Notes under the pieces: model-generated
Seen by the model: the letters and a program-made list of their open reading frames with translations, nothing else
What the model was told of the DNA's origin: nothing
Databases searched by the model: none
Source of the DNA: an uncultured Erysipelotrichaceae bacterium
GTDB taxonomy: Bacteria > Bacillota_I > Bacilli_A > RF39 > UBA660
Length of the DNA stretch: 64,000 nt
Direction of reading: 5' to 3'
NCBI GenBank assembly: GCA_902773675.1
Contig: CACYFN010000003.1
Span: 3,209 to 67,208, forward strand
Position numbers and translations under genes: made by a program
Part shown: positions 1-64,000 of the stretch, in pieces
How the letters are laid out: every line of letters starts with the position of its first letter
How positions within the stretch are numbered: position 1 is the first letter of the stretch

Positions 1-795
1 TTTAGATGTATATATATTATTTAAATTATCTAATAATTCATTATTAATACCTATAGATTTTAAAAATTCTAAATATAGATAGAAGTCTTTCATATCTAAT
101 TTTGTAATATCTCCTTGATATAAAGTATTCAATAATAAAATCATATAACAATAATAGTCTGTTTGAATATTTGGTGTTATTATATCAGGATTAACTTCAT
201 CAATATTATATTTTTGATTAAAAATAATTCCTTTTCTTTTTAAACTTTGTAAATATCGAGTAGGACTTGCTTGATTATTTAGTATCTTAGAACTATCTAA
301 ATCAATAACTTTAATATCTCCATCATTAGTAACCATAATATTTTCTTCATGAATATCTCCAATATAAAAGTCATTAACACTTGTATATTTTCTTACATTT
401 TTCATTTTTTCTAAAACTTCTCCAATTTGTTTTAAAATTCTAATTTTTTCTTTGATATCAATTTTAGAATCATAAATAATTTGTGATAAATTAACACCAT
501 TTATAAGATCCATTGCATATCCAACAATTGTAGAATTAATAGAAACTAAACAATCAGGAATTACTAATTCATCAATATTAATTTCATCCTTATAATCAAT
601 TAATGAGTTGATAGTATACATTTTATTACTAAATTCTTTACCATTAGTAACAAAAAACTTTTTAAATATTTTATCTTCCTTTACCCATTTCTTCTTCATA
701 CTAAAATAGTATAAAATTGCTTCAGTATTAAGACATTTGATATCATATTTTCTTAAATTATTAGCTCGTTGTTGAGAAATATTAACTATTTTCAT
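1..795 (-). CDS. Protein-kinase-like / phosphotransferase-fold protein (APH/CotS-like), 3' end truncated by the window edge
   Basis: Open minus-strand frame from ATG at 795 (GGGGGA RBS 8 nt upstream) to the window start with no stop. Contains an HGDxxxxN-like catalytic loop (IGDIHEENIMV) and a D-x-D (VIDLD) motif typical of kinase-like phosphotransferases. Absent from the ORF track because it is truncated. Confidence 0.45.
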   Translation of the reverse strand, partial: MKIVNISQQRANNLRKYDIKCLNTEAILYYFSMKKKWVKEDKIFKKFFVTNGKEFSNKMYTINSLIDYKDEINIDELVIPDCLVSINSTIVGYAMDLINGVNLSQIIYDSKIDIKEKIRILKQIGEVLEKMKNVRKYTSVNDFYIGDIHEENIMVTNDGDIKVIDLDSSKILNNQASPTRYLQSLKRKGIIFNQKYNIDEVNPDIITPNIQTDYYCYMILLLNTLYQGDITKLDMKDFYLYLEFLKSIGINNELLDNLNNIYTSK

Positions 796-861
796 AAATA
801 GTCCCCCTTTTTCCAAATTATTTTATCATAAATATAAAAAAAATCAAATTAAAAGAAGAAA

Positions 862-1188
862 CTATCTTTTTCTTCTTAACACCTTAGCTTCTTCTCTAGT
901 AATACCATGTTCAGATAAAATAGCACCCTCTAAATCATAAACAGGTATTTCTTGTAATTCCCAATTTTTCTTAATATATTTAGTTATATCAATCCCTACT
1001 TGCATAAGTCTTATATACATTGACATATATTCACTAGGTATATCTGGATTTATAATTAAATCTTCATTAATACCAATAAGACACATTGCATATTTAATAA
1101 CACGCATCTGTTCCATAGAAAATTGGCCACTTCTTTTAATAATTTCTAACTTTGTATCAATATCATATTTCATAGAATCACTCACCAA
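862..1188 (-). CDS. Hypothetical protein (108 aa), co-directional between tmcAL and the kinase-like gene
   Basis: ORF-track ORF. No recognisable motif. Tight spacing within a three-gene minus-strand operon. Confidence 0.4.
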   Translation of the reverse strand: MVSDSMKYDIDTKLEIIKRSGQFSMEQMRVIKYAMCLIGINEDLIINPDIPSEYMSMYIRLMQVGIDITKYIKKNWELQEIPVYDLEGAILSEHGITREEAKVLRRKR

Positions 1189-1197
1189 TACAATATT

Positions 1198-2367
1198 TTA
1201 GCACACATCATCACTATTATCAATAAAAATCCTTATTTTTTCCTTATAATCTTTATTTATATATAATACTTGTTTATCATAAGGTAGAATCATACCTAAT
1301 ATTGAATATATTTTAGAATCAATTTTAAGTAATTCACCTCCATTGGAATAATTAGATATAATAGGAATATTTATATCCTTTTTAATTCTTTTCAAATAGT
1401 TTTTACCATTTTCATTAAATCCTAATATTCTAATATAATCTTTAAAATTATTAACATCATCATTAGTAATATTTAATAAAATATAAACCATTATTCTCTT
1501 AATTCTATTATAAGTATAATTCTTACTTTTAATATTATTAATTAATTTATCTAAACTATTAGAACAATTAATATATTTATTTATTCTATTTTTAATCTCC
1601 TCACTCATTTCATAAATATTACTAATATCACTTGATATAATTCTATATTTAATATAATTATAATAATCATCCAAATATTTAATATCATTTAAATATTTCA
1701 AAGTTTCACTAGGTACATATTTTTTAATACTCTTTTTATTTTTAATAGCTTCCCTAATACTAGTCGCACTAACTATGTCACCATCTAATTCTAGAGAATT
1801 ATAATCATTAGTTCTCTTAATAACAATTGGTTCAATATTAGCTTTTTGTAACATTATTTCCTTAATATATCCAAGGCCTAGTATATCATTAGGAGTATTA
1901 ATATTAATGTTAGTTACATCATATAAAGCTTTACCGCATGCTTTAGGATAGTTTAACCCATTACTTAAATAACCTTTAACTAAAATATCAAAATCTTTAT
2001 TATTAATTTGTGTATTAGCTAATCTTTTTAATAATTCAATATCATTAATTTCACTACCAAATACTATTTTATCAACACCAACTTCTTTTAATAGTTTAAT
2101 TGCTCCTCGAGAAAATTTATCTGATGAATTACAAGCATAAATAAAAGGTAGCTCAATAACTAAATCAATTCCAAATTTTAAAGCAATACTAGTTTTATCC
2201 CATTTATCAATTATACTAATATCTCCTCTTTGTGTAATATTACCAGACATAACCAAAATAATATTAGAATCAGGATACATTTCTTTAATTTTATTTAAAT
2301 GATATAAATGTCCATTATGAAATGGGTTATACTCACAAATAATACCAATATTCACATCAATCACCAT
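1198..2367 (-). CDS. tmcAL: tRNA(Met) cytidine acetate ligase TmcAL (YlbM/UPF0348 nucleotidyltransferase)
   Basis: N-terminal EYNPFHNGHLYHL HIGH-like motif, MSGNxTQRGD and VIELP segments matching B. subtilis YlbM/TmcAL. Confidence 0.75.
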   Translation of the reverse strand: MVIDVNIGIICEYNPFHNGHLYHLNKIKEMYPDSNIILVMSGNITQRGDISIIDKWDKTSIALKFGIDLVIELPFIYACNSSDKFSRGAIKLLKEVGVDKIVFGSEINDIELLKRLANTQINNKDFDILVKGYLSNGLNYPKACGKALYDVTNININTPNDILGLGYIKEIMLQKANIEPIVIKRTNDYNSLELDGDIVSATSIREAIKNKKSIKKYVPSETLKYLNDIKYLDDYYNYIKYRIISSDISNIYEMSEEIKNRINKYINCSNSLDKLINNIKSKNYTYNRIKRIMVYILLNITNDDVNNFKDYIRILGFNENGKNYLKRIKKDINIPIISNYSNGGELLKIDSKIYSILGMILPYDKQVLYINKDYKEKIRIFIDNSDDVC

Positions 2368-2471
2368 AACTATTATATAAAAAAAATAAATAAAATACTA
2401 TATTTAAAAAAAAATATAATATATCTTTTAATTATTTATAAAAAATGATATAATTAACCATAGGTGATGGT

Positions 2472-3570
2472 ATGGAAATATTTGAATTAGTAAACACATA
2501 TGATTCTTTTAATAATCGTATAAATGAATTATGGAGGTCACTTTGACACTGAGGCAAAACAAGAAAAAATAAAAGAATTAGAAAAATTAACCAATGAACA
2601 AAATTTCTGGGAAAAAGAAAATAGTAATGATATTTATAAAGAATTAAACACATTAAAAAATACCTTAAATAGTGTTGAAGAATTAAAAACAAGTATTAAA
2701 GCTTCATTAGACACACTAGAATTATTAAAAGTTGAATATGATGAAGAAATGAAAGAATTACTAGAAAATGATATAAAAGATATTAGTGATAAACTAGATA
2801 AAATAGAACTAGAATTATTATTAAATGGACAATATGATAATTGTGATTGCATCTTAGAAATACATCCTGGAGCTGGAGGAACAGAAAGTTGTGATTGGGC
2901 ATTAATGCTTTATAGGATGTATACTAGATATTGCGAAAAAAAAGACTTCAAATATGAAGTAATAGATTATCAAGATGGCGAAGAAGCCGGTATAAAAAGT
3001 GTCTCAATTATGATTCATGGAACTAATGCCTATGGATATCTTAAAAATGAAAAAGGAGTACATAGATTAATTAGAATTAGTCCATTTGATTCAAATAGTA
3101 GAAGACACACATCATTCGCATCAGTAGATATAACTCCAATATATAATAATACGGATATTAACATAGAAATAAAAGAAAGTGATATAAGAGTAGATATATA
3201 TAGATCATCAGGTCATGGTGGACAAGGAGTAAATACAACCGATTCCGCAGTAAGAATAACCCATATACCATCTAAAATAGTTGTCACTTGTCAAAATGAA
3301 AGAAGTCAAATAAGAAATAAAGAAATAGCTCTAAATGTCTTAAAAAATAAACTATATCAATTAGAATTAGAAAAAAGAGAAGGCGAGTTGCATGATATAA
3401 AAGGAGAAAATAAGGATATCAATTTTGGATCACAAATTAGAACTTATACAATGCATCCTTATTCTCTAGTCAAAGACCATCGTACTAATACAGAAAATAC
3501 AAATGTATCCAAAGTATTAGATGGTGATATCGATGAATTTATAAATGCTAACTTAAGAAGAGGTGTATAA
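2472..3570 (+). CDS. prfB: Peptide chain release factor 2, with programmed +1 ribosomal frameshift (frame 0 from 2472 to 2543, then +1 from 2545 to 3570)
   Basis: The short upstream frame MEIFELVNTYDSFNNRINELWRSL ends CTT TGA C. The downstream frame carries the SPF motif (RISPFDSNSRRHTSF) and the GGQ motif (SSGHGGQGVNTTDSAVRITH). The ORF-track start at 2524 is an internal ATG in the shifted frame. Confidence 0.85.
2533..2547 (+). promoter_or_regulatory. RF2 autoregulatory frameshift cassette: internal SD-like GGAGG, 3-nt spacer, then CUU UGA C
   Basis: GGAGG (2533-2537), TCA, then CTT TGA C (2541-2547). Same architecture as the E. coli prfB recoding site. Confidence 0.8.
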
Positions 3571-4475
3571 TGTTTTTTAAAAAAAGAGAGGATTTTGATC
3601 CTAATATCATAAAAAAAATATATCAAAATAGCAGAATATCAAGATATATAACATTTACATTTGGTATTCTTTTACTATCTTTATCATACAATATATTTGT
3701 TATGCCAACTAAAATAGTATATGGTATGGGTGGAATAGGTGTTATACTTAAAAATTTATATAATGTAGATCCATCATTAACAATTTTAATAGGATCAACA
3801 TTTACTCTTATTCTTAGTTTTATCTTACTAGGAAAAGAGAAATCAATGCATTCAATAGTAGGAACATTTATGTATCCATTGTTTATAAAATTAACATCAT
3901 TTGTACCAAACTATATAGATTTAGGAAATCTTGAAACAATAGTTATAGTAGTATCAGGATCATTAATATCAGGACTTGGCCTAGGATTAGTATTTAAATC
4001 CGGTTTTACTACCGGAGGAACTGATATATTAAATCAAATATTTGCTAAATTTGGAAAAATGGGGATGGGAAAAGCAATGCTTCTCACAGATGGAGTAATA
4101 ATATTAGCTTCATTCTTTGTCTTTGGATTCTCTGTATTCATATATTCAATAATATCATTAGCTATTATAAGTTTTTTAACAGATAAAGTAATATTAGGAA
4201 TATCCCAATCCAAATCATTTTATATCATAACAGAACATGATACAACTGTAAAAAAATTTTTAACATATCAGCTAGGACATGGAGTAACTGTTCTAAATGG
4301 TAAAGGAGGATACACAGGAAATAATCAAAAAGTAATAATGTGTATCGTTCCAACAAAAGATTATTTTGTAGTAAAAGAAGGAATAAAAAGAATTGATCCC
4401 GAAGCATTTTTCTTAGTAACTGATGCTTATGAAGTATCCGGAGGATCAATAGGAGGTAATAATGGACTTAATTAG
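3570..4475 (+). CDS. YitT-family membrane protein (DUF161 with C-terminal DUF2179)
   Basis: Polytopic hydrophobic N-terminal domain with a GGTDILNQ segment and a soluble C-terminal DUF2179-like tail (VIMCIVPTKDYFVVKEGIKRIDPEAFF). Confidence 0.7.
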   Translation: MFFKKREDFDPNIIKKIYQNSRISRYITFTFGILLLSLSYNIFVMPTKIVYGMGGIGVILKNLYNVDPSLTILIGSTFTLILSFILLGKEKSMHSIVGTFMYPLFIKLTSFVPNYIDLGNLETIVIVVSGSLISGLGLGLVFKSGFTTGGTDILNQIFAKFGKMGMGKAMLLTDGVIILASFFVFGFSVFIYSIISLAIISFLTDKVILGISQSKSFYIITEHDTTVKKFLTYQLGHGVTVLNGKGGYTGNNQKVIMCIVPTKDYFVVKEGIKRIDPEAFFLVTDAYEVSGGSIGGNNGLN

Positions 4476-5157
4476 ATTACGTAATATAAATAAAGTATAT
4501 AAAAATGGTGTAACTGCCATCCATAACTTAGATTTAACAATTAAAAAAGGAGAATTCGTTTTTATAATAGGAAAAACTGGTTGTGGTAAAAGTACTCTTA
4601 TTAAAATGCTATACCGTGAAGAAAAGCCTACCAAAGGAAAAATAATTGTTGGTGGTATTGACGTAGCAAAACTAAGAAATAGAAAAGTTTATAAAATAAG
4701 AAGAAAAATAGGTGTAGTATTTCAAAACTACCAATTACTACCTAAATGTACAGCCTATGAAAATGTAGCTTTTGCACTAGAAGTATTAGGTCTTCCAAAA
4801 TCAAAAATACATAGAAAAGTAGTAAAAGTATTAGACTTAGTAGGACTTAAAGAAAAAGCAAAACATTATCCAAGCCAGTTATCAGGAGGTGAACAACAAA
4901 GAGTAGCCATAGCTAGAGCAATTGTAAATGGTCCAAAATTATTAATATGTGATGAACCAACAGGAAATCTAGATCCAAATACTAGTATGGAAATAATGGA
5001 AGTATTAACAGCTATTAATAAATTAGGAACAACAATTTTGATGGTTACTCATGATATAGATATTGTTAATAAAATGAAAAAAAGAGTTATTCTATTAGAC
5101 TCTGGAAGTATCAAGAAAGATTATAAGGAAGGTGAGTATAATAGTGAAAGCATTTAG
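4462..5157 (+). CDS. ftsE: Cell-division ABC transporter ATP-binding protein FtsE
   Basis: Walker A GKTGCGKST, ABC signature LSGGEQQRVAIARA, Walker B LLICDEPTGNLD. Immediately followed by ftsX. Confidence 0.9.
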   Translation: MDLIRLRNINKVYKNGVTAIHNLDLTIKKGEFVFIIGKTGCGKSTLIKMLYREEKPTKGKIIVGGIDVAKLRNRKVYKIRRKIGVVFQNYQLLPKCTAYENVAFALEVLGLPKSKIHRKVVKVLDLVGLKEKAKHYPSQLSGGEQQRVAIARAIVNGPKLLICDEPTGNLDPNTSMEIMEVLTAINKLGTTILMVTHDIDIVNKMKKRVILLDSGSIKKDYKEGEYNSESI

Positions 5158-6049
5158 AATTATCAAAAGAAGTATTAGAGATTCAATGAAAAGTGTATTT
5201 AGAAACTTTTCACTTTCACTTGCTTCAATATCCTGTATAACAATTACCTTAATAGTAGTAGCTATATCAATAGTATTATCTTATAATGTTAATAACTTTA
5301 CTGATATTATCGAAAAAAATGTAACTATGGTTATATTTCTCGATAGCGATGTTACTGATGAACAAATAGAAAATATTCAAAAAGAACTAAAAAAAATAGA
5401 TAATGTAAATACAAAAACAGTTAAATTTATTGACAAAATGTCTATTGCTGATGATATGATGGAATCATCTGAAATATTAAAAAGCGTTATGGAAGATTAT
5501 ACTAGAGAAAATAGCCCATTACAAGACACATTTCAATTAAAAGTAAAAGATATTAATAAAATAGATAAAACAGCTAAAAAAATATCTAATATCGACGGTG
5601 TTGATCTTGTAAAATACGGCGAAGAAATGGTAAAAAAATTAGTTAAAGCATTTGATGTAGTAAGAAAAGGATGCATCTATATAGTAATAGCCTTAATATT
5701 GGTAACAGCATTCTTAATATCCAATACAATTAAAATAACAATTTTCTCAAGAAAAAGAGAAATAGAAATAATGCGTTTAGTAGGAGCTTCTAATATTAAT
5801 ATTAAAATACCTTTTATATTAGAAGGATTATTACTAGGTTTACTAGGTTCAATTGTACCAGTTGTAATAACAATTATAGGATATAATGCCATATATGATC
5901 ATTTCGATGGAGTAATGTTTTCTCAATTTATAAAATTAGTAAAACCAGAACCATTTGTATTCTATGTATCATTAATATTAATTGGTATAGGAATGATAGT
6001 AGGTATGATTGGATCATATCGAGCAGTAAAAAAATACTTAAAAATATAA
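5132..6049 (+). CDS. ftsX: Cell-division permease-like protein FtsX (GTG start)
   Basis: GTG start overlapping the ftsE stop. One N-terminal TM segment, an extracellular domain, then three C-terminal TM segments typical of FtsX. Confidence 0.85.
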   Translation: MSIIVKAFRIIKRSIRDSMKSVFRNFSLSLASISCITITLIVVAISIVLSYNVNNFTDIIEKNVTMVIFLDSDVTDEQIENIQKELKKIDNVNTKTVKFIDKMSIADDMMESSEILKSVMEDYTRENSPLQDTFQLKVKDINKIDKTAKKISNIDGVDLVKYGEEMVKKLVKAFDVVRKGCIYIVIALILVTAFLISNTIKITIFSRKREIEIMRLVGASNINIKIPFILEGLLLGLLGSIVPVVITIIGYNAIYDHFDGVMFSQFIKLVKPEPFVFYVSLILIGIGMIVGMIGSYRAVKKYLKI

Positions 6050-6075
6050 TACCAAATTTTGGTATTTTTTTTATG
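6049..6075 (+). terminator. Putative rho-independent terminator after ftsX
   Basis: ATACCAA-att-TTGGTAT hairpin followed by T8. The stem is AT-rich, so it is weak. Confidence 0.4.
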
Positions 6076-6170
6076 TATATAAATTGTAAAAAAAATATTG
6101 AAATTTTTGTTAAAAGATGGTAAAATTAATCTAGTATAGGGGAATAAAAAAGAAGAAAAGGGGAATATAT

Positions 6171-7391
6171 ATGTATCAAGATATAGAACAATTATTTGCA
6201 GAAGCTAATAATTCATCTAATAAAATGGATGAAAATTTTTCTAGTGTACAAAATGAAAAAACATCATATGAAAATTTCAAAGTAGAAGAAAACAATAATA
6301 AACCAGATATTGATTCGTATTTAGGAAATCAAAATATTGTAGAACAACAAATTAATAGTTTCAATAGTTCTGATATCTTTACATCAAGTCCTAAGTATGA
6401 TAGTAATACAAAATATGATAGTAATACTAGTTATATTAACCCAGTTCATAATGAAAAGGTAGATCAAAAAGTATTTGAAGAACCAAAAAAAACAAAAAAA
6501 GAAAATAAATATGAAAAAATAACTGATATGAATAATCTATTTGATAACTTATCTGCTGATGTACAGGGAGCAACAGATTTTATAACAGATGTTATGTCTG
6601 CTCGAGATGAAATAAGTAGAGAAAAACGAAAGCTTGAAGAAATGTATGAAAAACTAGAAAATGAGAAAAAAGATTTCAATAAATTAATGAAAGCAAAAGA
6701 AGAAAAATTTGCTAAAGAAAAACTTGATTTTGATGAATTTGTCGAAACCAAAAAAGCCAATTTAGAAAGATTAGAACGTCAAACACAAATTGATATAGAT
6801 AATGCTAATATCGAACTTGATAGTAAGAAAAATGAATTAGAACTTATGAAGAGTAGATTAGAAGCAGAAAAAAATGATTTTGAAAACTACAAAAAATTAG
6901 AACAAGATAGCATAAAAGATGAATATGCAAAATTAGAAGAAGATAAAAATAGTTTTGTAGAATATCAAAAAGTAGTTAATGAATCACTTGATAGTGACAG
7001 AAAAAATCTAGAAGCCGACAAAACAAATTTTGAAAACTATAAAAAATTAGAAGAAGAAAAATTAATAATAGAAACAGAAAAGAAAAAACAGGAAATAGAA
7101 AAATTAGTTGCCGTTCAAAAATTAGAAGCAAATACATTTAAACAAGATAAAGCAGAAATAGAAAGAACTAAAGAACAATTTGAAAAATATAAAGTACTTG
7201 AAAATAATAAATTATATAATGAAAGAGAAGTACTTAACGCTGAAAGAAGACAATTTGAAAAATATAAAGAAACATCAGAAAAGAAATTAGAATTAACAAA
7301 TAAAAACTTAGAAGAAAAATATGCTGAATTTAAAGATGTAATTAAACAATTCAATACAAAATTTAGAAAAGAAGAAAAGGAAGAGGTGTAG
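6171..7391 (+). CDS. Repeat-rich K/E coiled-coil protein (no signal peptide)
   Basis: Long ORF with TTGAAA-17-TAAAAT promoter-like sequence upstream (6099-6127). It has roughly 40-aa periodic repeats of the type K-NDFENYKKLE/E or KTNFENYKKLEEE or EQFEKYKVLE or RQFEKYKETSE. Confidence 0.6.
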   Translation: MYQDIEQLFAEANNSSNKMDENFSSVQNEKTSYENFKVEENNNKPDIDSYLGNQNIVEQQINSFNSSDIFTSSPKYDSNTKYDSNTSYINPVHNEKVDQKVFEEPKKTKKENKYEKITDMNNLFDNLSADVQGATDFITDVMSARDEISREKRKLEEMYEKLENEKKDFNKLMKAKEEKFAKEKLDFDEFVETKKANLERLERQTQIDIDNANIELDSKKNELELMKSRLEAEKNDFENYKKLEQDSIKDEYAKLEEDKNSFVEYQKVVNESLDSDRKNLEADKTNFENYKKLEEEKLIIETEKKKQEIEKLVAVQKLEANTFKQDKAEIERTKEQFEKYKVLENNKLYNEREVLNAERRQFEKYKETSEKKLELTNKNLEEKYAEFKDVIKQFNTKFRKEEKEEV

Positions 7392-7394
7392 TTG

Positions 7395-8720
7395 ATGCCA
7401 ACAAATTTTAATGAAAATGATATAACAACAAATAATGATTCAAATTTTGAATTTGATGGTAATTTAGATAATAATGATAATAGTTTGGTAAATGAATTTA
7501 ACGCTCAAGATGACAATAATTTTGATTTAGCATCAATTTTAAATGATGATAGCTCTATAATGGATGATTATAATAATGGATTCTTATTTGATAATGCTTC
7601 AAATGATAATCAAGATGATTATAAATTAGATTTTGAAAATGGTGATAATAATACTGAAAATAACAATCAAATAGAAGATGAAGTTGTTCAAAATGAAGAG
7701 CCAAATAATAATGATGAAGAAATGAATCCAACTGCAGATAGAATATTCAATGATATTAAAAATGATAATTTTAATTATGAAACAATTGGAGAAAAATTAG
7801 ATAATAATGTTGATATAAACGATGATTCATTTATGAATTTTAATGTTGAAAATGATAATGAATATGACTATGATAATATTCCTATAAATGAAAGTTTATT
7901 TAGTAGTAATTTTAATGAAAATCAAAACGAAACTATAGAAGATAATAATGAAGAACAATCAAATGAGTATAATGAAGATGAGGATAACTCACTAGAAAAT
8001 ATTAAAATTGATACAATCGAAGAAGAAAATGAAGATAATACATCAGAAAAAAATGAACCAACAATAGATAGCAAACAAGAAGAAAAAGAAGATTTCTATA
8101 AAGAAATGGATAATTCAATTGAAGATTTGAAAGCTAATACAGATTTTACAATCAATGAAAATGAAAATGTTTTATCAGATATAAATAATCTATTTGCTAA
8201 AGTAAATAATAATGTTAAAGAAGCGAGTGATATATTTAATCGTAATGTCGAAATGAAAAAAATACTTGATAATAGATTCGAAGAATTAAAACAATTACAA
8301 GCTGAAATAGAAGAAAGTAAAAAGAAAAATTATGATGAAATAAATGAATATAAAGAAGAAGTAATCAATAATCTTACTGAAAAGAAGAATGAAATAGAAG
8401 AAAAATTAGAATTACTAAAGAAAACGCAAGCAGATTTTGATAAAGAAAAAAATGAATTTGAAACATACAAGAAAGATGAAATTGATAAAATCACAAAAAT
8501 GCGTAAAGAAGAAGAAGAAAAATTTGATGCTCGTAGAAATGAATTAAATGAATTAGAAGATAAACTAAGAAAACAAAAAGATTTCTTAGAGGATGAGAAA
8601 AGACAATTAAGCTTAGATCAAATTCAATATGAAAGTGATAAAAATGAACTAGCCAACAATATGATTAAATTTAATGATATTGTATCAAAATTTACAAATG
8701 GCATTGACGGAATAAATTAA
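7395..8720 (+). CDS. Acidic N/D-rich low-complexity protein with a C-terminal coiled-coil paralogous to the preceding gene
   Basis: ATG at 7395 (the track begins at an in-frame TTG at 7392). The N-terminal 250 aa are dominated by N/D/E. The C-terminal 150 aa carry FDKEKNEFETYKKDE-type repeats resembling those in 6171..7391. Confidence 0.6.
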   Translation: MPTNFNENDITTNNDSNFEFDGNLDNNDNSLVNEFNAQDDNNFDLASILNDDSSIMDDYNNGFLFDNASNDNQDDYKLDFENGDNNTENNNQIEDEVVQNEEPNNNDEEMNPTADRIFNDIKNDNFNYETIGEKLDNNVDINDDSFMNFNVENDNEYDYDNIPINESLFSSNFNENQNETIEDNNEEQSNEYNEDEDNSLENIKIDTIEEENEDNTSEKNEPTIDSKQEEKEDFYKEMDNSIEDLKANTDFTINENENVLSDINNLFAKVNNNVKEASDIFNRNVEMKKILDNRFEELKQLQAEIEESKKKNYDEINEYKEEVINNLTEKKNEIEEKLELLKKTQADFDKEKNEFETYKKDEIDKITKMRKEEEEKFDARRNELNELEDKLRKQKDFLEDEKRQLSLDQIQYESDKNELANNMIKFNDIVSKFTNGIDGIN

Positions 8721-8773
8721 CAATAATTGTTAATTTTTTTCTGTTTCATGGTATAATAAATTAGGGGATAGCT

Positions 8774-9661
8774 ATGAATAATACAGTAAAAAAATTTTTA
8801 GATTATTTAAAATATGAAAGGAACTATTCTGATAATACTATAATTGGATATCATAATCATTTAACACTTTTTACAAACTTTATATACATAAAAAAAATAA
8901 ATAATATTAATGATATAGATTATAATATTATCCGTAATTATATAAATTATTTATATGAAAATAATTATAGCCCAAAAAGCATATGTAATCATATAAGTTC
9001 CTTACGTAGCTTTTTTAAATATTTAAAAAATGAAGAACTTATAAAAAATAATCCAATGATATTAATAGAAAATCCAAAATTAGAAAAAAAGTTGCCTAAA
9101 TATTTATACTATGAAGATTTAGAAAAAATACTAAATACTCCTGATTTAAATACAAATACAGGAATTCGTGATGCATTAATCTTAGAACTATTATATGTAA
9201 CAGGAATACGTGTAAGTGAACTTGTAAACATAAAAATACAAGATATAGATATATCAAATCAAAAAATTAAAATAACCGGAAAAGGTAATAAACAAAGAAT
9301 AGTAATGTATGGAAAAAAATGTCAAGAGTTACTAGATAAATATTTAAACATTAGAAACTTATTATTAAAAGATAATAATGATTACTTAATACTAGGAGTA
9401 AAAGGAAAAAAAATTAATGATCGTGTAATAAGAAATATTATAAATAATCTATCCATAAAAGCAGGATTAAACTTAAAAATATCACCTCATACATTTCGGC
9501 ATACATTTGCTACCCATATGTTAAATGAAGGAGCAGATCTACGTAGTGTACAAGAATTATTAGGCCATGAAAATCTATCAACAACAACCATTTATACCCA
9601 TGTAACAAATGAAAGATTAAGGAACGTTTATCTTCATTCTCATCCAAGAGCTAGGGGGTAA
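8774..9661 (+). CDS. Tyrosine site-specific recombinase, XerC/XerD family
   Basis: C-terminal catalytic region HTFRHTFATHMLNEGADLRSVQELLGHENLSTTTIYTHV with conserved R, H-x-x-R and Y. Extended -10 TGgTATAAT sits just upstream (8745-8753). Confidence 0.8.
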   Translation: MNNTVKKFLDYLKYERNYSDNTIIGYHNHLTLFTNFIYIKKINNINDIDYNIIRNYINYLYENNYSPKSICNHISSLRSFFKYLKNEELIKNNPMILIENPKLEKKLPKYLYYEDLEKILNTPDLNTNTGIRDALILELLYVTGIRVSELVNIKIQDIDISNQKIKITGKGNKQRIVMYGKKCQELLDKYLNIRNLLLKDNNDYLILGVKGKKINDRVIRNIINNLSIKAGLNLKISPHTFRHTFATHMLNEGADLRSVQELLGHENLSTTTIYTHVTNERLRNVYLHSHPRARG

Positions 9662-9663
9662 CT

Positions 9664-10140
9664 ATGTATAAAGATGAAATAAAAGACTTAAAACAAGCAA
9701 AAAAAGAAGCTTTAAATATATTTTATAAAGATTATATTAATATTTATATAAAACTATTAATAGGATATCCTAATTTAAAAAAAGAAAGAAATATTTTAAA
9801 ATACCTATATAAACAATATATAAAATTTGATAATAATGAAACAGAAGTACTTAATTTAATAAGTAAAATTCATGGTAATAAAGAAAATATTGATTTAATA
9901 GATAATCTATTAGACGAATTTGATAAAATATTCGAAAATTATTATGACTATCTTAGTGAGTGTCTATATGGCTATGAATCAACAATTAATGACGATATTA
10001 TAAATATAATTATTAATAGGATAAAAGGTGATTATTTAAAAATAGATAATGAAAGATATAGAATGAAATTACCTAAAATAGGTAAAACATTTAATAATGA
10101 ATATAAAGAAAAGATATTAAAACAAATAAGGAGTATATAA
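9664..10140 (+). CDS. Hypothetical K/Y-rich protein (158 aa)
   Basis: ORF tightly coupled between the Xer-type recombinase gene and tdk. No recognisable motif. Confidence 0.45.
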   Translation: MYKDEIKDLKQAKKEALNIFYKDYINIYIKLLIGYPNLKKERNILKYLYKQYIKFDNNETEVLNLISKIHGNKENIDLIDNLLDEFDKIFENYYDYLSECLYGYESTINDDIINIIINRIKGDYLKIDNERYRMKLPKIGKTFNNEYKEKILKQIRSI

Positions 10141-10722
10141 ATGTCAAAATTATATTTTAGATATGGAGCAATGAACTGTGGTAAAACAACTGCTCTACTA
10201 CAGGTAGCCCATAATTATGAAGAAAAGGGATTAAAAGTAATAGTAATAAAATCATCAATTGATAAAAAAGGAGATTCTAATATTGTATCAAGATTAGGAG
10301 TAGAAAGAAAGGTAGATATATTATTACCACCAGCAGAATCAATAAAAAATAGAATAAAACTAGATAATTTAAATTGTATATTAGTAGATGAAGCCCAATT
10401 CTTAACAAAAGAACAAGTAAAAGAATTATGGTTAATAGCTAAACTATATAATATACCAGTAATTTGCTATGGACTAAAAACAACCTTTAAAGGAGAATTA
10501 TTTGAAGGAAGCAAAATACTATTTGAATTGTCAGATGTCTTAGAAGAACTAGTAACAATATGTTCATGTGGTCACAAAGCCAAATTTAATGTAAGAAAAG
10601 TAAATAGCAAAATAGTATCAACTGGTGATGATGTAGCAATTGATGGCTATGATAATGTAACATATGAACCAATGTGTGGAAAATGCTATATTGAAAAAGT
10701 ATTAAAAATTAAATCTTTATAG
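10141..10722 (+). CDS. tdk: Thymidine kinase
   Basis: P-loop GAMNCGKTT, plus a C-terminal zinc ribbon CSCGHKA...CGKCY characteristic of type II thymidine kinases. Confidence 0.9.
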   Translation: MSKLYFRYGAMNCGKTTALLQVAHNYEEKGLKVIVIKSSIDKKGDSNIVSRLGVERKVDILLPPAESIKNRIKLDNLNCILVDEAQFLTKEQVKELWLIAKLYNIPVICYGLKTTFKGELFEGSKILFELSDVLEELVTICSCGHKAKFNVRKVNSKIVSTGDDVAIDGYDNVTYEPMCGKCYIEKVLKIKSL

Positions 10723-10725
10723 CAT

Positions 10726-10762
10726 TTGAAATATAAGTAATAAAATGATATAATTTTATAAG
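10726..10762 (+). promoter_or_regulatory. Putative sigma-A promoter for ppdK (TTGAAA-17-TATAAT)
   Basis: TTGAAA at 10726-10731, 17-nt spacer, TATAAT, then the AAGGAGAGG RBS before the ATG at 10779. Confidence 0.45.
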
Positions 10763-10778
10763 AATAAGGAGAGGTTAC

Positions 10779-13406
10779 ATGAAAAAATATGTATATGACT
10801 TTAATGAAGGTAACAAAGATATGAGAAATATCCTAGGAGGTAAAGGAGCTAACTTAGCCGAAATGACGAACATTGGTTTACCTGTTCCAAGTGGATTTAC
10901 AATCTCAACTGAAGCCTGTTTAGAATATTTAAAAAATAAAACCGAAATACCAGATAATATAACAAATGAAATATTTAATCATATTAAAATATTAGAAGAA
11001 AAAACAGGAAAATTATTTGGAAATAAAGATAATCCATTATTAGTATCTGTAAGAAGTGGTGCTCCAATTTCCATGCCAGGAATGATGGATAGTATTTTAA
11101 ATATTGGTCTTAATGATGAAATAGCTGAATCATTTTCTAAACAAACAAATAATCCTCATTTTGTATATGATTCATATCGTAGACTAATTCAAATGTTTTC
11201 AGATGTTGTAAAAGGTGTTCCAAAAAGTAATTTTGAATGCTTATTTGAGCAAATAAAAAAAACAAGAGGAAAAGAAGAATTTGAATTTACAGAAGAAGAA
11301 CTAAAAGGAATCATAAAACTTTATAAAGATGAGTATTTTGAATCAACAAAAGAACAATTCCCAGAAAATCCATATACACAGTTAATAGAAACAGTTGAAG
11401 CAGTATTTCTATCTTGGAATAATGATCGAGCAATAACATATAGAAAATTAAATGATATATCTAATGATTTAGGAACAGCTGTTAATGTTCAAACAATGGT
11501 ATATGGTAACTTAGGAGAAAATAGTGGAACAGGAGTAGCATTTACCCGTAATCCAGCAACCGGAGAAAATAAACTATTTGGAGAATATTTAATAAATGCC
11601 CAAGGAGAAGATGTCGTAGCAGGAATACGTACACCAGAATCTATTGATACCCTAAAAGAAGTAATGCCTGACTGTTATAAAGAATTTGAAAGTATTTGTA
11701 AAATATTAGAAAACCATTATAAAGATATGCAAGATATGGAATTTACTATTCAAAATGGTAAACTATATATGCTACAGACAAGAAATGCTAAAAGAACAGG
11801 ATCTTCAGCTATTAAAGTAGCTCTTGATATGATTAATGAAGGACTAATTACCAAAGAAGAAGCTATTTTAAGAGTAGAACCTAATCTATTAGAACAATTA
11901 TTACATCCAACATTTGATCAAGATGAACTAAATAATCAAGTACCAGTAGCTAAAGGACTTCCAGCTTCTCCTGGATGTGCAACAGGCAAATTATTTTTTA
12001 ATGTAAAAGATTTAAAAGAAGCTAAAGATAAAGGTGAAAAAGATTTAATATTAATAAGAATTGAAACATCACCAGAAGATATAGATGGAATGCAAATTGC
12101 TAATGGTATATTAACTATTAGAGGAGGAATGACCTCGCATGCTGCCGTAGTAGCTCGTGGAATGGGTACATGTTGTGTATCAGGATGTAGTGATATAGTA
12201 GTAGATGAAGCAAATAAAGTAATAAAAGTAAATGATTTAGAGGTCCATGAAGGAGAATACATTAGTCTAGATGGAAATACAGGTAATGTATATATTGGAA
12301 AAATAGATACTAAAGAACCAGAAATAAGTGGCGATTTTAAAACATTTATGGATTTAGCTGATACATATAGAAAATTAAGAGTAAGAGCTAATGCTGATAA
12401 TCCTAAAGATGCAAATACAGCTCGTAAATTTGGTTCCGAAGGAATAGGACTATGTAGAACAGAACACATGTTCTTTAACCCAGAAAGAATATTTGAATTT
12501 AGAAAAATGATAGTAGCAGATACCGAAGAACAAAGACAAAACGCCCTAAATAATATCTTGCCTTATCAAAGAAGTGACTTTGAAGCATTATTTGAATCCC
12601 AAGAAGGAGATCCAGTTATCATTAGATACCTAGATCCACCATTACATGAATTCTTACCAAAAAAAGAAGAAGAAATAAAAGAACTAGCTACAAGTTTAAA
12701 TATGTCATATGAATCATTAAAAGAAAGAATAGATGATTTAAAAGAATTTAATCCAATGATGGGACATCGTGGATGTAGATTAGATATAACATATCCAGAA
12801 ATAGCTGTAATGCAAACAAAAGCTGTAATAGAAGCAGCAATAAATGTAACAAAAAAAGGATTAAAAGTAAAACCAGAAATAATGATACCATTAATAGTAG
12901 ATGAAAAAGAATTAAAATTCATTAAAGATATCATAACTAATACAGCAGATAAAATTATAAAAGAAAACAATATAGAATTAGAATATATGGTAGGTACAAT
13001 GATTGAAGTACCACGTGCAACATTAATAGCCGATAAACTAGCTAAACATGCCCAGTTCTTTAGCTTTGGTACAAATGATTTAACACAACTTACATATGGC
13101 TTCTCAAGAGATGATGCATCTAAATTTTTAAAAGATTATTATGATAAAAATATCTTTGAGAGTGATCCATTTGCTAAAATAGATAGGGAAGGTGTAGGAA
13201 GATTAGTATATATGGCTATAAGAAAAGCAAAACAAATAAGAAATAATATCGAACTAGGTATATGTGGAGAACATGGAGGAGAACCAAGTAGTATCAATTT
13301 CTGCCAACTAATAGGTTTAGATTATGTATCTTGTAGTCCATATAGAGTTCCAATAGCTCGTCTTGCTGCTGCCCAAGCCGCAATCAAAGCAAAGAAAAAT
13401 AAATAA
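10779..13406 (+). CDS. ppdK: Pyruvate, phosphate dikinase
   Basis: An 875-aa protein with an N-terminal ATP-grasp region (GGKGANLAEM), the central phosphohistidine segment GGMTSHAAVVARGMG and a C-terminal PEP-utilising TIM-barrel domain. Confidence 0.95.
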   Translation: MKKYVYDFNEGNKDMRNILGGKGANLAEMTNIGLPVPSGFTISTEACLEYLKNKTEIPDNITNEIFNHIKILEEKTGKLFGNKDNPLLVSVRSGAPISMPGMMDSILNIGLNDEIAESFSKQTNNPHFVYDSYRRLIQMFSDVVKGVPKSNFECLFEQIKKTRGKEEFEFTEEELKGIIKLYKDEYFESTKEQFPENPYTQLIETVEAVFLSWNNDRAITYRKLNDISNDLGTAVNVQTMVYGNLGENSGTGVAFTRNPATGENKLFGEYLINAQGEDVVAGIRTPESIDTLKEVMPDCYKEFESICKILENHYKDMQDMEFTIQNGKLYMLQTRNAKRTGSSAIKVALDMINEGLITKEEAILRVEPNLLEQLLHPTFDQDELNNQVPVAKGLPASPGCATGKLFFNVKDLKEAKDKGEKDLILIRIETSPEDIDGMQIANGILTIRGGMTSHAAVVARGMGTCCVSGCSDIVVDEANKVIKVNDLEVHEGEYISLDGNTGNVYIGKIDTKEPEISGDFKTFMDLADTYRKLRVRANADNPKDANTARKFGSEGIGLCRTEHMFFNPERIFEFRKMIVADTEEQRQNALNNILPYQRSDFEALFESQEGDPVIIRYLDPPLHEFLPKKEEEIKELATSLNMSYESLKERIDDLKEFNPMMGHRGCRLDITYPEIAVMQTKAVIEAAINVTKKGLKVKPEIMIPLIVDEKELKFIKDIITNTADKIIKENNIELEYMVGTMIEVPRATLIADKLAKHAQFFSFGTNDLTQLTYGFSRDDASKFLKDYYDKNIFESDPFAKIDREGVGRLVYMAIRKAKQIRNNIELGICGEHGGEPSSINFCQLIGLDYVSCSPYRVPIARLAAAQAAIKAKKNK

Positions 13407-13482
13407 AAACAAGCTAAAGTATTATTCTACATTTGATTAAAAAATAGATTAATTAAACTACACTGATAGGAGGAAAGTTCTT

Positions 13483-14628
13483 ATGGGAATGGGAATAATA
13501 AAAGAAATCGATAGAATTTTAAAAAGCTCTCATTATAGGCCTATATTCCTTAAACTAAACAGTATTGACAATGATTCCACATTATTTAGCATATTAGATA
13601 ATATGCAAGAAAGTGAAAAGGAAGAGTTAGAAGAAGCTATTATTGGTTTAACATTAAGAGAAGAAATAAGCAAAGAAGAAAACAATATTCTAAATAAATA
13701 TAAAAATTATGTAATGAAAAAATCAAACAAAAATATTATGGAATATCTAAATAATAATTATTTAAGTTTTTTATACCATAAAGAATTTGAAGAAATAGTT
13801 AAAGATAGTAATTATGATTCGCAAATAAATCAAAAATCTATTTGGGAAATATATCAAGAACTATGTGATAAATTCAATGAAATAAGTGCCAAACTAGAAA
13901 ATAATACTAAACTTACAAATGAAGAGCACAAATTTTTTAAAAAGTATTTGTTAAGCACAGCATTTTATGATATGATTAATAAAAAGTATGAGGATGAAAA
14001 TGATATTATGTATGATGTAGTTGAATATTTTGATAAATATCCAATTACAAATTTTAATAATATTGAAAATAGACAACTATATATACTATATAATTTATCA
14101 AAACAACTTCTTAAAATAAATGTAGATAGTATTATTACATTTGATAGATATCATAATGAAGAAGACATTAGATGTGAAGGATTTTATAAAAAATTATCTG
14201 ATGGAAGATATCAAATAAATATAAGTAATCTAGAAGACATATATTTGAAAGATGAGAAAACAATGTATGAAAGTTTATTTACAGTCTTTCATGAACTTGG
14301 TCATTTAATGCAAGAAATAAATAATGATGCTTATCCAAAAGAAATTCAAGAATTATTTAAGTGGGAAAAGTATATAATAAATAAAGATAACTCTTTTTAT
14401 AAAAAATATCATGATAGTTTCTATTTAGAAGTAGATGCTGATCAATACGCCTTAACTAAGATGTTAGAATTATTTAAAGAAGAAAAACCAGAGTTTATTA
14501 TTCACTTAATTAATAAAGAAAAGAATAAGAAGAAGATAGAATTTTCAAAATTTTGTAATATTTTATATCAAAAGTATAATCAATTAATTGCTAATCAAGA
14601 AAAAAAATCAGCGCAACAACACCATTAA
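13483..14628 (+). CDS. Putative zinc metallopeptidase-like protein (HExxH; possibly ImmA/IrrE-like), no signal peptide
   Basis: HELGHLMQE motif at residues 270-278. It lies between ppdK and the XRE/DinD-like modules. No other family signature is recognisable. Confidence 0.5.
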   Translation: MGMGIIKEIDRILKSSHYRPIFLKLNSIDNDSTLFSILDNMQESEKEELEEAIIGLTLREEISKEENNILNKYKNYVMKKSNKNIMEYLNNNYLSFLYHKEFEEIVKDSNYDSQINQKSIWEIYQELCDKFNEISAKLENNTKLTNEEHKFFKKYLLSTAFYDMINKKYEDENDIMYDVVEYFDKYPITNFNNIENRQLYILYNLSKQLLKINVDSIITFDRYHNEEDIRCEGFYKKLSDGRYQINISNLEDIYLKDEKTMYESLFTVFHELGHLMQEINNDAYPKEIQELFKWEKYIINKDNSFYKKYHDSFYLEVDADQYALTKMLELFKEEKPEFIIHLINKEKNKKKIEFSKFCNILYQKYNQLIANQEKKSAQQHH

Positions 14629-14663
14629 CAAAACGATAATTATAGTCAAAATAATTTTAATTA

Positions 14664-14723
14664 ATGTTTTGCATCCCAAACAAGGCAGTAGTACAAGCTG
14701 CAATTAAAGCGAGAAAAATTTGA
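14664..14723 (+). other. Diverged remnant of a ppdK 3' end (copy 1)
   Basis: A short frame encodes MFCIPNKAVVQAAIKARKI*, compared with the authentic PpdK C-terminus RVPIARLAAAQAAIKAKKNK*. It is similar at the protein level but diverged at the nucleotide level. Confidence 0.5.
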
Positions 14724-14785
14724 ACGCAAAAGCGTCCCAACAATTATATATCAAAAGATTAAATAGAAATATTTAGTCTTTTTTA

Positions 14786-14835
14786 TTGATTTGTTTGTTG
14801 CAAATATGCTACAATATATTTGCAAGGAGAGAAAT
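14786..14835 (+). promoter_or_regulatory. Promoter with operator inverted repeat for XRE copy A
   Basis: TTGATT-18-TACAAT. The perfect 10-bp inverted repeat TTGCAAATAT (14798-14807) / ATATTTGCAA (14816-14825) flanks and overlaps the -10. A GGAGAG RBS follows. Confidence 0.5.
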
Positions 14836-15084
14836 ATGAATAAGATAAATGCTGAATTAATAAATGATGATGAATTTGATTTAATATGTAAATATATAAA
14901 ATTAAGAAATGAATCAAATATCAGTCAAACTGAATTAGCAAGAAAAGTGGGTATAGCTAGATCAACAATAGCTAGAATGGAAAGAAATCTACATTCTATA
15001 TCACTTGGAACTTTTACTAGATTATTAGAAGTAATGAATTATAAATTAGAAATAATAAAAAAGGAGGAAAAAAATGAAAAATGA
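14836..15084 (+). CDS. XRE-family helix-turn-helix transcriptional regulator (copy A)
   Basis: HTH segment ISQTELARKVGIARSTIARMERN. ATG at 14836 (the track ORF starts at an upstream in-frame TTG). About 90% identical to copy B at 16129. Confidence 0.8.
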   Translation: MNKINAELINDDEFDLICKYIKLRNESNISQTELARKVGIARSTIARMERNLHSISLGTFTRLLEVMNYKLEIIKKEEKNEK

Positions 15085-15907
15085 TATAATAGCATTAAAT
15101 AAAACGTTTGAAAACGAGAAAATTAGAACTATATGGAATAAGGACGAAGAAAAATATTATATTAGTGTAGTTGATATAGTAAAAGTTTTAATTGATTGTG
15201 ATTATCAACAAGCTAGAAATAATTGGAAAGTTATAAAATTTAGGTTAAAAAAAGAAGGAAATGAAACGGTTACAAATTGTAACCAGTTGAAATTGTTGTC
15301 ACAAGATGGAAAATATCGTTTAACTGATGTAGTTGATATTGAAGGAATGTTTAGGGTTATTGAATCAATTCCATCTAAAAAAGCTGAACCAATTAAGTTA
15401 TGGCTTGCTCATTTAGGAAAAGAGAGAATAGATTAAGAATACGATCCTGAAATAACAATTAATCGAGCGTTAGAAACATATAGAAGAAAAGGTTATTCTG
15501 ATGATTGGATTAATCAAAGATTAAAAGCAATTGATGCAAGAAAAGAATTTACTGATGAATTAAAGAATAATGGTATTGAAAGTAGCAAAGATTTTGCTAT
15601 TTTAACAGATTTATTAACGAAAGTATGGAGTGGCTATACAACTAAGGAATATAAACAATATAAAGGATTAACAAAAGAAAATTTAAGAGATAATATGACT
15701 AATATGGAATTAGTACTTAATATGTTAGCAGAAGTAACATCAACTGAAATAGCTAAGTCAAATGATAATAAAAATAAGGATAATGCTAAAGATTCAGTTA
15801 TACAAGGCGGTCTAATTGCTAAAAACACAAAAGAACAAATAGAAAGTAAAACCGGTAAAAAAATAGTAACAAGTACAAATAATAAAAATATAAAACAAAT
15901 AAAATAA
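15074..15907 (+). pseudogene. DinD/Bro-N-like DNA-damage-inducible protein, copy A, interrupted by an in-frame TAA at 15434-15436
   Basis: One reading frame 15074..15907 with a single internal stop (ERID*EYDPEI); copy B reads ERIDEIFDPSI at the same place. Bro-N core KYRLTDVVDIEGMFRVIESIPSKKAEPIKLWLAHLG, and a C-terminal part alignable with E. coli DinD. Confidence 0.5.
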
Positions 15908-15928
15908 GATATAAATAAGTCATTTTAG

Positions 15929-16030
15929 TTGGATACAGAACGTTATGTCGTTCCAATAAGGTTTCCAATTGATTACGATTCACAAGCTGCAATCAAAGCA
16001 AAGAATAGTAAAAAGAAAAAAACTAGGTAA
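15929..16030 (+). other. Diverged remnant of a ppdK 3' end (copy 2)
   Basis: An open frame encodes LDTERYVVPIRFPIDYDSQAAIKAKNSKKKKTR*. This aligns with the PpdK C-terminus ...LDYVSCSPYRVPIARLAAAQAAIKAKKNK*. Confidence 0.5.
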
Positions 16031-16078
16031 TTGAAGTGATGTGTCCTTCAAATAGTTCACAAAAACTAGTTTTTTTTG

Positions 16079-16128
16079 TTGATTTATTTGTTGCAAATAT
16101 GCTACAATATATTTGCGAGGAGAGAAAT
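16079..16128 (+). promoter_or_regulatory. Promoter with operator inverted repeat for XRE copy B
   Basis: Near-identical to 14786-14835. TTGCAAATAT (16091-16100) / ATATTTGCGA (16109-16118) around TACAAT. Confidence 0.5.
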
Positions 16129-16380
16129 ATGAATAAGATAAATGCTGAATTAATAAATGAGGATGAATTTGATTTAATATGTAAATATATAAAATTAAGA
16201 AATGAATCAAATATCAGTCAAACTGAATTAGCAAGAAGAGTGGGTATAGCTAGATCAACAATAGCTAGAATGGAAAGAAATTTGCATTCAATGTCACTCG
16301 GAACTTTTATTAAATTGTTAGAAGCAATGAATCATAAACTAGAAATAGTCAAAAAGGAGGATACTAATGAATCAAGATAA
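16129..16380 (+). CDS. XRE-family helix-turn-helix transcriptional regulator (copy B)
   Basis: MNKINAELINEDEFDLICKYIKLRNESNISQTELARRVGIARSTIARMERN. Paralogue of copy A. Confidence 0.8.
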   Translation: MNKINAELINEDEFDLICKYIKLRNESNISQTELARRVGIARSTIARMERNLHSMSLGTFIKLLEAMNHKLEIVKKEDTNESR

Positions 16381-16526
16381 AATGTATTTAATTAATAAAT
16401 AAATTATTTAATAATAAAACTATAAGAACAGTATGGGACAAGGATGAGGAAAAGTACTATGTTAGTGTAGTTGATGTAGCTGGAGCAGCTTCTGATAGTG
16501 ATAATCCTAGAAAGTATTGGAATTGG

Positions 16527-17237
16527 TTGAAAAATAAAATAACAAAAGAAGAAAATTTTGAAACGTCTAGTATTACTAGACAGTTGAAATTGAAAGCTCA
16601 AGATGGTAAATATCGTATGACTGATGTTGTAGATATTGAAGGTATGTTTAGAATAATAGAGTCTATTCCAAGTAAAAATGCAGAACCAATTAAGCAGTGG
16701 TTAGCTCGTTTAGGTAGTGAAAGAATAGATGAAATATTTGATCCTTCAATAGCAACTCAAAGATCTATCGATTTATATCGTGCTAAAGGATTTGATGAAA
16801 AATGGATTACTGAGAGAATAAAAAGTATTCAAAATAGAAAAGAATTAACTGACATTTGGAAAGATGGAGGAATAACTGATTCAAAAGAATATGCAATTCT
16901 TACTAATGAGATATATAAAGAATGGTCTGGAATGAAAGCAAGTGAGTACAAAGAATTTAAAGGGTTAAGAAAAGAATCATTAAGAGATAATATGACTCGT
17001 ATGGAAGAATTGCTTACAGATTTAGGAGAAGAAACAACAAAAGAATTAGCTAAAGAGTATAAACCAGTTGGATTAGAAGCAAATAAGAAAATAGCAAGAA
17101 TGGGTGGAAACACTGCTAAAGTAGCTAGAGAAGATATAGAAAGAAAATTAAATAGGACTATAATAACATCTAATAATAATTTAAATTATAAATATATAGA
17201 AGAAAACAAAGAAATAGAAAATAAACAGATTGTTTAA
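16527..17237 (+). CDS. DinD/Bro-N-like DNA-damage-inducible protein, copy B (frame open from 16392; N-terminus degenerate, first ATG at 16527)
   Basis: The upstream in-frame segment ...KTIRTVWDKDEEKYYVSVVDV matches the N-terminus of copy A, but it is preceded by a stop, and an out-of-frame ATG (MYLINK*) lies just upstream. The C-terminal region DFAILTNEIYKEWSG...KGLRKESLRDNMTRMEELLTDLGEETT resembles E. coli DinD. Confidence 0.55.
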   Translation: MKNKITKEENFETSSITRQLKLKAQDGKYRMTDVVDIEGMFRIIESIPSKNAEPIKQWLARLGSERIDEIFDPSIATQRSIDLYRAKGFDEKWITERIKSIQNRKELTDIWKDGGITDSKEYAILTNEIYKEWSGMKASEYKEFKGLRKESLRDNMTRMEELLTDLGEETTKELAKEYKPVGLEANKKIARMGGNTAKVAREDIERKLNRTIITSNNNLNYKYIEENKEIENKQIV

Positions 17238-17337
17238 GTTTTTTTGAATATTTATAAGTTTTTAAAATTTATTATAAATAAAACATATAAGTATGATATA
17301 ATATAAATAATAGTAAGAAGTAGAGGAAGTAATTTAA

Positions 17338-17922
17338 ATGAAGAAAGGAATACTTTTAGCTATCATTTTATGTGGAATTCTATTATTTACAGGTTGCGAC
17401 AAAGAAGCAGGATCAAAGGAAATTAGCGGTATCAAAATATATAATGATTCAACAACTTATGCATACAAAAAAACTTTTGGAGGAGAATACTATTTACTAG
17501 TTATAAGATATGACAAATTAGGAAACTTTAAATATCTAGAATATACTGATAATTATGATTTAGATGAATCTGAACCAGAAACTAAAGCATATTCCGATAA
17601 AGAATTACAAAAACTTGCAGAAGAAGATGAATGCAAACATCTTGAAAATCTAGATTATGATGAATTTAAATCAATATGTAAAGTAAAAAATCATATTTTT
17701 ACTTATGGTTATTCAATAACAGATAAAACAATTAGTTCAGGATTATTAAATGAAAATGGATATAATGAATGGGGAATATTACCATCCATAATTGGAGACT
17801 TTAAATCAGTTGAAAATGAAGCAGCCGCTAAAGAATTATTCAATAAAACTAAAGAAAATTTGAATGCAAGTGATGGAGATTTTATGATATTTGCTAATAA
17901 AAAATTAGAATTAAATAATTAG
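17338..17922 (+). CDS. Lipoprotein (hypothetical)
   Basis: Signal peptide with lipobox LFTGC (MKKGILLAIILCGILLFTGCDKE). Confidence 0.7.
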   Translation: MKKGILLAIILCGILLFTGCDKEAGSKEISGIKIYNDSTTYAYKKTFGGEYYLLVIRYDKLGNFKYLEYTDNYDLDESEPETKAYSDKELQKLAEEDECKHLENLDYDEFKSICKVKNHIFTYGYSITDKTISSGLLNENGYNEWGILPSIIGDFKSVENEAAAKELFNKTKENLNASDGDFMIFANKKLELNN

Positions 17923-17928
17923 TTTTAA

Positions 17929-17953
17929 AGTAGATAAAAAATCTACTTTTTTT
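17929..17953 (+). terminator. Rho-independent terminator
   Basis: AGTAGA-taaaaaa-TCTACT hairpin followed by T6. Confidence 0.5.
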
Positions 17954-18014
17954 AAATTAATAATTGTTTAAAACAAAAAATGTTTATGATATAATGAACA
18001 TTAGAGGTGTAAAA

Positions 18015-18482
18015 ATGAACGAATTTATGAAAATAGCAAAAGACTTATCAGAAAATAATTTAAAAACAAAAGCCGGAGGACCTTTTGGGGCATGTATTGT
18101 TAAAGATGGAAAAATTATAGGAAAAGGTTCTAATCAAGTTATAAAAAATAACGATCCAACAGCTCATGCTGAAATAATAGCCATAAGAGAAGCATGTAAA
18201 AATATAAACTCTTATGATTTAAGTGGATGCCAGTTATATACATCCTGTTATCCATGTCCAATGTGTCTATCAGCTATTATTTGGTCAAATATTAAAGAAG
18301 TATATTATGGAAATACTAAAGAAGATGCTGCAAATATTGGTTTTAGAGATGATTATATATATGAGTTTATAAAAAACAATAACACAGATAGTTTTGTTTT
18401 AAATTTAGAGTGTATAAATAGAGATGAAACAATTAAAGTATTTGAAGAATACTTAAAAGATGACAATAAAATAGCTTATTAA
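18015..18482 (+). CDS. guaD: Guanine deaminase (CDA-fold, GuaD-like) / nucleoside deaminase
   Basis: GGPFGACIVKDGKIIGKGSNQV...DPTAHAEIIAIREACK...CQLYTSCYPCPMCLSAIIW closely parallels B. subtilis GuaD. ATG at 18015 with AGAGGTG RBS. Upstream promoter TTTAAA-17-(TG)aTATAAT. Confidence 0.65.
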   Translation: MNEFMKIAKDLSENNLKTKAGGPFGACIVKDGKIIGKGSNQVIKNNDPTAHAEIIAIREACKNINSYDLSGCQLYTSCYPCPMCLSAIIWSNIKEVYYGNTKEDAANIGFRDDYIYEFIKNNNTDSFVLNLECINRDETIKVFEEYLKDDNKIAY

Positions 18483-18503
18483 TAAAAAAAGAAGGTGATT
18501 TAT

Positions 18504-19850
18504 ATGGATATAAAAACAAAAGCAAAATTATTCGCAATTAAAGCACATGATGGACAAAGAAGAAAAAGTGATAAAGAAAAACCAATGATAATTCATCCTA
18601 TAAATGTAGCTAATATATTAGAAGAATATAAGCTTGATGATAATGTTATTGCAGCCGGATATCTTCATGATGTAGTAGAAGATACAAAATATGAATTAAA
18701 AGATATAGAAGAAAATTTCAATGAAGATATAATGTCATTAGTAGAAGGTGCTAGTGAACCAGATAAAAGCCTTTCCTGGGAAGAAAGAAAGAAGCACACC
18801 ATAGATACAACTAAAAACTTAGATCTACGTCATAAAGCCATAATATGCGCAGATAAAATAAGCAACTTAGAAGATTTAAGAATATTAATAGAAACAACAG
18901 ACAATTTTGTTTTTTCATCATTTAAAAGAGGATTTGAATCTCAAAAATGGTATTATACAGAAGTATATAATAGCCTAATTTATAATGAAGATGAAAGCAA
19001 TGAAATGTTTATTAGATTAAAAAAACTAATAGATCATATCTTTTATAATCAAAAAGATAATTACATCCAAGATATAATATTTAAAGATAATATTGAAGAG
19101 TTAAATAAACTTAATAAACTACATTATCAAAAAGAAGAATTATATAAATTAAAATGCTTATTAGAAACAGTTCCATATGTAATAGAATTTACAGGTACTC
19201 CTAGAACTGGTAAAACAACATTAATAAACAATTTATATGATTTTTTTAAGAAAAAGGGGTTTATTGTAGAAGTATTAGAAGAATTTACAACATCAAAAAA
19301 ATATAAACAAGAAATATATCCAACATTAAAAGATAAATATAAAAATGTAGTAAATACAGAAATACCAAAATATGTATTAAAACAATTAGAAGAATCAATT
19401 TCTAATAAACCAGATATAATTATAATAGATAGATCGTTATTTGATAGATTAATATGGGTAGATAGATTACATTTAAAAGATGGTATGAGTAAAGAAGAAT
19501 ATGAAGAATATAAAAAATTATATATTCCATTAATAAAAGATAAAATAGATATAATAATTGCTACATATACTGATGCTTTAACATCTCTTAAAAGAGATTA
19601 TTTTGCTCATTTATCACTTGAAAAAAGAAGTTTTCTAAATGAAACAAATGTTAACGAATATAATCATTCATTACTAAATATGCAAGAATTAACTAAATCA
19701 GAAGAAATAAATCTATATTTATTTGATACAACAAATATAAATCAAAGAGAATTATCATTTGAAGTAGCAGAAACTATACTAAAAGATATGAAGAAAAAAT
19801 ATATTAAAAGAATAAATGATAATAAAGAATTAATTAAAAAACAAGACTAG
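18504..19850 (+). CDS. Two-domain protein: N-terminal HD-domain (p)ppGpp-hydrolase-like, C-terminal P-loop nucleoside/nucleotide-kinase-like
   Basis: The N-terminus AHDGQRRKSDKEKPMIIHPINVANILEEY...AAGYLHDVVEDT is the RelA/SpoT/SAH-type HD motif. The C-terminus has Walker A GTPRTGKTTL and a DRS-like IIIDRSLFDRL segment as in dNK/TMPK-family kinases. Confidence 0.6.
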   Translation: MDIKTKAKLFAIKAHDGQRRKSDKEKPMIIHPINVANILEEYKLDDNVIAAGYLHDVVEDTKYELKDIEENFNEDIMSLVEGASEPDKSLSWEERKKHTIDTTKNLDLRHKAIICADKISNLEDLRILIETTDNFVFSSFKRGFESQKWYYTEVYNSLIYNEDESNEMFIRLKKLIDHIFYNQKDNYIQDIIFKDNIEELNKLNKLHYQKEELYKLKCLLETVPYVIEFTGTPRTGKTTLINNLYDFFKKKGFIVEVLEEFTTSKKYKQEIYPTLKDKYKNVVNTEIPKYVLKQLEESISNKPDIIIIDRSLFDRLIWVDRLHLKDGMSKEEYEEYKKLYIPLIKDKIDIIIATYTDALTSLKRDYFAHLSLEKRSFLNETNVNEYNHSLLNMQELTKSEEINLYLFDTTNINQRELSFEVAETILKDMKKKYIKRINDNKELIKKQD

Positions 19851-19919
19851 CATAACTAGTTTTTTCTTTACTTAAAAACAAAAATTATGATATACTATTA
19901 TTGTTTCGTAGGAGGGTAT

Positions 19920-22091
19920 ATGAGTACAGAAATAATAGAAGAAATAAGTAAAAATTTAAATGTAGAAATAAAACAAGTTGAAAGCGTATTAAAATTACTA
20001 GAAGAAGGAAATACAATTCCATTTATAGCTAGATACAGAAAAGAAGCAACAGGTAATCTAAATGAAGAACAAATAAAAGTAATCGAAGAAAACTATACAT
20101 ATCAAGTAAATCTATTAAAAAGAAAAGAAGATGTAATAAGATTAATAGATGAAAAAGGTATGCTTACCGATGAATTAAAGGAAGAAATAATGGCTTGTAC
20201 TAAACTAGTAGAAGTAGAAGATTTATATAGACCATATAAAGAAAAGAAAAAAACAAAAGCAACCGAAGCCATTAAAAATGGATTAGAACCACTTGCTAAA
20301 TACATAATGACATTCCCAGTAAAAGGAAATATCGAAGAAGAAGCCAAAAAATATCTAAATGATAAAGTTCTAACACCACAGGATGCAATTCAGGGTGCTA
20401 GCTATATAATAGCTGAAAATATCAGTGATAATGCTAAATATAGAAAAGCAATTAGAGATAATACTTATAAATTTGGAACACTAATTACAAAATTAAAAAA
20501 GAATGCTCAAGATGAAGATAAAATATATGATATGTATTATGATTATCAAGAACAAGTAAGAAAAGTTAAACCACATCGAATACTTGCTATTAATAGAGGA
20601 GAAAAAGAAGGAATACTTTCAGTATCAATCGAAAATGATACTGATAGAACAATAGAATTTCTAAATAAAAGAGAAATTAAAAATGAAAAATCTATCGTAG
20701 TAGATATTGTAAAAGAAGCCATAAAAGATGCATATAAAAGATTAATACAACCTAGTATCGAAAGAGAAATAAGAAGTGATTTAACCGAAATAGCTGAAGT
20801 ATCAGCTATAGATAACTTTGGTAAAAACCTAGAAAACTTATTATTACAACCACCAATGAAAGAAAAAATAGTTCTTGCTTTTGATCCAGGATATATAAAT
20901 GGTTGTAAATTAGCAGTAATAGATAAAACAGGTAAATATCTAGATTCAACAGTAATAAAACCATTTCTTAATGGATCTAATAAAGATAAATTCATAGAAC
21001 AAAGTAAAACTATAGTAAAAAACTTAATAGATAAATATAACGTCGATATAATAGCTATAGGTAATGGTACCGCATCGCGTGAATCAGAAAAATTCTGTTA
21101 TGAATTAATACATGAATATAAACTAAATTGTAAATATGTAATAGTATCAGAAGCCGGAGCATCTATCTATAGTGCATCAAAAATAGCTATTGAAGAATTT
21201 CCAGATTTAGCAGTAGAAAAAAGAAGTGCTGTATCGATTGGAAGAAGACTTCAAGATCCACTTTCAGAACTAGTTAAAATTCCCCCAGAAGGAATAGGAG
21301 TAGGATTATATCAACACGATGTAAGTACCAAAAAACTATCAGAATCCCTAGACTTTGTCGTATCAAAAGTTGTAAACAGTGTAGGAGTTAATATCAATAC
21401 AGCATCTCCTTCATTATTAAAATATGTATCAGGAATAAAAAAGAATAACATCGATAAAATAATTGAATATCGTAATAAAGAAGGAAGAATTAATTCTAGA
21501 GAAGAAATCAAAAAGAAAAAATTATTAAGCGATAAAACATATGAGCAAGCAATAGGTTTCCTAAGAATTACTGAAGGAACAAATATCTTAGATGAAACAG
21601 CAATTCACCCAGAAAGTTATGAAGTAGCCACTAACTTATTAAAAAAATTAAATTGTACATTAAAAGATGTAGGAACAAATAATTTAATAAGTAAATTAGA
21701 TAATATTAATGTAGAAGAATTATCAAAAGAACTAAATACAGATATCTATACATTAGAAGATGTAATAGCCTCCTTAAAGAAACCAAATAGAGATCCAAGG
21801 GACGAAATGCCACAACCACTACTAAAAAGTGATGTACTTGATATCAATGACTTAAAAGTAGGAATGAAATTACAAGGAACAGTTAGAAATGTAGTTGACT
21901 TTGGAGCATTTATCGATATTGGACTTCATGAAGATGGCTTAGTACACATATCAAAAATAACTGATAAGTATATTAAACATCCTAGTGATGTATTAAGTGT
22001 CGGTGACATAGTAGACTGTTATGTAGATGAAATAAAATTAGACAAAAAAAAGGTCTCATTATCATTGATAGACCCATTAAAAACTAAATAA
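19920..22091 (+). CDS. tex: Transcription accessory protein Tex (YqgF/HhH/S1 domains)
   Basis: N-terminal IARYRKEATGNLNEEQI, and a C-terminal S1 domain (GMKLQGTVRNVVDFGAFIDIG). Promoter TTTACT-18-(TG)aTATACT upstream. ATG at 19920 after GGAGGG. Confidence 0.9.
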   Translation: MSTEIIEEISKNLNVEIKQVESVLKLLEEGNTIPFIARYRKEATGNLNEEQIKVIEENYTYQVNLLKRKEDVIRLIDEKGMLTDELKEEIMACTKLVEVEDLYRPYKEKKKTKATEAIKNGLEPLAKYIMTFPVKGNIEEEAKKYLNDKVLTPQDAIQGASYIIAENISDNAKYRKAIRDNTYKFGTLITKLKKNAQDEDKIYDMYYDYQEQVRKVKPHRILAINRGEKEGILSVSIENDTDRTIEFLNKREIKNEKSIVVDIVKEAIKDAYKRLIQPSIEREIRSDLTEIAEVSAIDNFGKNLENLLLQPPMKEKIVLAFDPGYINGCKLAVIDKTGKYLDSTVIKPFLNGSNKDKFIEQSKTIVKNLIDKYNVDIIAIGNGTASRESEKFCYELIHEYKLNCKYVIVSEAGASIYSASKIAIEEFPDLAVEKRSAVSIGRRLQDPLSELVKIPPEGIGVGLYQHDVSTKKLSESLDFVVSKVVNSVGVNINTASPSLLKYVSGIKKNNIDKIIEYRNKEGRINSREEIKKKKLLSDKTYEQAIGFLRITEGTNILDETAIHPESYEVATNLLKKLNCTLKDVGTNNLISKLDNINVEELSKELNTDIYTLEDVIASLKKPNRDPRDEMPQPLLKSDVLDINDLKVGMKLQGTVRNVVDFGAFIDIGLHEDGLVHISKITDKYIKHPSDVLSVGDIVDCYVDEIKLDKKKVSLSLIDPLKTK

Positions 22092-22161
22092 TAAAAAAAA
22101 GAAACCGCCCCCTGAGCAGTTTCTATAAAAGAATAAAAAGGGGTTGGCTAGTGTGATACTA

Positions 22162-22192
22162 GCACCAATTCGGTTTTCCGAACTGGTGCTTT
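22162..22192 (+). terminator. Putative terminator hairpin downstream of tex
   Basis: GCACCAATTCGG-tttt-CCGAACTGGTGC (one mismatch) followed by TTT. It is preceded by a second small hairpin GCTAGT-gtgat-ACTAGC. The T-tract is short. Confidence 0.4.
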
Positions 22193-22299
22193 ATATACTA
22201 AATCAAAAAAGGTATTTTGTCAAGCACTTTTTTGATTTTTTTTGAATTTTATAAAAATAATTAAATTTTTGAATATATTATTACTAAGTAAGGAGGATT

Positions 22300-22627
22300 A
22301 TGAAAAAATATTTAATAATAATTATTATTTTCTTAGTAGGATGTAGTAAAAAAAAAAAAAGAAATATTAGTATGCAATAATCAAGATACAGAAATAACCT
22401 TTAATTTTGAAAATAACAAATCCATAAACTATCAAAAAGTAACTCATATTAAACTAAATAATAATCAAGAAGCCATGAATTATAAAAATGATGATTATGA
22501 TAAACTAGAAGTAGTAGATAATATAGTAAATATGTATATAGATGAAAAAATAGATGATATGAATATTGAAGAAGTAAAATCATTATATGAAAAATCTGGA
22601 TATAACTGCAAAAAAAAATCACCATAG
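22300..22627 (+). pseudogene. Lipoprotein gene interrupted by a frameshift at an A13 homopolymer (phase-variation candidate)
   Basis: AAGGAGG RBS, then ATG and MKKYLIIIIIFLVGC (lipobox LVGC). The A13 run (22348-22360) gives a stop after 26 codons. The frame one base further along is open from 22361 to the TAG at 22625-22627 and encodes about 88 more residues. Confidence 0.55.
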
Positions 22628-22630
22628 TGA

Positions 22631-22864
22631 TTAATTATCTGAAAATAAATCATTAATACTTATATTTAGAGCCTTACAAATATTAAGCATAGTAGATAAA
22701 GTAACATTTTTATATTCTTTACACGATTCAATTTGTTTAATATAAGAAATACTAAAATTAGCCTTTTCCGCAAGCTGTTCCTGAGTTAAATTTAACTTAT
22801 TTCTATAATATTTAACATTATTACTAAATATATTATAATTATTCAAAATATCATTATTCTTCAT
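22631..22864 (-). CDS. XRE-family HTH transcriptional regulator
   Basis: LTQEQLAEKANFSISYIKQIE HTH. It is divergent from a second HTH gene. Confidence 0.7.
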   Translation of the reverse strand: MKNNDILNNYNIFSNNVKYYRNKLNLTQEQLAEKANFSISYIKQIESCKEYKNVTLSTMLNICKALNISINDLFSDN

Positions 22865-22963
22865 AGTACCACCTACTTGAGATTATTTTCTCATATTTTT
22901 TTTATTAAATCAGTACACTATCAGTGAACTATATGATATAATATCTAAAGAAAGAAGGATATT

Positions 22964-23173
22964 ATGCATAACAAATTAAAAGAAATAAGATTAAAAAATC
23001 ATTATACTCAAAAATATATGGCTGAAAAACTAAAAATAAGTAAACCATTCTATTCATTCCTAGAAAATGATAAAAGAATCCTAACATATGATATGGCTAT
23101 CAAAATAGCTAAAATATTTAATACAAAACCAGATAGATTATTTTATGAAGAACATGTAAATAGAGTTGATTAA
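22964..23173 (+). CDS. XRE-family HTH transcriptional regulator (Cro/CI-like small protein)
   Basis: YTQKYMAEKLKISKPFYSFLEN HTH. Divergently arranged with 22631..22864 across a 100-bp intergenic region. Confidence 0.65.
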   Translation: MHNKLKEIRLKNHYTQKYMAEKLKISKPFYSFLENDKRILTYDMAIKIAKIFNTKPDRLFYEEHVNRVD

Positions 23174-23216
23174 TTATTAAAAAAAGTGTATAATTTTTAT
23201 AGTCGTAGGAGGAATT

Positions 23217-23840
23217 ATGAAAAGTATACAAAATTTTAAAATAACAAATTTACTATTATCATTAGTAATATTTATAATTGGTTTAATATTAATGACTAAT
23301 TCATCATTTATTATTGATATACTAGCTTATATTATTGGAGGTTTCCTAGGATTAATTGGTATCATAGAAATAATATCATCATTAATACATAAAAATGATA
23401 ATTCAAGTACATTAAAAATTATATTTGGAATACTTTTGATATCAGGAGGAGCTTTAGTTGCAATATTCCCTAATGTAGTAGATTTTACAATAAGAATAAT
23501 CTTTGGAGGATGGATACTATTTATTGGAGTAAGTAGATTAATAATTGCTCTAACAATAAAAAAAGTTGACCAAGTAGGATTTAAAACATTCCTAATAACA
23601 TCTATTATAATGGTTATATCAGGAGTAGTTATATTAATAAGTTTCTATGAATTATTAGGATTATTATTAGCTATCTATGCAATATCAGAAATAGTTAATT
23701 ATATTTACTTTAATCTTAATAAGAAAAAATATAGTACAGTATTTGACTTTGAAGAAAATATAACTCCAACTAAAAATAAAAAAATAATAAAAAAAGAAAT
23801 AAAAGAAAAAGAAGCTATTGACGCCGTTATTGACGAATAG
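23217..23840 (+). CDS. DUF308/HdeD-like repeat membrane protein
   Basis: Internally repeated hydrophobic segments (IGLILM...IIGGFLGLIGIIEII...IFGILLISGGALVAIFP...) typical of the DUF308 family. Confidence 0.5.
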   Translation: MKSIQNFKITNLLLSLVIFIIGLILMTNSSFIIDILAYIIGGFLGLIGIIEIISSLIHKNDNSSTLKIIFGILLISGGALVAIFPNVVDFTIRIIFGGWILFIGVSRLIIALTIKKVDQVGFKTFLITSIIMVISGVVILISFYELLGLLLAIYAISEIVNYIYFNLNKKKYSTVFDFEENITPTKNKKIIKKEIKEKEAIDAVIDE

Positions 23841-25788
23841 CTTCTTCTTTTTCATTTATAGTAGGAATTAAATTATCTAATCCTTCATCATTATAAGTAG
23901 GCTGAGTACCCTTAAGATAATAAAACATTACAGATTTTTCATCATTAGATACCTCACCACTAATAGGATTAACCATTACCCCAACCACATTATCAGGCAT
24001 TTTATACCACTTAACATCCTTATCCTTCAAATATTCATTAACACTATTACTCCACATCTTTTTAATCTGTTTACCCACATCACTACCAGTATCACTATTA
24101 TCATCATATCCAGCCCATATACTCATAACAATATTACCATTATATCCAACAACCAAATTATCCGTATCCGTAGAACCAGTCTTAATAGAAAAAGTATTAT
24201 TTAATTTACCAGTTAAATCATAACAAGTAGGATAAATATAATCAACAAAACGATAATCATAAGTACTAGTCAGTAATTGATTAATAATATAAACCAAACT
24301 AGAATTTAAAACTTGTTCCTCATCATCTTTATATTCATATAAAATATTATTATTCATATCAGTAATCCTATTAATTAAATGTCCTTTAACTTTATATCCC
24401 AAATTAGCAAGTGCACTATAAGCAGAAGTAAGCTCAATAATATTAATCTCTTCACTACCCAAAGCCAGAGATGGAATAGCACTTAATTTAGAAGTAATAC
24501 CAACTCTTTTTAAAATATTAACCAGAGTATCTTCTCCTAAAAACAAATGTGTCTTAATCGCATAAATATTATCCGAATAAGCAATAGCAGCTGCCATAGA
24601 TATCTTTTTATTTGCGTATTTATCATTAAAATTAGAAGGACTATAAGTTTGATCATTTGAAAAAACAAAAGTAGTAACTTCACTAGTAAAAGTAGAAGAA
24701 GCAGTAAAACCATTCTCTAAAGCAGAATAATAAAGAAATGGTTTTAAAGTAGATCCTACTTGTCTTTTAGAACTAGTAGCCCTATTAAATTGACTCTTAT
24801 TATAATCAACACCACCAGTTAAAGCAATAATACCTCCATCATTAGGATTCATCATCACACTAGCAATCTCTAAATTATCAATATTAATATTATCCTTCAT
24901 ACTTTTTTCCAATATATTTTGGGCATTAATATCCAAATTAGTATAAATTTTTAAACCACCGGTTTCCAAAAAAGAAGTAGGAATAGAATTAATACCATCA
25001 AGTTCCTTCATAACTGCATCTTTATAATATAACAAAGTATTAAGCTCATACTTAGAACTATGACCATAATAAGTTAACTCCTCATTTAAAGCATTATTCA
25101 TTTCACTATCACTAATATAACCATTAATAACCATTGATTTCAAAACTAATTTCTGCCTTTCTTTAGCCTTATCTTCATTAGTTAAAGGAGAATAATTACT
25201 AGGAGACTTAGGAATTCCTGCCAATATACTAGCTTCTCCTAAAGTTAACTCACTAGAATTCTTATTAAAATAATAATGGCTTGCATTCTCAATACCATAC
25301 ACACCACCATAATTAATAGTATTTAAATATCCTTCCAAAATTTCATCCTTATCATATTGAGATTCCAGTCTTACAGTAAGCCATGCTTCCTTAATTTTCC
25401 TCTCCCAGGTTTTATCAAAATTCAAAAATAAATTTTTAACTAATTGCTGGGAAATAGTAGAAGCCCCTTGCAAATTCTTTTTATTAGTAATATTAACATA
25501 CATAGACTTAATAATTCTAAAAAAATCAAAACCCTTATGCTTATAAAAATTCTTATCCTCAATCGATATAGTTGCATTAATCAAATAAGGAGAAATATTA
25601 TCTAATTTAACCCATTCATTAGATCCATCAAATAGCTCACCATTATTATCATAAATATAATATCCACTCGCACTATTAATATCAAGTTTATTAGTAGTAG
25701 ATGCATAAAAATATAAACCATAATATAAAATAATAAAAAGAGTAATAAAAAAACCACTAATTTTAATAATTTTTTTAATAATTTTCAT
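23827..25788 (-). CDS. Class A penicillin-binding protein (bifunctional glycosyltransferase/transpeptidase, PBP1A-like)
   Basis: N-terminal TM, the GT51 motifs EDKNFYKHKGFD and GASTISQQLVKN, and the transpeptidase SxxK (GSTLKPF). Confidence 0.85.
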   Translation of the reverse strand: MKIIKKIIKISGFFITLFIILYYGLYFYASTTNKLDINSASGYYIYDNNGELFDGSNEWVKLDNISPYLINATISIEDKNFYKHKGFDFFRIIKSMYVNITNKKNLQGASTISQQLVKNLFLNFDKTWERKIKEAWLTVRLESQYDKDEILEGYLNTINYGGVYGIENASHYYFNKNSSELTLGEASILAGIPKSPSNYSPLTNEDKAKERQKLVLKSMVINGYISDSEMNNALNEELTYYGHSSKYELNTLLYYKDAVMKELDGINSIPTSFLETGGLKIYTNLDINAQNILEKSMKDNINIDNLEIASVMMNPNDGGIIALTGGVDYNKSQFNRATSSKRQVGSTLKPFLYYSALENGFTASSTFTSEVTTFVFSNDQTYSPSNFNDKYANKKISMAAAIAYSDNIYAIKTHLFLGEDTLVNILKRVGITSKLSAIPSLALGSEEINIIELTSAYSALANLGYKVKGHLINRITDMNNNILYEYKDDEEQVLNSSLVYIINQLLTSTYDYRFVDYIYPTCYDLTGKLNNTFSIKTGSTDTDNLVVGYNGNIVMSIWAGYDDNSDTGSDVGKQIKKMWSNSVNEYLKDKDVKWYKMPDNVVGVMVNPISGEVSNDEKSVMFYYLKGTQPTYNDEGLDNLIPTINEKEEAIRQ

Positions 25789-25837
25789 ATAATCACCATA
25801 TCTAAAATTAGTATTACAAAAAAATATTAAATTATGA

Positions 25838-26230
25838 GTGCAAATTTATAAAAAGTATGCTATAATGTTCTGGATGTGTATGGGAAAGACTAAATTCAAA
25901 GCAAAAATTGATTCTCAAGATGAAAAATCTATTATTTATGGTAATTGCATTTTTAATAATAATAAAATTACCTATAAAGAAAAAGATATAAAAGTAACAA
26001 TTTTAATATCTGATAATATAATAGAAATGATTAGAGAATGCAATGATTATAAAATTCATTTAATATTTCAAAAAGACTCAGTTACACAATCTACATATCA
26101 ATTATTTGGAGGAAACAAAATATTTAATTTAGAAACAAAAACTGAAGTATTAGATATAGGTGATAAAAAAATTCAAATTGATTATATATTAGAAGATAAT
26201 AAATTTTCTTATATATTAGAAATGGAGTAA
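25838..26230 (+). CDS. DUF1934 (YwiB-like) beta-barrel protein
   Basis: Small protein immediately upstream of argS, which is the conserved ywiB-argS arrangement in Firmicutes. The start may be an internal ATG (25868 or 25883). Confidence 0.5.
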   Translation: MQIYKKYAIMFWMCMGKTKFKAKIDSQDEKSIIYGNCIFNNNKITYKEKDIKVTILISDNIIEMIRECNDYKIHLIFQKDSVTQSTYQLFGGNKIFNLETKTEVLDIGDKKIQIDYILEDNKFSYILEME

Positions 26231-26232
26231 AT

Positions 26233-27930
26233 ATGATACTAGATATATTAAGTAAAATAATTACTAATGTTGCTAATGAATTAGGTTATAAAGAAAACCT
26301 AAGAATAAAAAAATCTAATCGTCCTGATCTATGTGATTATCAATGTGACGAAGTATTTAAATTAACAAAAATTTATCATAAATCTCCTAAAGAAATAGGA
26401 GAAGAAATTGTTAATAAAATTAATAAATTAGAAAACTTTCCAAATTATTTTGATAAAGTAGAATTTTGTAACCCAGGATTTATTAATATAACAATTAGTA
26501 ATACATTCATTAATGAAAATTTAAAACAAATGGGTATAAAAGAAAAATTTAATATAAAAAAGCCAGACATTATAAATACATATGTAATTGATTATGGTGG
26601 ACCTAATATAGCAAAGCCATTACATGTAGGACATATGAGACCAGCTATAGTTGGAGAATCAATTAAAAGAATAATTGATTATGCTGGACACAAAACAATA
26701 TCAGATGTTCATTTAGGAGATATAGGACTTCCTATCGGTGAAGTTATTTATGCTTGCTTAAGAGATGGAAAAAGTGTAGAAGATATTGATTTACCATATT
26801 TAAACAAAGTATATCCAGAGATGAGTAAATTAATAAAAGAAGATAAAGTAGTTAAAGAAGAATGTGAAACCATTATTAAGATGGTTCAAGATAAAGAAAA
26901 ATATTTAGACTACTGGCAAAAAATATGTGAAGTATCAAAAAAAGATATCAAAAGATTATATAAATATTTAGATGTATCATTTGATTATTGGTTATCAGAA
27001 TCAGATGCATATGATTATATTCCAAAAGTAAAAGATTTCTTAATTCAAAAAGACTTATTAAAAGATAGCGAAGGAGCTAAAGTAGTATTCGTTAACAAAG
27101 AAGATGATAAAATAAATTATCCTCCTTTAATCTTCCAGAAAAGCAATGGAGGCTTTCTTTATGAAAGTTCTGATTTAGGAACAATTTATCAAAGGATGGA
27201 AGATTTTAACCCTGATTATATTTTATATGTTACAGATCAAAGACAAGCAATGCACTTTGAAAAAATATTTAGAGTATGTGAATTATCAGGATTAACAAAA
27301 GATACAAAATTAGTTCATCTTCCACATGGAACCATTAATGGTATAGATGGAACCCCTTATAAAACTAGACAAGGAGATACTCCTAAATTAGATGAACTAT
27401 TTAATGATGTAAAAGAAATATTTATATCCAAAAAAGAAGAAAATAAGAATATGTCTGAAGAAGATATAAATATAATAGTAAATTCAATTCTTAAATTTGC
27501 AGATTTACAAAATAGTCGTGATAGAGATTATATCTTTGATATTAATAAATTTAGTGACACCCAAGGTAAAACAGGCCCATATATTTTATATAGTTACCTA
27601 AGAATGAAAAAAATTATTGAAAAATATGATTCAAATATTAATAATTTAAGTAATAAAGTATACAATATATATGACAGAAATTTAAGAATGAATATTCTTA
27701 ATTTAGATGAATGTATTTCATTAGCTTTAAAAGAATATAAACCAAATTATATAGCAGAATATATTTATGAATTATGTGTTTCAATGAATGCATTTTATCA
27801 GAATAATCATATTGCTAATCTAGAAGATGATTTAAAATTAAATGATTGGATTAGTATCATAAAACTTGCGAATAGTATAATAAGAGAAATGTTAAATTTA
27901 CTTATTATAGAAATACCAAGTAAAATGTAG
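26233..27930 (+). CDS. argS: Arginine--tRNA ligase
   Basis: HIGH motif PLHVGHMRPAIVGESIKR. Its length (565 aa) and C-terminal anticodon-binding domain fit the class I ArgRS pattern. Confidence 0.9.
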   Translation: MILDILSKIITNVANELGYKENLRIKKSNRPDLCDYQCDEVFKLTKIYHKSPKEIGEEIVNKINKLENFPNYFDKVEFCNPGFINITISNTFINENLKQMGIKEKFNIKKPDIINTYVIDYGGPNIAKPLHVGHMRPAIVGESIKRIIDYAGHKTISDVHLGDIGLPIGEVIYACLRDGKSVEDIDLPYLNKVYPEMSKLIKEDKVVKEECETIIKMVQDKEKYLDYWQKICEVSKKDIKRLYKYLDVSFDYWLSESDAYDYIPKVKDFLIQKDLLKDSEGAKVVFVNKEDDKINYPPLIFQKSNGGFLYESSDLGTIYQRMEDFNPDYILYVTDQRQAMHFEKIFRVCELSGLTKDTKLVHLPHGTINGIDGTPYKTRQGDTPKLDELFNDVKEIFISKKEENKNMSEEDINIIVNSILKFADLQNSRDRDYIFDINKFSDTQGKTGPYILYSYLRMKKIIEKYDSNINNLSNKVYNIYDRNLRMNILNLDECISLALKEYKPNYIAEYIYELCVSMNAFYQNNHIANLEDDLKLNDWISIIKLANSIIREMLNLLIIEIPSKM

Positions 27931-27940
27931 GAGGAAAATT

Positions 27941-28390
27941 ATGAATTTAAAAGACATGAAAAAAGAAGAATTAGAATTATTATCATATACTGACTTAACA
28001 GAAATGATTTTAAAAGAATCAAAAAAATCAATGAATACACCAAAAATATTTAAAAAAATCTGTGAATTATTAGAATTAAGTGATGAAGAATATCAAAATA
28101 AAATAGGAGATTATTATACATCACTTACAACAGATAAAAGATTTATCCATTTAGATAATGCAGATTGGGATTTAAAAGATCGTCATAAAGTAGAAATAAT
28201 TGATTATGAAGAAGATGAAGACGAAGAAGAAGACATCGAAGAAGAAGATGAAGATGAAGTAGAAGAAGAAACTTCTGAAGACGAAGAATTAGATATTGAT
28301 AACGATGTTATTGATGATGAATCACTAGATACGGATGATGATTTAGAAGATTTGTCTATAATAGATGAAGAAGAAATAGATGCACAATAA
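27941..28390 (+). CDS. rpoE: DNA-directed RNA polymerase delta subunit
   Basis: N-terminal HARE-HTH-like domain (ELELLSYTDLTEMILKE...KRFIHLDNADWDLKDRH) followed by a long D/E-rich acidic tail. Confidence 0.7.
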   Translation: MNLKDMKKEELELLSYTDLTEMILKESKKSMNTPKIFKKICELLELSDEEYQNKIGDYYTSLTTDKRFIHLDNADWDLKDRHKVEIIDYEEDEDEEEDIEEEDEDEVEEETSEDEELDIDNDVIDDESLDTDDDLEDLSIIDEEEIDAQ

Positions 28391-28416
28391 TACCTTATAG
28401 GTATTATTTTTCCATT
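28391..28416 (+). terminator. Rho-independent terminator after rpoE
   Basis: AATACCTA-TAGGTATT hairpin followed by ATTTTTCC. Confidence 0.5.
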
Positions 28417-28474
28417 TTAGTTGCAACTTTTCCCTAATTATAGTATAATTTATATGTTTTAAAGGAGGCCCTTT

Positions 28475-29530
28475 ATGATTGAAAGATTAAATAATATAGA
28501 AACACGTTATAATGAAATAACTAAAGAACTAATGGATCCAGAAGTAATTAGTAATATAAAAAAAACATTAGAACTTACCAAAGAACAATCAACACTTAAA
28601 GAAGCATATGAAGCATACCAAGAATATAAACAAGTATTAAGTGATTTAGAATCAGCAAATGAAATGCTAAAAGATAGTGAACTAGCAGAATTTGCTAAAG
28701 AAGAAATAAATACATTAACAGAAAAGAAAAATAAAATGGAAGCAGATTTTGAAATATTATTACTTCCAAAAGACCCTAATGATGGTAAAAACGTAGTATT
28801 TGAAATAAGAGGAGCAGCAGGTGGAGATGAAGCAAATATATTTGCTGGAGACCTTTATCATATGTATACTAAATATGCTGAAAAAAATGGTTGGAAAATA
28901 GAAGTAGTTAATGAAGATCATTCCGATAACGGAGGATTTACTTTAATAGAATTTATTTTAAAAGGTGATAACGTATACTCTAAAATGAAATATGAAAGTG
29001 GTGCCCATAGAGTACAAAGAGTACCAGTAACAGAAACTCAAGGAAGAGTACATACTTCAACTGCAACTGTACTAGTAATGCCTGAAGCAGAAGAATTAGA
29101 CTTTGAACTTGATATGAACGAAGTAAGAGTCGATATAACACGTTCATCAGGGTGTGGTGGTCAAGGAGTAAACACAACCGATTCAGCCGTAAGACTTACT
29201 CATATACCAACTGGAATAGTTGTATATTCTCAAGTAGAACGTAGTCAAATCAAAAATAAAGAATTAGCTATGAAAATATTAAAAACAAGACTATATGATT
29301 TAAAATTACGTGAAAAAGAAGAAGCCGAAGGAAAAGAAAGAAGAAGTAAAATTGGTACCGGAGATAGAAGTGAAAAAATAAGAACATATAACTATCCACA
29401 AAACCGTGTAACAGATCATAGAATAGGATTTACAACAATGCAACTAGATCGAGTAATGGAAGGTGCTATGGATGAAATAATTGAAGCACTTATTACCGAA
29501 GATCAAGCAAGAAAATTAAGAGGAGAGTAA
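28475..29530 (+). CDS. prfA: Peptide chain release factor 1
   Basis: PxT tripeptide region (RVPVTETQGRVHTSTATV) and GGQ (SSGCGGQGVNTTDSAVRLTH). Confidence 0.9.
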   Translation: MIERLNNIETRYNEITKELMDPEVISNIKKTLELTKEQSTLKEAYEAYQEYKQVLSDLESANEMLKDSELAEFAKEEINTLTEKKNKMEADFEILLLPKDPNDGKNVVFEIRGAAGGDEANIFAGDLYHMYTKYAEKNGWKIEVVNEDHSDNGGFTLIEFILKGDNVYSKMKYESGAHRVQRVPVTETQGRVHTSTATVLVMPEAEELDFELDMNEVRVDITRSSGCGGQGVNTTDSAVRLTHIPTGIVVYSQVERSQIKNKELAMKILKTRLYDLKLREKEEAEGKERRSKIGTGDRSEKIRTYNYPQNRVTDHRIGFTTMQLDRVMEGAMDEIIEALITEDQARKLRGE

Positions 29531-29561
29531 TCTCCCTTTTATTATAAGTTGAGGTGATTTA

Positions 29562-30209
29562 ATGAAAGTAAAAATTTGTGCTAATACAAGTATTGAAGAA
29601 GCACAGATGTGCTTAGATGCAAAAGCTGATATAATTGGAATATTAGTTGGACAAGAACATGCCAGTAGTGACTTTGTTGATAAACAAAAAGCAAAAGAAA
29701 TATGTAATTATATAAATAAAAGATGTGATGTATCATTAGTAACTCATCTAACAGATGCTAAAAGAATAATAGAATTAACAGAATATATTGGAAATAATAT
29801 TATTCAATTACATTCAGATATAAAAGAAGAAGAAGTAGAAAAAATAAAAAAAAGATTACCAAATATTAAATTAGTTCGATTAATTCATGTAGCTAGTGAT
29901 GGAACTATTTGTACAGATTATAAAAAAATGAAATATGCAGATTATTATTTATTAGATAGTTTTAATTTAAAAACAAATCAAGTAGGTGGTACAGGTTTAA
30001 CTCACGATTGGAAGAAAAGTAGAGAATTAATTGAATTACTAGATAAACCTACATTTTTAGCTGGTGGACTAAATCCTAATAATGTTTCTCTAGCAATTAA
30101 TACAGCGAGACCTTATGGAGTAGATGTAAATAGTGGATGTAAAAATGATTTTGAAAAAAAAGATAAAGAAAAAGTAAAACAATTTGTTAAAAATGCCAAA
30201 AAAATTTAA
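29562..30209 (+). CDS. trpF: Phosphoribosylanthranilate isomerase-like protein (TrpF family)
   Basis: KVKICANTS start, VGGTGLTHDW, LAGGLNPNNV and PYGVDVNSG match PRAI motifs (GGTG..FDW; LAGGL.P.NV; P.GVDVSSG). Confidence 0.55.
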   Translation: MKVKICANTSIEEAQMCLDAKADIIGILVGQEHASSDFVDKQKAKEICNYINKRCDVSLVTHLTDAKRIIELTEYIGNNIIQLHSDIKEEEVEKIKKRLPNIKLVRLIHVASDGTICTDYKKMKYADYYLLDSFNLKTNQVGGTGLTHDWKKSRELIELLDKPTFLAGGLNPNNVSLAINTARPYGVDVNSGCKNDFEKKDKEKVKQFVKNAKKI

Positions 30210-30226
30210 AATAATAATGTAAAAAG

Positions 30227-30250
30227 AAGTTAAAAAAATATTTTTTTAAC
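30227..30250. terminator. AT-only palindromic hairpin (possible bidirectional terminator)
   Basis: GTTAAAAAAATATTTTTTTAAC, a perfect palindrome. It is weak because the stem is A/T only. Confidence 0.3.
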
Positions 30251-30317
30251 TAAAAATAGTATTAATTATTTAAAAAAACTGTTATAATATTTTCATAATA
30301 AAGAGGAGAAGATAATT

Positions 30318-31499
30318 ATGAAAAAAATAATATTTTTATTTACGGTATTAGCACTTACCATATTTACGGCTTTACCTACAATGGTTAAAGCAGATCCTGG
30401 AGTAGGACGAGTAGCAAATTCAATAACATTAACAGAAAGTAGTACAAATAATGAACAAGTAAATAGTAACACTAATATGGAAGAATTTATTAATTCTAAA
30501 ATAGAAGAATTTTTAGGAGCACTAGCAGAACAAGGAGTTACACTTACTCCAAATAATGCCAATATTGATTTTAGTACACTATTTTCAACAACAGAACCAT
30601 ATAAGTATGCAACAGTTTCAGATGTAAATGACAATTTTGTTATGATTGAAGGAACATTAACTAAAACATATCAAGTTAATTATGTGACTGTTAATGTCAC
30701 AACAACTAACGCAAATAAAACCCAAATAACAAGTGCAGATGTTACTTTAGAAGCTCCAAAAATAGGAGATAAAGTAGAAAAAATAAAAAAAGATGATGGA
30801 TATGGAGAATATGATGCTCAAAGTATAGAACCAACAGTAACTACTACAACTGAAGGAATAAATATAAATGCCTTCTGGGTTAGCGGTTTAGAAGATTTAT
30901 CCGAAGAGCCATTTTATGGAACATTTGAAGAAGATACATATTATTATGCAATGATAGATTTTGAAGCAGAAGAAGGATATGAATTTCCAGCAACTTTTCC
31001 AGATGGAATAAAAGTAAATGGAGCAGCTCCAGATGAAATATTTGCAGTATACGGTGAAACATATACTCACTGCATAGTAAAAATAAAAGCAACAAAAGAT
31101 ACACCAAAATATGAAGTAAAAGAAGGAGCAAATCTAGAATATATAATTAACAAAGACGAAGCTGCAACATTTAGAATAGATGCAGATTATAGCCTATTTG
31201 AAACAGATGGAAAAGTATTTGTAGATGATGTTTTAGTAAATAAAGATAATTATGTATCAAAAACAGGAAGTACAATTATAACATTAGCTAAATCATATAT
31301 GGACACATTAAGTACAGGTACTCATACATTAAAAGTAACATTTAATAATGGTGGAACATCAGAAACAACATTTACAGTAGCTAAACAAGAAGAAAAAAAT
31401 CCACAAACAAGTGATAACATAATAAGCTATATCTCAATCTTAGGACTAAGTATAATTAGTATTACTGGATTATATATAAATAAAAAAAAATTTAACTAG
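30318..31499 (+). CDS. Cell-surface protein with a class-B-sortase-type sorting signal (NPQTS)
   Basis: Signal peptide MKKIIFLFTVLALTIFTALPTMVKA. T/N-rich body. The C-terminus has NPQTS, then a hydrophobic segment (IISYISILGLSIISITGLYI) and a basic tail NKKKFN. Confidence 0.6.
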   Translation: MKKIIFLFTVLALTIFTALPTMVKADPGVGRVANSITLTESSTNNEQVNSNTNMEEFINSKIEEFLGALAEQGVTLTPNNANIDFSTLFSTTEPYKYATVSDVNDNFVMIEGTLTKTYQVNYVTVNVTTTNANKTQITSADVTLEAPKIGDKVEKIKKDDGYGEYDAQSIEPTVTTTTEGININAFWVSGLEDLSEEPFYGTFEEDTYYYAMIDFEAEEGYEFPATFPDGIKVNGAAPDEIFAVYGETYTHCIVKIKATKDTPKYEVKEGANLEYIINKDEAATFRIDADYSLFETDGKVFVDDVLVNKDNYVSKTGSTIITLAKSYMDTLSTGTHTLKVTFNNGGTSETTFTVAKQEEKNPQTSDNIISYISILGLSIISITGLYINKKKFN

Positions 31500-31521
31500 G
31501 AAAATATCCTAGTTTTTTAAG
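31496..31521 (+). terminator. Rho-independent terminator
   Basis: CTAGGA-aaata-TCCTAG hairpin followed by T6. Confidence 0.55.
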
Positions 31522-31611
31522 TGATAAAAAAAATATATTACTAATATTTATTAGTTAAGAAATATTTTAAAATAATTAAATTATGGTATAATATAAATAA
31601 TTTGATATAGG

Positions 31612-32397
31612 ATGTATTTTATGAATTATAATGATTTATTAGAAGCACATCTAAGATTTGGAACAACCAAAGAAGATATTATTAAAGAAAAAGGATTTGA
31701 AAAAATTCAAGAAAATGTCGTTCTTGCACCTTGGTGGAGACATAATATGTTTGAAAATCAAAATTTCAAAATTGAAAAAATAAATGATGTTGTATATAAC
31801 ATTACATATGAAGATTTAACTTTTTCATATATTGAAATTCATAATATAGGTGCATCAGCAGTAATGGACTATGTATTAGCTCTAGGAGTTACAAAATGTA
31901 AAAACATCATATTTTTAGGATCAACGGGTTCACTAGACGAAAAAATTAAAATAGGTGATATAGTTATACCAAAATACTCTATTTGTGGTGATGGAGCATC
32001 TAGATACTTAAATAAAAATCTAGAAGATGAATTATTTAAAAAAGAATATCCAGCAAAAGAAATAACTAAAGAATTAATTAATTTATTGAAAGAACAAAAC
32101 ATTAAATATCATTATGTACCTAATTTTAGTGTTGATAATATTTTTGCTCAATTTTATCATATTGATAAAATATTGAAATTAGGAGCTAAAACTATTGAAA
32201 TGGAAACAGCAAATCTATTCAAATGTGGTGAAGTAATGAATAAAAATGTAACTGCAATCTTTTGCGTTTCGGATAATACAATATTAAAAAAATCTTTATA
32301 TAGTGGAAGAAGTCAAGAAGAACATGAATATAGACATAATGTTAGATATAATATAATTCCAAAAATTGTTATTGATTTAATAAAAAAATTAAAATAG
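31612..32397 (+). CDS. Nucleoside phosphorylase, PNP/UDP family (DeoD/MTA-nucleosidase-like)
   Basis: IGASAVMDYVLALGVTKCKNIIFLGSTGSL and IEMETANLFKCGEVMNKNVTAIFCVSDN. Extended -10 TGgTATAAT upstream. Confidence 0.55.
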   Translation: MYFMNYNDLLEAHLRFGTTKEDIIKEKGFEKIQENVVLAPWWRHNMFENQNFKIEKINDVVYNITYEDLTFSYIEIHNIGASAVMDYVLALGVTKCKNIIFLGSTGSLDEKIKIGDIVIPKYSICGDGASRYLNKNLEDELFKKEYPAKEITKELINLLKEQNIKYHYVPNFSVDNIFAQFYHIDKILKLGAKTIEMETANLFKCGEVMNKNVTAIFCVSDNTILKKSLYSGRSQEEHEYRHNVRYNIIPKIVIDLIKKLK

Positions 32398-32407
32398 AAA
32401 GTAAATT

Positions 32408-32577
32408 AGTGATAAATCTATCCTATTAGTAACCCATGGTGGAGTATCCGCACTAATTAATACATATTATAATAATAATTTATACGAAGGAGCTATATCA
32501 GATAAATTCTTAAAAAATTGTGAATATGCTTTTTATAACACTAAAAAAAAATTACCCAAAGTAAAGAAAAAATATTA
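32408..32577 (+). pseudogene. Possible C-terminal remnant of a histidine-phosphatase (phosphoglycerate-mutase family) gene
   Basis: An open frame with no start codon encodes ...SILLVTHGGVSALINTYY... and resembles the C-terminal LLVTHGGVIRAL region of that family. Confidence 0.3.
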
Positions 32578-32651
32578 GATTTTATAATATAATTCTTTCA
32601 CACTAAGAATATAAAAAATAATATGGTATAATATTTAATAGGAGTGATAAA

Positions 32652-32942
32652 ATGGCTACAACCAAAGAATATAAAGATTATATCTTAGAAAACTTAAATA
32701 TATTAAAAAATATTACCTATAAACCAATGATGGGAGAATACTTACTATATTATAATAAAGTATTATTTGGTGGAATATATGATAATAGATTATTAATAAA
32801 AAAAACAAATAGTAATAAAGTATATAATTTAAAAGAATCAATTCCATATGAAAGTGCCAAACCAATGTATTTAGTAGATACAGATGACTTAGAATTATTA
32901 AAAAATATTATCTTAGATACATATAAAGATCTAAATAAATAG
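32652..32942 (+). CDS. Small protein resembling the TfoX N-terminal domain
   Basis: MMGEYLLYYNKVLFGGIYDNRLLIK resembles TfoX_N (MFG..GLY..G..FA.I.D..LYLK). Extended -10 TGgTATAAT upstream. Confidence 0.4.
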   Translation: MATTKEYKDYILENLNILKNITYKPMMGEYLLYYNKVLFGGIYDNRLLIKKTNSNKVYNLKESIPYESAKPMYLVDTDDLELLKNIILDTYKDLNK

Positions 32943-32954
32943 ATTGGAGAAAAA

Positions 32955-33521
32955 ATGAGTATATTTGAAATAATATTTATTGCTGTTGGACTGGCTATGG
33001 ATGCATTTGCAGTAGCAATATGTAAAGGCCTATCAATGAAAAAAATAGATTATAAAAAAGCAATTATAATAGCTTTGTATTTTGGATTATTTCAAACATT
33101 AATGCCAGTATTAGGATACTTTCTTGGAAGTAGTTTTACTAATGTAGTAGAAAAAATAGATCATTGGATAGCCTTTATTTTACTATCTATAATTGGTATA
33201 AATATGATTAAAGAATCAACCAGTAAAGAGGAAGAAAAAAGAAATGACAAAGTAGATATAAAAACAATGCTCTTACTTGCTATCGCAACCAGTATTGATG
33301 CCTTAGCTGTAGGTATAACCTTTGCCTTCTTTAAAGTAAATATATTATTATCAGTAATAATTATTGGAATAATAACCTTTATAATATCCTTCTTAGGAGT
33401 AATAATAGGAAATAAATTTGGTGATAAATTTCAAAATAAAGCCGAACTATTTGGTGGAATAATATTAATATTAATTGGTTTAAAAATATTATTAGAACAC
33501 TTAAAAATATTTAATTTATAA
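32955..33521 (+). CDS. mntP: Manganese efflux pump MntP (DUF204)
   Basis: Duplicated GLAMDAFAVA / SIDALAVG motifs in a six-TM protein of 188 aa. Confidence 0.8.
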   Translation: MSIFEIIFIAVGLAMDAFAVAICKGLSMKKIDYKKAIIIALYFGLFQTLMPVLGYFLGSSFTNVVEKIDHWIAFILLSIIGINMIKESTSKEEEKRNDKVDIKTMLLLAIATSIDALAVGITFAFFKVNILLSVIIIGIITFIISFLGVIIGNKFGDKFQNKAELFGGIILILIGLKILLEHLKIFNL

Positions 33522-33541
33522 AAAAATGAAGGAGAAAAAAT

Positions 33542-34036
33542 ATGAAAGATAAAAAGAGTTTAATAATATATTTTAGTAGAGCAGATGAAAATTATGCAGT
33601 AGGTTATATAGATAAAGGAAATACCGAAATAGTAGCAGAATATGTAAGAGATTTAACAGGTGCAGATATGTTTAAAGTAGAACCATTAGTTCTATATGCA
33701 AAAGACTATGCTACTTGTATCGAAGAAGCAAAACAAAGAATTGGTAATGCTCCAATCAAAGAAGAAATAAAAGATATATCACAATATGAAGTAATATATA
33801 TAATGAGCCCAATATACTGGGGAACATATGCACCAGAATTAGAAACAGCCATAAAAAACTTGGATTTTACAGGTAAAATAGTTAGAATAATATCTACCCA
33901 TGAAGGATCAGGACTAGCTAATATGGTAAATGATATTAAAAAAATATGTAGGGGTGCCAACGTACTTGATGATGCAATTGCTATTAAAGGTAGTCAAGCT
34001 AAAAATTCCAAATCTATAATAGAAAATTGGATTTAA
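33542..34036 (+). CDS. Flavodoxin-like protein
   Basis: LIIYFSRADENYAVGYIDKGNTEIVAEYV N-terminus typical of the flavodoxin_4 family. Confidence 0.5.
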   Translation: MKDKKSLIIYFSRADENYAVGYIDKGNTEIVAEYVRDLTGADMFKVEPLVLYAKDYATCIEEAKQRIGNAPIKEEIKDISQYEVIYIMSPIYWGTYAPELETAIKNLDFTGKIVRIISTHEGSGLANMVNDIKKICRGANVLDDAIAIKGSQAKNSKSIIENWI

Positions 34037-34075
34037 AATATAAAGATATGATACAATAACTACCGGTGATTAAAT

Positions 34076-34543
34076 ATGAAAAAAATAATATTAATAATAA
34101 TTATACTTATTATTTGTGGATGTAGTTCTAATAATAAAAATATAATTAGTAAAATAGAATTAGATAATAATAATTGTAAAATAATAAGTGAAATAGATAA
34201 CCATAGTGGATTTCATGGTGATGGAGAATATTTTGCTAAAATAAAATGTTCAAATATTAATAAAGAAGAATTATCAAGACATTGGAAAAAACTACCATTA
34301 TCAAACTCAATAAATGAAGCTACAAATATAAATCATTGTGATAGTAAAGGTTGCTATAATATATATGAAAAATATAATATTCCAAATATAAAAAATGGTT
34401 ATTATTATTTCTTAGATAGAAATTCAGAATCAAAAAATAAATATGATGATACATATTTAAATGATAGACATTCTCATAATTATACATTAGCTTTATTAGA
34501 TAAAGATAATGATATAATATATTATTATGAATTAGATACATAG
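34076..34543 (+). CDS. Lipoprotein (hypothetical)
   Basis: MKKIILIIIILIICGCSSNN, with lipobox IICGC. Confidence 0.6.
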   Translation: MKKIILIIIILIICGCSSNNKNIISKIELDNNNCKIISEIDNHSGFHGDGEYFAKIKCSNINKEELSRHWKKLPLSNSINEATNINHCDSKGCYNIYEKYNIPNIKNGYYYFLDRNSESKNKYDDTYLNDRHSHNYTLALLDKDNDIIYYYELDT

Positions 34544-34801
34544 GACTAACTATGAATGGATTTAGTATATTAATGTTTATATTTACCATATCAGTATTTT
34601 TAGTAGGATTATATATGTTTACCGGTCATAAAATAGATATGTTATCTTGGAAAGCACAATATAAAAATCTAAAAAAAGTGATTGGATTAAAATAGGCAAA
34701 TACACAATGATAGTTAGTATATTCATCTTTATACTTGCTATAATTGGTCTAATATTCACTTTTTAAAATATAAATATAAAAGATATTTATATTTTTTATT
34801 A

Positions 34802-34864
34802 TGTAGTAAAATTGTAGTAAATTTGTAGTTTTGTATTGACAAGATATTTTTTTAGTGATAATAT
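34802..34864 (+). promoter_or_regulatory. Three 11-bp direct repeats abutting a consensus sigma-A promoter (TTGACA-17-TGaTAATAT)
   Basis: TGTAGTAAAAT (34802), TGTAGTAAATT (34813) and TGTAGTTTTGT (34824) at 11-bp period. Then TTGACA 34836-34841, a 17-nt spacer, TAATAT 34859-34864. RBS GAGGTGA before the ATG at 34883. Confidence 0.55.
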
Positions 34865-34882
34865 ACATTTGAGGTGATGCAA

Positions 34883-35473
34883 ATGGAAAGTAAAACAAGT
34901 GCTATTAATATTCAAATAGATAGTAATGTTAAAAAAGAAGCTACCATGGTTTTATCAGAATTAGGATTATCAATGAGTTCAGCAATTAACTTATTCCTAA
35001 AACAAGTAGTTAAAAAAAATGGACTTCCTTTTGAAGTAACTAATGTTGTAGATAAAAAGAAAATACTAGATGTAGTATGCGCATTAATTATGAAAGATGG
35101 AAAATGCTTAATAGCTAGAAGAAGCAAAGATGATCATTTAAAAGGAAGATGGGAATTTCCTGGTGGAAGAAGAGTAGGATTAGAAGACGAAAAGAAAACC
35201 CTACAAAGAGCATTTGATGAAGTATTAAAAATTAATGTTGATATTAAAGATTACCTAACACACAGCATATGTGAATATCCAGGACATATTGTCGATTTAA
35301 AACTATATGAATGTGATTATATTAGTGGAGAATTTAATCTAACAATTCATTCAGAATATAAATGGGTAAATATAGAAGAACTACTAGATTATGACCTAGC
35401 AGATGCTGATGTAGTATTATCAAAATTTTTAATAAAAAAGTATATTGAAGAATCAAGAGAAAAAGGAGAATAA
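34883..35473 (+). CDS. Fusion protein: N-terminal RelB/DinJ-type ribbon-helix-helix domain plus C-terminal NUDIX (MutT-like) hydrolase domain
   Basis: N-terminus INIQIDSNVKKEATMVLSELGLSMSSAINLFLKQVVKKNGLPFEV parallels E. coli DinJ (ARIDEDLKNQAADVLAGMGLTISDLVRITLTKVAREKALPFDL). The C-terminus LIARRSKDDHLKGRWEFPGGRRVGLEDEKKTLQRAFDEVL is MutT-like with a slightly degenerate Nudix box. Confidence 0.6.
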   Translation: MESKTSAINIQIDSNVKKEATMVLSELGLSMSSAINLFLKQVVKKNGLPFEVTNVVDKKKILDVVCALIMKDGKCLIARRSKDDHLKGRWEFPGGRRVGLEDEKKTLQRAFDEVLKINVDIKDYLTHSICEYPGHIVDLKLYECDYISGEFNLTIHSEYKWVNIEELLDYDLADADVVLSKFLIKKYIEESREKGE

Positions 35474-35474
35474 T

Positions 35475-35777
35475 ATGGTAGAACTTAAAAAATTACAAAA
35501 AGAAGTATATCAAAATAAAGTAAATCATAACTTTAATGTAACTGATATTAATTTAGAATTTTGTCTTGCATTTGAAGAATTAGGAGAAGCTCATAATGCT
35601 TGGAGTACAAAAAAATCTGATTTAGGAGAAGAACTTGCCGATGTAGCTATCTATCTTTTAGGACTATCTGAAATATTAAATATTGATTTAGAAAAAGAAA
35701 TATTAAATAAAATAAAAAAGAATGCTAAAAGAGTATATAAAGAAGTAAATGGGGTTATTGTTAAGGAAGAGGGATAA
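35475..35777 (+). CDS. MazG-like nucleotide pyrophosphohydrolase (small all-alpha NTP-PPase)
   Basis: EELGEAHNAW...LGEELADVAIYLLGLSEILNIDLEKEILNKIKKNAKRVY matches the MazG/YpjD core (EE.GE...E..ELADV..YL..LA...GIDLE). ATG at 35475 after AAGGAG. Confidence 0.55.
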   Translation: MVELKKLQKEVYQNKVNHNFNVTDINLEFCLAFEELGEAHNAWSTKKSDLGEELADVAIYLLGLSEILNIDLEKEILNKIKKNAKRVYKEVNGVIVKEEG

Positions 35778-35779
35778 TT

Positions 35780-36595
35780 ATGAATATAGAGGAATTAGAA
35801 AATTTATTTGAAAAATATGATATATTTACACTTGATTCATTAAGCATATTATTAAGTTATTTAGATGAATCAGAATTGAAAGAAATAGGCCCAGTATTTA
35901 GAAATGTATATAAGAAAAAGTATAAAAAGATAGAAGAAGAATTTGAAGGAATAAATGAATATGATGATATAAATATATTATTAAACTTTGATATACAAAA
36001 TATTATTGATAATATTATTTTATTAAATAAGAAAGAATTAGATTTTATAAATCACGTTGTTAGTACATCTTTATCAAAAATAGATAAAACCAAAGATGAA
36101 AATTTTAAAATGGTTTTTTATTTAAAAAGTTATCAACACGAAATTGCTATATTTACTGAATATACAAAGTATTCAGTAAATACTATAGATGATAGCTTTA
36201 CTAAGAAAGAACTTGAAAAATTTTTTGAAAAATATGATGTTATTGAATTAGCTTATATGGAACAGATTATTGAAAATGCACGTTATGAATATAATGTATA
36301 TAGATTATATAAAGCATATAATAAAGTATTAAATAGTAAATCACCATATGATATATATACAATCGATGAATATCATGAAAAACAAAAAACAAGTAGAATA
36401 TCTGATATTAAGAAAAAAAATCATTTATTAAATAAGAAAGAATTAACACTTTTAAAAAATTTAATTGATTCATTTTCAAATATTTTAGATGATGAATATT
36501 ATATAAAAGAATTTAGTATATTAGAAAATTCATTAATAGAAGAAATAGATAAAAGAAAAAGACAAAAAACTATTACCAAAAAACCTAAAAAGTAG
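35780..36595 (+). CDS. Hypothetical protein (271 aa), last gene of the DinJ-NUDIX/MazG operon
   Basis: Start 3 nt after the MazG-like stop. No recognisable motif. Confidence 0.5.
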   Translation: MNIEELENLFEKYDIFTLDSLSILLSYLDESELKEIGPVFRNVYKKKYKKIEEEFEGINEYDDINILLNFDIQNIIDNIILLNKKELDFINHVVSTSLSKIDKTKDENFKMVFYLKSYQHEIAIFTEYTKYSVNTIDDSFTKKELEKFFEKYDVIELAYMEQIIENARYEYNVYRLYKAYNKVLNSKSPYDIYTIDEYHEKQKTSRISDIKKKNHLLNKKELTLLKNLIDSFSNILDDEYYIKEFSILENSLIEEIDKRKRQKTITKKPKK

Positions 36596-36616
36596 AAAAT
36601 AGCTTCTACTTTTTAT
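36591..36616 (+). terminator. Rho-independent terminator
   Basis: GTAGAA-aatagc-TTCTAC hairpin followed by TTTTTAT. Confidence 0.5.
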
Positions 36617-36663
36617 ATTACATTTTAAATAATTATGCTATAATTATTATGAGGAGTGATGAT

Positions 36664-37227
36664 ATGAAAAAAATATTTATACTAATTATTGTAGGCTTAT
36701 TTATAATAACAGGTTGTGGAAAAACTAATGAAGCAAGTAATAATGTAGTAGAAAATAAAAACGAAGTAACAAATAAAGAAGAAAAAATAGTAAAACCAAC
36801 AGCAGATGGAGATGAATTAACAGTAGAGTCATTAAACTTCTTTATACCAACAGGATATACTGAAAACTCATACAATGGTATGATGGGAGTATATGATTAT
36901 TATACAGGTAATGTTACTTTAAGTGAACTTAATGTAGGAGTAGTAGTTACATGGAATGGAAACTATAAAGATTCAAATGCCAAAGATTATATTGAAAATA
37001 AATCTAATACAGCAAAATCAATTCATCTAACAAGTGTAACAACAGAAAAAATTAATGGTACTGATTGGTATGTATTTTCAAATGAAAACAATTATTACTA
37101 TGCAGCTGAATATGATGAAAACTTATATGAAGTAACAGTAGAAAAAAGAAATGATCCACAAAACTTATTTGAAACAACCAATGAAATGGTTAAAAAAACA
37201 TTATTCTTTTTAGAAACAGAAGAATAA
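36664..37227 (+). CDS. Lipoprotein (hypothetical)
   Basis: MKKIFILIIVGLFIITGCGK, with lipobox ITGC. ATG at 36664. Confidence 0.6.
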   Translation: MKKIFILIIVGLFIITGCGKTNEASNNVVENKNEVTNKEEKIVKPTADGDELTVESLNFFIPTGYTENSYNGMMGVYDYYTGNVTLSELNVGVVVTWNGNYKDSNAKDYIENKSNTAKSIHLTSVTTEKINGTDWYVFSNENNYYYAAEYDENLYEVTVEKRNDPQNLFETTNEMVKKTLFFLETEE

Positions 37228-37308
37228 TAAGAGGTAAAATATGAATGATAAAATATGTCAAAGTTGCGCAATGCCAATAATAAATGATACTATAATATTG
37301 GTGATTAA

Positions 37309-37713
37309 ATGAAAAAAATATTAACATTTATAAAAAATAAAGATAATAAATTATTACTATTACATAATAATCCTATAGATCCAATTCATGGAGGAGATAT
37401 ATGGTATACAGTAACAGGTGGAGTAGAAGAATTTGATAATACTTTAGAAAATACAGTAATTAGAGAAATAAAAGAAGAAACTAATTTAGATGTAATTAAT
37501 ACCAAATATTTAGAAATTAATTATACTTATACAAATAGAAAAGGTATAGAATGCATTGAATATGTATTTATAAGTTTAGTAGAAGATGGTAATATCATTT
37601 TAAACGAAGAAAGCATTGGATATAAATGGTTAAATATAAACGATTATATAGAAGAAATCTATTGGTATGGAAATAAAGATGAACTAAGAAAAATATTAGA
37701 AAAAAATTTATAA
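37309..37713 (+). CDS. NUDIX hydrolase
   Basis: GGVEEFDNTLENTVIREIKEETNL Nudix-box-like segment (REIKEETNL). Confidence 0.55.
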   Translation: MKKILTFIKNKDNKLLLLHNNPIDPIHGGDIWYTVTGGVEEFDNTLENTVIREIKEETNLDVINTKYLEINYTYTNRKGIECIEYVFISLVEDGNIILNEESIGYKWLNINDYIEEIYWYGNKDELRKILEKNL

Positions 37714-37850
37714 GATAAATTAAAAAAATTTGCAAAATACCATTTGTAATTACCTAAGATATATGATATCATGAATTTGTCAAGGAAACTTGAATATAAT
37801 AAAAAAAGGGAACATTCAGTTTGGTATGCCGAATGTCTACCCAAATTTAT

Positions 37851-37893
37851 TTCGTTGACATTTAATTCAAATGCGAATTAAGTGTCATTTTTT
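37851..37893 (+). terminator. Orphan rho-independent terminator in an ORF-free 400-bp region
   Basis: GACATTTAATTC-aaatgc-GAATTAAGTGTC (12-bp stem, one mismatch) followed by ATTTTTTTAT. It lies 140 nt downstream of the nearest + strand gene. Confidence 0.45.
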
Positions 37894-38110
37894 TATAACA
37901 GCTACCAATAAGGATAGGAGTAATAAAATGATAGCAATGTATCTAAGAATTTTTATAATAAAAACTCTTTTATTCATTATTATCAAACCTCCTCTCTAAA
38001 AGATAAGAGGTAGACACTAAAGAAACTAAATATTCCCATAAATATTATAACAAATATATTGCAATCAATAAAAAATAGATTATTTGTGAAATAAGCAATG
38101 GAGGAAGTAC

Positions 38111-38743
38111 ATGACAGATATAGAATACTTAAAAAAATATTATAAAGGCAACATGATTGGATATAACTTTGATATAAATAAAGACTGTCTAATACCACGT
38201 TTTGAAACCGAACAATTAATAGAAAAGACTATTAATTATATCAATAAACTATTTAATAAAAAAATAGACATAGTAGATCTAGGTACTGGTAGTGGTTGTA
38301 TAGCAATCACCTTAAAAAAAGAACTAGATTGTAATGTAACAGCTGTAGATATATCAAATAAAGCTTTAAAAATAGCCAGGGGTAATGCTAATAAAAATAA
38401 TTGTCTAATAGACTTCTTAGAAGGAGATATGTTAAAACCATTAAATAAAAAATATGACTTAATAATATCTAATCCTCCTTATATAAGTAGAGATGAAAAA
38501 ATAATGGATATAGTTAAAAATAATGAACCCCATATAGCCTTATATGCTGATAAAGAAGGACTTTATTATTATGAAGAAATACTAAAAAAAAACTATCTAA
38601 TAGCATTTGAAATAGGTCAAGAACAAGCAAATAAAATAAAAGAAATGGCTAAACTATACCTATATCATCCATATATAAAAATAGAAAAAGATTTACAAGG
38701 ATTAGATAGATTTGTCTTTATAACTAATGGAGAAGAAATATGA
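38111..38743 (+). CDS. prmC: Release-factor glutamine N5-methyltransferase PrmC/HemK (short form)
   Basis: SAM-binding VDLGTGSGCIAI and the catalytic NPPY motif (LIISNPPYISRDE). Confidence 0.7.
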   Translation: MTDIEYLKKYYKGNMIGYNFDINKDCLIPRFETEQLIEKTINYINKLFNKKIDIVDLGTGSGCIAITLKKELDCNVTAVDISNKALKIARGNANKNNCLIDFLEGDMLKPLNKKYDLIISNPPYISRDEKIMDIVKNNEPHIALYADKEGLYYYEEILKKNYLIAFEIGQEQANKIKEMAKLYLYHPYIKIEKDLQGLDRFVFITNGEEI

Positions 38744-39369
38744 AAGATGTAGACTTATGGAAATATGAAAAAGAATTATTAAAAGAAGGATATAAATATA
38801 TAGGTGGAGTAGATGAAGTAGGACGTGGACCATTAATAGGACCAGTAGTTACTGCTTGTGTAGTACTACCAAAAGACTTTGTCTTAGAAGGATTAACAGA
38901 TTCTAAAAAATTAAGTGAAAAAAAACGTAATCAGTATTATGATTATATAATTAATAATTGTGTAGCCTATAGTATCGGAATGTGTTCACCAGAAGAAATA
39001 GATGAACTAAATATCTATCAAGCAAGTAGAGTAGCCATGATAAGAGCAATTGAAGAAGTAAAAAAGAAAATACCACTAGATTATATACTAAGTGATGCTA
39101 TGCCAATGGATATAGATATACCAGTAAAAGATATAATTAAAGGTGATGCCAAAAGTATTACCATAGCAGCTGCAAGTGTTGTAGCCAAAGTAACAAGAGA
39201 TAATATAATGTATGAATTAGATAAATTATATCCAGAATATGGATTTAAAAACCATAAAGGATATCCAACTAAAAAACATTACGAAGCACTAAATAAATAT
39301 GGACTTATAGAAGGATATAGAAAAACCTATGGTCCAGTAATAAAAATATTGAAAGGAGAAAAAATATGA
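38740..39369 (+). CDS. rnhB: Ribonuclease HII
   Basis: GVDEVGRGPLIGPVVTACVVLP and DSKKLS motifs. Confidence 0.85.
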   Translation: MKDVDLWKYEKELLKEGYKYIGGVDEVGRGPLIGPVVTACVVLPKDFVLEGLTDSKKLSEKKRNQYYDYIINNCVAYSIGMCSPEEIDELNIYQASRVAMIRAIEEVKKKIPLDYILSDAMPMDIDIPVKDIIKGDAKSITIAAASVVAKVTRDNIMYELDKLYPEYGFKNHKGYPTKKHYEALNKYGLIEGYRKTYGPVIKILKGEKI

Positions 39370-40286
39370 AATTATTACTTTCCCATATAGCTGATTTAGA
39401 TGGTATTACTCCAGTAATATTATTAAACTTATTAGATGAAAAATTTGAATATGTTTTATTTGAAGTAAATGAATTAAGTAGTTATATAGAAGAACAAATA
39501 GAAACAGATTACTTTGATAAATATGATACTATTTATATAACAGATTTAGGAATAACTAAAGAATGTGCAGATAAAATAATAAATAGTAAATATAAAGAAA
39601 AATTTAAATTATTTGATCATCATGAAAGTCATTACTATTTAAATGATTATGAATTTGCAACAGTTATAGAAGAACATGATAACTTTAAAGAATGTGGAAC
39701 ATCATTGTTTTATAATTATTTATTAAAAGAATATAGAAGTGATATCCTAAAAAAGAATAATGTCATAATGTTTGTTGAATTAGTAAGAGAAGGAGATACT
39801 TGGCAATTTACTGACTTAAAAGAAGAATCCTTTAATTTAAATAATTTATTAAACTTTTATGGAAGAGATAACTTTATAGAAATATATTCTAAATCATTAA
39901 AAGAAAATAATGAATTTTACTTTAATCAAACAGAATTAATAATATTAGAATCATTAAATAGACAAAAAAAAGAATATATAGAATCATTTAAAGACAAAGT
40001 AATTATAAAAAAAATAAATGGATACACCATAGGATTTGTATTTGCTGAAAGTTATCGTAGTGAACTAGGAAATTATCTAGCAGAACAATACTACGATCAA
40101 GTAGATTTTATAGGAATAATAAATATGAATAGACATATTAGTTTTCGAGGTAAAAAAGAATTTAAACCAACCAATAAATTTGCTGAAAATTATGGTGGAG
40201 GCGGTCATCCACTAGCTAGTGCTATGAAACTTCCAGAAGATTTAAAAGTAAAAATATTAAAATACATCTATGATGAAAATAAATAA
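39366..40286 (+). CDS. DHH-DHHA1 family phosphoesterase (NrnA-like oligoribonuclease / pAp phosphatase)
   Basis: DLDG near the N-terminus, the DHH motif (LFDHHES), and the DHHA1 GGGGHPLASA. Confidence 0.65.
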   Translation: MKLLLSHIADLDGITPVILLNLLDEKFEYVLFEVNELSSYIEEQIETDYFDKYDTIYITDLGITKECADKIINSKYKEKFKLFDHHESHYYLNDYEFATVIEEHDNFKECGTSLFYNYLLKEYRSDILKKNNVIMFVELVREGDTWQFTDLKEESFNLNNLLNFYGRDNFIEIYSKSLKENNEFYFNQTELIILESLNRQKKEYIESFKDKVIIKKINGYTIGFVFAESYRSELGNYLAEQYYDQVDFIGIINMNRHISFRGKKEFKPTNKFAENYGGGGHPLASAMKLPEDLKVKILKYIYDENK

Positions 40287-40770
40287 AGTAAGCGTTGGAT
40301 ACCTTAAAACTAATTGTTATATAATAAGTATAGATGATGAATGTCTAGTAATAGATCCCGGAGACGAATACGATAAAATTGAAAAAGAAATAAATAATAA
40401 AAAAGTACTAGGTACTATTATAACCCACCATCATTTTGACCATGTAGGATGCATAAATCATTTTAATAATATATATGATATTAATAATTTAAAAGAAGGA
40501 ATAAATAAAATAGGAAAATTTAACTTTGAAGTAATATATACACCAGGTCATACAAATGATTCAATTTGTATCCATTTTAAAGAAGATAATGTAATGTTCG
40601 TAGGAGACTTTCTTTTTAAAGATGGAATAGGGAGAACTGACTTAGGTGGAAATGAAATTGATATGCATAATAGCCTATTAAAAATAAGTAAATATAATAA
40701 AGATATTACTATATTACCAGGTCATGGAGATAAATCTAAATTAGGTATAGAAGTAAATAAATGGATATAA
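40270..40770 (+). CDS. MBL-fold metallo-hydrolase
   Basis: THHHFDHVG (HxHxDH) and a downstream PGHT segment. Confidence 0.65.
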   Translation: MMKINKVSVGYLKTNCYIISIDDECLVIDPGDEYDKIEKEINNKKVLGTIITHHHFDHVGCINHFNNIYDINNLKEGINKIGKFNFEVIYTPGHTNDSICIHFKEDNVMFVGDFLFKDGIGRTDLGGNEIDMHNSLLKISKYNKDITILPGHGDKSKLGIEVNKWI

Positions 40771-40819
40771 AAAAATACTACATCAAAAGTAGTATTTTTA
40801 TATTAATCTTAATTCATAT

Positions 40820-41321
40820 TCAGTATATTTTATCAATCCTATCATAGAACAATATACCATTTAAATGATCTATTTCATGCTGAAAAGCGATAGATAATTC
40901 TTCTCTAGCTCTAACTCTAATTTTATTACCATCTTCATCGAATCCTTCAATTGTAACTCTTGCATATCTTTTTACATGTCCTTCAACTTCACGATTAACA
41001 CTTAAGCATCCTTCGCCAGCTTCAGCAGCAATCATTTCTGTAGAATAACTAACAATTTTAGGATTAATAACAACGTAATTATCAAAAACCCCTTCATCAA
41101 CTTCATGGACAATCACAATTATTCTTTTATTTATACCTAGTTGAGGAAAAGCAAGTCCCATACCTGGTCTTAAATCATATTTTTTAGAATATTCTTCAAT
41201 TTGACTATATGTAAGTTCATCAATAATCCTTTGAATTAATTTTTTTTCATCTTTAGAAATAGGAAAAACAACCTCTTAAAGACTTTTCTTTTTCATCCAA
41301 AATATCTAATTTTTTAAACAT
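40820..41321 (-). CDS. def: Peptide deformylase, apparently frameshifted near its 5' end (frame shift at the A5 run 41274-41278)
   Basis: The frame from the internal M at 41161 carries GLAFPQLG, EGCLSV and QHEIDHLNG. The N-terminal about 55 codons lie in two frames. ATG at 41321 with GGAGGGAGG RBS gives MFKKLDILDEKEKSLRG..., and a 1-nt deletion in the homopolymer would join this to ...PISKDEKKLIQRIIDELTYSQIEEYSKKYDLRPGMGLAFPQLG. This reading was done by hand. Confidence 0.55.
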
Positions 41322-41354
41322 ACTTCTTCCTCCCTCCGGATATTATAGCACATT

Positions 41355-41666
41355 TTACTTAAATTGCAAATAATCACCAATTTTATATGAATTATAGCCA
41401 TTTGGTATTTCATATGTATAATAAACATTTTTTTTAGGTAATATAATTCTACAAGGACCTAAATTATTAAAAATATATAATATTTTATTATTCTTATCAG
41501 TCATAATAACATCTATTTTTTCAAACATAAAAAAAGTATGAATACTATTACATTTATTAAAACATAAACCATAATTTATATTTTTTTTAAACATAAAACC
41601 TTTTAATCTATTAAAAAACTTATCACACATTTTAATATTAATAGCTTTCTTACAAACTAGTATCAT
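41355..41666 (-). CDS. DUF192 family protein
   Basis: GLCFNKCNSIHTFFMFEKIDVI...ILPKKNVYY pattern resembling COG1430/DUF192. Confidence 0.4.
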   Translation of the reverse strand: MILVCKKAINIKMCDKFFNRLKGFMFKKNINYGLCFNKCNSIHTFFMFEKIDVIMTDKNNKILYIFNNLGPCRIILPKKNVYYTYEIPNGYNSYKIGDYLQFK

Positions 41667-41757
41667 GATATCACCAAAAATATTATAACATTTAATAAAT
41701 TAATTGACAAATATATAAAATTATTATAAAATTATATATAGAATAGGTGGCGTAAAT

Positions 41758-41949
41758 ATGAAAATGAATAATAAAGGACAAGCATTAGTTGAATACTTAT
41801 TAATTATCGCAGTAATAAGTGTAGTAATAATAAGTGTAGTAAAATTATTTGGAGGATATTTAAAAGATTCAATGACTAAATCATCTTGCGAATTAACAGG
41901 ACAAAACTATGTAAAAGGAGATTCTCCAGGAGCAGGATATTGTGAATAA
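41758..41949 (+). CDS. Flp/Fap-type prepilin (Tad-pilus-like pilin)
   Basis: MKMNNKG/QALVEYLLIIAVISVVI has G then x4-E-Y, the Flp-family class III leader motif, followed by a hydrophobic helix. Total 63 aa. Confidence 0.5.
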   Translation: MKMNNKGQALVEYLLIIAVISVVIISVVKLFGGYLKDSMTKSSCELTGQNYVKGDSPGAGYCE

Positions 41950-42310
41950 TAAAGGCTTTTCAGCAATCGAGTTACTTGCAATTATCATAATACTAACTAT
42001 TATAGCTTTAATATCAATACCAATTGTATTAAATACAGTTAATAATGAAAAGAAAATGAATAATCGGAAAAGTGTAGATGCATATGGAGAAAATATTGAA
42101 GTTGCTTTTAATCGATATAAAAATGCTCATGATGGAGAATTTACAACTAAATTAGAAGATTTAAAAAAATATCTTACAATAGATAAAGTAAAATGTGATA
42201 AAGTAAATATTGATGAACAAGGTAATGTTACAATAAAAGATTGCTATGTTGATGGAGAAAAAGTCCTAAACGATAAAAGTGAAACCTATGAATATAGTAC
42301 AAAAAAATAG
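41942..42310 (+). CDS. Type IV pilin-like protein (prepilin-type N-terminal cleavage/methylation domain)
   Basis: MNNKG/FSAIELLAIIIILTIIALISIPIV has Gly, Phe at +1 and Glu at +5. Two cysteines near the C-terminus (KCDK...KDCY). Confidence 0.5.
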   Translation: MNNKGFSAIELLAIIIILTIIALISIPIVLNTVNNEKKMNNRKSVDAYGENIEVAFNRYKNAHDGEFTTKLEDLKKYLTIDKVKCDKVNIDEQGNVTIKDCYVDGEKVLNDKSETYEYSTKK

Positions 42311-42326
42311 TTATCCAAAAGGATAA

Positions 42327-42929
42327 CTATTTTATATATTTTAATAAAATTAAACCATTAAAAACAATAAAACCTATAAAACTAATAATATTTACTATTG
42401 AAATAAATTTACTAAATTTTCTACCACTCATTAAAGATATACCAAATAAGAAAAACATAAAAGATAACAAACCTAAATCAATATATAAAAATCTTCTTCT
42501 ATTTAAATATGAAGTAAAAACTACCAAATATAATATTAGTCCTAAACTAATTATTAATAATAATATATTAGAAATTAATAAACCACTACCATATTTTTTA
42601 TCATCTAAATCAAAATCTTCATAATTATTTTCTTCATCTTTTTTTTCTAATTTAATATCTTTACTTAAAGTTTGAGTCAATTCCTCATACTTTTTTGTTT
42701 GACTCAAAGCCTCTTCAATAGATTCAACTTCACTAACATTTTCAATTTCATCTTTCATTGCAATATTATTATTTTCATCAACAACAATTTTATCTAAATC
42801 ATCTTTCTTTTTTGCTTTTTCCCTTTTTTTTCTTTCACTTCGACTCATTAAATCAGTAAAGGATGCAGTCTTATCAAGTTCATCATCTTTAATATCAGAT
42901 AAATCAATTAATCTTTCTTTATTTTTCAT
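42327..42929 (-). CDS. Membrane protein (hypothetical; charged N-terminal half, three to four C-terminal TM helices)
   Basis: ORF-track ORF. Hydrophobic C-terminal half. Confidence 0.45.
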   Translation of the reverse strand: MKNKERLIDLSDIKDDELDKTASFTDLMSRSERKKREKAKKKDDLDKIVVDENNNIAMKDEIENVSEVESIEEALSQTKKYEELTQTLSKDIKLEKKDEENNYEDFDLDDKKYGSGLLISNILLLIISLGLILYLVVFTSYLNRRRFLYIDLGLLSFMFFLFGISLMSGRKFSKFISIVNIISFIGFIVFNGLILLKYIK

Positions 42930-43043
42930 ACCATCACCATACTAATTATAACTTAAAATATAAAAAAAATAAATACATTTAATAAAAAATACAATTATAA
43001 TTTGTATTAATTATTAATAATAGTTGCTAAAAAATGTCGAAAT

Positions 43044-44123
43044 ATGTTATACTTTATATGGATGGTGGTCTACGTGATAGATATAAATTTTAAAAAAACT
43101 TTATTAATGGTTTTGATTCCCTTTATATTTGTTACAGCAATTATACCATTTATTAAAAAAATAGCATTTCACATAGGAGCAATTGATATTCCAAATGAAA
43201 GAAAAGTCCATAAAAAACCAATGCCTAGATTAGGTGGACTAGGAATATATGCTGGATTTTTACTAGGATATATATTGTTCGGTGAGCACACCTATATGAT
43301 GAATTCAATTTTAATAGGAAGCTTTATTTTAATAATTACCGGTATGATAGATGATATAAAACCAATTAAAGCATATCATAAATTAATTGGTCAAATTTTA
43401 GCATGTTTAATTGTAGTTTTTTATGGAGAAGTACTTTTAAAAGATATTAGTTTTTTTGAATTATATATAGATTTTGGAGTTTTTTCTTATCCTATTACAA
43501 TACTTTTTATGTTAGGATGTATTAATTGTATGAATTTAATTGATGGTCTTGATGGACTTGCAGCAGGAATTTCCTCAATATTCTTTCTAACAATAGGAAT
43601 AATATCACTTTTTAAAACATCAGGTGGTCTTTCATTTGAATTATCATTTATATTAACATTAATAATGTTAGGATCAACTGGTGGATTTTTAGTGCACAAT
43701 TTTAATCCAGCTAAAATATTTATGGGAGATACTGGTTCCATGTTTTTAGGATTTATTATTTCAATAATAACATTACTTGGATTTAAAGCAACATTGATGT
43801 CATCGATAATAATACCACTATTTATTTTAGTAGTTCCTATTTTAGATACTTTATTTGCAATTATTAGAAGAAAATTGAAAGGTGAAAGTGTAATTGTTCC
43901 AGATAAAAGTCACATTCATCATCAATTACTAAGACGTAATTGTAGTGTGAAAAAAACAGTATTAATTATATATCTAATAACATTCTTATTTTCAACAGCA
44001 TCCGTAATATATGTACTTGTAGATAATGTAATTGGTTATATTATATATGGAACATTAATGGTATTTGTAATAATATTTGTTCTAACAACAGATATACTAT
44101 TTGAACATAAAAAAAATAATTGA
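43044..44123 (+). CDS. Polyprenyl-phosphate N-acetylhexosamine-1-phosphate transferase (WecA/TagO family, GT4 MraY-like)
   Basis: HKKPMPRLGGLGIY, NLIDGLDGLAAG and GDTGSMFLGF motifs. Confidence 0.8.
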   Translation: MLYFIWMVVYVIDINFKKTLLMVLIPFIFVTAIIPFIKKIAFHIGAIDIPNERKVHKKPMPRLGGLGIYAGFLLGYILFGEHTYMMNSILIGSFILIITGMIDDIKPIKAYHKLIGQILACLIVVFYGEVLLKDISFFELYIDFGVFSYPITILFMLGCINCMNLIDGLDGLAAGISSIFFLTIGIISLFKTSGGLSFELSFILTLIMLGSTGGFLVHNFNPAKIFMGDTGSMFLGFIISIITLLGFKATLMSSIIIPLFILVVPILDTLFAIIRRKLKGESVIVPDKSHIHHQLLRRNCSVKKTVLIIYLITFLFSTASVIYVLVDNVIGYIIYGTLMVFVIIFVLTTDILFEHKKNN

Positions 44124-44944
44124 AAGGATTTGAAAACATGATAAAAAATACTTTTCTAAATTTTAAACATTATTGGTTTTTAATGACCCAATTAATATCA
44201 AGAGATTTTAAAGTTAAATATAAACGAAGTGTATTAGGCGTTGTTTGGAGTCTATTAAATCCAATATTAATGATGTCAGTAATGGCAGTAGTTTTTTCTC
44301 AAATGTTTAGAGTTAGAGTGGAGGGAGCTAACTACTTAGTTTATTTAATGACAGGAATTATAATGTTTAACTATTTTAATGAAGCATCAACAAACGCTAT
44401 GACATCAGTAGTAGATAATTTTGGACTAATTAACAAAGTATATATTCCAAAATATATATTTCCAATTGCAAAATGCTTATTTATTGGAATAAATTTTTTA
44501 TTAACATTAATCCCATGGCTAGGAATAATATTACTTTCTTATGTGGGACTTGGTGAATATACATGTCACATAAATATAAATTATTTATTGCTACCATATG
44601 TTTTTTTATGTTTATTTCTTTTTACAGTTGGTATGGGATTATTTTTGTCTTGCGTTTCAGTTTTTTTAAGAGATGTAATTTACATATATGGAATAGTAAC
44701 AATGATTTGGAATTATATTACCCCTGTATTTTATAGTATTGAAATAATACCTGAAAAATTAATACCAATATTTAAATTTAATCCATTATATCAATATTTA
44801 AATGCAGCAAGAGAAATAGTATTATATTCAAAATGTCCATCGGTATATAATTTAATTGCTATAACATTATATTCATTATTTGCAGTAATAATTGGTGGAA
44901 TAATATTTAAAAAGAATCAAGATAAATTTGTATATTATGTTTAG
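44120..44944 (+). CDS. ABC-2 type polysaccharide/teichoic-acid exporter permease (Wzm/TagG-like)
   Basis: Six-TM ABC-2 permease directly upstream of the ATPase gene. Confidence 0.7.
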   Translation: MKGFENMIKNTFLNFKHYWFLMTQLISRDFKVKYKRSVLGVVWSLLNPILMMSVMAVVFSQMFRVRVEGANYLVYLMTGIIMFNYFNEASTNAMTSVVDNFGLINKVYIPKYIFPIAKCLFIGINFLLTLIPWLGIILLSYVGLGEYTCHININYLLLPYVFLCLFLFTVGMGLFLSCVSVFLRDVIYIYGIVTMIWNYITPVFYSIEIIPEKLIPIFKFNPLYQYLNAAREIVLYSKCPSVYNLIAITLYSLFAVIIGGIIFKKNQDKFVYYV

Positions 44945-44953
44945 GAGGTTAAA

Positions 44954-45694
44954 ATGATTGAATTAGAAGATGTCACAATGAAATTTAATTTAGGAATTGA
45001 AAAAAATTTTTCTATAAAACAAGCATTTGTAAATTTTTTTAATCCTAAACATAAAAAACAGAAAAAAGAATATTTTAATGCCTTAAAAAATATCAGTTTT
45101 AATGTAAAAAAAGGAGAGGTAGTTGGACTTATAGGTAGTAATGGAGCGGGTAAATCAACATTACTTAAAGTAGTAAGTGGCGTAATGAAACCAACACAAG
45201 GTAAAGTTACAGTACATGGAGCAATATCACCAATGATTGAACTTGGAGCAGGTTTTGATATGGAATTAACAGCCAGAGAAAACATTTATTTAAATGGATC
45301 AATTTTAGGATATTCAAAAAAGTTTATTGATGAAAAATTTAATGATATTGTTGAATTTTCCGAATTAAGAGATTTCTTAGATGTGCCAATAAAGAATTTT
45401 TCATCAGGTATGACTGCAAAACTTGCATTTTCAATTGCAACAGTAGTAGATCCAGAAATATTAATTGTAGATGAGATACTATCTGTTGGAGATATTAAAT
45501 TTCAAGAAAAAAGTAAAAACAAAATGTTAGAAATGATTAAAGGTGGAACAACAGTATTGTATGTTTCACATTCATTACAATCTATTAAAGAATTATGTGA
45601 TAAAGTAATTTGGATAGAACATGGAGTAATGATTAAAATGGGTGATGCTAAAAAAATATGTGAAGAATATTATGAACATCAAATGCAGAAGTAG
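44954..45694 (+). CDS. ABC exporter ATP-binding protein (Wzt/TagH-like)
   Basis: Walker A GSNGAGKSTLLK, signature FSSGMTAKLAFS, Walker B ILIVDEILSVGD. Confidence 0.85.
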   Translation: MIELEDVTMKFNLGIEKNFSIKQAFVNFFNPKHKKQKKEYFNALKNISFNVKKGEVVGLIGSNGAGKSTLLKVVSGVMKPTQGKVTVHGAISPMIELGAGFDMELTARENIYLNGSILGYSKKFIDEKFNDIVEFSELRDFLDVPIKNFSSGMTAKLAFSIATVVDPEILIVDEILSVGDIKFQEKSKNKMLEMIKGGTTVLYVSHSLQSIKELCDKVIWIEHGVMIKMGDAKKICEEYYEHQMQK

Positions 45695-45702
45695 GAGGAA
45701 AT

Positions 45703-47511
45703 ATGGAAAAATATATACATTATTGTTGGTTTGGTGGAAAACCACTTCCAAAACTAACTAAGAAATGCATTAAAAGCTGGAAAAAATTCTTACCAGATTT
45801 TGAAATAATAGAATGGAATGAATCTAATGTAAATTTGGAAGAATGCCCATTCATAAAAGAAGCATATCAACATAAAAAATGGGCATTTGTTGCAGATTAT
45901 GCTAGAACAGTTGCTCTTTATAACAAAGGCGGTATTTATTTTGATACAGATATGTTACTTAAAAAGCCAATTGATTTCTTATTTGAACATGAAACATTTT
46001 TAGGTATAGAAGATTCATTTATGGTAAATGCGGCAGTATGGGGAGCTAATAAACCAAAATCATATTTTTCAAAAAAAATGTTAGATTTTTATAAAGCTCA
46101 AAAACATTTTGATGTAAATAATATGTTTAAAGTTAGTATTCCAAGAATTATGACTTCACTACTAAATGAAGAAGGATTAGATCATACATCAAATGAAATA
46201 CAACATTTAAAACACAACATAACAATTTATCCAAGAGAGTATTTTTATCCACTATCATTTGATTTTAAAGATAATGTCTTTACTGATAATACTTGTATGA
46301 TTCATTATTTTGATGCCAGTTGGTTTAGTAAAAAAGAAAAATATAGAGTTAAATTAAACAGAAAAATTGGTGAAAAAAATGTAAATAGAATGATTGGAGT
46401 ATATAAGAAAATAAGACATCTAGGTGGAGCAATTATTAAAAAAACATTATATAAACCAGCTAAATACTTTAAATACACTTATTTAAATAAAGGAAAATAT
46501 AAAAATGATTTAAATAAATCAATTAATGCATTAAAAAATATAAATGGTGATTATATAGTAATGCATAATCCTGATTGGCTAGGAATAACAAGTGCTACTA
46601 TCGAATTATTTGATAATAACAGAGTACCTTGTGGTGAATTTTTAAGAAAAAGTGATATGAAAAAATTTGCAAGTGTAATACTAGAAAAAAATATTAAGCA
46701 AGTTATATTTAGTGCAATGTGTATTGGTTGGAAAGATTTAGCCTATTATCTAAAATCAAAAAATCCTAATATATTAATAAAAGTATTCTGGCATGGAAGT
46801 ATATCACAAGTTTCAGAACCATATGGTTGGGCAAGAAATATCGAATTAATAGATATGAGTAAAGATGGAACATTAACTACATTTGGGACTTGTAAAGAGT
46901 CATTAGTAAAATTCTATGAAAATTTAGGTATCAATACTAAATTTATAATGAATAATGTAACACTAAAAAATAAAATTGAACATAAAAATCCGAAAGAAGT
47001 AGTTATAGGACTTTATGCAGCAAAAAAAGATGATTGGAGAAAAAACCTTTTTGCTCAAATAGCTGCTGTATCACTAATAAAAAATGCCACAATCGATATA
47101 ATACCGATGGACTATGAAGCCGCTACATTTGCTTCCAATCTAGGATTAAAAGTAACAGGTATTGATAAAGCAATTCCAAGAGAACAATTACTAGAAAGAA
47201 TGAGTAAAAATACTATGAATTTATATGTTACTTTCTCAGAGTGTGCACCAATGCTACCAATCGAAAGCTTTGAAGTAGGAACAATCTGCTTAACTGGCAA
47301 TAATCATCATTACTTTAAAAATACAGAATTAGAAAAATATTTAGTTGTAGATAATGAAGAAAGTCCAGTTGAAATAGCTAACAAAATTGAATTATGCATA
47401 AAAAATCAAGAAAAAGTATTAAAACTATATAAAGAATGGAAAAAGAAAAATGATACTAACAGCACAAAAAGTGCTACAGATTTTATAAATGATGGAATGG
47501 GGGAAAAATAA
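45703..47511 (+). CDS. Glycosyltransferase, N-terminal GT32-like DXD-motif domain with a C-terminal extension
   Basis: HYCWFGGKPLP...KKWAFVADYARTVALYNKGGIYFDTDM, a Gly_transf_sug-type motif. Confidence 0.5.
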   Translation: MEKYIHYCWFGGKPLPKLTKKCIKSWKKFLPDFEIIEWNESNVNLEECPFIKEAYQHKKWAFVADYARTVALYNKGGIYFDTDMLLKKPIDFLFEHETFLGIEDSFMVNAAVWGANKPKSYFSKKMLDFYKAQKHFDVNNMFKVSIPRIMTSLLNEEGLDHTSNEIQHLKHNITIYPREYFYPLSFDFKDNVFTDNTCMIHYFDASWFSKKEKYRVKLNRKIGEKNVNRMIGVYKKIRHLGGAIIKKTLYKPAKYFKYTYLNKGKYKNDLNKSINALKNINGDYIVMHNPDWLGITSATIELFDNNRVPCGEFLRKSDMKKFASVILEKNIKQVIFSAMCIGWKDLAYYLKSKNPNILIKVFWHGSISQVSEPYGWARNIELIDMSKDGTLTTFGTCKESLVKFYENLGINTKFIMNNVTLKNKIEHKNPKEVVIGLYAAKKDDWRKNLFAQIAAVSLIKNATIDIIPMDYEAATFASNLGLKVTGIDKAIPREQLLERMSKNTMNLYVTFSECAPMLPIESFEVGTICLTGNNHHYFKNTELEKYLVVDNEESPVEIANKIELCIKNQEKVLKLYKEWKKKNDTNSTKSATDFINDGMGEK

Positions 47512-48386
47512 TGTTAGAAGAAATTAAACAGCATCAAAATGATAAATGCATATCATTAGTTCCACCATTTGATTTAAAATACTTTGAAGGAATAAATAAT
47601 ACATTAGGAAATGCCATAAAAATTGGCCATGTTGAAGTAAATGAAAAAATAATAAAAACAATTAATGAATCCAAAATAGAGAAAATATATTTATTTGGTA
47701 ATCATGATATTTATAGATACATCCTACCAAGACTAAAAAAGAAAATAGAAGTATGTTGGGTATTTAATGAATCATTTTCTAGTTTATCCAATGGTGGAGT
47801 TAGATACTATTTAAACACTATCTTTGAATATTATGAAAGAAATCTTATAAAATCAATAGGATGTACTAGTAAAGATAACAAAAAAATATTTGAAAATTCA
47901 AAATATAATTGTGAATATATAAATTTGCAAATCAAGAAAATAGAATCAAAATCAAATAAGAGTAATTCAATAGGAATTCTAAGTGATGACTATGATCCAA
48001 ATAATAACTTTTATAATCAATTAGCAGCTCTAACTTTTATTGATTATGATGTATGTAAATATAGATGCGTAATGGATGCAACAAATCATTTTCAAAAATA
48101 CTTTAACATAAAAAGTAAAATAACAGATAATATGGATGAAGTAATTAAAAATAATTTTGTTAATTTATACATTAATTTTACAAATACCAATAAAGAATTA
48201 ATCATGAGAAGTTTTAACTACGGAGTACCTGTAATTGTTGGTAATACAGATTTTTATGATAATAATAATTATTTAAAAGAAAATCTTGTAGTAAAAAGTG
48301 ATGATGATATTAATGAAATAGTAGAAAAAATAAACTTTGTAAAGAGAAACTATAAAAAGATAATGGAAGAGTATAATAATATCTAG
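47511..48386 (+). CDS. Hypothetical protein in the polysaccharide locus
   Basis: ORF-track ORF, translationally coupled to the preceding gene. Confidence 0.4.
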   Translation: MLEEIKQHQNDKCISLVPPFDLKYFEGINNTLGNAIKIGHVEVNEKIIKTINESKIEKIYLFGNHDIYRYILPRLKKKIEVCWVFNESFSSLSNGGVRYYLNTIFEYYERNLIKSIGCTSKDNKKIFENSKYNCEYINLQIKKIESKSNKSNSIGILSDDYDPNNNFYNQLAALTFIDYDVCKYRCVMDATNHFQKYFNIKSKITDNMDEVIKNNFVNLYINFTNTNKELIMRSFNYGVPVIVGNTDFYDNNNYLKENLVVKSDDDINEIVEKINFVKRNYKKIMEEYNNI

Positions 48387-48396
48387 GTGATTGCTT

Positions 48397-49617
48397 ATGA
48401 GATATGGACTTTTATATTATAAAAATACAGATAATATAGGTGATGATATTCAAAGTTATGCCCAAGAACAATTTTTACCAAGAATCGATTACATGATTGA
48501 TAGAGAGAATTTGGAACAATTTGTTCCAAATGAAAAAAAATACATATATACAATAATGAATGCTTGGTATATTCATGATAAATACAACTTTAATTTTTCA
48601 CCATATATTTATCCATTATTCATATCAATGTTTTTCAAAAACTTTCCCTATGAAGATGGAGTAACATATGGAACTGATTATTTAAATGAAAATGTTATAA
48701 CTGATTTAAAAAAGTATTCACCAGTAGGAGCAAGAGATTTACACACAAAAAAAATATTTGATAATTTAAATATTGAAAATTATTTTTCTGGTTGTTTAAC
48801 ATTAACTCTTGAAAAATTACCTAATATCAAAAAAGAAAAATATATTGTAGTAAATGGACTTAATGAAGAAGAAATAGAATATATAAAAAGTAAAACAAAA
48901 AAAGAAGTAAAAGTTGTAAAACAAGATGTCCCATATGGTTCCTTTTCCAATGAAACTTGGGAACAAAGAAAAGATAGAGTTGTAGACTTATTAAAATTAT
49001 ATCAAGGAGCACACATGGTTATTACAACGAAACTACATTGTTCACTTCCATGTTTAGCTCTTGAAACACCAGTATTACTATTATATGATAAATCATTTCC
49101 TGAAAACGAAGATAGAATAGGTACTTACTTAGAATATCTAAATCATATCGATAGAACAGAATTAAAATCATCAAATATTAATTTTAATAAACCATTAAAT
49201 AATCCAGAAAAGTATTTAGAATTAAGAAAATCACTTATAAAAAAATGTAAAGAATTTATAAATAATAATAAACAAATAGATATAAATGATTTACCTGATA
49301 TTGAACAATATAAATATTATATAAAACGATCATTTGAATCTAGAAAACCAATAATTAATCATTTAAAAGAATTATCAAATAAATATGTAGAAGAATGTAA
49401 AAAATCATCACAAATGTATGATGAATTAAATGAACTAAAATATCAAAATAATGATTTAAAAAATAAAATAGATAACTTAAAAGAAAATAATGAAAAGCTT
49501 AGTAAAGAAAAAGATGAAATAAATACTAAATACAATGATTTAAACGAAAAAATGTGTAGAATTGAGAATTCTAGGTCATATAAATTATATAAAAAAATAA
49601 AAAAAATATGTAAGTAA
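48397..49617 (+). CDS. Polysaccharide pyruvyl-transferase-like protein with a C-terminal coiled-coil
   Basis: The N-terminus YYKNTDNIGDDIQ resembles the PS_pyruv_trans NxGDD motif. C-terminal heptad-like NELKYQNNDLKNKIDNLKENNEKL. Confidence 0.4.
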   Translation: MRYGLLYYKNTDNIGDDIQSYAQEQFLPRIDYMIDRENLEQFVPNEKKYIYTIMNAWYIHDKYNFNFSPYIYPLFISMFFKNFPYEDGVTYGTDYLNENVITDLKKYSPVGARDLHTKKIFDNLNIENYFSGCLTLTLEKLPNIKKEKYIVVNGLNEEEIEYIKSKTKKEVKVVKQDVPYGSFSNETWEQRKDRVVDLLKLYQGAHMVITTKLHCSLPCLALETPVLLLYDKSFPENEDRIGTYLEYLNHIDRTELKSSNINFNKPLNNPEKYLELRKSLIKKCKEFINNNKQIDINDLPDIEQYKYYIKRSFESRKPIINHLKELSNKYVEECKKSSQMYDELNELKYQNNDLKNKIDNLKENNEKLSKEKDEINTKYNDLNEKMCRIENSRSYKLYKKIKKICK

Positions 49618-49641
49618 TAATAGCATTAGGATGGTGAAATT

Positions 49642-50778
49642 TTGAAAGAAAAATTATCTTGGATTACAGGATTAAAAGGGGTTGCAGCATTAGTAATATT
49701 AATTCATCATTTTGCTTTGTATTTTTATCCTGGTTTTATATATACTACAGCAGATAATATCAAAATGAAAGGTGGCTTAGAGCTAAAAATAGCCCAAACA
49801 CCATTGAATATTTTTAGTTGGGGTGGTGTAACAGGAGTATGTATCTTTTTTACAATAAGTGGGTTTTTAATCGCATATAACTATTATAAAAAAGAAAAAA
49901 AATATGATGCATCATATATGATAAAGAGATATTTAAAACTAATGATACCGATATTAATTTCATCCACAATAATATTCTTAATTGTAAAATCAAAAATTTT
50001 TAGAACAGATTCATTGTTAGAACTATACAAGAATAGTGGGTTAAATAATAGTTATACTTATTATAATGAAAACATTTTTACACTAATATGGAATTCATTA
50101 TTTACATTATTTAAAACTGCATCTTGCCCAATTAATCCACCAATGTGGACAATGAAAAATGAATTAATATATTCAATATTAAGTGGATTATTAATAAATG
50201 TTACCGGTAAAAGTAAATATAGATTTATTATTTATTTCATAATTTTTTTGCTCTTCATTAATACATATTATATATGTTTCATATTAGGTATTGTTCTTTG
50301 TGATGTTTGGGTGAATAAACAAAATATTATCAATTATTTAAATAGATTTGATATAAAAATAATTATATTATTATTTGGATTATTATTATTTTCATGTACT
50401 TATGCTAATCAATTTACTATATATTATTCAGTCATAAATAATTTATTTGAAGAAATTGATTATATAGTATTCTATCATTCAATTGGTTCAGCATTAATTT
50501 TACTATTCTTTTTATTAACAATTAATGCAAGAAAATTATTTTCAAAAAAATTATTCTTGTTCTTAGGTGAACAGTCACTTTTTATATATTTATTCCATTG
50601 GGTAATCATTAATACATTTTCTATGTTTATTGTTGTCAAATTAAATAGATATTTAAAATATTATCAATCATGTCTTATATCACTTGTATTATCATTTATA
50701 GTAATAATTCTTATGTCAAAGTATTTTGGTAAATATATTACAGCAATAACCAGTTGGGTAGTAAAGAAGATAAAATAA
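49642..50778 (+). CDS. Acyltransferase family 3 membrane protein (O-acyltransferase, OatA-like)
   Basis: N-terminal WITGLKGVAALVILIHHF and a roughly 10-TM topology typical of Acyl_transf_3. TTG start. Confidence 0.6.
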   Translation: MKEKLSWITGLKGVAALVILIHHFALYFYPGFIYTTADNIKMKGGLELKIAQTPLNIFSWGGVTGVCIFFTISGFLIAYNYYKKEKKYDASYMIKRYLKLMIPILISSTIIFLIVKSKIFRTDSLLELYKNSGLNNSYTYYNENIFTLIWNSLFTLFKTASCPINPPMWTMKNELIYSILSGLLINVTGKSKYRFIIYFIIFLLFINTYYICFILGIVLCDVWVNKQNIINYLNRFDIKIIILLFGLLLFSCTYANQFTIYYSVINNLFEEIDYIVFYHSIGSALILLFFLLTINARKLFSKKLFLFLGEQSLFIYLFHWVIINTFSMFIVVKLNRYLKYYQSCLISLVLSFIVIILMSKYFGKYITAITSWVVKKIK

Positions 50779-50795
50779 TTAAGGAGGAAGAAAAC

Positions 50796-52976
50796 ATGAG
50801 TTTAAAAAAAATATTAAATATAGTAAAAAATTTAGTTTGTAGTTATATAATGATATTCATTGTTTACAATGTGAATATTGTTTTTAGAAAACTAATTTTT
50901 TCAAGTACAGATAAACTTATATTTATTAGTAAAACGATATTAATTAGTTTAATTATAATCAATGTCATCTTATATTATAAAAATATATTATTTAAAAAGA
51001 AGAGATATTTATATATTATATTTTTATTTCTACTAGCCTGTAATTTTTCTGAAGGATTCTTCTCAAATTTTAAATCTTATACATTTATTATAGCATATAC
51101 ATATATATTATTAATTACTTTTTATATTATGCTAAAAAGAAAAATGAAATTTGAATTAGCATTAGTTTATAGTTTTTCAAGTCTATTATTGTCAGCTTTT
51201 GTAATAGGAATGTTTGGATTACTTTTCTTATACAAATATTTGTTATTAGCATATTTATTATATGTAATATATTATATTTATAACCAAGCAAAAACTGATA
51301 AACAAATTATAAAAAATACAATCGATAGTATGTTTGATGCATCATTTATAGTATTAAATATTATGTTCATTTTAGCAATTCTATTTGGAGCAGGATTATA
51401 TGTCCATGTTTATGATGAATATTCACATTGGGCATTTGATGCAAAGGCCATGATATATTATTCTAAGTTTGGTACAAGTCAAGATATTATGTTAAAAACA
51501 AAAGCATATCCACCAATTTTCACTGTATGGCATTATACATTATCAATTTTTGAAGGATTTAATGAACATTATTTGTATGTTGGTTTAAATTTTTTAATAA
51601 GCATATATTTGTTACCATTGTTTATTTATTTAAAAAATAATAATTTATTTATTAAAATACTTGGAGTTATTGCAATTATTTTTGGATGTTATATGTTTGG
51701 AGGAGTTTATTCATATAATAATTTATATGCAGATTATGCTATTACTTCAATTTTTACTTGTTCATTAATTGTATTTTTTGTATCAAGAGATCAAAACATT
51801 AATTTAAATCGATTATTAATTATATTACTAATAATTCTTACATTATCAAAAACAAACGGATTTGTAATTGCATTAATTTTTTGCTTAATTATAATGCTTA
51901 ATGAATTTATTGGAGTGTCATTTAAATCATTTAAAGAGTTAATAAAAAAATGTGTAGATTTATTAAAAAAATATAAATCATTTATATTAACTATAATCAT
52001 AACTTTCATATTGTGGAAAATATATCTTTTAATTACAGGCAAAATAACAGTTGAATATTATGATGCTGTAATTTTACCTGATGGTTTAAAACCTGACTTA
52101 AAATATAAATTAAATTATGAGTTTATCAATAGTTTTTTAAGAAAAGTTATAACTTCATTTGATAATAAATGTATATGGGGGCTAATACCTCTTACATTGT
52201 ATCAGTATTTGATAGTTTCCTCAATTGTTCTATATTTGCTATTTTACAAATTAACTAACGATGTAAAAAAAGCCTTACTTAAAATAATACCATTTATATT
52301 GAGTTATCTAATATTTTTCGCTGTAACAGTATTATCAATATTCTTTGCATTCTGTCAATATGAAGCTAGTATATTAGCATCATTTGAAAGATATCTAAAT
52401 TGGTATAATGTTGCAATACTATTATTTATTATTTCAATGATATTAAGAATTAAAGATAATAAGAGTAATATATTTAAAATGCTTATTTTGGGATATATTG
52501 TTCTTTCAATACCATTTTCTGCGATATACAGTTTTGCAATAAGTCCAACTAAGTCAGAAAGTTACAATGCATATGTTGAACGAAGTGAAAAAGTAAAATT
52601 TTTAAATGATAATACTCCTGAAAATTCATTAATATATGTTATAGATCAAAAAGACACAGATGGAATAATGGCAATGTGGTATACAAGATATTATGGTTTT
52701 CCAAGAAAAAATAATGCTTCATCATCATCAATTGGATGGAAAATTAAAACGGAAGCTAATAAAGATGATTTAAGAGATTGGGGACTTACAGCAAAAAAAT
52801 GGGAGAAAGAGTTAAAAAAATATAGTTTTGATTATGTATTCCTTTATTCTGCTGATGATTTATTCTTTGAAAAAACCAAATATATGTATGATGATCTAGA
52901 AATTGCCAAAAAAGCAGTATTATTTAAAATTGAGTATGATGAAAAAGATAATATTAAATTAATTGCAATAAAATAG
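50796..52976 (+). CDS. Large polytopic membrane protein (polymerase/glycosyl-transferase-like; unassigned)
   Basis: Over 15 predicted TM helices. ATG at 50796 after AAGGAGG. Confidence 0.45.
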   Translation: MSLKKILNIVKNLVCSYIMIFIVYNVNIVFRKLIFSSTDKLIFISKTILISLIIINVILYYKNILFKKKRYLYIIFLFLLACNFSEGFFSNFKSYTFIIAYTYILLITFYIMLKRKMKFELALVYSFSSLLLSAFVIGMFGLLFLYKYLLLAYLLYVIYYIYNQAKTDKQIIKNTIDSMFDASFIVLNIMFILAILFGAGLYVHVYDEYSHWAFDAKAMIYYSKFGTSQDIMLKTKAYPPIFTVWHYTLSIFEGFNEHYLYVGLNFLISIYLLPLFIYLKNNNLFIKILGVIAIIFGCYMFGGVYSYNNLYADYAITSIFTCSLIVFFVSRDQNINLNRLLIILLIILTLSKTNGFVIALIFCLIIMLNEFIGVSFKSFKELIKKCVDLLKKYKSFILTIIITFILWKIYLLITGKITVEYYDAVILPDGLKPDLKYKLNYEFINSFLRKVITSFDNKCIWGLIPLTLYQYLIVSSIVLYLLFYKLTNDVKKALLKIIPFILSYLIFFAVTVLSIFFAFCQYEASILASFERYLNWYNVAILLFIISMILRIKDNKSNIFKMLILGYIVLSIPFSAIYSFAISPTKSESYNAYVERSEKVKFLNDNTPENSLIYVIDQKDTDGIMAMWYTRYYGFPRKNNASSSSIGWKIKTEANKDDLRDWGLTAKKWEKELKKYSFDYVFLYSADDLFFEKTKYMYDDLEIAKKAVLFKIEYDEKDNIKLIAIK

Positions 52977-52984
52977 GTGATTTT

Positions 52985-54388
52985 TTGAAAAAAATAGATA
53001 AATACTATATAAAGATAACAATTATCACATTTATTATATTATTTATTATATTATTAGGATTCTATCCTGGACTTGTTCCATATGATGGAAATAATCAGTG
53101 GCAACAAGTTCAGAGTGGAATTATAATAAATAATCATCCGTTTTTTAGCACATTTTTTATGCTAATTTTATCAAAAATCTGGAATAGCGTAACTATTGTA
53201 ATAATATATCAAATAATCATATTTTCCATTAGTTGGGGATACTTATGCAAAACTTTAAAGCTAGAAAATAAAACTCAATATAAAATTATGTATATTGTAA
53301 CAATATGTATTCTATTATATCCATTAACATGTTTATATAGTATAACATTATGGAAAGATATATTATATACAACATATTTATTCTTATGTGCAATTATGCT
53401 TTATGATTGGCAAAGTAGTAACTTCAATTTTAGCAAGCAAAAATATATATTATTAGGTGTAGTTATTTCCATGATTTTTAGCTATCGACATAATGGTATT
53501 ATAGTTGCAATTATTTTGTTGATATCATTTTATGTAATATGTATAAAAAAATATCTAAATAAAACAATTGAAAAACAAGTTTTAAAAAATAACACATTTG
53601 TTTTAATAACATTTATAATAATGATTATTACAATTTTTATACCAAAGAAAATAATATTGAATCAAAGTGAAATAAAATTAAAAAGTCAAGAAAATTATAC
53701 TGAATCATTTTCAACAATCGATGGATATATGTTATGGATTATGGGAGCACATCTAAAAGATAATAACATTAATAATGAAAAAGACAAAGAATTTTTAAAT
53801 AAAATAATTCCACTTGATGAATGGAAAGAGATATATAATCCATATTTAATAAATAATACACATAATGCACAGAACTTAAATCGACAATATTTAATTAAAA
53901 ATAATAAAAAATTTGAAAAAATATTTATAAAATATAGTTTAGATAATCCAGGTACTATATTAAAACATTATATAAAATCAGATGCATTACTATTAAATCC
54001 TGTATCTAGCTTAGATGGATATGTATATGTATATTGTTTTCCAGAAATGGGATTTTTACCAAAATATACGAAAATAAAACCTATCATACCTTTTATAAAA
54101 GAAGTTTATCAAAAAATATCTGACTTAAGTTTTTATAAACCATTTGTTATTTTTTATGAACCAGCATTTATATTATATATTTCAATCATAATTACATTTA
54201 TATTATCAAAAAAAATATATGGTAAAAAAATATGGATATTTATTTTACCAATGATTTTAAATACAATTTCATTGTTACCAATAAATTTAGCCCAAGATTT
54301 AAGATATGTTTATATAAATTATTTAACATTCTATGGATTATTATTAATGTTTATATTGAATATAAAAAATGTATTAAAAAGTAAATAA
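52985..54388 (+). CDS. Polytopic membrane protein (unassigned; O-antigen polymerase/ligase-like topology)
   Basis: Multiple TM helices with one large loop. TTG start. Confidence 0.4.
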   Translation: MKKIDKYYIKITIITFIILFIILLGFYPGLVPYDGNNQWQQVQSGIIINNHPFFSTFFMLILSKIWNSVTIVIIYQIIIFSISWGYLCKTLKLENKTQYKIMYIVTICILLYPLTCLYSITLWKDILYTTYLFLCAIMLYDWQSSNFNFSKQKYILLGVVISMIFSYRHNGIIVAIILLISFYVICIKKYLNKTIEKQVLKNNTFVLITFIIMIITIFIPKKIILNQSEIKLKSQENYTESFSTIDGYMLWIMGAHLKDNNINNEKDKEFLNKIIPLDEWKEIYNPYLINNTHNAQNLNRQYLIKNNKKFEKIFIKYSLDNPGTILKHYIKSDALLLNPVSSLDGYVYVYCFPEMGFLPKYTKIKPIIPFIKEVYQKISDLSFYKPFVIFYEPAFILYISIIITFILSKKIYGKKIWIFILPMILNTISLLPINLAQDLRYVYINYLTFYGLLLMFILNIKNVLKSK

Positions 54389-54492
54389 TAAAATAAAAAA
54401 TGTTGTTTACTTTGAAAATTTCTAATCTTGCAGATAATATTAAAAATATGATATAATTAAAAAAATAAAGTTTTAGAGAGGTACTGAAAAAT

Positions 54493-55209
54493 ATGAGAGT
54501 ATTACTAATCATTCCTTCATACAATGAAGAAGCAAATGTATTAAATAATTATAACAGAATTGTAGAATTTAATGAAAAAAGCAAAATAAAATATGATGCA
54601 ATAGTTATTAATGATGGATCTAAGGATAGAACTGAAGAAATATGTATTAAAAATAATATTCCTCATATTTCTCTAGTTCACAATCTCGGCATAGGTGGAG
54701 CAGTTCAAACTGGATACAAATATGCTTATAAAAATGATTATGATATTGCAGTCCAATTTGATGGTGACGGACAACATGATGTTAATTATGTTAAAAATAT
54801 AATTGATCCCATTATTAATAAAGAAAGTGATATGGTAATTGGATCAAGATTTATTGATAAAAGTAGTAGTGAATTTAAATCAAGTATGACAAGAAGATTG
54901 GGAATTAAAATTATATCCTTCTTTATAAAAATGGTTACAAGAAAAAAAATATATGATACTACTAGTGGATTTAGAGCAGTTAATAAGAAAATAATTAAAG
55001 AATTTGCAAATGAATATCCAGTAGAATATCCTGAACCAATTACAACCGTAGAAACAATAAAAAAAGGTTATAAAGTTGATGAAATACCAGTAAGTATGAA
55101 TGAAAGAGAAAATGGAACTTCAAGTATAAAAGCCTGGAAAAATATATATTATATGTTGAATGTAATTCTATCAATTGTTATTTTAGGAATAGGAGGTAAG
55201 AAAAAATGA
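54493..55209 (+). CDS. Family 2 glycosyltransferase (polyprenyl-phosphate sugar transferase, GtrB/CsbB-like)
   Basis: LIIPSYNEEANV...VINDGSKDRT...DGDGQHD, with a C-terminal TM helix. Confidence 0.8.
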   Translation: MRVLLIIPSYNEEANVLNNYNRIVEFNEKSKIKYDAIVINDGSKDRTEEICIKNNIPHISLVHNLGIGGAVQTGYKYAYKNDYDIAVQFDGDGQHDVNYVKNIIDPIINKESDMVIGSRFIDKSSSEFKSSMTRRLGIKIISFFIKMVTRKKIYDTTSGFRAVNKKIIKEFANEYPVEYPEPITTVETIKKGYKVDEIPVSMNERENGTSSIKAWKNIYYMLNVILSIVILGIGGKKK

Positions 55210-55559
55210 GTATTAATCTAATTATAGTATCAATACTTTTTAGCATATTTATTATCATTACCATTCTTTTTTTACTAAGAAAGAAAAAAATAAATATAAA
55301 GTATTCTCTTATATGGATTATATTATTTACCATCTTATTAATTGCAACTATTATACCAGGATTTTTAGTATGGATTACACATTTACTGGGATTTAAGACA
55401 GCTTCAAATATGGTAATCTCAATTATTCTAGCAGTATTAGTAGTGATATCAATTGTTTTAACAATGATAGTATCAAAACAAGATAAAAAAATTAGATTGT
55501 TAATACAAGAAATTAGTATTCTAAAAAAAACATTTGGTGATTATAATGAAAAAAAATAG
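55206..55559 (+). CDS. Small membrane protein (DUF2304-like GT2 partner)
   Basis: Two to three TM segments, translationally coupled downstream of the GT2 gene. Confidence 0.4.
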   Translation: MSINLIIVSILFSIFIIITILFLLRKKKINIKYSLIWIILFTILLIATIIPGFLVWITHLLGFKTASNMVISIILAVLVVISIVLTMIVSKQDKKIRLLIQEISILKKTFGDYNEKK

Positions 55560-56985
55560 TGTAAAAAAAAATGTATTATATAATCTTATCTATCAAGTAC
55601 TAACTGTTCTTCTTCCTTTAATAACAACACCATATTTATCAAGAAAATTAGGAGCTGAGCCTATAGGAATATATGGCTTTACCTTATCAATTGTAACTTA
55701 TTTTGTATTATTTGGATCACTTGGTACTGCAATGTATGGACAAAGAGAAATAGCAAAAAGACAAAATTCTAAGAAAAAATATTCTGTAACTTTTTGGGAA
55801 GTAACAATTATAAGAATTCTTGCAATGTTTATTTCAATGTTAATATTCTTTATATTTTTCTGCAGAAATGGAAGTTATATTTTATATTACAAAATATTCT
55901 TAATATACATGATTGCCTATGCATTAAATATTTCTTGGTTTTTTCAAGGAATGGAAAAATTTGATAAAATTGTAATAAGGAATATTATTGTAAAAATACT
56001 GAGTATCATTTTAATATTTACATTAGTAAAAAGCCCAAATGATTTATGGATATATATTTTAATATTTGTTGGATCAGAATTATTAGGAAATCTTTCTTTA
56101 TGGTTATATTTACCAAAATATTTAACAAAAATTGAAAGAAAAAGTATTAAATTAAAAAAACATTTAATTCCTGTGTTATTACTATTTTTACCTCAAGTTG
56201 CAACACAGATTTATACTGTTTTAGATAAAACAATGGTTGGAATAATAACAAATAATATGGATGAAGTAGGCTTTTACGAACAAGCTCAAAACATTGCCAA
56301 AGCTGCTTTAGTTATTATGGCATCAGTTCAAACAGTAATGAACTCAAGAGTTGCAAATGCCAATGAACAAGGAGATATAAATACAATAAAAAAATGTCTA
56401 AAAAAATCATTTGATTTTGTTTGGATGATTGGAATTCCTATAATGTTTGGTCTAATAATAGTATCTGGTAATTTAGTACCATGGTATTATGGTAAAAATT
56501 TTGAACCAGTAAAATTTATCTTAATTACAATATCGCCAATAATTTTAGCAATAGGATTAAGTGGTATAACTGGAATTGTTTATATGATACATACTGGCCA
56601 ACAAAATAATTTTACTAGATCTGTTATTTTTGGAGCAATTGTTAATGTAATATTTAATATTATATTAATAAATATATTCGGCACTATTGGAGCAGCAATT
56701 TCATCTGTAATAGCAGAAATATCTATTCTTATATTTCAATTAAGATATATTAAAGAGGTTTATAAGATAATTGATATTTTCAAAGTTTCAATTAAACCAT
56801 TAGTTGCTGGTTTATTAATGGTTATGATTTTACTTCCAATATCATTTATTTTAAAGTCTTCAATAATAAATACTTCAGTTTTAGTAATTTCAGGTATGTT
56901 AATATATAGCTTAGTTCTGTATATATTAAAGTATGATTTATTACATGATATTATCCATTCAGGAATAAAGATAATAAAAAGATAA
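55546..56985 (+). CDS. wzx: Polysaccharide flippase, MOP/Wzx family
   Basis: About 12-14 TM helices. N-terminus LIYQVLTVLLPLITTPYLSRKLGAEPIGIYGF typical of Wzx. ATG at 55546, lying among A8-A9 tracts. Confidence 0.7.
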   Translation: MKKNSVKKNVLYNLIYQVLTVLLPLITTPYLSRKLGAEPIGIYGFTLSIVTYFVLFGSLGTAMYGQREIAKRQNSKKKYSVTFWEVTIIRILAMFISMLIFFIFFCRNGSYILYYKIFLIYMIAYALNISWFFQGMEKFDKIVIRNIIVKILSIILIFTLVKSPNDLWIYILIFVGSELLGNLSLWLYLPKYLTKIERKSIKLKKHLIPVLLLFLPQVATQIYTVLDKTMVGIITNNMDEVGFYEQAQNIAKAALVIMASVQTVMNSRVANANEQGDINTIKKCLKKSFDFVWMIGIPIMFGLIIVSGNLVPWYYGKNFEPVKFILITISPIILAIGLSGITGIVYMIHTGQQNNFTRSVIFGAIVNVIFNIILINIFGTIGAAISSVIAEISILIFQLRYIKEVYKIIDIFKVSIKPLVAGLLMVMILLPISFILKSSIINTSVLVISGMLIYSLVLYILKYDLLHDIIHSGIKIIKR

Positions 56986-57015
56986 ATATCACAAAATTAA
57001 AGGAGTGATAGAGAG

Positions 57016-58158
57016 ATGGAAAAAAAAGAAATTATTATATTCAGTGAATATTATTTACCAAAGTTAGGTGGTGTTGAAAGATATACCAACAAATTAATAG
57101 AAGAATTAAAAGAAAAGTATAATATAACAATAGTAACTACAATACTTGATGGTGTAGAAGATTATGATCAACAAGAAAATGTAAAAATATTTAGAGTTCC
57201 TGTTTACAATATCTTTAAAAGCAGATATGCATTTATAAAGAAAAATAAGAAATTCAAGAAAATAATGAGTGAAGTTGGAAAGACACATTATAATTTCTTA
57301 ATATGTCAAACAAGATTTTTTCCTATGACATCATTTGGAGCTAAATATGCAAAGAAAAACCATATACCAATGATTGTAATAGAACATGGAAGTTCACATT
57401 TTTCAATTAATAATCGAATTCTAGATTTTTTTGGAAAGATATATGAACACCTTATTACAAATAGATTAAAGAAAAAATGTTCTAATTACTATGGTGTTTC
57501 CCAAAGATGTGTCTCATGGCTAAAACATTTTAAGATTGACGCATTAGGCGTACTATATAATTCAATTGATCACAAAGATTATAATAAATTTAAAGATAAA
57601 TATTATTTTAAAAATAAAGAAAAAGAAATAAATATTTGTTATGCCGGAAGATTAATAAAAGAAAAAGGTGTATATGAACTATGTGATGCTTTTAATAAAT
57701 TAACAAAAGGATATAAAAATATAAAATTAAATATAGCCGGCGATGGACCAATTCTTAATGATTTAAAATTAAAATATTCAAATAACAAGAAAATAGTATT
57801 TTTAGGAAAATTAGATTTTGATAATGTAATGGGATTATATAATTCATGTGATATATTTGTATATCCATCAATGTATCCAGAAGGATTACCAACATCTATA
57901 CTTGAAGCAGGACTTATGAAATGTGCAGTTGTAGCCACTGATAGAGGGGGAACAGTAGAAGTAATTACTCACAAAAAAGATGGCCTTATCTGCGAGGAAA
58001 ATGTACAATCTATACATGATAATATAAAATTATTACTAGATAATCATAAATTATTAGAAGAATATAAAGAAAAATTACATCAAAGAATAATTGAAAATTT
58101 TACTTGGAATGTTACAGCTAAAAAATTATCAAATATAATAGAAAAAGAAAGTAGGTAG
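57016..58158 (+). CDS. Family 4 glycosyltransferase
   Basis: EGLPTSILEAGLMKCAVVATDRGG (E-x7-E region). Confidence 0.8.
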   Translation: MEKKEIIIFSEYYLPKLGGVERYTNKLIEELKEKYNITIVTTILDGVEDYDQQENVKIFRVPVYNIFKSRYAFIKKNKKFKKIMSEVGKTHYNFLICQTRFFPMTSFGAKYAKKNHIPMIVIEHGSSHFSINNRILDFFGKIYEHLITNRLKKKCSNYYGVSQRCVSWLKHFKIDALGVLYNSIDHKDYNKFKDKYYFKNKEKEINICYAGRLIKEKGVYELCDAFNKLTKGYKNIKLNIAGDGPILNDLKLKYSNNKKIVFLGKLDFDNVMGLYNSCDIFVYPSMYPEGLPTSILEAGLMKCAVVATDRGGTVEVITHKKDGLICEENVQSIHDNIKLLLDNHKLLEEYKEKLHQRIIENFTWNVTAKKLSNIIEKESR

Positions 58159-58162
58159 TAAT

Positions 58163-58924
58163 ATGAAAATATATATTATATCAGGTAATAAAACACCAAT
58201 TATAGATAGAAAAGAATATGAAATATTGCAAGTCGGAGCTGCCATAAATAAAGATGTCAATATCAGCAAATTAAAAGATAATACAAAAGATAATATATCT
58301 GAAAAAAATAGAAATTATTGTGAACTAACAGGATTATACTGGATATGGAAAAATTCAAAAGAAAAAATAATCGGATTAGTTCATTATAGAAGATTCTTTT
58401 ATAAAAAAATTATGTTCAAAAATAAAGAAGTAGTTACAGAAGACGATGTAAAAGATATATTGAAAGATTATGATATTATACTTCCAACAATGGGACATAC
58501 ATACATGACTGTATACAAACAATATGAGAAATATCACGATATAAATGATTTATTATTATGTGGAAAAATTATCAAAAAAAAATATCCAGATTACTATCCA
58601 GAGTTTGAAAAATTGTTAAAACAAAAAAAGTATTATCCATTTAATATGTTTATTGCAAAAAAAGAATTAATAGACGAATATTGTGAATGGTTGTTTGATA
58701 TTTTATTTGAATCAGAGAAAACAATAAATAAAACATTAGAAACAAAAGATAAGTATAATAAAAGGGTTTATGGATTTCTTAGTGAAAGATTGTTTAATGT
58801 ATGGATTAAAACAAAAAAATTAAAGATAAAAGAATTGCCAGTCTATAATGTAGAAAAAAACAAAGCAAAAGAAATACTAATAGAAACAACAAAACATGCA
58901 TTAAATGTTGTTAGAAAAAAGTAA
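58163..58924 (+). CDS. DUF4422 exopolysaccharide-biosynthesis protein
   Basis: YCELTGLYWIWKNSKEKIIGLVHYRRFF segment typical of DUF4422. Confidence 0.5.
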   Translation: MKIYIISGNKTPIIDRKEYEILQVGAAINKDVNISKLKDNTKDNISEKNRNYCELTGLYWIWKNSKEKIIGLVHYRRFFYKKIMFKNKEVVTEDDVKDILKDYDIILPTMGHTYMTVYKQYEKYHDINDLLLCGKIIKKKYPDYYPEFEKLLKQKKYYPFNMFIAKKELIDEYCEWLFDILFESEKTINKTLETKDKYNKRVYGFLSERLFNVWIKTKKLKIKELPVYNVEKNKAKEILIETTKHALNVVRKK

Positions 58925-58934
58925 TGGAGGTTTT

Positions 58935-60038
58935 ATGAAATATGATTATTTAGTAGTTGGAGCAGGTTTATTTGGTGCAACTTTTGCTAATCTTGCTCAT
59001 AAAAATGGTAAAAAGGTTTTGGTTATTGATAGAAGAAATCATATAGCTGGAAATGTTTATACGGAAAATATTGAAGGAATTAATGTACATAAATATGGTG
59101 CACATATTTTTCATACAGATTATAAAGATGTATGGGATTATGTAAATTCATTTGTTGAATTTAACAGATATACTAATAGTCCTATTGCTAGAATAGGTAA
59201 TGAAGTATACAATTTACCTTTTAATATGAATACATTTTCAAAGATGTGGAATGATGTATTTACTCCGGAAGACGCATTAAGACATATTAATGAAGAAAAA
59301 AAAGAAATAGATAAAGATCCAACTAACTTAGAAGAACAAGCTATTTCATTAGTTGGTAGAACAATTTATGAAAAATTAATTAAAGGCTATACAGAAAAGC
59401 AATGGAATAGAGATTGTAAAGATTTACCAGCATTTATTATAAAAAGATTACCTGTAAGATTAATTTATGACAATAATTATTTTAATGATAGATATCAAGG
59501 TATACCTATAGGTGGTTATACTAAATTAGTTGAAAAGATGTTAGAAGGAATTGAAGTAAGACTTAATACTGATTATTTTTCTAATATAGATGAATTTAAA
59601 AATATTGCTAACAAGGTAGTTTATACTGGCCCACTTGACGAATATTTTAATTATTCATTAGGTGAATTAGACTGGAGATCACTAAAATTTGATACAAAAA
59701 TATTAAATGAAGAAAATCATCAAGGAAATGCTGTTGTTAATTATACAGGTCATGAGGTAGAATATACAAGAGTAATAGAACATAAACATTTTGAAAATAA
59801 TCAAAGTGATAAAACAGTTGTTACTTATGAATATCCTGCTGACTATGAAAAAGGTATGGAAAAATATTATACAATTAATGATGATAAAAATAATAAATTG
59901 GCTAGTGAGTATAGAGATTTAGCAAGTAAAGAAGAAAATGTTATATTTGGTGGAAGACTTGCTGAATATAAATATTATGATATGGATGATGTTATTAAAG
60001 CTGCATTTGCTACGATAAATAAAGAATTAAAAATATGA
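58935..60038 (+). CDS. glf: UDP-galactopyranose mutase
   Basis: FAD-binding YDYLVVGAGLFGATFA, and HKYGAHIFHT. About 367 aa. Confidence 0.85.
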   Translation: MKYDYLVVGAGLFGATFANLAHKNGKKVLVIDRRNHIAGNVYTENIEGINVHKYGAHIFHTDYKDVWDYVNSFVEFNRYTNSPIARIGNEVYNLPFNMNTFSKMWNDVFTPEDALRHINEEKKEIDKDPTNLEEQAISLVGRTIYEKLIKGYTEKQWNRDCKDLPAFIIKRLPVRLIYDNNYFNDRYQGIPIGGYTKLVEKMLEGIEVRLNTDYFSNIDEFKNIANKVVYTGPLDEYFNYSLGELDWRSLKFDTKILNEENHQGNAVVNYTGHEVEYTRVIEHKHFENNQSDKTVVTYEYPADYEKGMEKYYTINDDKNNKLASEYRDLASKEENVIFGGRLAEYKYYDMDDVIKAAFATINKELKI

Positions 60039-60127
60039 TAATTGAAAGGAATATGTGTATATAAAATATTTTAATTTGATTAATTTTTGTAGTAGAATTT
60101 TTTATCAACAGAAGGGAATAATATTAA

Positions 60128-61348
60128 ATGATAAAATGGGTAGTAGAAAAAATTAAAAGACTAGCTAATAAAAACTACATAAAAATAACAGATGTTTTAA
60201 CAGAAGGTAAGAAATTAATTATCAAATATGATGTTAATGGTGATGTATGCCAATTCTTTGAAAAAGATAAATCTATGGAAATAGAATATGATTTTAAACT
60301 AGATAAAATTTCTAAAAGTATTTTAGTTATTCCGTTTTTATCCCTTTTTTTACCAGTAGCATGGATTACCAAAAGTAATATAATTCTTGATGAAATTGAT
60401 GAATCATTTTTAAATAATATAGATAAAATAAGAAATGCATTTAATAATATGTATGAAGAAAATTTATTTAAGAAAATTAAAATTAAATCAAAAAAAATAG
60501 TTAAAAATGAAATAAAACCAATAAGAAGTTCAATGTTCTTTTCTGGTGGTGTAGATTCTCTTGATACATTATGTACAAATTTTGATAAAAATCCTTTATT
60601 AATAATGATATGGGGATCTGATATTTGGCTTGAAGATATAAAAGGCTGGAATACTGCTAAACAAAATATGGATAAAATATCTAAAAAATTAAAGAAAAAT
60701 AAAACATACATTAAATCAAATTTTAGAAAAACTATAAATGAATTAAAACTAAATGAAGTATATGAAGAACAATTAGGAGATAATTGGTGGCATGGTGTAG
60801 AACATGGAATGGCACTTCTAGGACATATTGCTCCATTAGTTATTAAATATAAAATAGCAGTTCATTATATACCAGGAACCTTTAGTAATAATGATAAAGA
60901 TGTTAAATGTGCCTCATATCCAACAATAGATGAAAATTTTAAAGTAGCAAATTGTAGTGTTATTCATGATGGATTTAATTATACAAGGTTAGATAAAGTA
61001 AAAAATATAGTTTCATTTTCTAAAGATAATAAGACAGGTATTAAATTTAGAACTTGTTATAAAGAACGAGATGACAAAATGAATTGCTGTGATTGTGAAA
61101 AATGCTTTAGAACAATTATGGAACTTGTTAGTATTGGTGAAAATCCTGAAAAATATGGATATGAATATAATAAAGAAGTAATAAATAAAATAAAGTCACA
61201 TTTAAAAAATAATAAGTTCGAACATGAAATATTAAGTAATATGTGGTTCGATATTCAACAAGAGATTAATAAAAATAAATATTTTAAAGTTTATGATTTA
61301 TCTTGGATAAATGATTTTGATTTTAAAAGTAAAAATAGTAAAGAATAG
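60128..61348 (+). CDS. PP-loop ATP-pyrophosphatase-like protein (N-acetyl-sugar amidotransferase WbuX/WbpG-like)
   Basis: SGGVDS PP-loop (SMFFSGGVDSLDTL) and a C-terminal CCDCEKCFRT cysteine cluster. Confidence 0.45.
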   Translation: MIKWVVEKIKRLANKNYIKITDVLTEGKKLIIKYDVNGDVCQFFEKDKSMEIEYDFKLDKISKSILVIPFLSLFLPVAWITKSNIILDEIDESFLNNIDKIRNAFNNMYEENLFKKIKIKSKKIVKNEIKPIRSSMFFSGGVDSLDTLCTNFDKNPLLIMIWGSDIWLEDIKGWNTAKQNMDKISKKLKKNKTYIKSNFRKTINELKLNEVYEEQLGDNWWHGVEHGMALLGHIAPLVIKYKIAVHYIPGTFSNNDKDVKCASYPTIDENFKVANCSVIHDGFNYTRLDKVKNIVSFSKDNKTGIKFRTCYKERDDKMNCCDCEKCFRTIMELVSIGENPEKYGYEYNKEVINKIKSHLKNNKFEHEILSNMWFDIQQEINKNKYFKVYDLSWINDFDFKSKNSKE

Positions 61349-61409
61349 TTAATTTCAACTTTTTCTTTACTATTTTTTTTATATAATGTATAATTAAATT
61401 GGTGATAAA

Positions 61410-62534
61410 ATGAAAAAAATTACTATTTTAGCACTTCATCTTAATTATGGTGGTATAGAAAGATTTATTACTAATTTAGCAAATAGTTTAAGTAATGATT
61501 ATGATGTAGAAATTATATCTACATATAAAATGACAGATAAACCATTTTTTAAACTAAATAATAATATTAAAGTTAAATATTTAATAACTAATCTAAAACC
61601 TAATAAAGAAGAAATAAATACATATTTAAAAAAATTTAACATCATTAAATTAACAAAAGAGCTATTTAAAAGTATGAAAATACTATACTTAAAAAAACAC
61701 TTAATGATTGACTTTATAAAAAAATGTAATAGTGAAATTGTAATAAGTACAAGAGATATCCATAACACATGGCTAGGAAAATATGGAAGAAAAGAAATAT
61801 TAAAGATAGGCAGCGAACATAATGATAGTAATTCATTAAAATATATAAAAAAAATATCCAAAACAGCTCATAAATTAGACTACTTTGTAGTAGTATCCAA
61901 AAAAATGAAAGATGATTATACTAAATATTTAAAAGTTCCAGTAATATATATTCCAAATAGTATAGAAAAAATACCAACTAGTTACTCAAAATTAGATACA
62001 AATAATATTATATCAGTTGGTAGATTAGAAAACGTTAAAGGATTTGAAGATTTAATAGAAGTATTTGAAATAGTTATTTCTAAAAATAAAAATATTAAAT
62101 TAAATATAGTAGGATCTGGTAGTCAAAAAGAAATACTTGAAGAAAAAATTAATAAATTAAATTTAAATAATAATGTTAAATTAGTAGGATATAAAACCGA
62201 AGAAGAATTATCTAATTTATATAATGAATCAAGTATATTTGTAATGACATCACATAGTGAATCATTTGGCCTTGTATTATTAGAAGCAATGAGTCATAAA
62301 TTACCTTGTATAGCATTTGATAGTGCAAATGGAGCTTGCGAGATTATAGAAGATAATATTAACGGATATTTAATAAAAAATAGAAATAAAGAAGAAATGG
62401 CAAATAAAATATTAGAATTAATTAATAATAAAGAAAAAAGAGAACAAATAGGTACAAATGCTTTAAATAATTCTAAAAGGTATTTATCAGAAAATATAAA
62501 AAAGAAGTGGGTTGATATTTTTGAAAACAAATAA
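61410..62534 (+). CDS. Family 4 glycosyltransferase
   Basis: SHSESFGLVLLEAMSHKLPCIAFDSANGACEII. Confidence 0.8.
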   Translation: MKKITILALHLNYGGIERFITNLANSLSNDYDVEIISTYKMTDKPFFKLNNNIKVKYLITNLKPNKEEINTYLKKFNIIKLTKELFKSMKILYLKKHLMIDFIKKCNSEIVISTRDIHNTWLGKYGRKEILKIGSEHNDSNSLKYIKKISKTAHKLDYFVVVSKKMKDDYTKYLKVPVIYIPNSIEKIPTSYSKLDTNNIISVGRLENVKGFEDLIEVFEIVISKNKNIKLNIVGSGSQKEILEEKINKLNLNNNVKLVGYKTEEELSNLYNESSIFVMTSHSESFGLVLLEAMSHKLPCIAFDSANGACEIIEDNINGYLIKNRNKEEMANKILELINNKEKREQIGTNALNNSKRYLSENIKKKWVDIFENK

Positions 62535-62994
62535 TATAATATTTATATCAAGCACAGGTGGACATTTAAATGAATTATTACAATTAAAAGAATTATTTAA
62601 AAAATATAATAGCTATATAATTACCGAAAAAACAAAATCTAATAATAAACTAAAAGATAAATATGATAATGTATTCTATTTAGTATATGGAACTAGAAAA
62701 AATCTATTATTTTATCCATTTATATTTATATTTAATATTATTAAATCATTTATCTACTTTTTTAAAATCAAACCAAAAGTTATTGTAACAACAGGAACAC
62801 ATACAGCAGTACCAATGTGTTATATAGCTAAATTATTTAGAAAAAAAGTAATTTATATAGAAACATTTGCAAACCGTTATAGTAAAACGATGGCAGGAAA
62901 AATGATTTATCCAATTGCTGATACATTTATTGTACAATGGGAAGAAATGTTAAAATTATATCCTAAAGCTAAATATTTTGGAAGCATATACTAA
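62512..62994 (+). CDS. Alg14-like glycosyltransferase subunit (Cps14F/PssD type, membrane-anchoring partner)
   Basis: IIFISSTGGHLNELLQLKELF N-terminus. Followed by the Alg13-like partner. Confidence 0.65.
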   Translation: MIFLKTNNIIFISSTGGHLNELLQLKELFKKYNSYIITEKTKSNNKLKDKYDNVFYLVYGTRKNLLFYPFIFIFNIIKSFIYFFKIKPKVIVTTGTHTAVPMCYIAKLFRKKVIYIETFANRYSKTMAGKMIYPIADTFIVQWEEMLKLYPKAKYFGSIY

Positions 62995-63006
62995 TGGAGG
63001 ATTATA

Positions 63007-63492
63007 ATGATTTTAGTAACACTAGGAACACAAGATAAAAAATTCTATCGTCTTATTAAAGAAATAGATAAATTAATAGAACAAAAGAAAATAAAAGAAG
63101 AAGTAATAGTTCAAGCAGGAAGTTCTGCAAACTATAAAAGTAGCAAAATGAAAATATTTAATCTTATTCCAATGGAAGAATTTGATGAGTTGTTAAAAAG
63201 ATGTGACTTACTAATTACTCATGGAGGAGTAGGAACGATATTAAATGGTTTAAAAAATAACAAAAAAGTTATAGCTGTACCGAGATTAAAAAAATATAAG
63301 GAACACGTAAACGATCATCAAGTACAAATTGTAAGCAATTTTAGTGATGAAGGATATATATTAAAAGTTGAAAATATTAGTACATTGTATGATGTAATAA
63401 AATACTCAAAAGTATTTAAACCAAAAAAATATAAAGAAAATAATAAAGAATTTGTTGAAAAATTATCAAAGGAAATAGATAATTATTTATAA
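63007..63492 (+). CDS. Alg13-like glycosyltransferase catalytic subunit (GT28 C-terminal domain; Cps14G/PssE type)
   Basis: MILVTLGTQ...LLITHGGVGTILNGLKNNKKVIAVPR. Confidence 0.65.
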   Translation: MILVTLGTQDKKFYRLIKEIDKLIEQKKIKEEVIVQAGSSANYKSSKMKIFNLIPMEEFDELLKRCDLLITHGGVGTILNGLKNNKKVIAVPRLKKYKEHVNDHQVQIVSNFSDEGYILKVENISTLYDVIKYSKVFKPKKYKENNKEFVEKLSKEIDNYL

Positions 63493-63501
63493 GGAGGTAT
63501 A

Positions 63502-64000
63502 TATGAAAATATTAGTTACAGGAGGAACTGGTTACATAGGAAGTCACACTTGTGTAGAATTATTAAATGAGGGATATGAAGTAGTAATTGTTGATAATTT
63601 TAGTAATTCAAAACCAGAAGTTACAGAAAAAATTAAAAAAATAACAAATAAAGATATTAAATTTTATAAAGGTGACGTATGTTCAAGAGAATTAATAGAA
63701 AAAATATTTAATGAAAATGAAATAGATGGAGTAATTCATTTTGCAGGTTATAAAGCAGTTGGTGAGTCTGTAAAAAAACCATTAATGTACTATCAAAATA
63801 ATTTAGAATCAACAATAAACCTATTAGATGTTATGCAAAATCATAACTGTAAGACTTTTATTTTTTCATCTAGTGCAACAGTATATGGTATTCAAGATAC
63901 ACCAAAATATGTTGAAACAATGGAAAGACGAAAGCAATCAAATCCATATGGTAGAACAAAATCAATGATTGAACAAATACTTGAGGATTTATATACATCA
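63502..64000 (+). CDS. galE: UDP-glucose 4-epimerase, 3' end truncated by the window edge
   Basis: MKILVTGGTGYIGSHTCVEL Rossmann motif, and YGRTKSMIEQIL (Y-x3-K). The frame is open to the window end. Confidence 0.85.

Follow-up and report, generated by a model that had tools for sequence, protein, structure and literature searches.

The locus and its extent

Why would one gene cluster carry both an ABC exporter and a Wzx flippase? The question arises at the downstream end of the window (the whole stretch of 64,000 nucleotides that was analysed), where 20 genes, all on the + strand, fill positions 43044-64000 with no intergenic gap above 104 nt and with several overlaps. The first-pass annotation had offered two polymers or a hybrid pathway, and our analysis favours the hybrid. 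We consider it fairly probable that the locus makes a single composite cell-wall polysaccharide, whose conserved backbone leaves through the ABC exporter and whose side chain, flipped by Wzx, varies between strains. Such a design, in which the two parts are joined outside the cell, is already known from streptococci and lactococci.

Six public contig stretches from at least five assemblies (L001 to L006) overlap the locus and are identical to the window, by direct comparison for L001-L004 and by the same protein products for L005 and L006. On identical contigs the array runs about 2.8 kb past position 64000, where the locus had earlier been ended too soon: the rest of galE is followed by a 324-aa PgfS/ArnC-type GT2, a 433-aa polysaccharide deacetylase and an ISL3 transposase. 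The whole locus is one operon-like cluster of about 23.7 kb and 22 genes, 20 of which lie in the window. Terminator-like sites are absent between 44001 and 64000 (0 found, 2.1 expected in shuffles), and variable genes lie among the conserved ones. The array is thus not two operons, in agreement with the contiguous cluster originally described, and all components listed for it were recovered in place by Pfam and NCBIfam searches, with the corrections given below. The source is an uncultured, low-GC (24%) organism of Bacilli type from rumen or gut. It has a cell wall, since a gene for a class A PBP also lies in the window (23827-25788).

Initiation, export and putative backbone genes

The left arm opens with a WecA/TagO-type polyprenyl-phosphate GlcNAc-1-P transferase (43044-44123; PF00953, 126 bits), whose top NCBIfam match, ECA_wecA (8.8e-41), stays under the equivalog cutoff. 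Its public gene call begins at an internal start and yields 349 aa. It is followed by a Wzm-type ABC-2 permease (44120-44944; PF01061, 67.8 bits; top NCBIfam match a galactan exporter permease, far under cutoff) and a 246-aa Wzt/TagH-type ATPase (44954-45694; PF00005) without a C-terminal carbohydrate-binding module. The best NCBIfam matches of the ATPase are galactan Wzt (2.3e-61) and TagH (4.4e-57), both under cutoff. The proposed tie of this pair to glycan export held up, in that it profiles as a glycan exporter, with matches below equivalog cutoffs.

Related loci were examined in 25 species-level representatives, in each case over 10 kb to either side of the GT-C gene described below. Identity to related loci is 59-95% for Wzm and 70-94% for Wzt, and the adjacency of wecA and wzm is restricted to the closest relatives, L033 and L035. 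In about 20 loci the conserved core includes, beside wzt, the gene for a 602-aa protein (45703-47511) that joins an N-terminal GT32-type DXD domain (PF04488, 59.9 bits; PF05704, 36.2 bits) to a C-terminal GT-B-like half (weak PF00534). The gene that always comes right after it in related loci encodes a 291-aa protein (47511-48386) for which Pfam and NCBIfam searches gave no match, but BLASTP showed it to be paralogous to the C-terminal part of the 602-aa enzyme (29% identity to residues 391-576, E 1e-13). The glycosyltransferase families listed in the first-pass annotation are therefore present, but GT4 is clear twice instead of three times, the third instance corresponding to the weakly matching GT-B part of the 602-aa fusion together with its paralogue. 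Judged by conservation, the 602-aa fusion is a putative backbone synthase, with which the 291-aa protein, its conserved partner, may act.

Two probable modification genes complete this part of the arm. A polysaccharide pyruvyl-transferase-like protein (PS_pyruv_trans; 48391-49617; PF04230, 46 bits) has a C-terminal coiled coil, with weak coiled-coil-type matches over residues 300-400, and its gene is confined to L033 and L035 among the relatives. The acyltransferase-3 family membrane O-acyltransferase (49642-50778; PF01757, 79 bits) is a clade-specific insert.

Two GT-C fold membrane proteins

Two large membrane proteins of 726 aa (50796-52976) and 467 aa (52985-54388) had been put forward as possible Wzy polymerases. 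This was ruled out by their AlphaFold models (pLDDT 89 and 91), both of which show a GT-C fold and have exclusively GT-C glycosyltransferases as top structural matches. The larger protein consists of an N-terminal extension of about 6 TM helices, the GT-C core and a C-terminal soluble alpha/beta domain; in an outward loop of the core, D207-E208-Y209 is invariant. In the smaller one, Asp34 is invariant in the first outward loop. The 467-aa protein is the conserved partner of a downstream GT2/DUF2304 pair, and the order wzm, wzt, GT32 fusion and paralogue, then GT-C(467), GT2 and DUF2304 recurs as a core in about 20 species-level loci. Fusion proteins also join parts of the locus (GT-C(467)::GT2, GT32::GT-C(467) and GT-C(467)::DUF2142).

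These folds bear on a reading in which a classical wall teichoic acid (TagO/TagGH) is made beside a Wzx/Wzy capsule, with a flippase that is phase-variable by A8/A9 slippage. The TagO-like and TagH-like matches and the presence of Wzx would fit, but the candidate Wzy proteins are GT-C enzymes, and searches with Pfam and NCBIfam profiles found in the locus, including the genes past the window end, no Wzy, PCP/Wzz or chain-length regulator. Profiles of the same collections likewise revealed no TagB/TagF/TagD/TarIJ-type teichoic-acid genes, no second initiating phosphoglycosyltransferase (CpsE-type) and no CpsB/C/D in the locus. We regard this reading as very improbable, and the pairing of a teichoic-acid-like with a Wzx/Wzy polymer, named earlier as an example, is unsupported. 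Rhamnose genes were also absent from the locus in the profile searches.

A GT2/DUF2304 pair next to the flippase

The 238-aa GT2 (54493-55209; PF00535, 74.6 bits) is of the polyprenyl-phosphate sugar synthase type (GacI/WpsA/PpgS-like). PpgS is its best NCBIfam match (5e-25), followed by AglJ and ArnC, all under cutoff; all seven of its PDB sequence relatives are DPMS, GtrB or ArnC, and it is 40-91% identical to its counterparts in 23 related loci. Directly after it, here and in 21 related loci, comes a three-TM DUF2304 protein of the GacJ/WpsB/Rv3632 family (55206-55559; PF10066, 76.3 bits), whose gene shares 4 nt with the end of the GT2 gene and 14 nt with the beginning of wzx. Neither the DUF2304 gene nor the polyprenyl-phosphate nature of the small GT2 appeared in the earlier annotation.

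By analogy with GacI/GacJ, WpsA/WpsB and PpgS/Rv3632, the DUF2304 protein is most likely the activating partner of the GT2. GacJ, itself a DUF2304 member, forms a complex with GacI and raises its activity, while GacK is a Wzx and GacL a GT-C enzyme (bioRxiv 10.1101/180810). WpsA/WpsB produce GlcNAc-P-C55, which is then elongated and flipped by the Wzx-type WpsG, and GT-C enzymes attach the side chain to an ABC-exported rhamnan (PMC10821137); the general dual-chain scheme has been reviewed (PMC8035078). The same dual-chain set of GT2, DUF2304, Wzx, GT-C, WecA and Wzm/Wzt is found for streptococcal, lactococcal and enterococcal wall polysaccharides. The DUF2304 protein and the small polyprenyl-phosphate-type GT2 would thus explain why a Wzx is found inside an ABC-type locus.

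The flippase and a variable right arm

The variable right arm begins with wzx (55546-56985; 479 aa, 12 TM; PF01943, 106.8 bits; PF13440, 48.5 bits). This gene is followed by a first GT4 glycosyltransferase, GT4a (57016-58158; PF00534, 115.5 bits; PF13439), which stands directly after DUF2304 in many distant loci. A DUF4422 protein (58163-58924; PF14393, 257.7 bits) is of the GT111 galactofuranosyltransferase type, DUF4422 being the Galf-transferase domain of WbbM (PMC12269835), and it precedes the UDP-galactopyranose mutase Glf (58935-60038; TIGR00031, 416.7 bits, cutoff 303.75; PF03275, 277.7 bits).

Next comes a 406-aa protein of an unannotated family (60128-61348), called PP-loop in the first-pass annotation. 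The FSGGxDS motif and a QueC-like four-Cys motif are present, and S139, G140, G141 and D143 as well as C310, C320, C323 and C326 are conserved in 49 homologues, but no family model was significant in Pfam and NCBIfam searches. The family has weak matches to QueC (PDB 2pg3, E 0.03) and, in 21 of the 49 members, to PF06508; some homologues are fused to PS_pyruv_trans. The protein is probably an ATP-dependent sugar-modifying enzyme.

The arm continues with a second GT4, GT4b (61410-62534; PF00534, 157.5 bits), and the two halves of a split glycosyltransferase, an Alg14-like membrane-anchoring half of the PssD/Cps14F family (62512-62994; PF08660, 77.6 bits; PssD, 181 bits, cutoff 110) and an Alg13-like catalytic half of the PssE/Cps14G family (63007-63492; PF04101, 69.9 bits; PssE, 143.9 bits, cutoff 120). 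The UDP-glucose 4-epimerase GalE is cut by the window end (63503-64000; TIGR01179, 3.2e-62 for the partial protein); at full length on L005 it reaches 427.5 bits and exceeds the cutoff. Past the window, the 324-aa GT2 matches PgfS (1.2e-103) and ArnC (3.4e-56) and has two C-terminal TM helices, and the deacetylase matches PF01522.

A comparison of loci, as proposed in the first-pass annotation, revealed serotype-like variability. L033 has the same gene arrangement as the window. In L035, the left arm from wecA through DUF2304 is 74-95% identical to the window at the amino-acid level (Wzm/Wzt 93-95%, GT2 and DUF2304 80-92%), but everything from the wzx slot onward is exchanged: an unrelated, Wzx-like membrane protein with a weak Polysacc_synt match is followed by an ADP-heptose gene set that encodes two SIS proteins (GmhA-like), a GT9 heptosyltransferase, an HldE-like and a GmhB-like protein. 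GT4a is absent, and Glf and GT111 are lost, on a contig that stops within the right arm. We conclude that wzx is part of a serotype-like cassette for the side chain. As Wzm and Wzt are kept at 93-95% identity while Glf and GT111 are gone, the exported backbone is unlikely to contain Galf. Just 2 of the 25 distant loci have close wzx homologues, so the GT-C/GT2/DUF2304 triad is not strictly dependent on this Wzx; divergent Wzx-like proteins sit downstream in several other loci.

The swap also weighs on a strictly group-A-streptococcus-like scheme, in which Wzx, in the role of GacK, flips only an Und-P-monosaccharide and GT-C adds single sugars, while the cytoplasmic substrate of GT4a, GT111, GT4b and Alg14/13 is the chain destined for ABC export or its linkage unit. 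The contiguous, overlapping arrangement of GT2, DUF2304, Wzx and GT-C resembles gacI-J-K-L of group A streptococcus and speaks for such a scheme, as does the ABC exporter being the sole other export device in the locus. Yet L035 keeps the GT2/DUF2304 pair while the flippase changes with the sugar-nucleotide and glycosyltransferase cassette, a co-variation that would not be expected, and the argument against Galf in the backbone applies as well. We therefore consider this scheme quite unlikely.

One glycan or two

A further reading assumes two independent glycans: an ABC-exported wall polymer and a WecA-primed, Und-PP-linked Galf oligosaccharide, which Wzx flips and the 726-aa GT-C protein moves en bloc to another acceptor (a surface protein or S-layer, lipoteichoic acid or a lipid). 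The best PDB relative of Wzx is the 'Teichoic acid subunit flippase' 9xzn (E 1.3e-20), which acts on Und-PP-linked units, and an Und-PP-linked, WecA-primed substrate is for this reason equally compatible with the flippase. Alg13/14-type enzymes (Alg13/14, Cps14F/G) classically use lipid-PP-linked sugars. In addition, Foldseek places PglB, DPY19 and AglB on top for the 726-aa protein, its C-terminal soluble domain is oligosaccharyltransferase-like, and the 324-aa GT2 past the window resembles PgfS, from a streptococcal protein-glycosylation system. However, the gene for the 726-aa protein belongs to the conserved left arm, where it separates the backbone genes from the triad, and L035 retains it with 74% identity despite a wholly different Wzx cassette. 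The interleaved, terminator-free array, the 14-nt overlap of wzx with DUF2304 and the lack of an acceptor protein gene and of a second initiating transferase in the locus also argue against two glycans, which we rate as unlikely.

For the preferred composite polysaccharide, the gene content, folds, outward Asp motifs, fusions, conserved synteny and cassette swap described above would fit the following pathway. WecA would produce Und-PP-GlcNAc, on which the GT32/GT-B fusion and the 291-aa paralogue would polymerise the backbone in the cytoplasm, and Wzm/Wzt would export the finished chain. Meanwhile DUF2304 would hold the small GT2 at the membrane, and this enzyme would form a polyprenyl-monophosphate sugar that GT4a, GT111 with Glf, GT4b, Alg14/13 and GalE probably lengthen to a Galf-containing oligosaccharide. 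The cassette-specific Wzx would flip the lipid-linked side-chain unit; its cargo may be an oligosaccharide or a monosaccharide, on Und-P or Und-PP. With active sites that face outward, the GT-C pair would then add lipid-linked sugars to the exported chain and may also polymerise them there. The PgfS/GtrB-type Und-P-sugar synthase past the window could supply further monosaccharide decoration, and the acyltransferase-3, the pyruvyl-transferase-like protein, the QueC-like PP-loop enzyme and the deacetylase may add non-sugar modifications. We infer the sugar handled by each enzyme, the step of each GT-C protein and the attachment to peptidoglycan; the latter is assumed, since an LCP ligase was not seen in the locus.

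The family-level matches of GT2, WecA, Wzm and Wzt all lie under the NCBIfam equivalog cutoffs, which counts against the composite model.

Poly-A runs at the wzx start

The first-pass annotation had wzx start inside A tracts (55523-55570) and considered its expression possibly slippage-prone, an idea that found no support. According to the call on an identical public contig, the start is ATG 55546, not TTG 55534, and the runs (A8 at 55523-55530, A8 at 55549-55556 and A9 at 55563-55571) span the DUF2304 stop and wzx codons 2-9. Three runs of A≥8 within 49 nt have a probability of about 0.02 under uniform placement, which would favour a phase-variable flippase. Such runs are common, however, with 47 on the + strand of the 64 kb, and several genes of the locus begin with A7-A8. 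Run length does not vary in the four of the identical contigs that cover this site (L001, L002, L005 and L006), nor in L033. A relative at 84% nucleotide identity differs across them only by frame-keeping substitutions. The runs encode Lys-rich termini, the N-terminus of Wzx (MKKNSVKKN) is conserved, and the A8/A9 runs read as ordinary lysine codons of a genome with so low a GC content.

Extent and gene content of the locus

The sequence is strongly AT-rich (GC about 24%), and the ORF listing shows an unbroken run of + strand genes from 43044 to the end of the window. Upstream of 43044 there are housekeeping genes, the closest of which is divergently oriented, so the left border placed here by the first-pass annotation is correct. 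Its right border at 64000 had to be moved. Several public rumen metagenome contigs are 100% identical to the window in their overlapping parts, and on these contigs the gene array runs on across the window end. The galE gene (+ strand, start 63503), of which the window holds the first 166 residues, is full length there (from 10497 on L005, one of the identical contigs). Past the window, it is followed by a 324-aa GT2 of the PgfS/ArnC/GtrB type of Und-P-sugar synthases (full-length match to PgfS, 1.2e-103, and to ArnC; two C-terminal TM helices) and then by a membrane-anchored polysaccharide deacetylase of 433 aa. These three genes occupy L005 10497-13777 (63503 to ~66783 if the window numbering is continued), and the whole locus comprises 22 genes in about 23.7 kb.

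No intergenic gap exceeds 104 nt, and some neighbouring genes overlap. Scanning 44001-64000 for terminators yielded no hits, compared to 2.1 in shuffled sequences. The hypothesis that the array consists of two operons was rejected because no terminator-like sites are present and conserved and variable genes are interleaved.

Profile searches recovered nearly all of the families listed before, all on the + strand: a WecA/TagO-type transferase, an ABC-2 permease, an acyltransferase-3, two GT4 enzymes (57016-58158 and 61410-62534, here GT4a and GT4b), a DUF4422 protein (58163-58924), a pyruvyl-transferase-like protein with a coiled-coil tail, UDP-galactopyranose mutase (Glf, 58935-60038, above the NCBIfam cutoff) and an Alg14/Alg13 pair that belongs to the PssD/PssE family, also above cutoff. 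The ABC ATPase has 246 aa and carries no carbohydrate-binding extension. Two corrections were necessary. A DUF2304 gene (55206-55559, + strand, 117 aa) between the GT2 and wzx genes had been overlooked, and the supposed third GT4 is the weak GT-B half of a 602-aa + strand protein whose N-terminal part is a GT32-type DXD domain. The 291-aa ORF after the 602-aa gene matches no family, but is a paralogue of this GT-B half (29% identity, E 1e-13).

A class A PBP is encoded within the window, so the organism makes peptidoglycan. We infer that the glycan is attached to the wall; the locus itself contains no LCP ligase.

The GT2/DUF2304/Wzx module

The 238-aa GT2 (54493-55209; PF00535) has seven sequence relatives in the PDB, all of which are archaeal DPMS, GtrB or ArnC. 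Its best NCBIfam match is PpgS, the mycobacterial polyprenyl-P-GalNAc synthase, with 88 bits against a cutoff of 370. It has no integral TM helices and only a C-terminal amphipathic or hydrophobic segment. Judged by these relatives, the enzyme is of the type predicted to make a polyprenyl-monophosphate sugar. The DUF2304 protein (PF10066, 76.3 bits, 3 TM helices) overlaps the GT2 gene by 4 nt, and its stop overlaps the start of wzx (55546-56985, + strand) by 14 nt. The wzx product is a Wzx-family flippase (PF01943, 106.8 bits, 12 TM helices); systems of the GacI/J/K/L type use a flippase of either the Wzx or the GtrA family.

In Streptococcus pyogenes, the DUF2304 protein GacJ complexes with the GT2 GacI and boosts GlcNAc-P-Und synthesis, the Wzx-family protein GacK is required for the side chain, and the GT-C enzyme GacL moves GlcNAc onto the ABC-exported polyrhamnose; in mycobacteria, PpgS is stimulated in a similar way by the DUF2304 protein Rv3632 (bioRxiv 10.1101/180810). 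In lactococci, the WpsA/WpsB pair provides GlcNAc-P-C55, which is elongated by cytoplasmic glycosyltransferases; the Wzx-type WpsG flips the elongated lipid, and GT-C enzymes join the chain to an ABC-exported, TagO-primed rhamnan (PMC10821137). This multi-component scheme is reviewed in PMC8035078.

At the level of protein families, every part of the lactococcal/streptococcal scheme is present in the window. Of the two explanations offered earlier for the co-occurrence of ABC and Wzx export genes, a hybrid pathway and two separate polymers, the former is supported. The latter is not supported by the gene content. Among the 22 locus proteins, WecA is the sole phosphoglycosyltransferase, with no second initiating transferase, and no Pfam or NCBIfam match to a Wzz/CpsC/CpsD chain-length regulator or tyrosine kinase was obtained. 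WecA, Wzm, the acyltransferase-3, the two GT-C enzymes, DUF2304 and Wzx make up the full set of polytopic proteins in the locus. There is no Wzy polymerase among them, and none resembles the Wzy or O-antigen-ligase proteins in family or fold. Parts of the teichoic acid type are restricted to the TagO-like and TagGH-like proteins; neither a PF04464-type (TagB/TagF) nor a cytidylyltransferase match, and no CDP-polyol gene, was found in the locus.

Two large membrane proteins with a GT-C fold

The products of 52985-54388 (467 aa) and 50796-52976 (726 aa) have no Pfam model of their own; Pfam and NCBIfam searches gave no match or one weak match, and profile searches of the PDB gave no real match. 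AlphaFold models, computed from alignments of 51 and 31 homologues, respectively, reached pLDDT values of 88.7 and 91.2. In both proteins we found a GT-C fold with a conserved acidic residue in a predicted extracytoplasmic loop. In the 467-aa family this residue is Asp34, which is invariant and lies in the loop that follows TM1. The loop contains no Lys or Arg, while the N-terminal tail contains four, so the loop should face outward. In the 726-aa family, D207-E208-Y209 are invariant and located in a loop predicted to face outward; about six additional helices at the N-terminus precede this loop, and the C-terminus of the protein is a soluble alpha/beta domain. Such features are hallmarks of enzymes that use polyprenyl-phosphate-linked sugars at the outer membrane face. 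The suggestion that these proteins might be Wzy polymerases is therefore unsupported.

The family of the 467-aa protein is very widespread, with 6275 representatives at E<=1e-3 and 3246 at E<=1e-10, and its distant members match DUF6020. Fusion partners include GT2, a GT32-type domain, a DUF2142 membrane domain and HAD domains; the fusion with GT2 occurs in two related loci and in many database proteins. These fusions tie a backbone-type glycosyltransferase, an Und-P-sugar synthase and a GT-C enzyme into one process. A fold and a likely role can be assigned to two unannotated families of membrane proteins.

Comparison with related loci

One genome per species was scanned with the 467-aa family, which yielded 25 loci. 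They derive from uncultured gut and rumen MAGs labelled Bacilli, Erysipelotrichaceae, “Tenericutes”, Clostridia and (three) Muribaculaceae, and from a record named Vescimonas coprocola. When the window proteins were mapped onto these loci by tblastn and phmmer, a recurrent core emerged: wzm, wzt, the GT32 fusion, its 291-aa paralogue, an insert, the 467-aa GT-C, GT2 and DUF2304, very often with GT4a next. DUF2304 follows GT2 in 21 loci. The genes for the pyruvyl-transferase-like protein, acyltransferase, 726-aa GT-C, Wzx, DUF4422/Glf, 406-aa protein, GT4b and Alg14/13 are sporadic. The slot of the second GT-C is sometimes filled by a DUF2142 protein, and several distant loci encode divergent proteins of 400-510 aa downstream, which have 10-12 TM helices and match Polysacc_synt weakly. 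The core locus was also seen at 40-80% identity in MAGs assigned to distant taxa (labels Clostridia and Bacteroidota), namely in the Vescimonas coprocola record (L019) and in records labelled Muribaculaceae (L009, L031 and L032), which suggests horizontal transfer or errors in binning or labelling.

Two rumen metagenome loci are especially close. L033 has 84% nucleotide identity to the window and the same gene order. L035 retains wecA through DUF2304 with 74-95% amino-acid identity, but its wzx slot contains a different membrane protein of 418 aa, which matches Polysacc_synt only weakly and has no detectable resemblance to the window Wzx. This Wzx-like protein is part of a cassette (L035 12498-19176) that takes the place of the Galf cassette. 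Its further genes encode an ADP-heptose pathway (two GmhA-like SIS proteins, an HldE-like kinase/adenylyltransferase and a GmhB-like phosphatase), a GT9 heptosyltransferase and another GT4. Heptose is uncommon in Gram-positive-type wall glycans. Since the swap begins exactly at the wzx slot, the right arm (wzx onward) behaves as a serotype-like cassette, of the Galf type here and of the heptose type in L035. An ISL3-family transposase (L005 14581-15882) was observed directly after the last locus gene, beside the variable arm and with ribosomal genes beyond; it may be relevant to cassette exchange.

The comparison also bears on the galactofuranose genes. In WbbM, DUF4422 constitutes the galactofuranosyltransferase domain, GT111 (PMC12269835), and in the window the DUF4422 gene lies immediately upstream of glf. 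The best NCBIfam models for the exporter are those of galactan Wzm/Wzt, although far under cutoff (Wzt 207 vs 400 bits), and a galactan backbone as in Klebsiella O2a (D-galactan I) or mycobacteria could be imagined on these grounds. This idea is weakened by the cassette swap in L035, where Wzm and Wzt are kept (93-95% identical) while the right arm, over the 6.7 kb that the contig covers, shows no glf or DUF4422. With Glf and the putative Galf transferase in the variable arm and lost from a locus that keeps the exporter, the exported chain is probably no galactan; the gene arrangement argues for Galf as a side-chain sugar and not as part of the ABC-exported chain.

The right arm also encodes the 406-aa protein (60128-61348), which had been called PP-loop-like. 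It matches no family, and the label is plausible from its motifs only. FSGGxDS and C-x9-C-x2-C-x2-C are conserved across 49 aligned homologues, and both motifs align weakly with QueC (PDB 2pg3, E 0.03), to which 21 of the 49 members also have weak Pfam matches. This unannotated family comprises 110 database clusters and includes some fusions with polysaccharide pyruvyl-transferase domains. Motifs and fusions hint at an undescribed ATP-dependent glycan modification.

A probable composite polymer from a locus without rhamnose genes

We consider it rather probable that the locus encodes one integrated mechanism for a composite polymer, and we infer the step-by-step assignment of the enzymes as follows. 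A conserved lipid-linked primer would be extended by the variable glycosyltransferases, the resulting lipid-linked side chain would be flipped by the cassette-specific Wzx, and the conserved GT-C enzymes would attach it to the conserved backbone. That a single cluster contains both an ABC exporter and a Wzx seems paradoxical, but would then be explained by a Wzx that serves the GT-C-mediated extracytoplasmic decoration of the ABC-exported chain. Two Und-P-sugar synthases and two GT-C enzymes in the full locus are consistent with two decoration steps.

One of the closest known systems is the cwps locus of L. lactis/cremoris, which makes a rhamnan and a polysaccharide pellicle by “dual-chain assembly” (WpsA/WpsB, WpsC-F, WpsG, WpsH/I/J). 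Likeness to Wps and Gac proteins is meant here in terms of families and descriptions. Both loci have a TagO/WecA-primed backbone exported by an ABC transporter, a GT2 with a small membrane activator for a polyprenyl-monophosphate sugar, cytoplasmic glycosyltransferases, a Wzx-type flippase, two GT-C enzymes acting outside, and a conserved and a strain-variable part side by side; Galf occurs in the variable chain of some lactococcal strains (PMC10821137). Unlike cwps, the window locus has no dTDP-rhamnose genes or rhamnosyltransferases, its conserved synthase is the GT32/GT-B fusion with its paralogue, both GT-C enzymes come from families without Pfam models, and there are additional genes for pyruvyl-transferase-like, acyltransferase-3 and QueC-like PP-loop proteins.

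The gac locus of S. pyogenes likewise clusters a soluble GT2, DUF2304, Wzx and GT-C with an ABC exporter, GacD/E (bioRxiv 10.1101/180810; PMC8035078), and could suggest that the Wzx of the window is a GacK-like monosaccharide flippase. However, a single GlcNAc is added to polyrhamnose in group A streptococci, whereas the flippase of the window precedes and co-varies with a multi-gene cassette for glycosyltransferases and sugar nucleotides. The Wzx is exchanged along with the cassette between the window and L035, in contrast to the Und-P-sugar synthase, the two GT-C enzymes, the exporter and the putative backbone synthase, which are all conserved. The monosaccharide reading is thus disfavoured, and the lactococcal type, with flipping of an elongated chain, is preferred. 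Two GT-C enzymes, two Und-P-sugar synthases and the absence of rhamnan genes are further differences from gac.

In mycobacteria, the polyprenyl-P-GalNAc synthase PpgS and its DUF2304 activator Rv3632 feed a GT-C enzyme that decorates arabinogalactan. As in this system, the window GT2, whose best match is PpgS, has DUF2304 directly behind it. A predicted wall polymer with Galf and an ABC exporter whose best, though sub-threshold, match is to “galactan Wzm/Wzt” are further points in common, but the scores of the window GT2 and Wzt are far below the equivalog cutoffs. The descriptions of the enterococcal polysaccharide antigen locus (epa) and of the bipartite rgp locus of Streptococcus thermophilus, as far as these sources cover the point, show conserved backbone and variable decoration regions, with the decoration made separately and joined to an ABC-exported backbone (PMC7188991, PMC9746298, PMC8035078). 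These loci are strictly bipartite, while the window locus interleaves conserved and variable genes; their backbones are rhamnans and the EPA decorations teichoic acids, whereas the window locus has no polyol-phosphate or rhamnose genes.

Like the rgp, gac, epa and cwps systems, the locus contains conserved as well as variable parts and has an ABC transporter to export a TagO/WecA-primed backbone. Still, it is no rhamnan locus, since rhamnose genes are absent: a search of the 22 proteins for Rml and rhamnosyltransferase families gave no match except a weak hit (6.5e-07) of a rhamnosyltransferase model on the small GT2. It is best classed as a new member, devoid of rhamnose genes, of the known loci for composite Gram-positive wall polysaccharides with an ABC-exported backbone and Wzx/GT-C decoration. 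What is known so far of the combined ABC and Wzx/GT-C logic comes from streptococci, lactococci and enterococci, whose backbones are rhamnans. Our data suggest that abundant uncultured rumen and gut Firmicutes use it as well, with other backbone machinery and swappable Galf or heptose cassettes. Variable surface glycans of this kind are likely phage receptors and determinants of host interaction.

A bolder proposal, which we advance tentatively and regard as rather unlikely, is that such loci define a rhamnose-free class of composite wall polysaccharides in uncultured rumen and gut Bacilli and Clostridia. The two Pfam-less GT-C families (one with >6000 representatives) would act as extracytoplasmic ligase and polymerase. 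The slot after DUF2304 would be a recombination junction at which side-chain cassettes (Wzx, sugar-nucleotide genes and glycosyltransferases; Galf vs heptose) are swapped, and the QueC-like PP-loop enzyme would perform a new ATP-dependent modification (e.g. amidation) of a pyruvylated or acidic sugar.

Poly-A runs and neighbouring sequences

The A8 runs at 55523-30 and 55549-56 and the A9 run at 55563-71 were confirmed. Three runs of A>=8 within 49 nt are mildly unusual (P ~0.02 under uniform placement). There are 47 such runs on this strand in 64 kb, and A7-A8 starts are common to several locus genes. The three runs at wzx code for Lys-rich protein ends, ...KKTFGDYNEKK and MKKNSVKKN; in distant Wzx homologues, similar residues are encoded by interrupted runs. 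All public contigs that span the runs (L001, L002, L005 and L006) are identical to the window there, and L033 differs by substitutions only, with the frame kept. The idea that wzx expression is slippage-prone therefore found no support, as runs are common and show no length polymorphism across public contigs or relatives.

Scans of the whole window for tRNAs and Rfam families found nothing. A 1.1 kb region at 22092-23216 has no long ORFs; it contains an A13 run (22348-22360) and two small XRE-type HTH ORFs in divergent orientation (22631-22864, - strand, and 22964-23173, + strand). Just upstream of the locus, there is a small ORF in which the prepilin N-terminal methylation motif is weakly recognisable (41942-42310) and a divergent gene for a membrane protein of 200 aa that is rich in Lys and Glu and matches YukC weakly (42327-42929, - strand).
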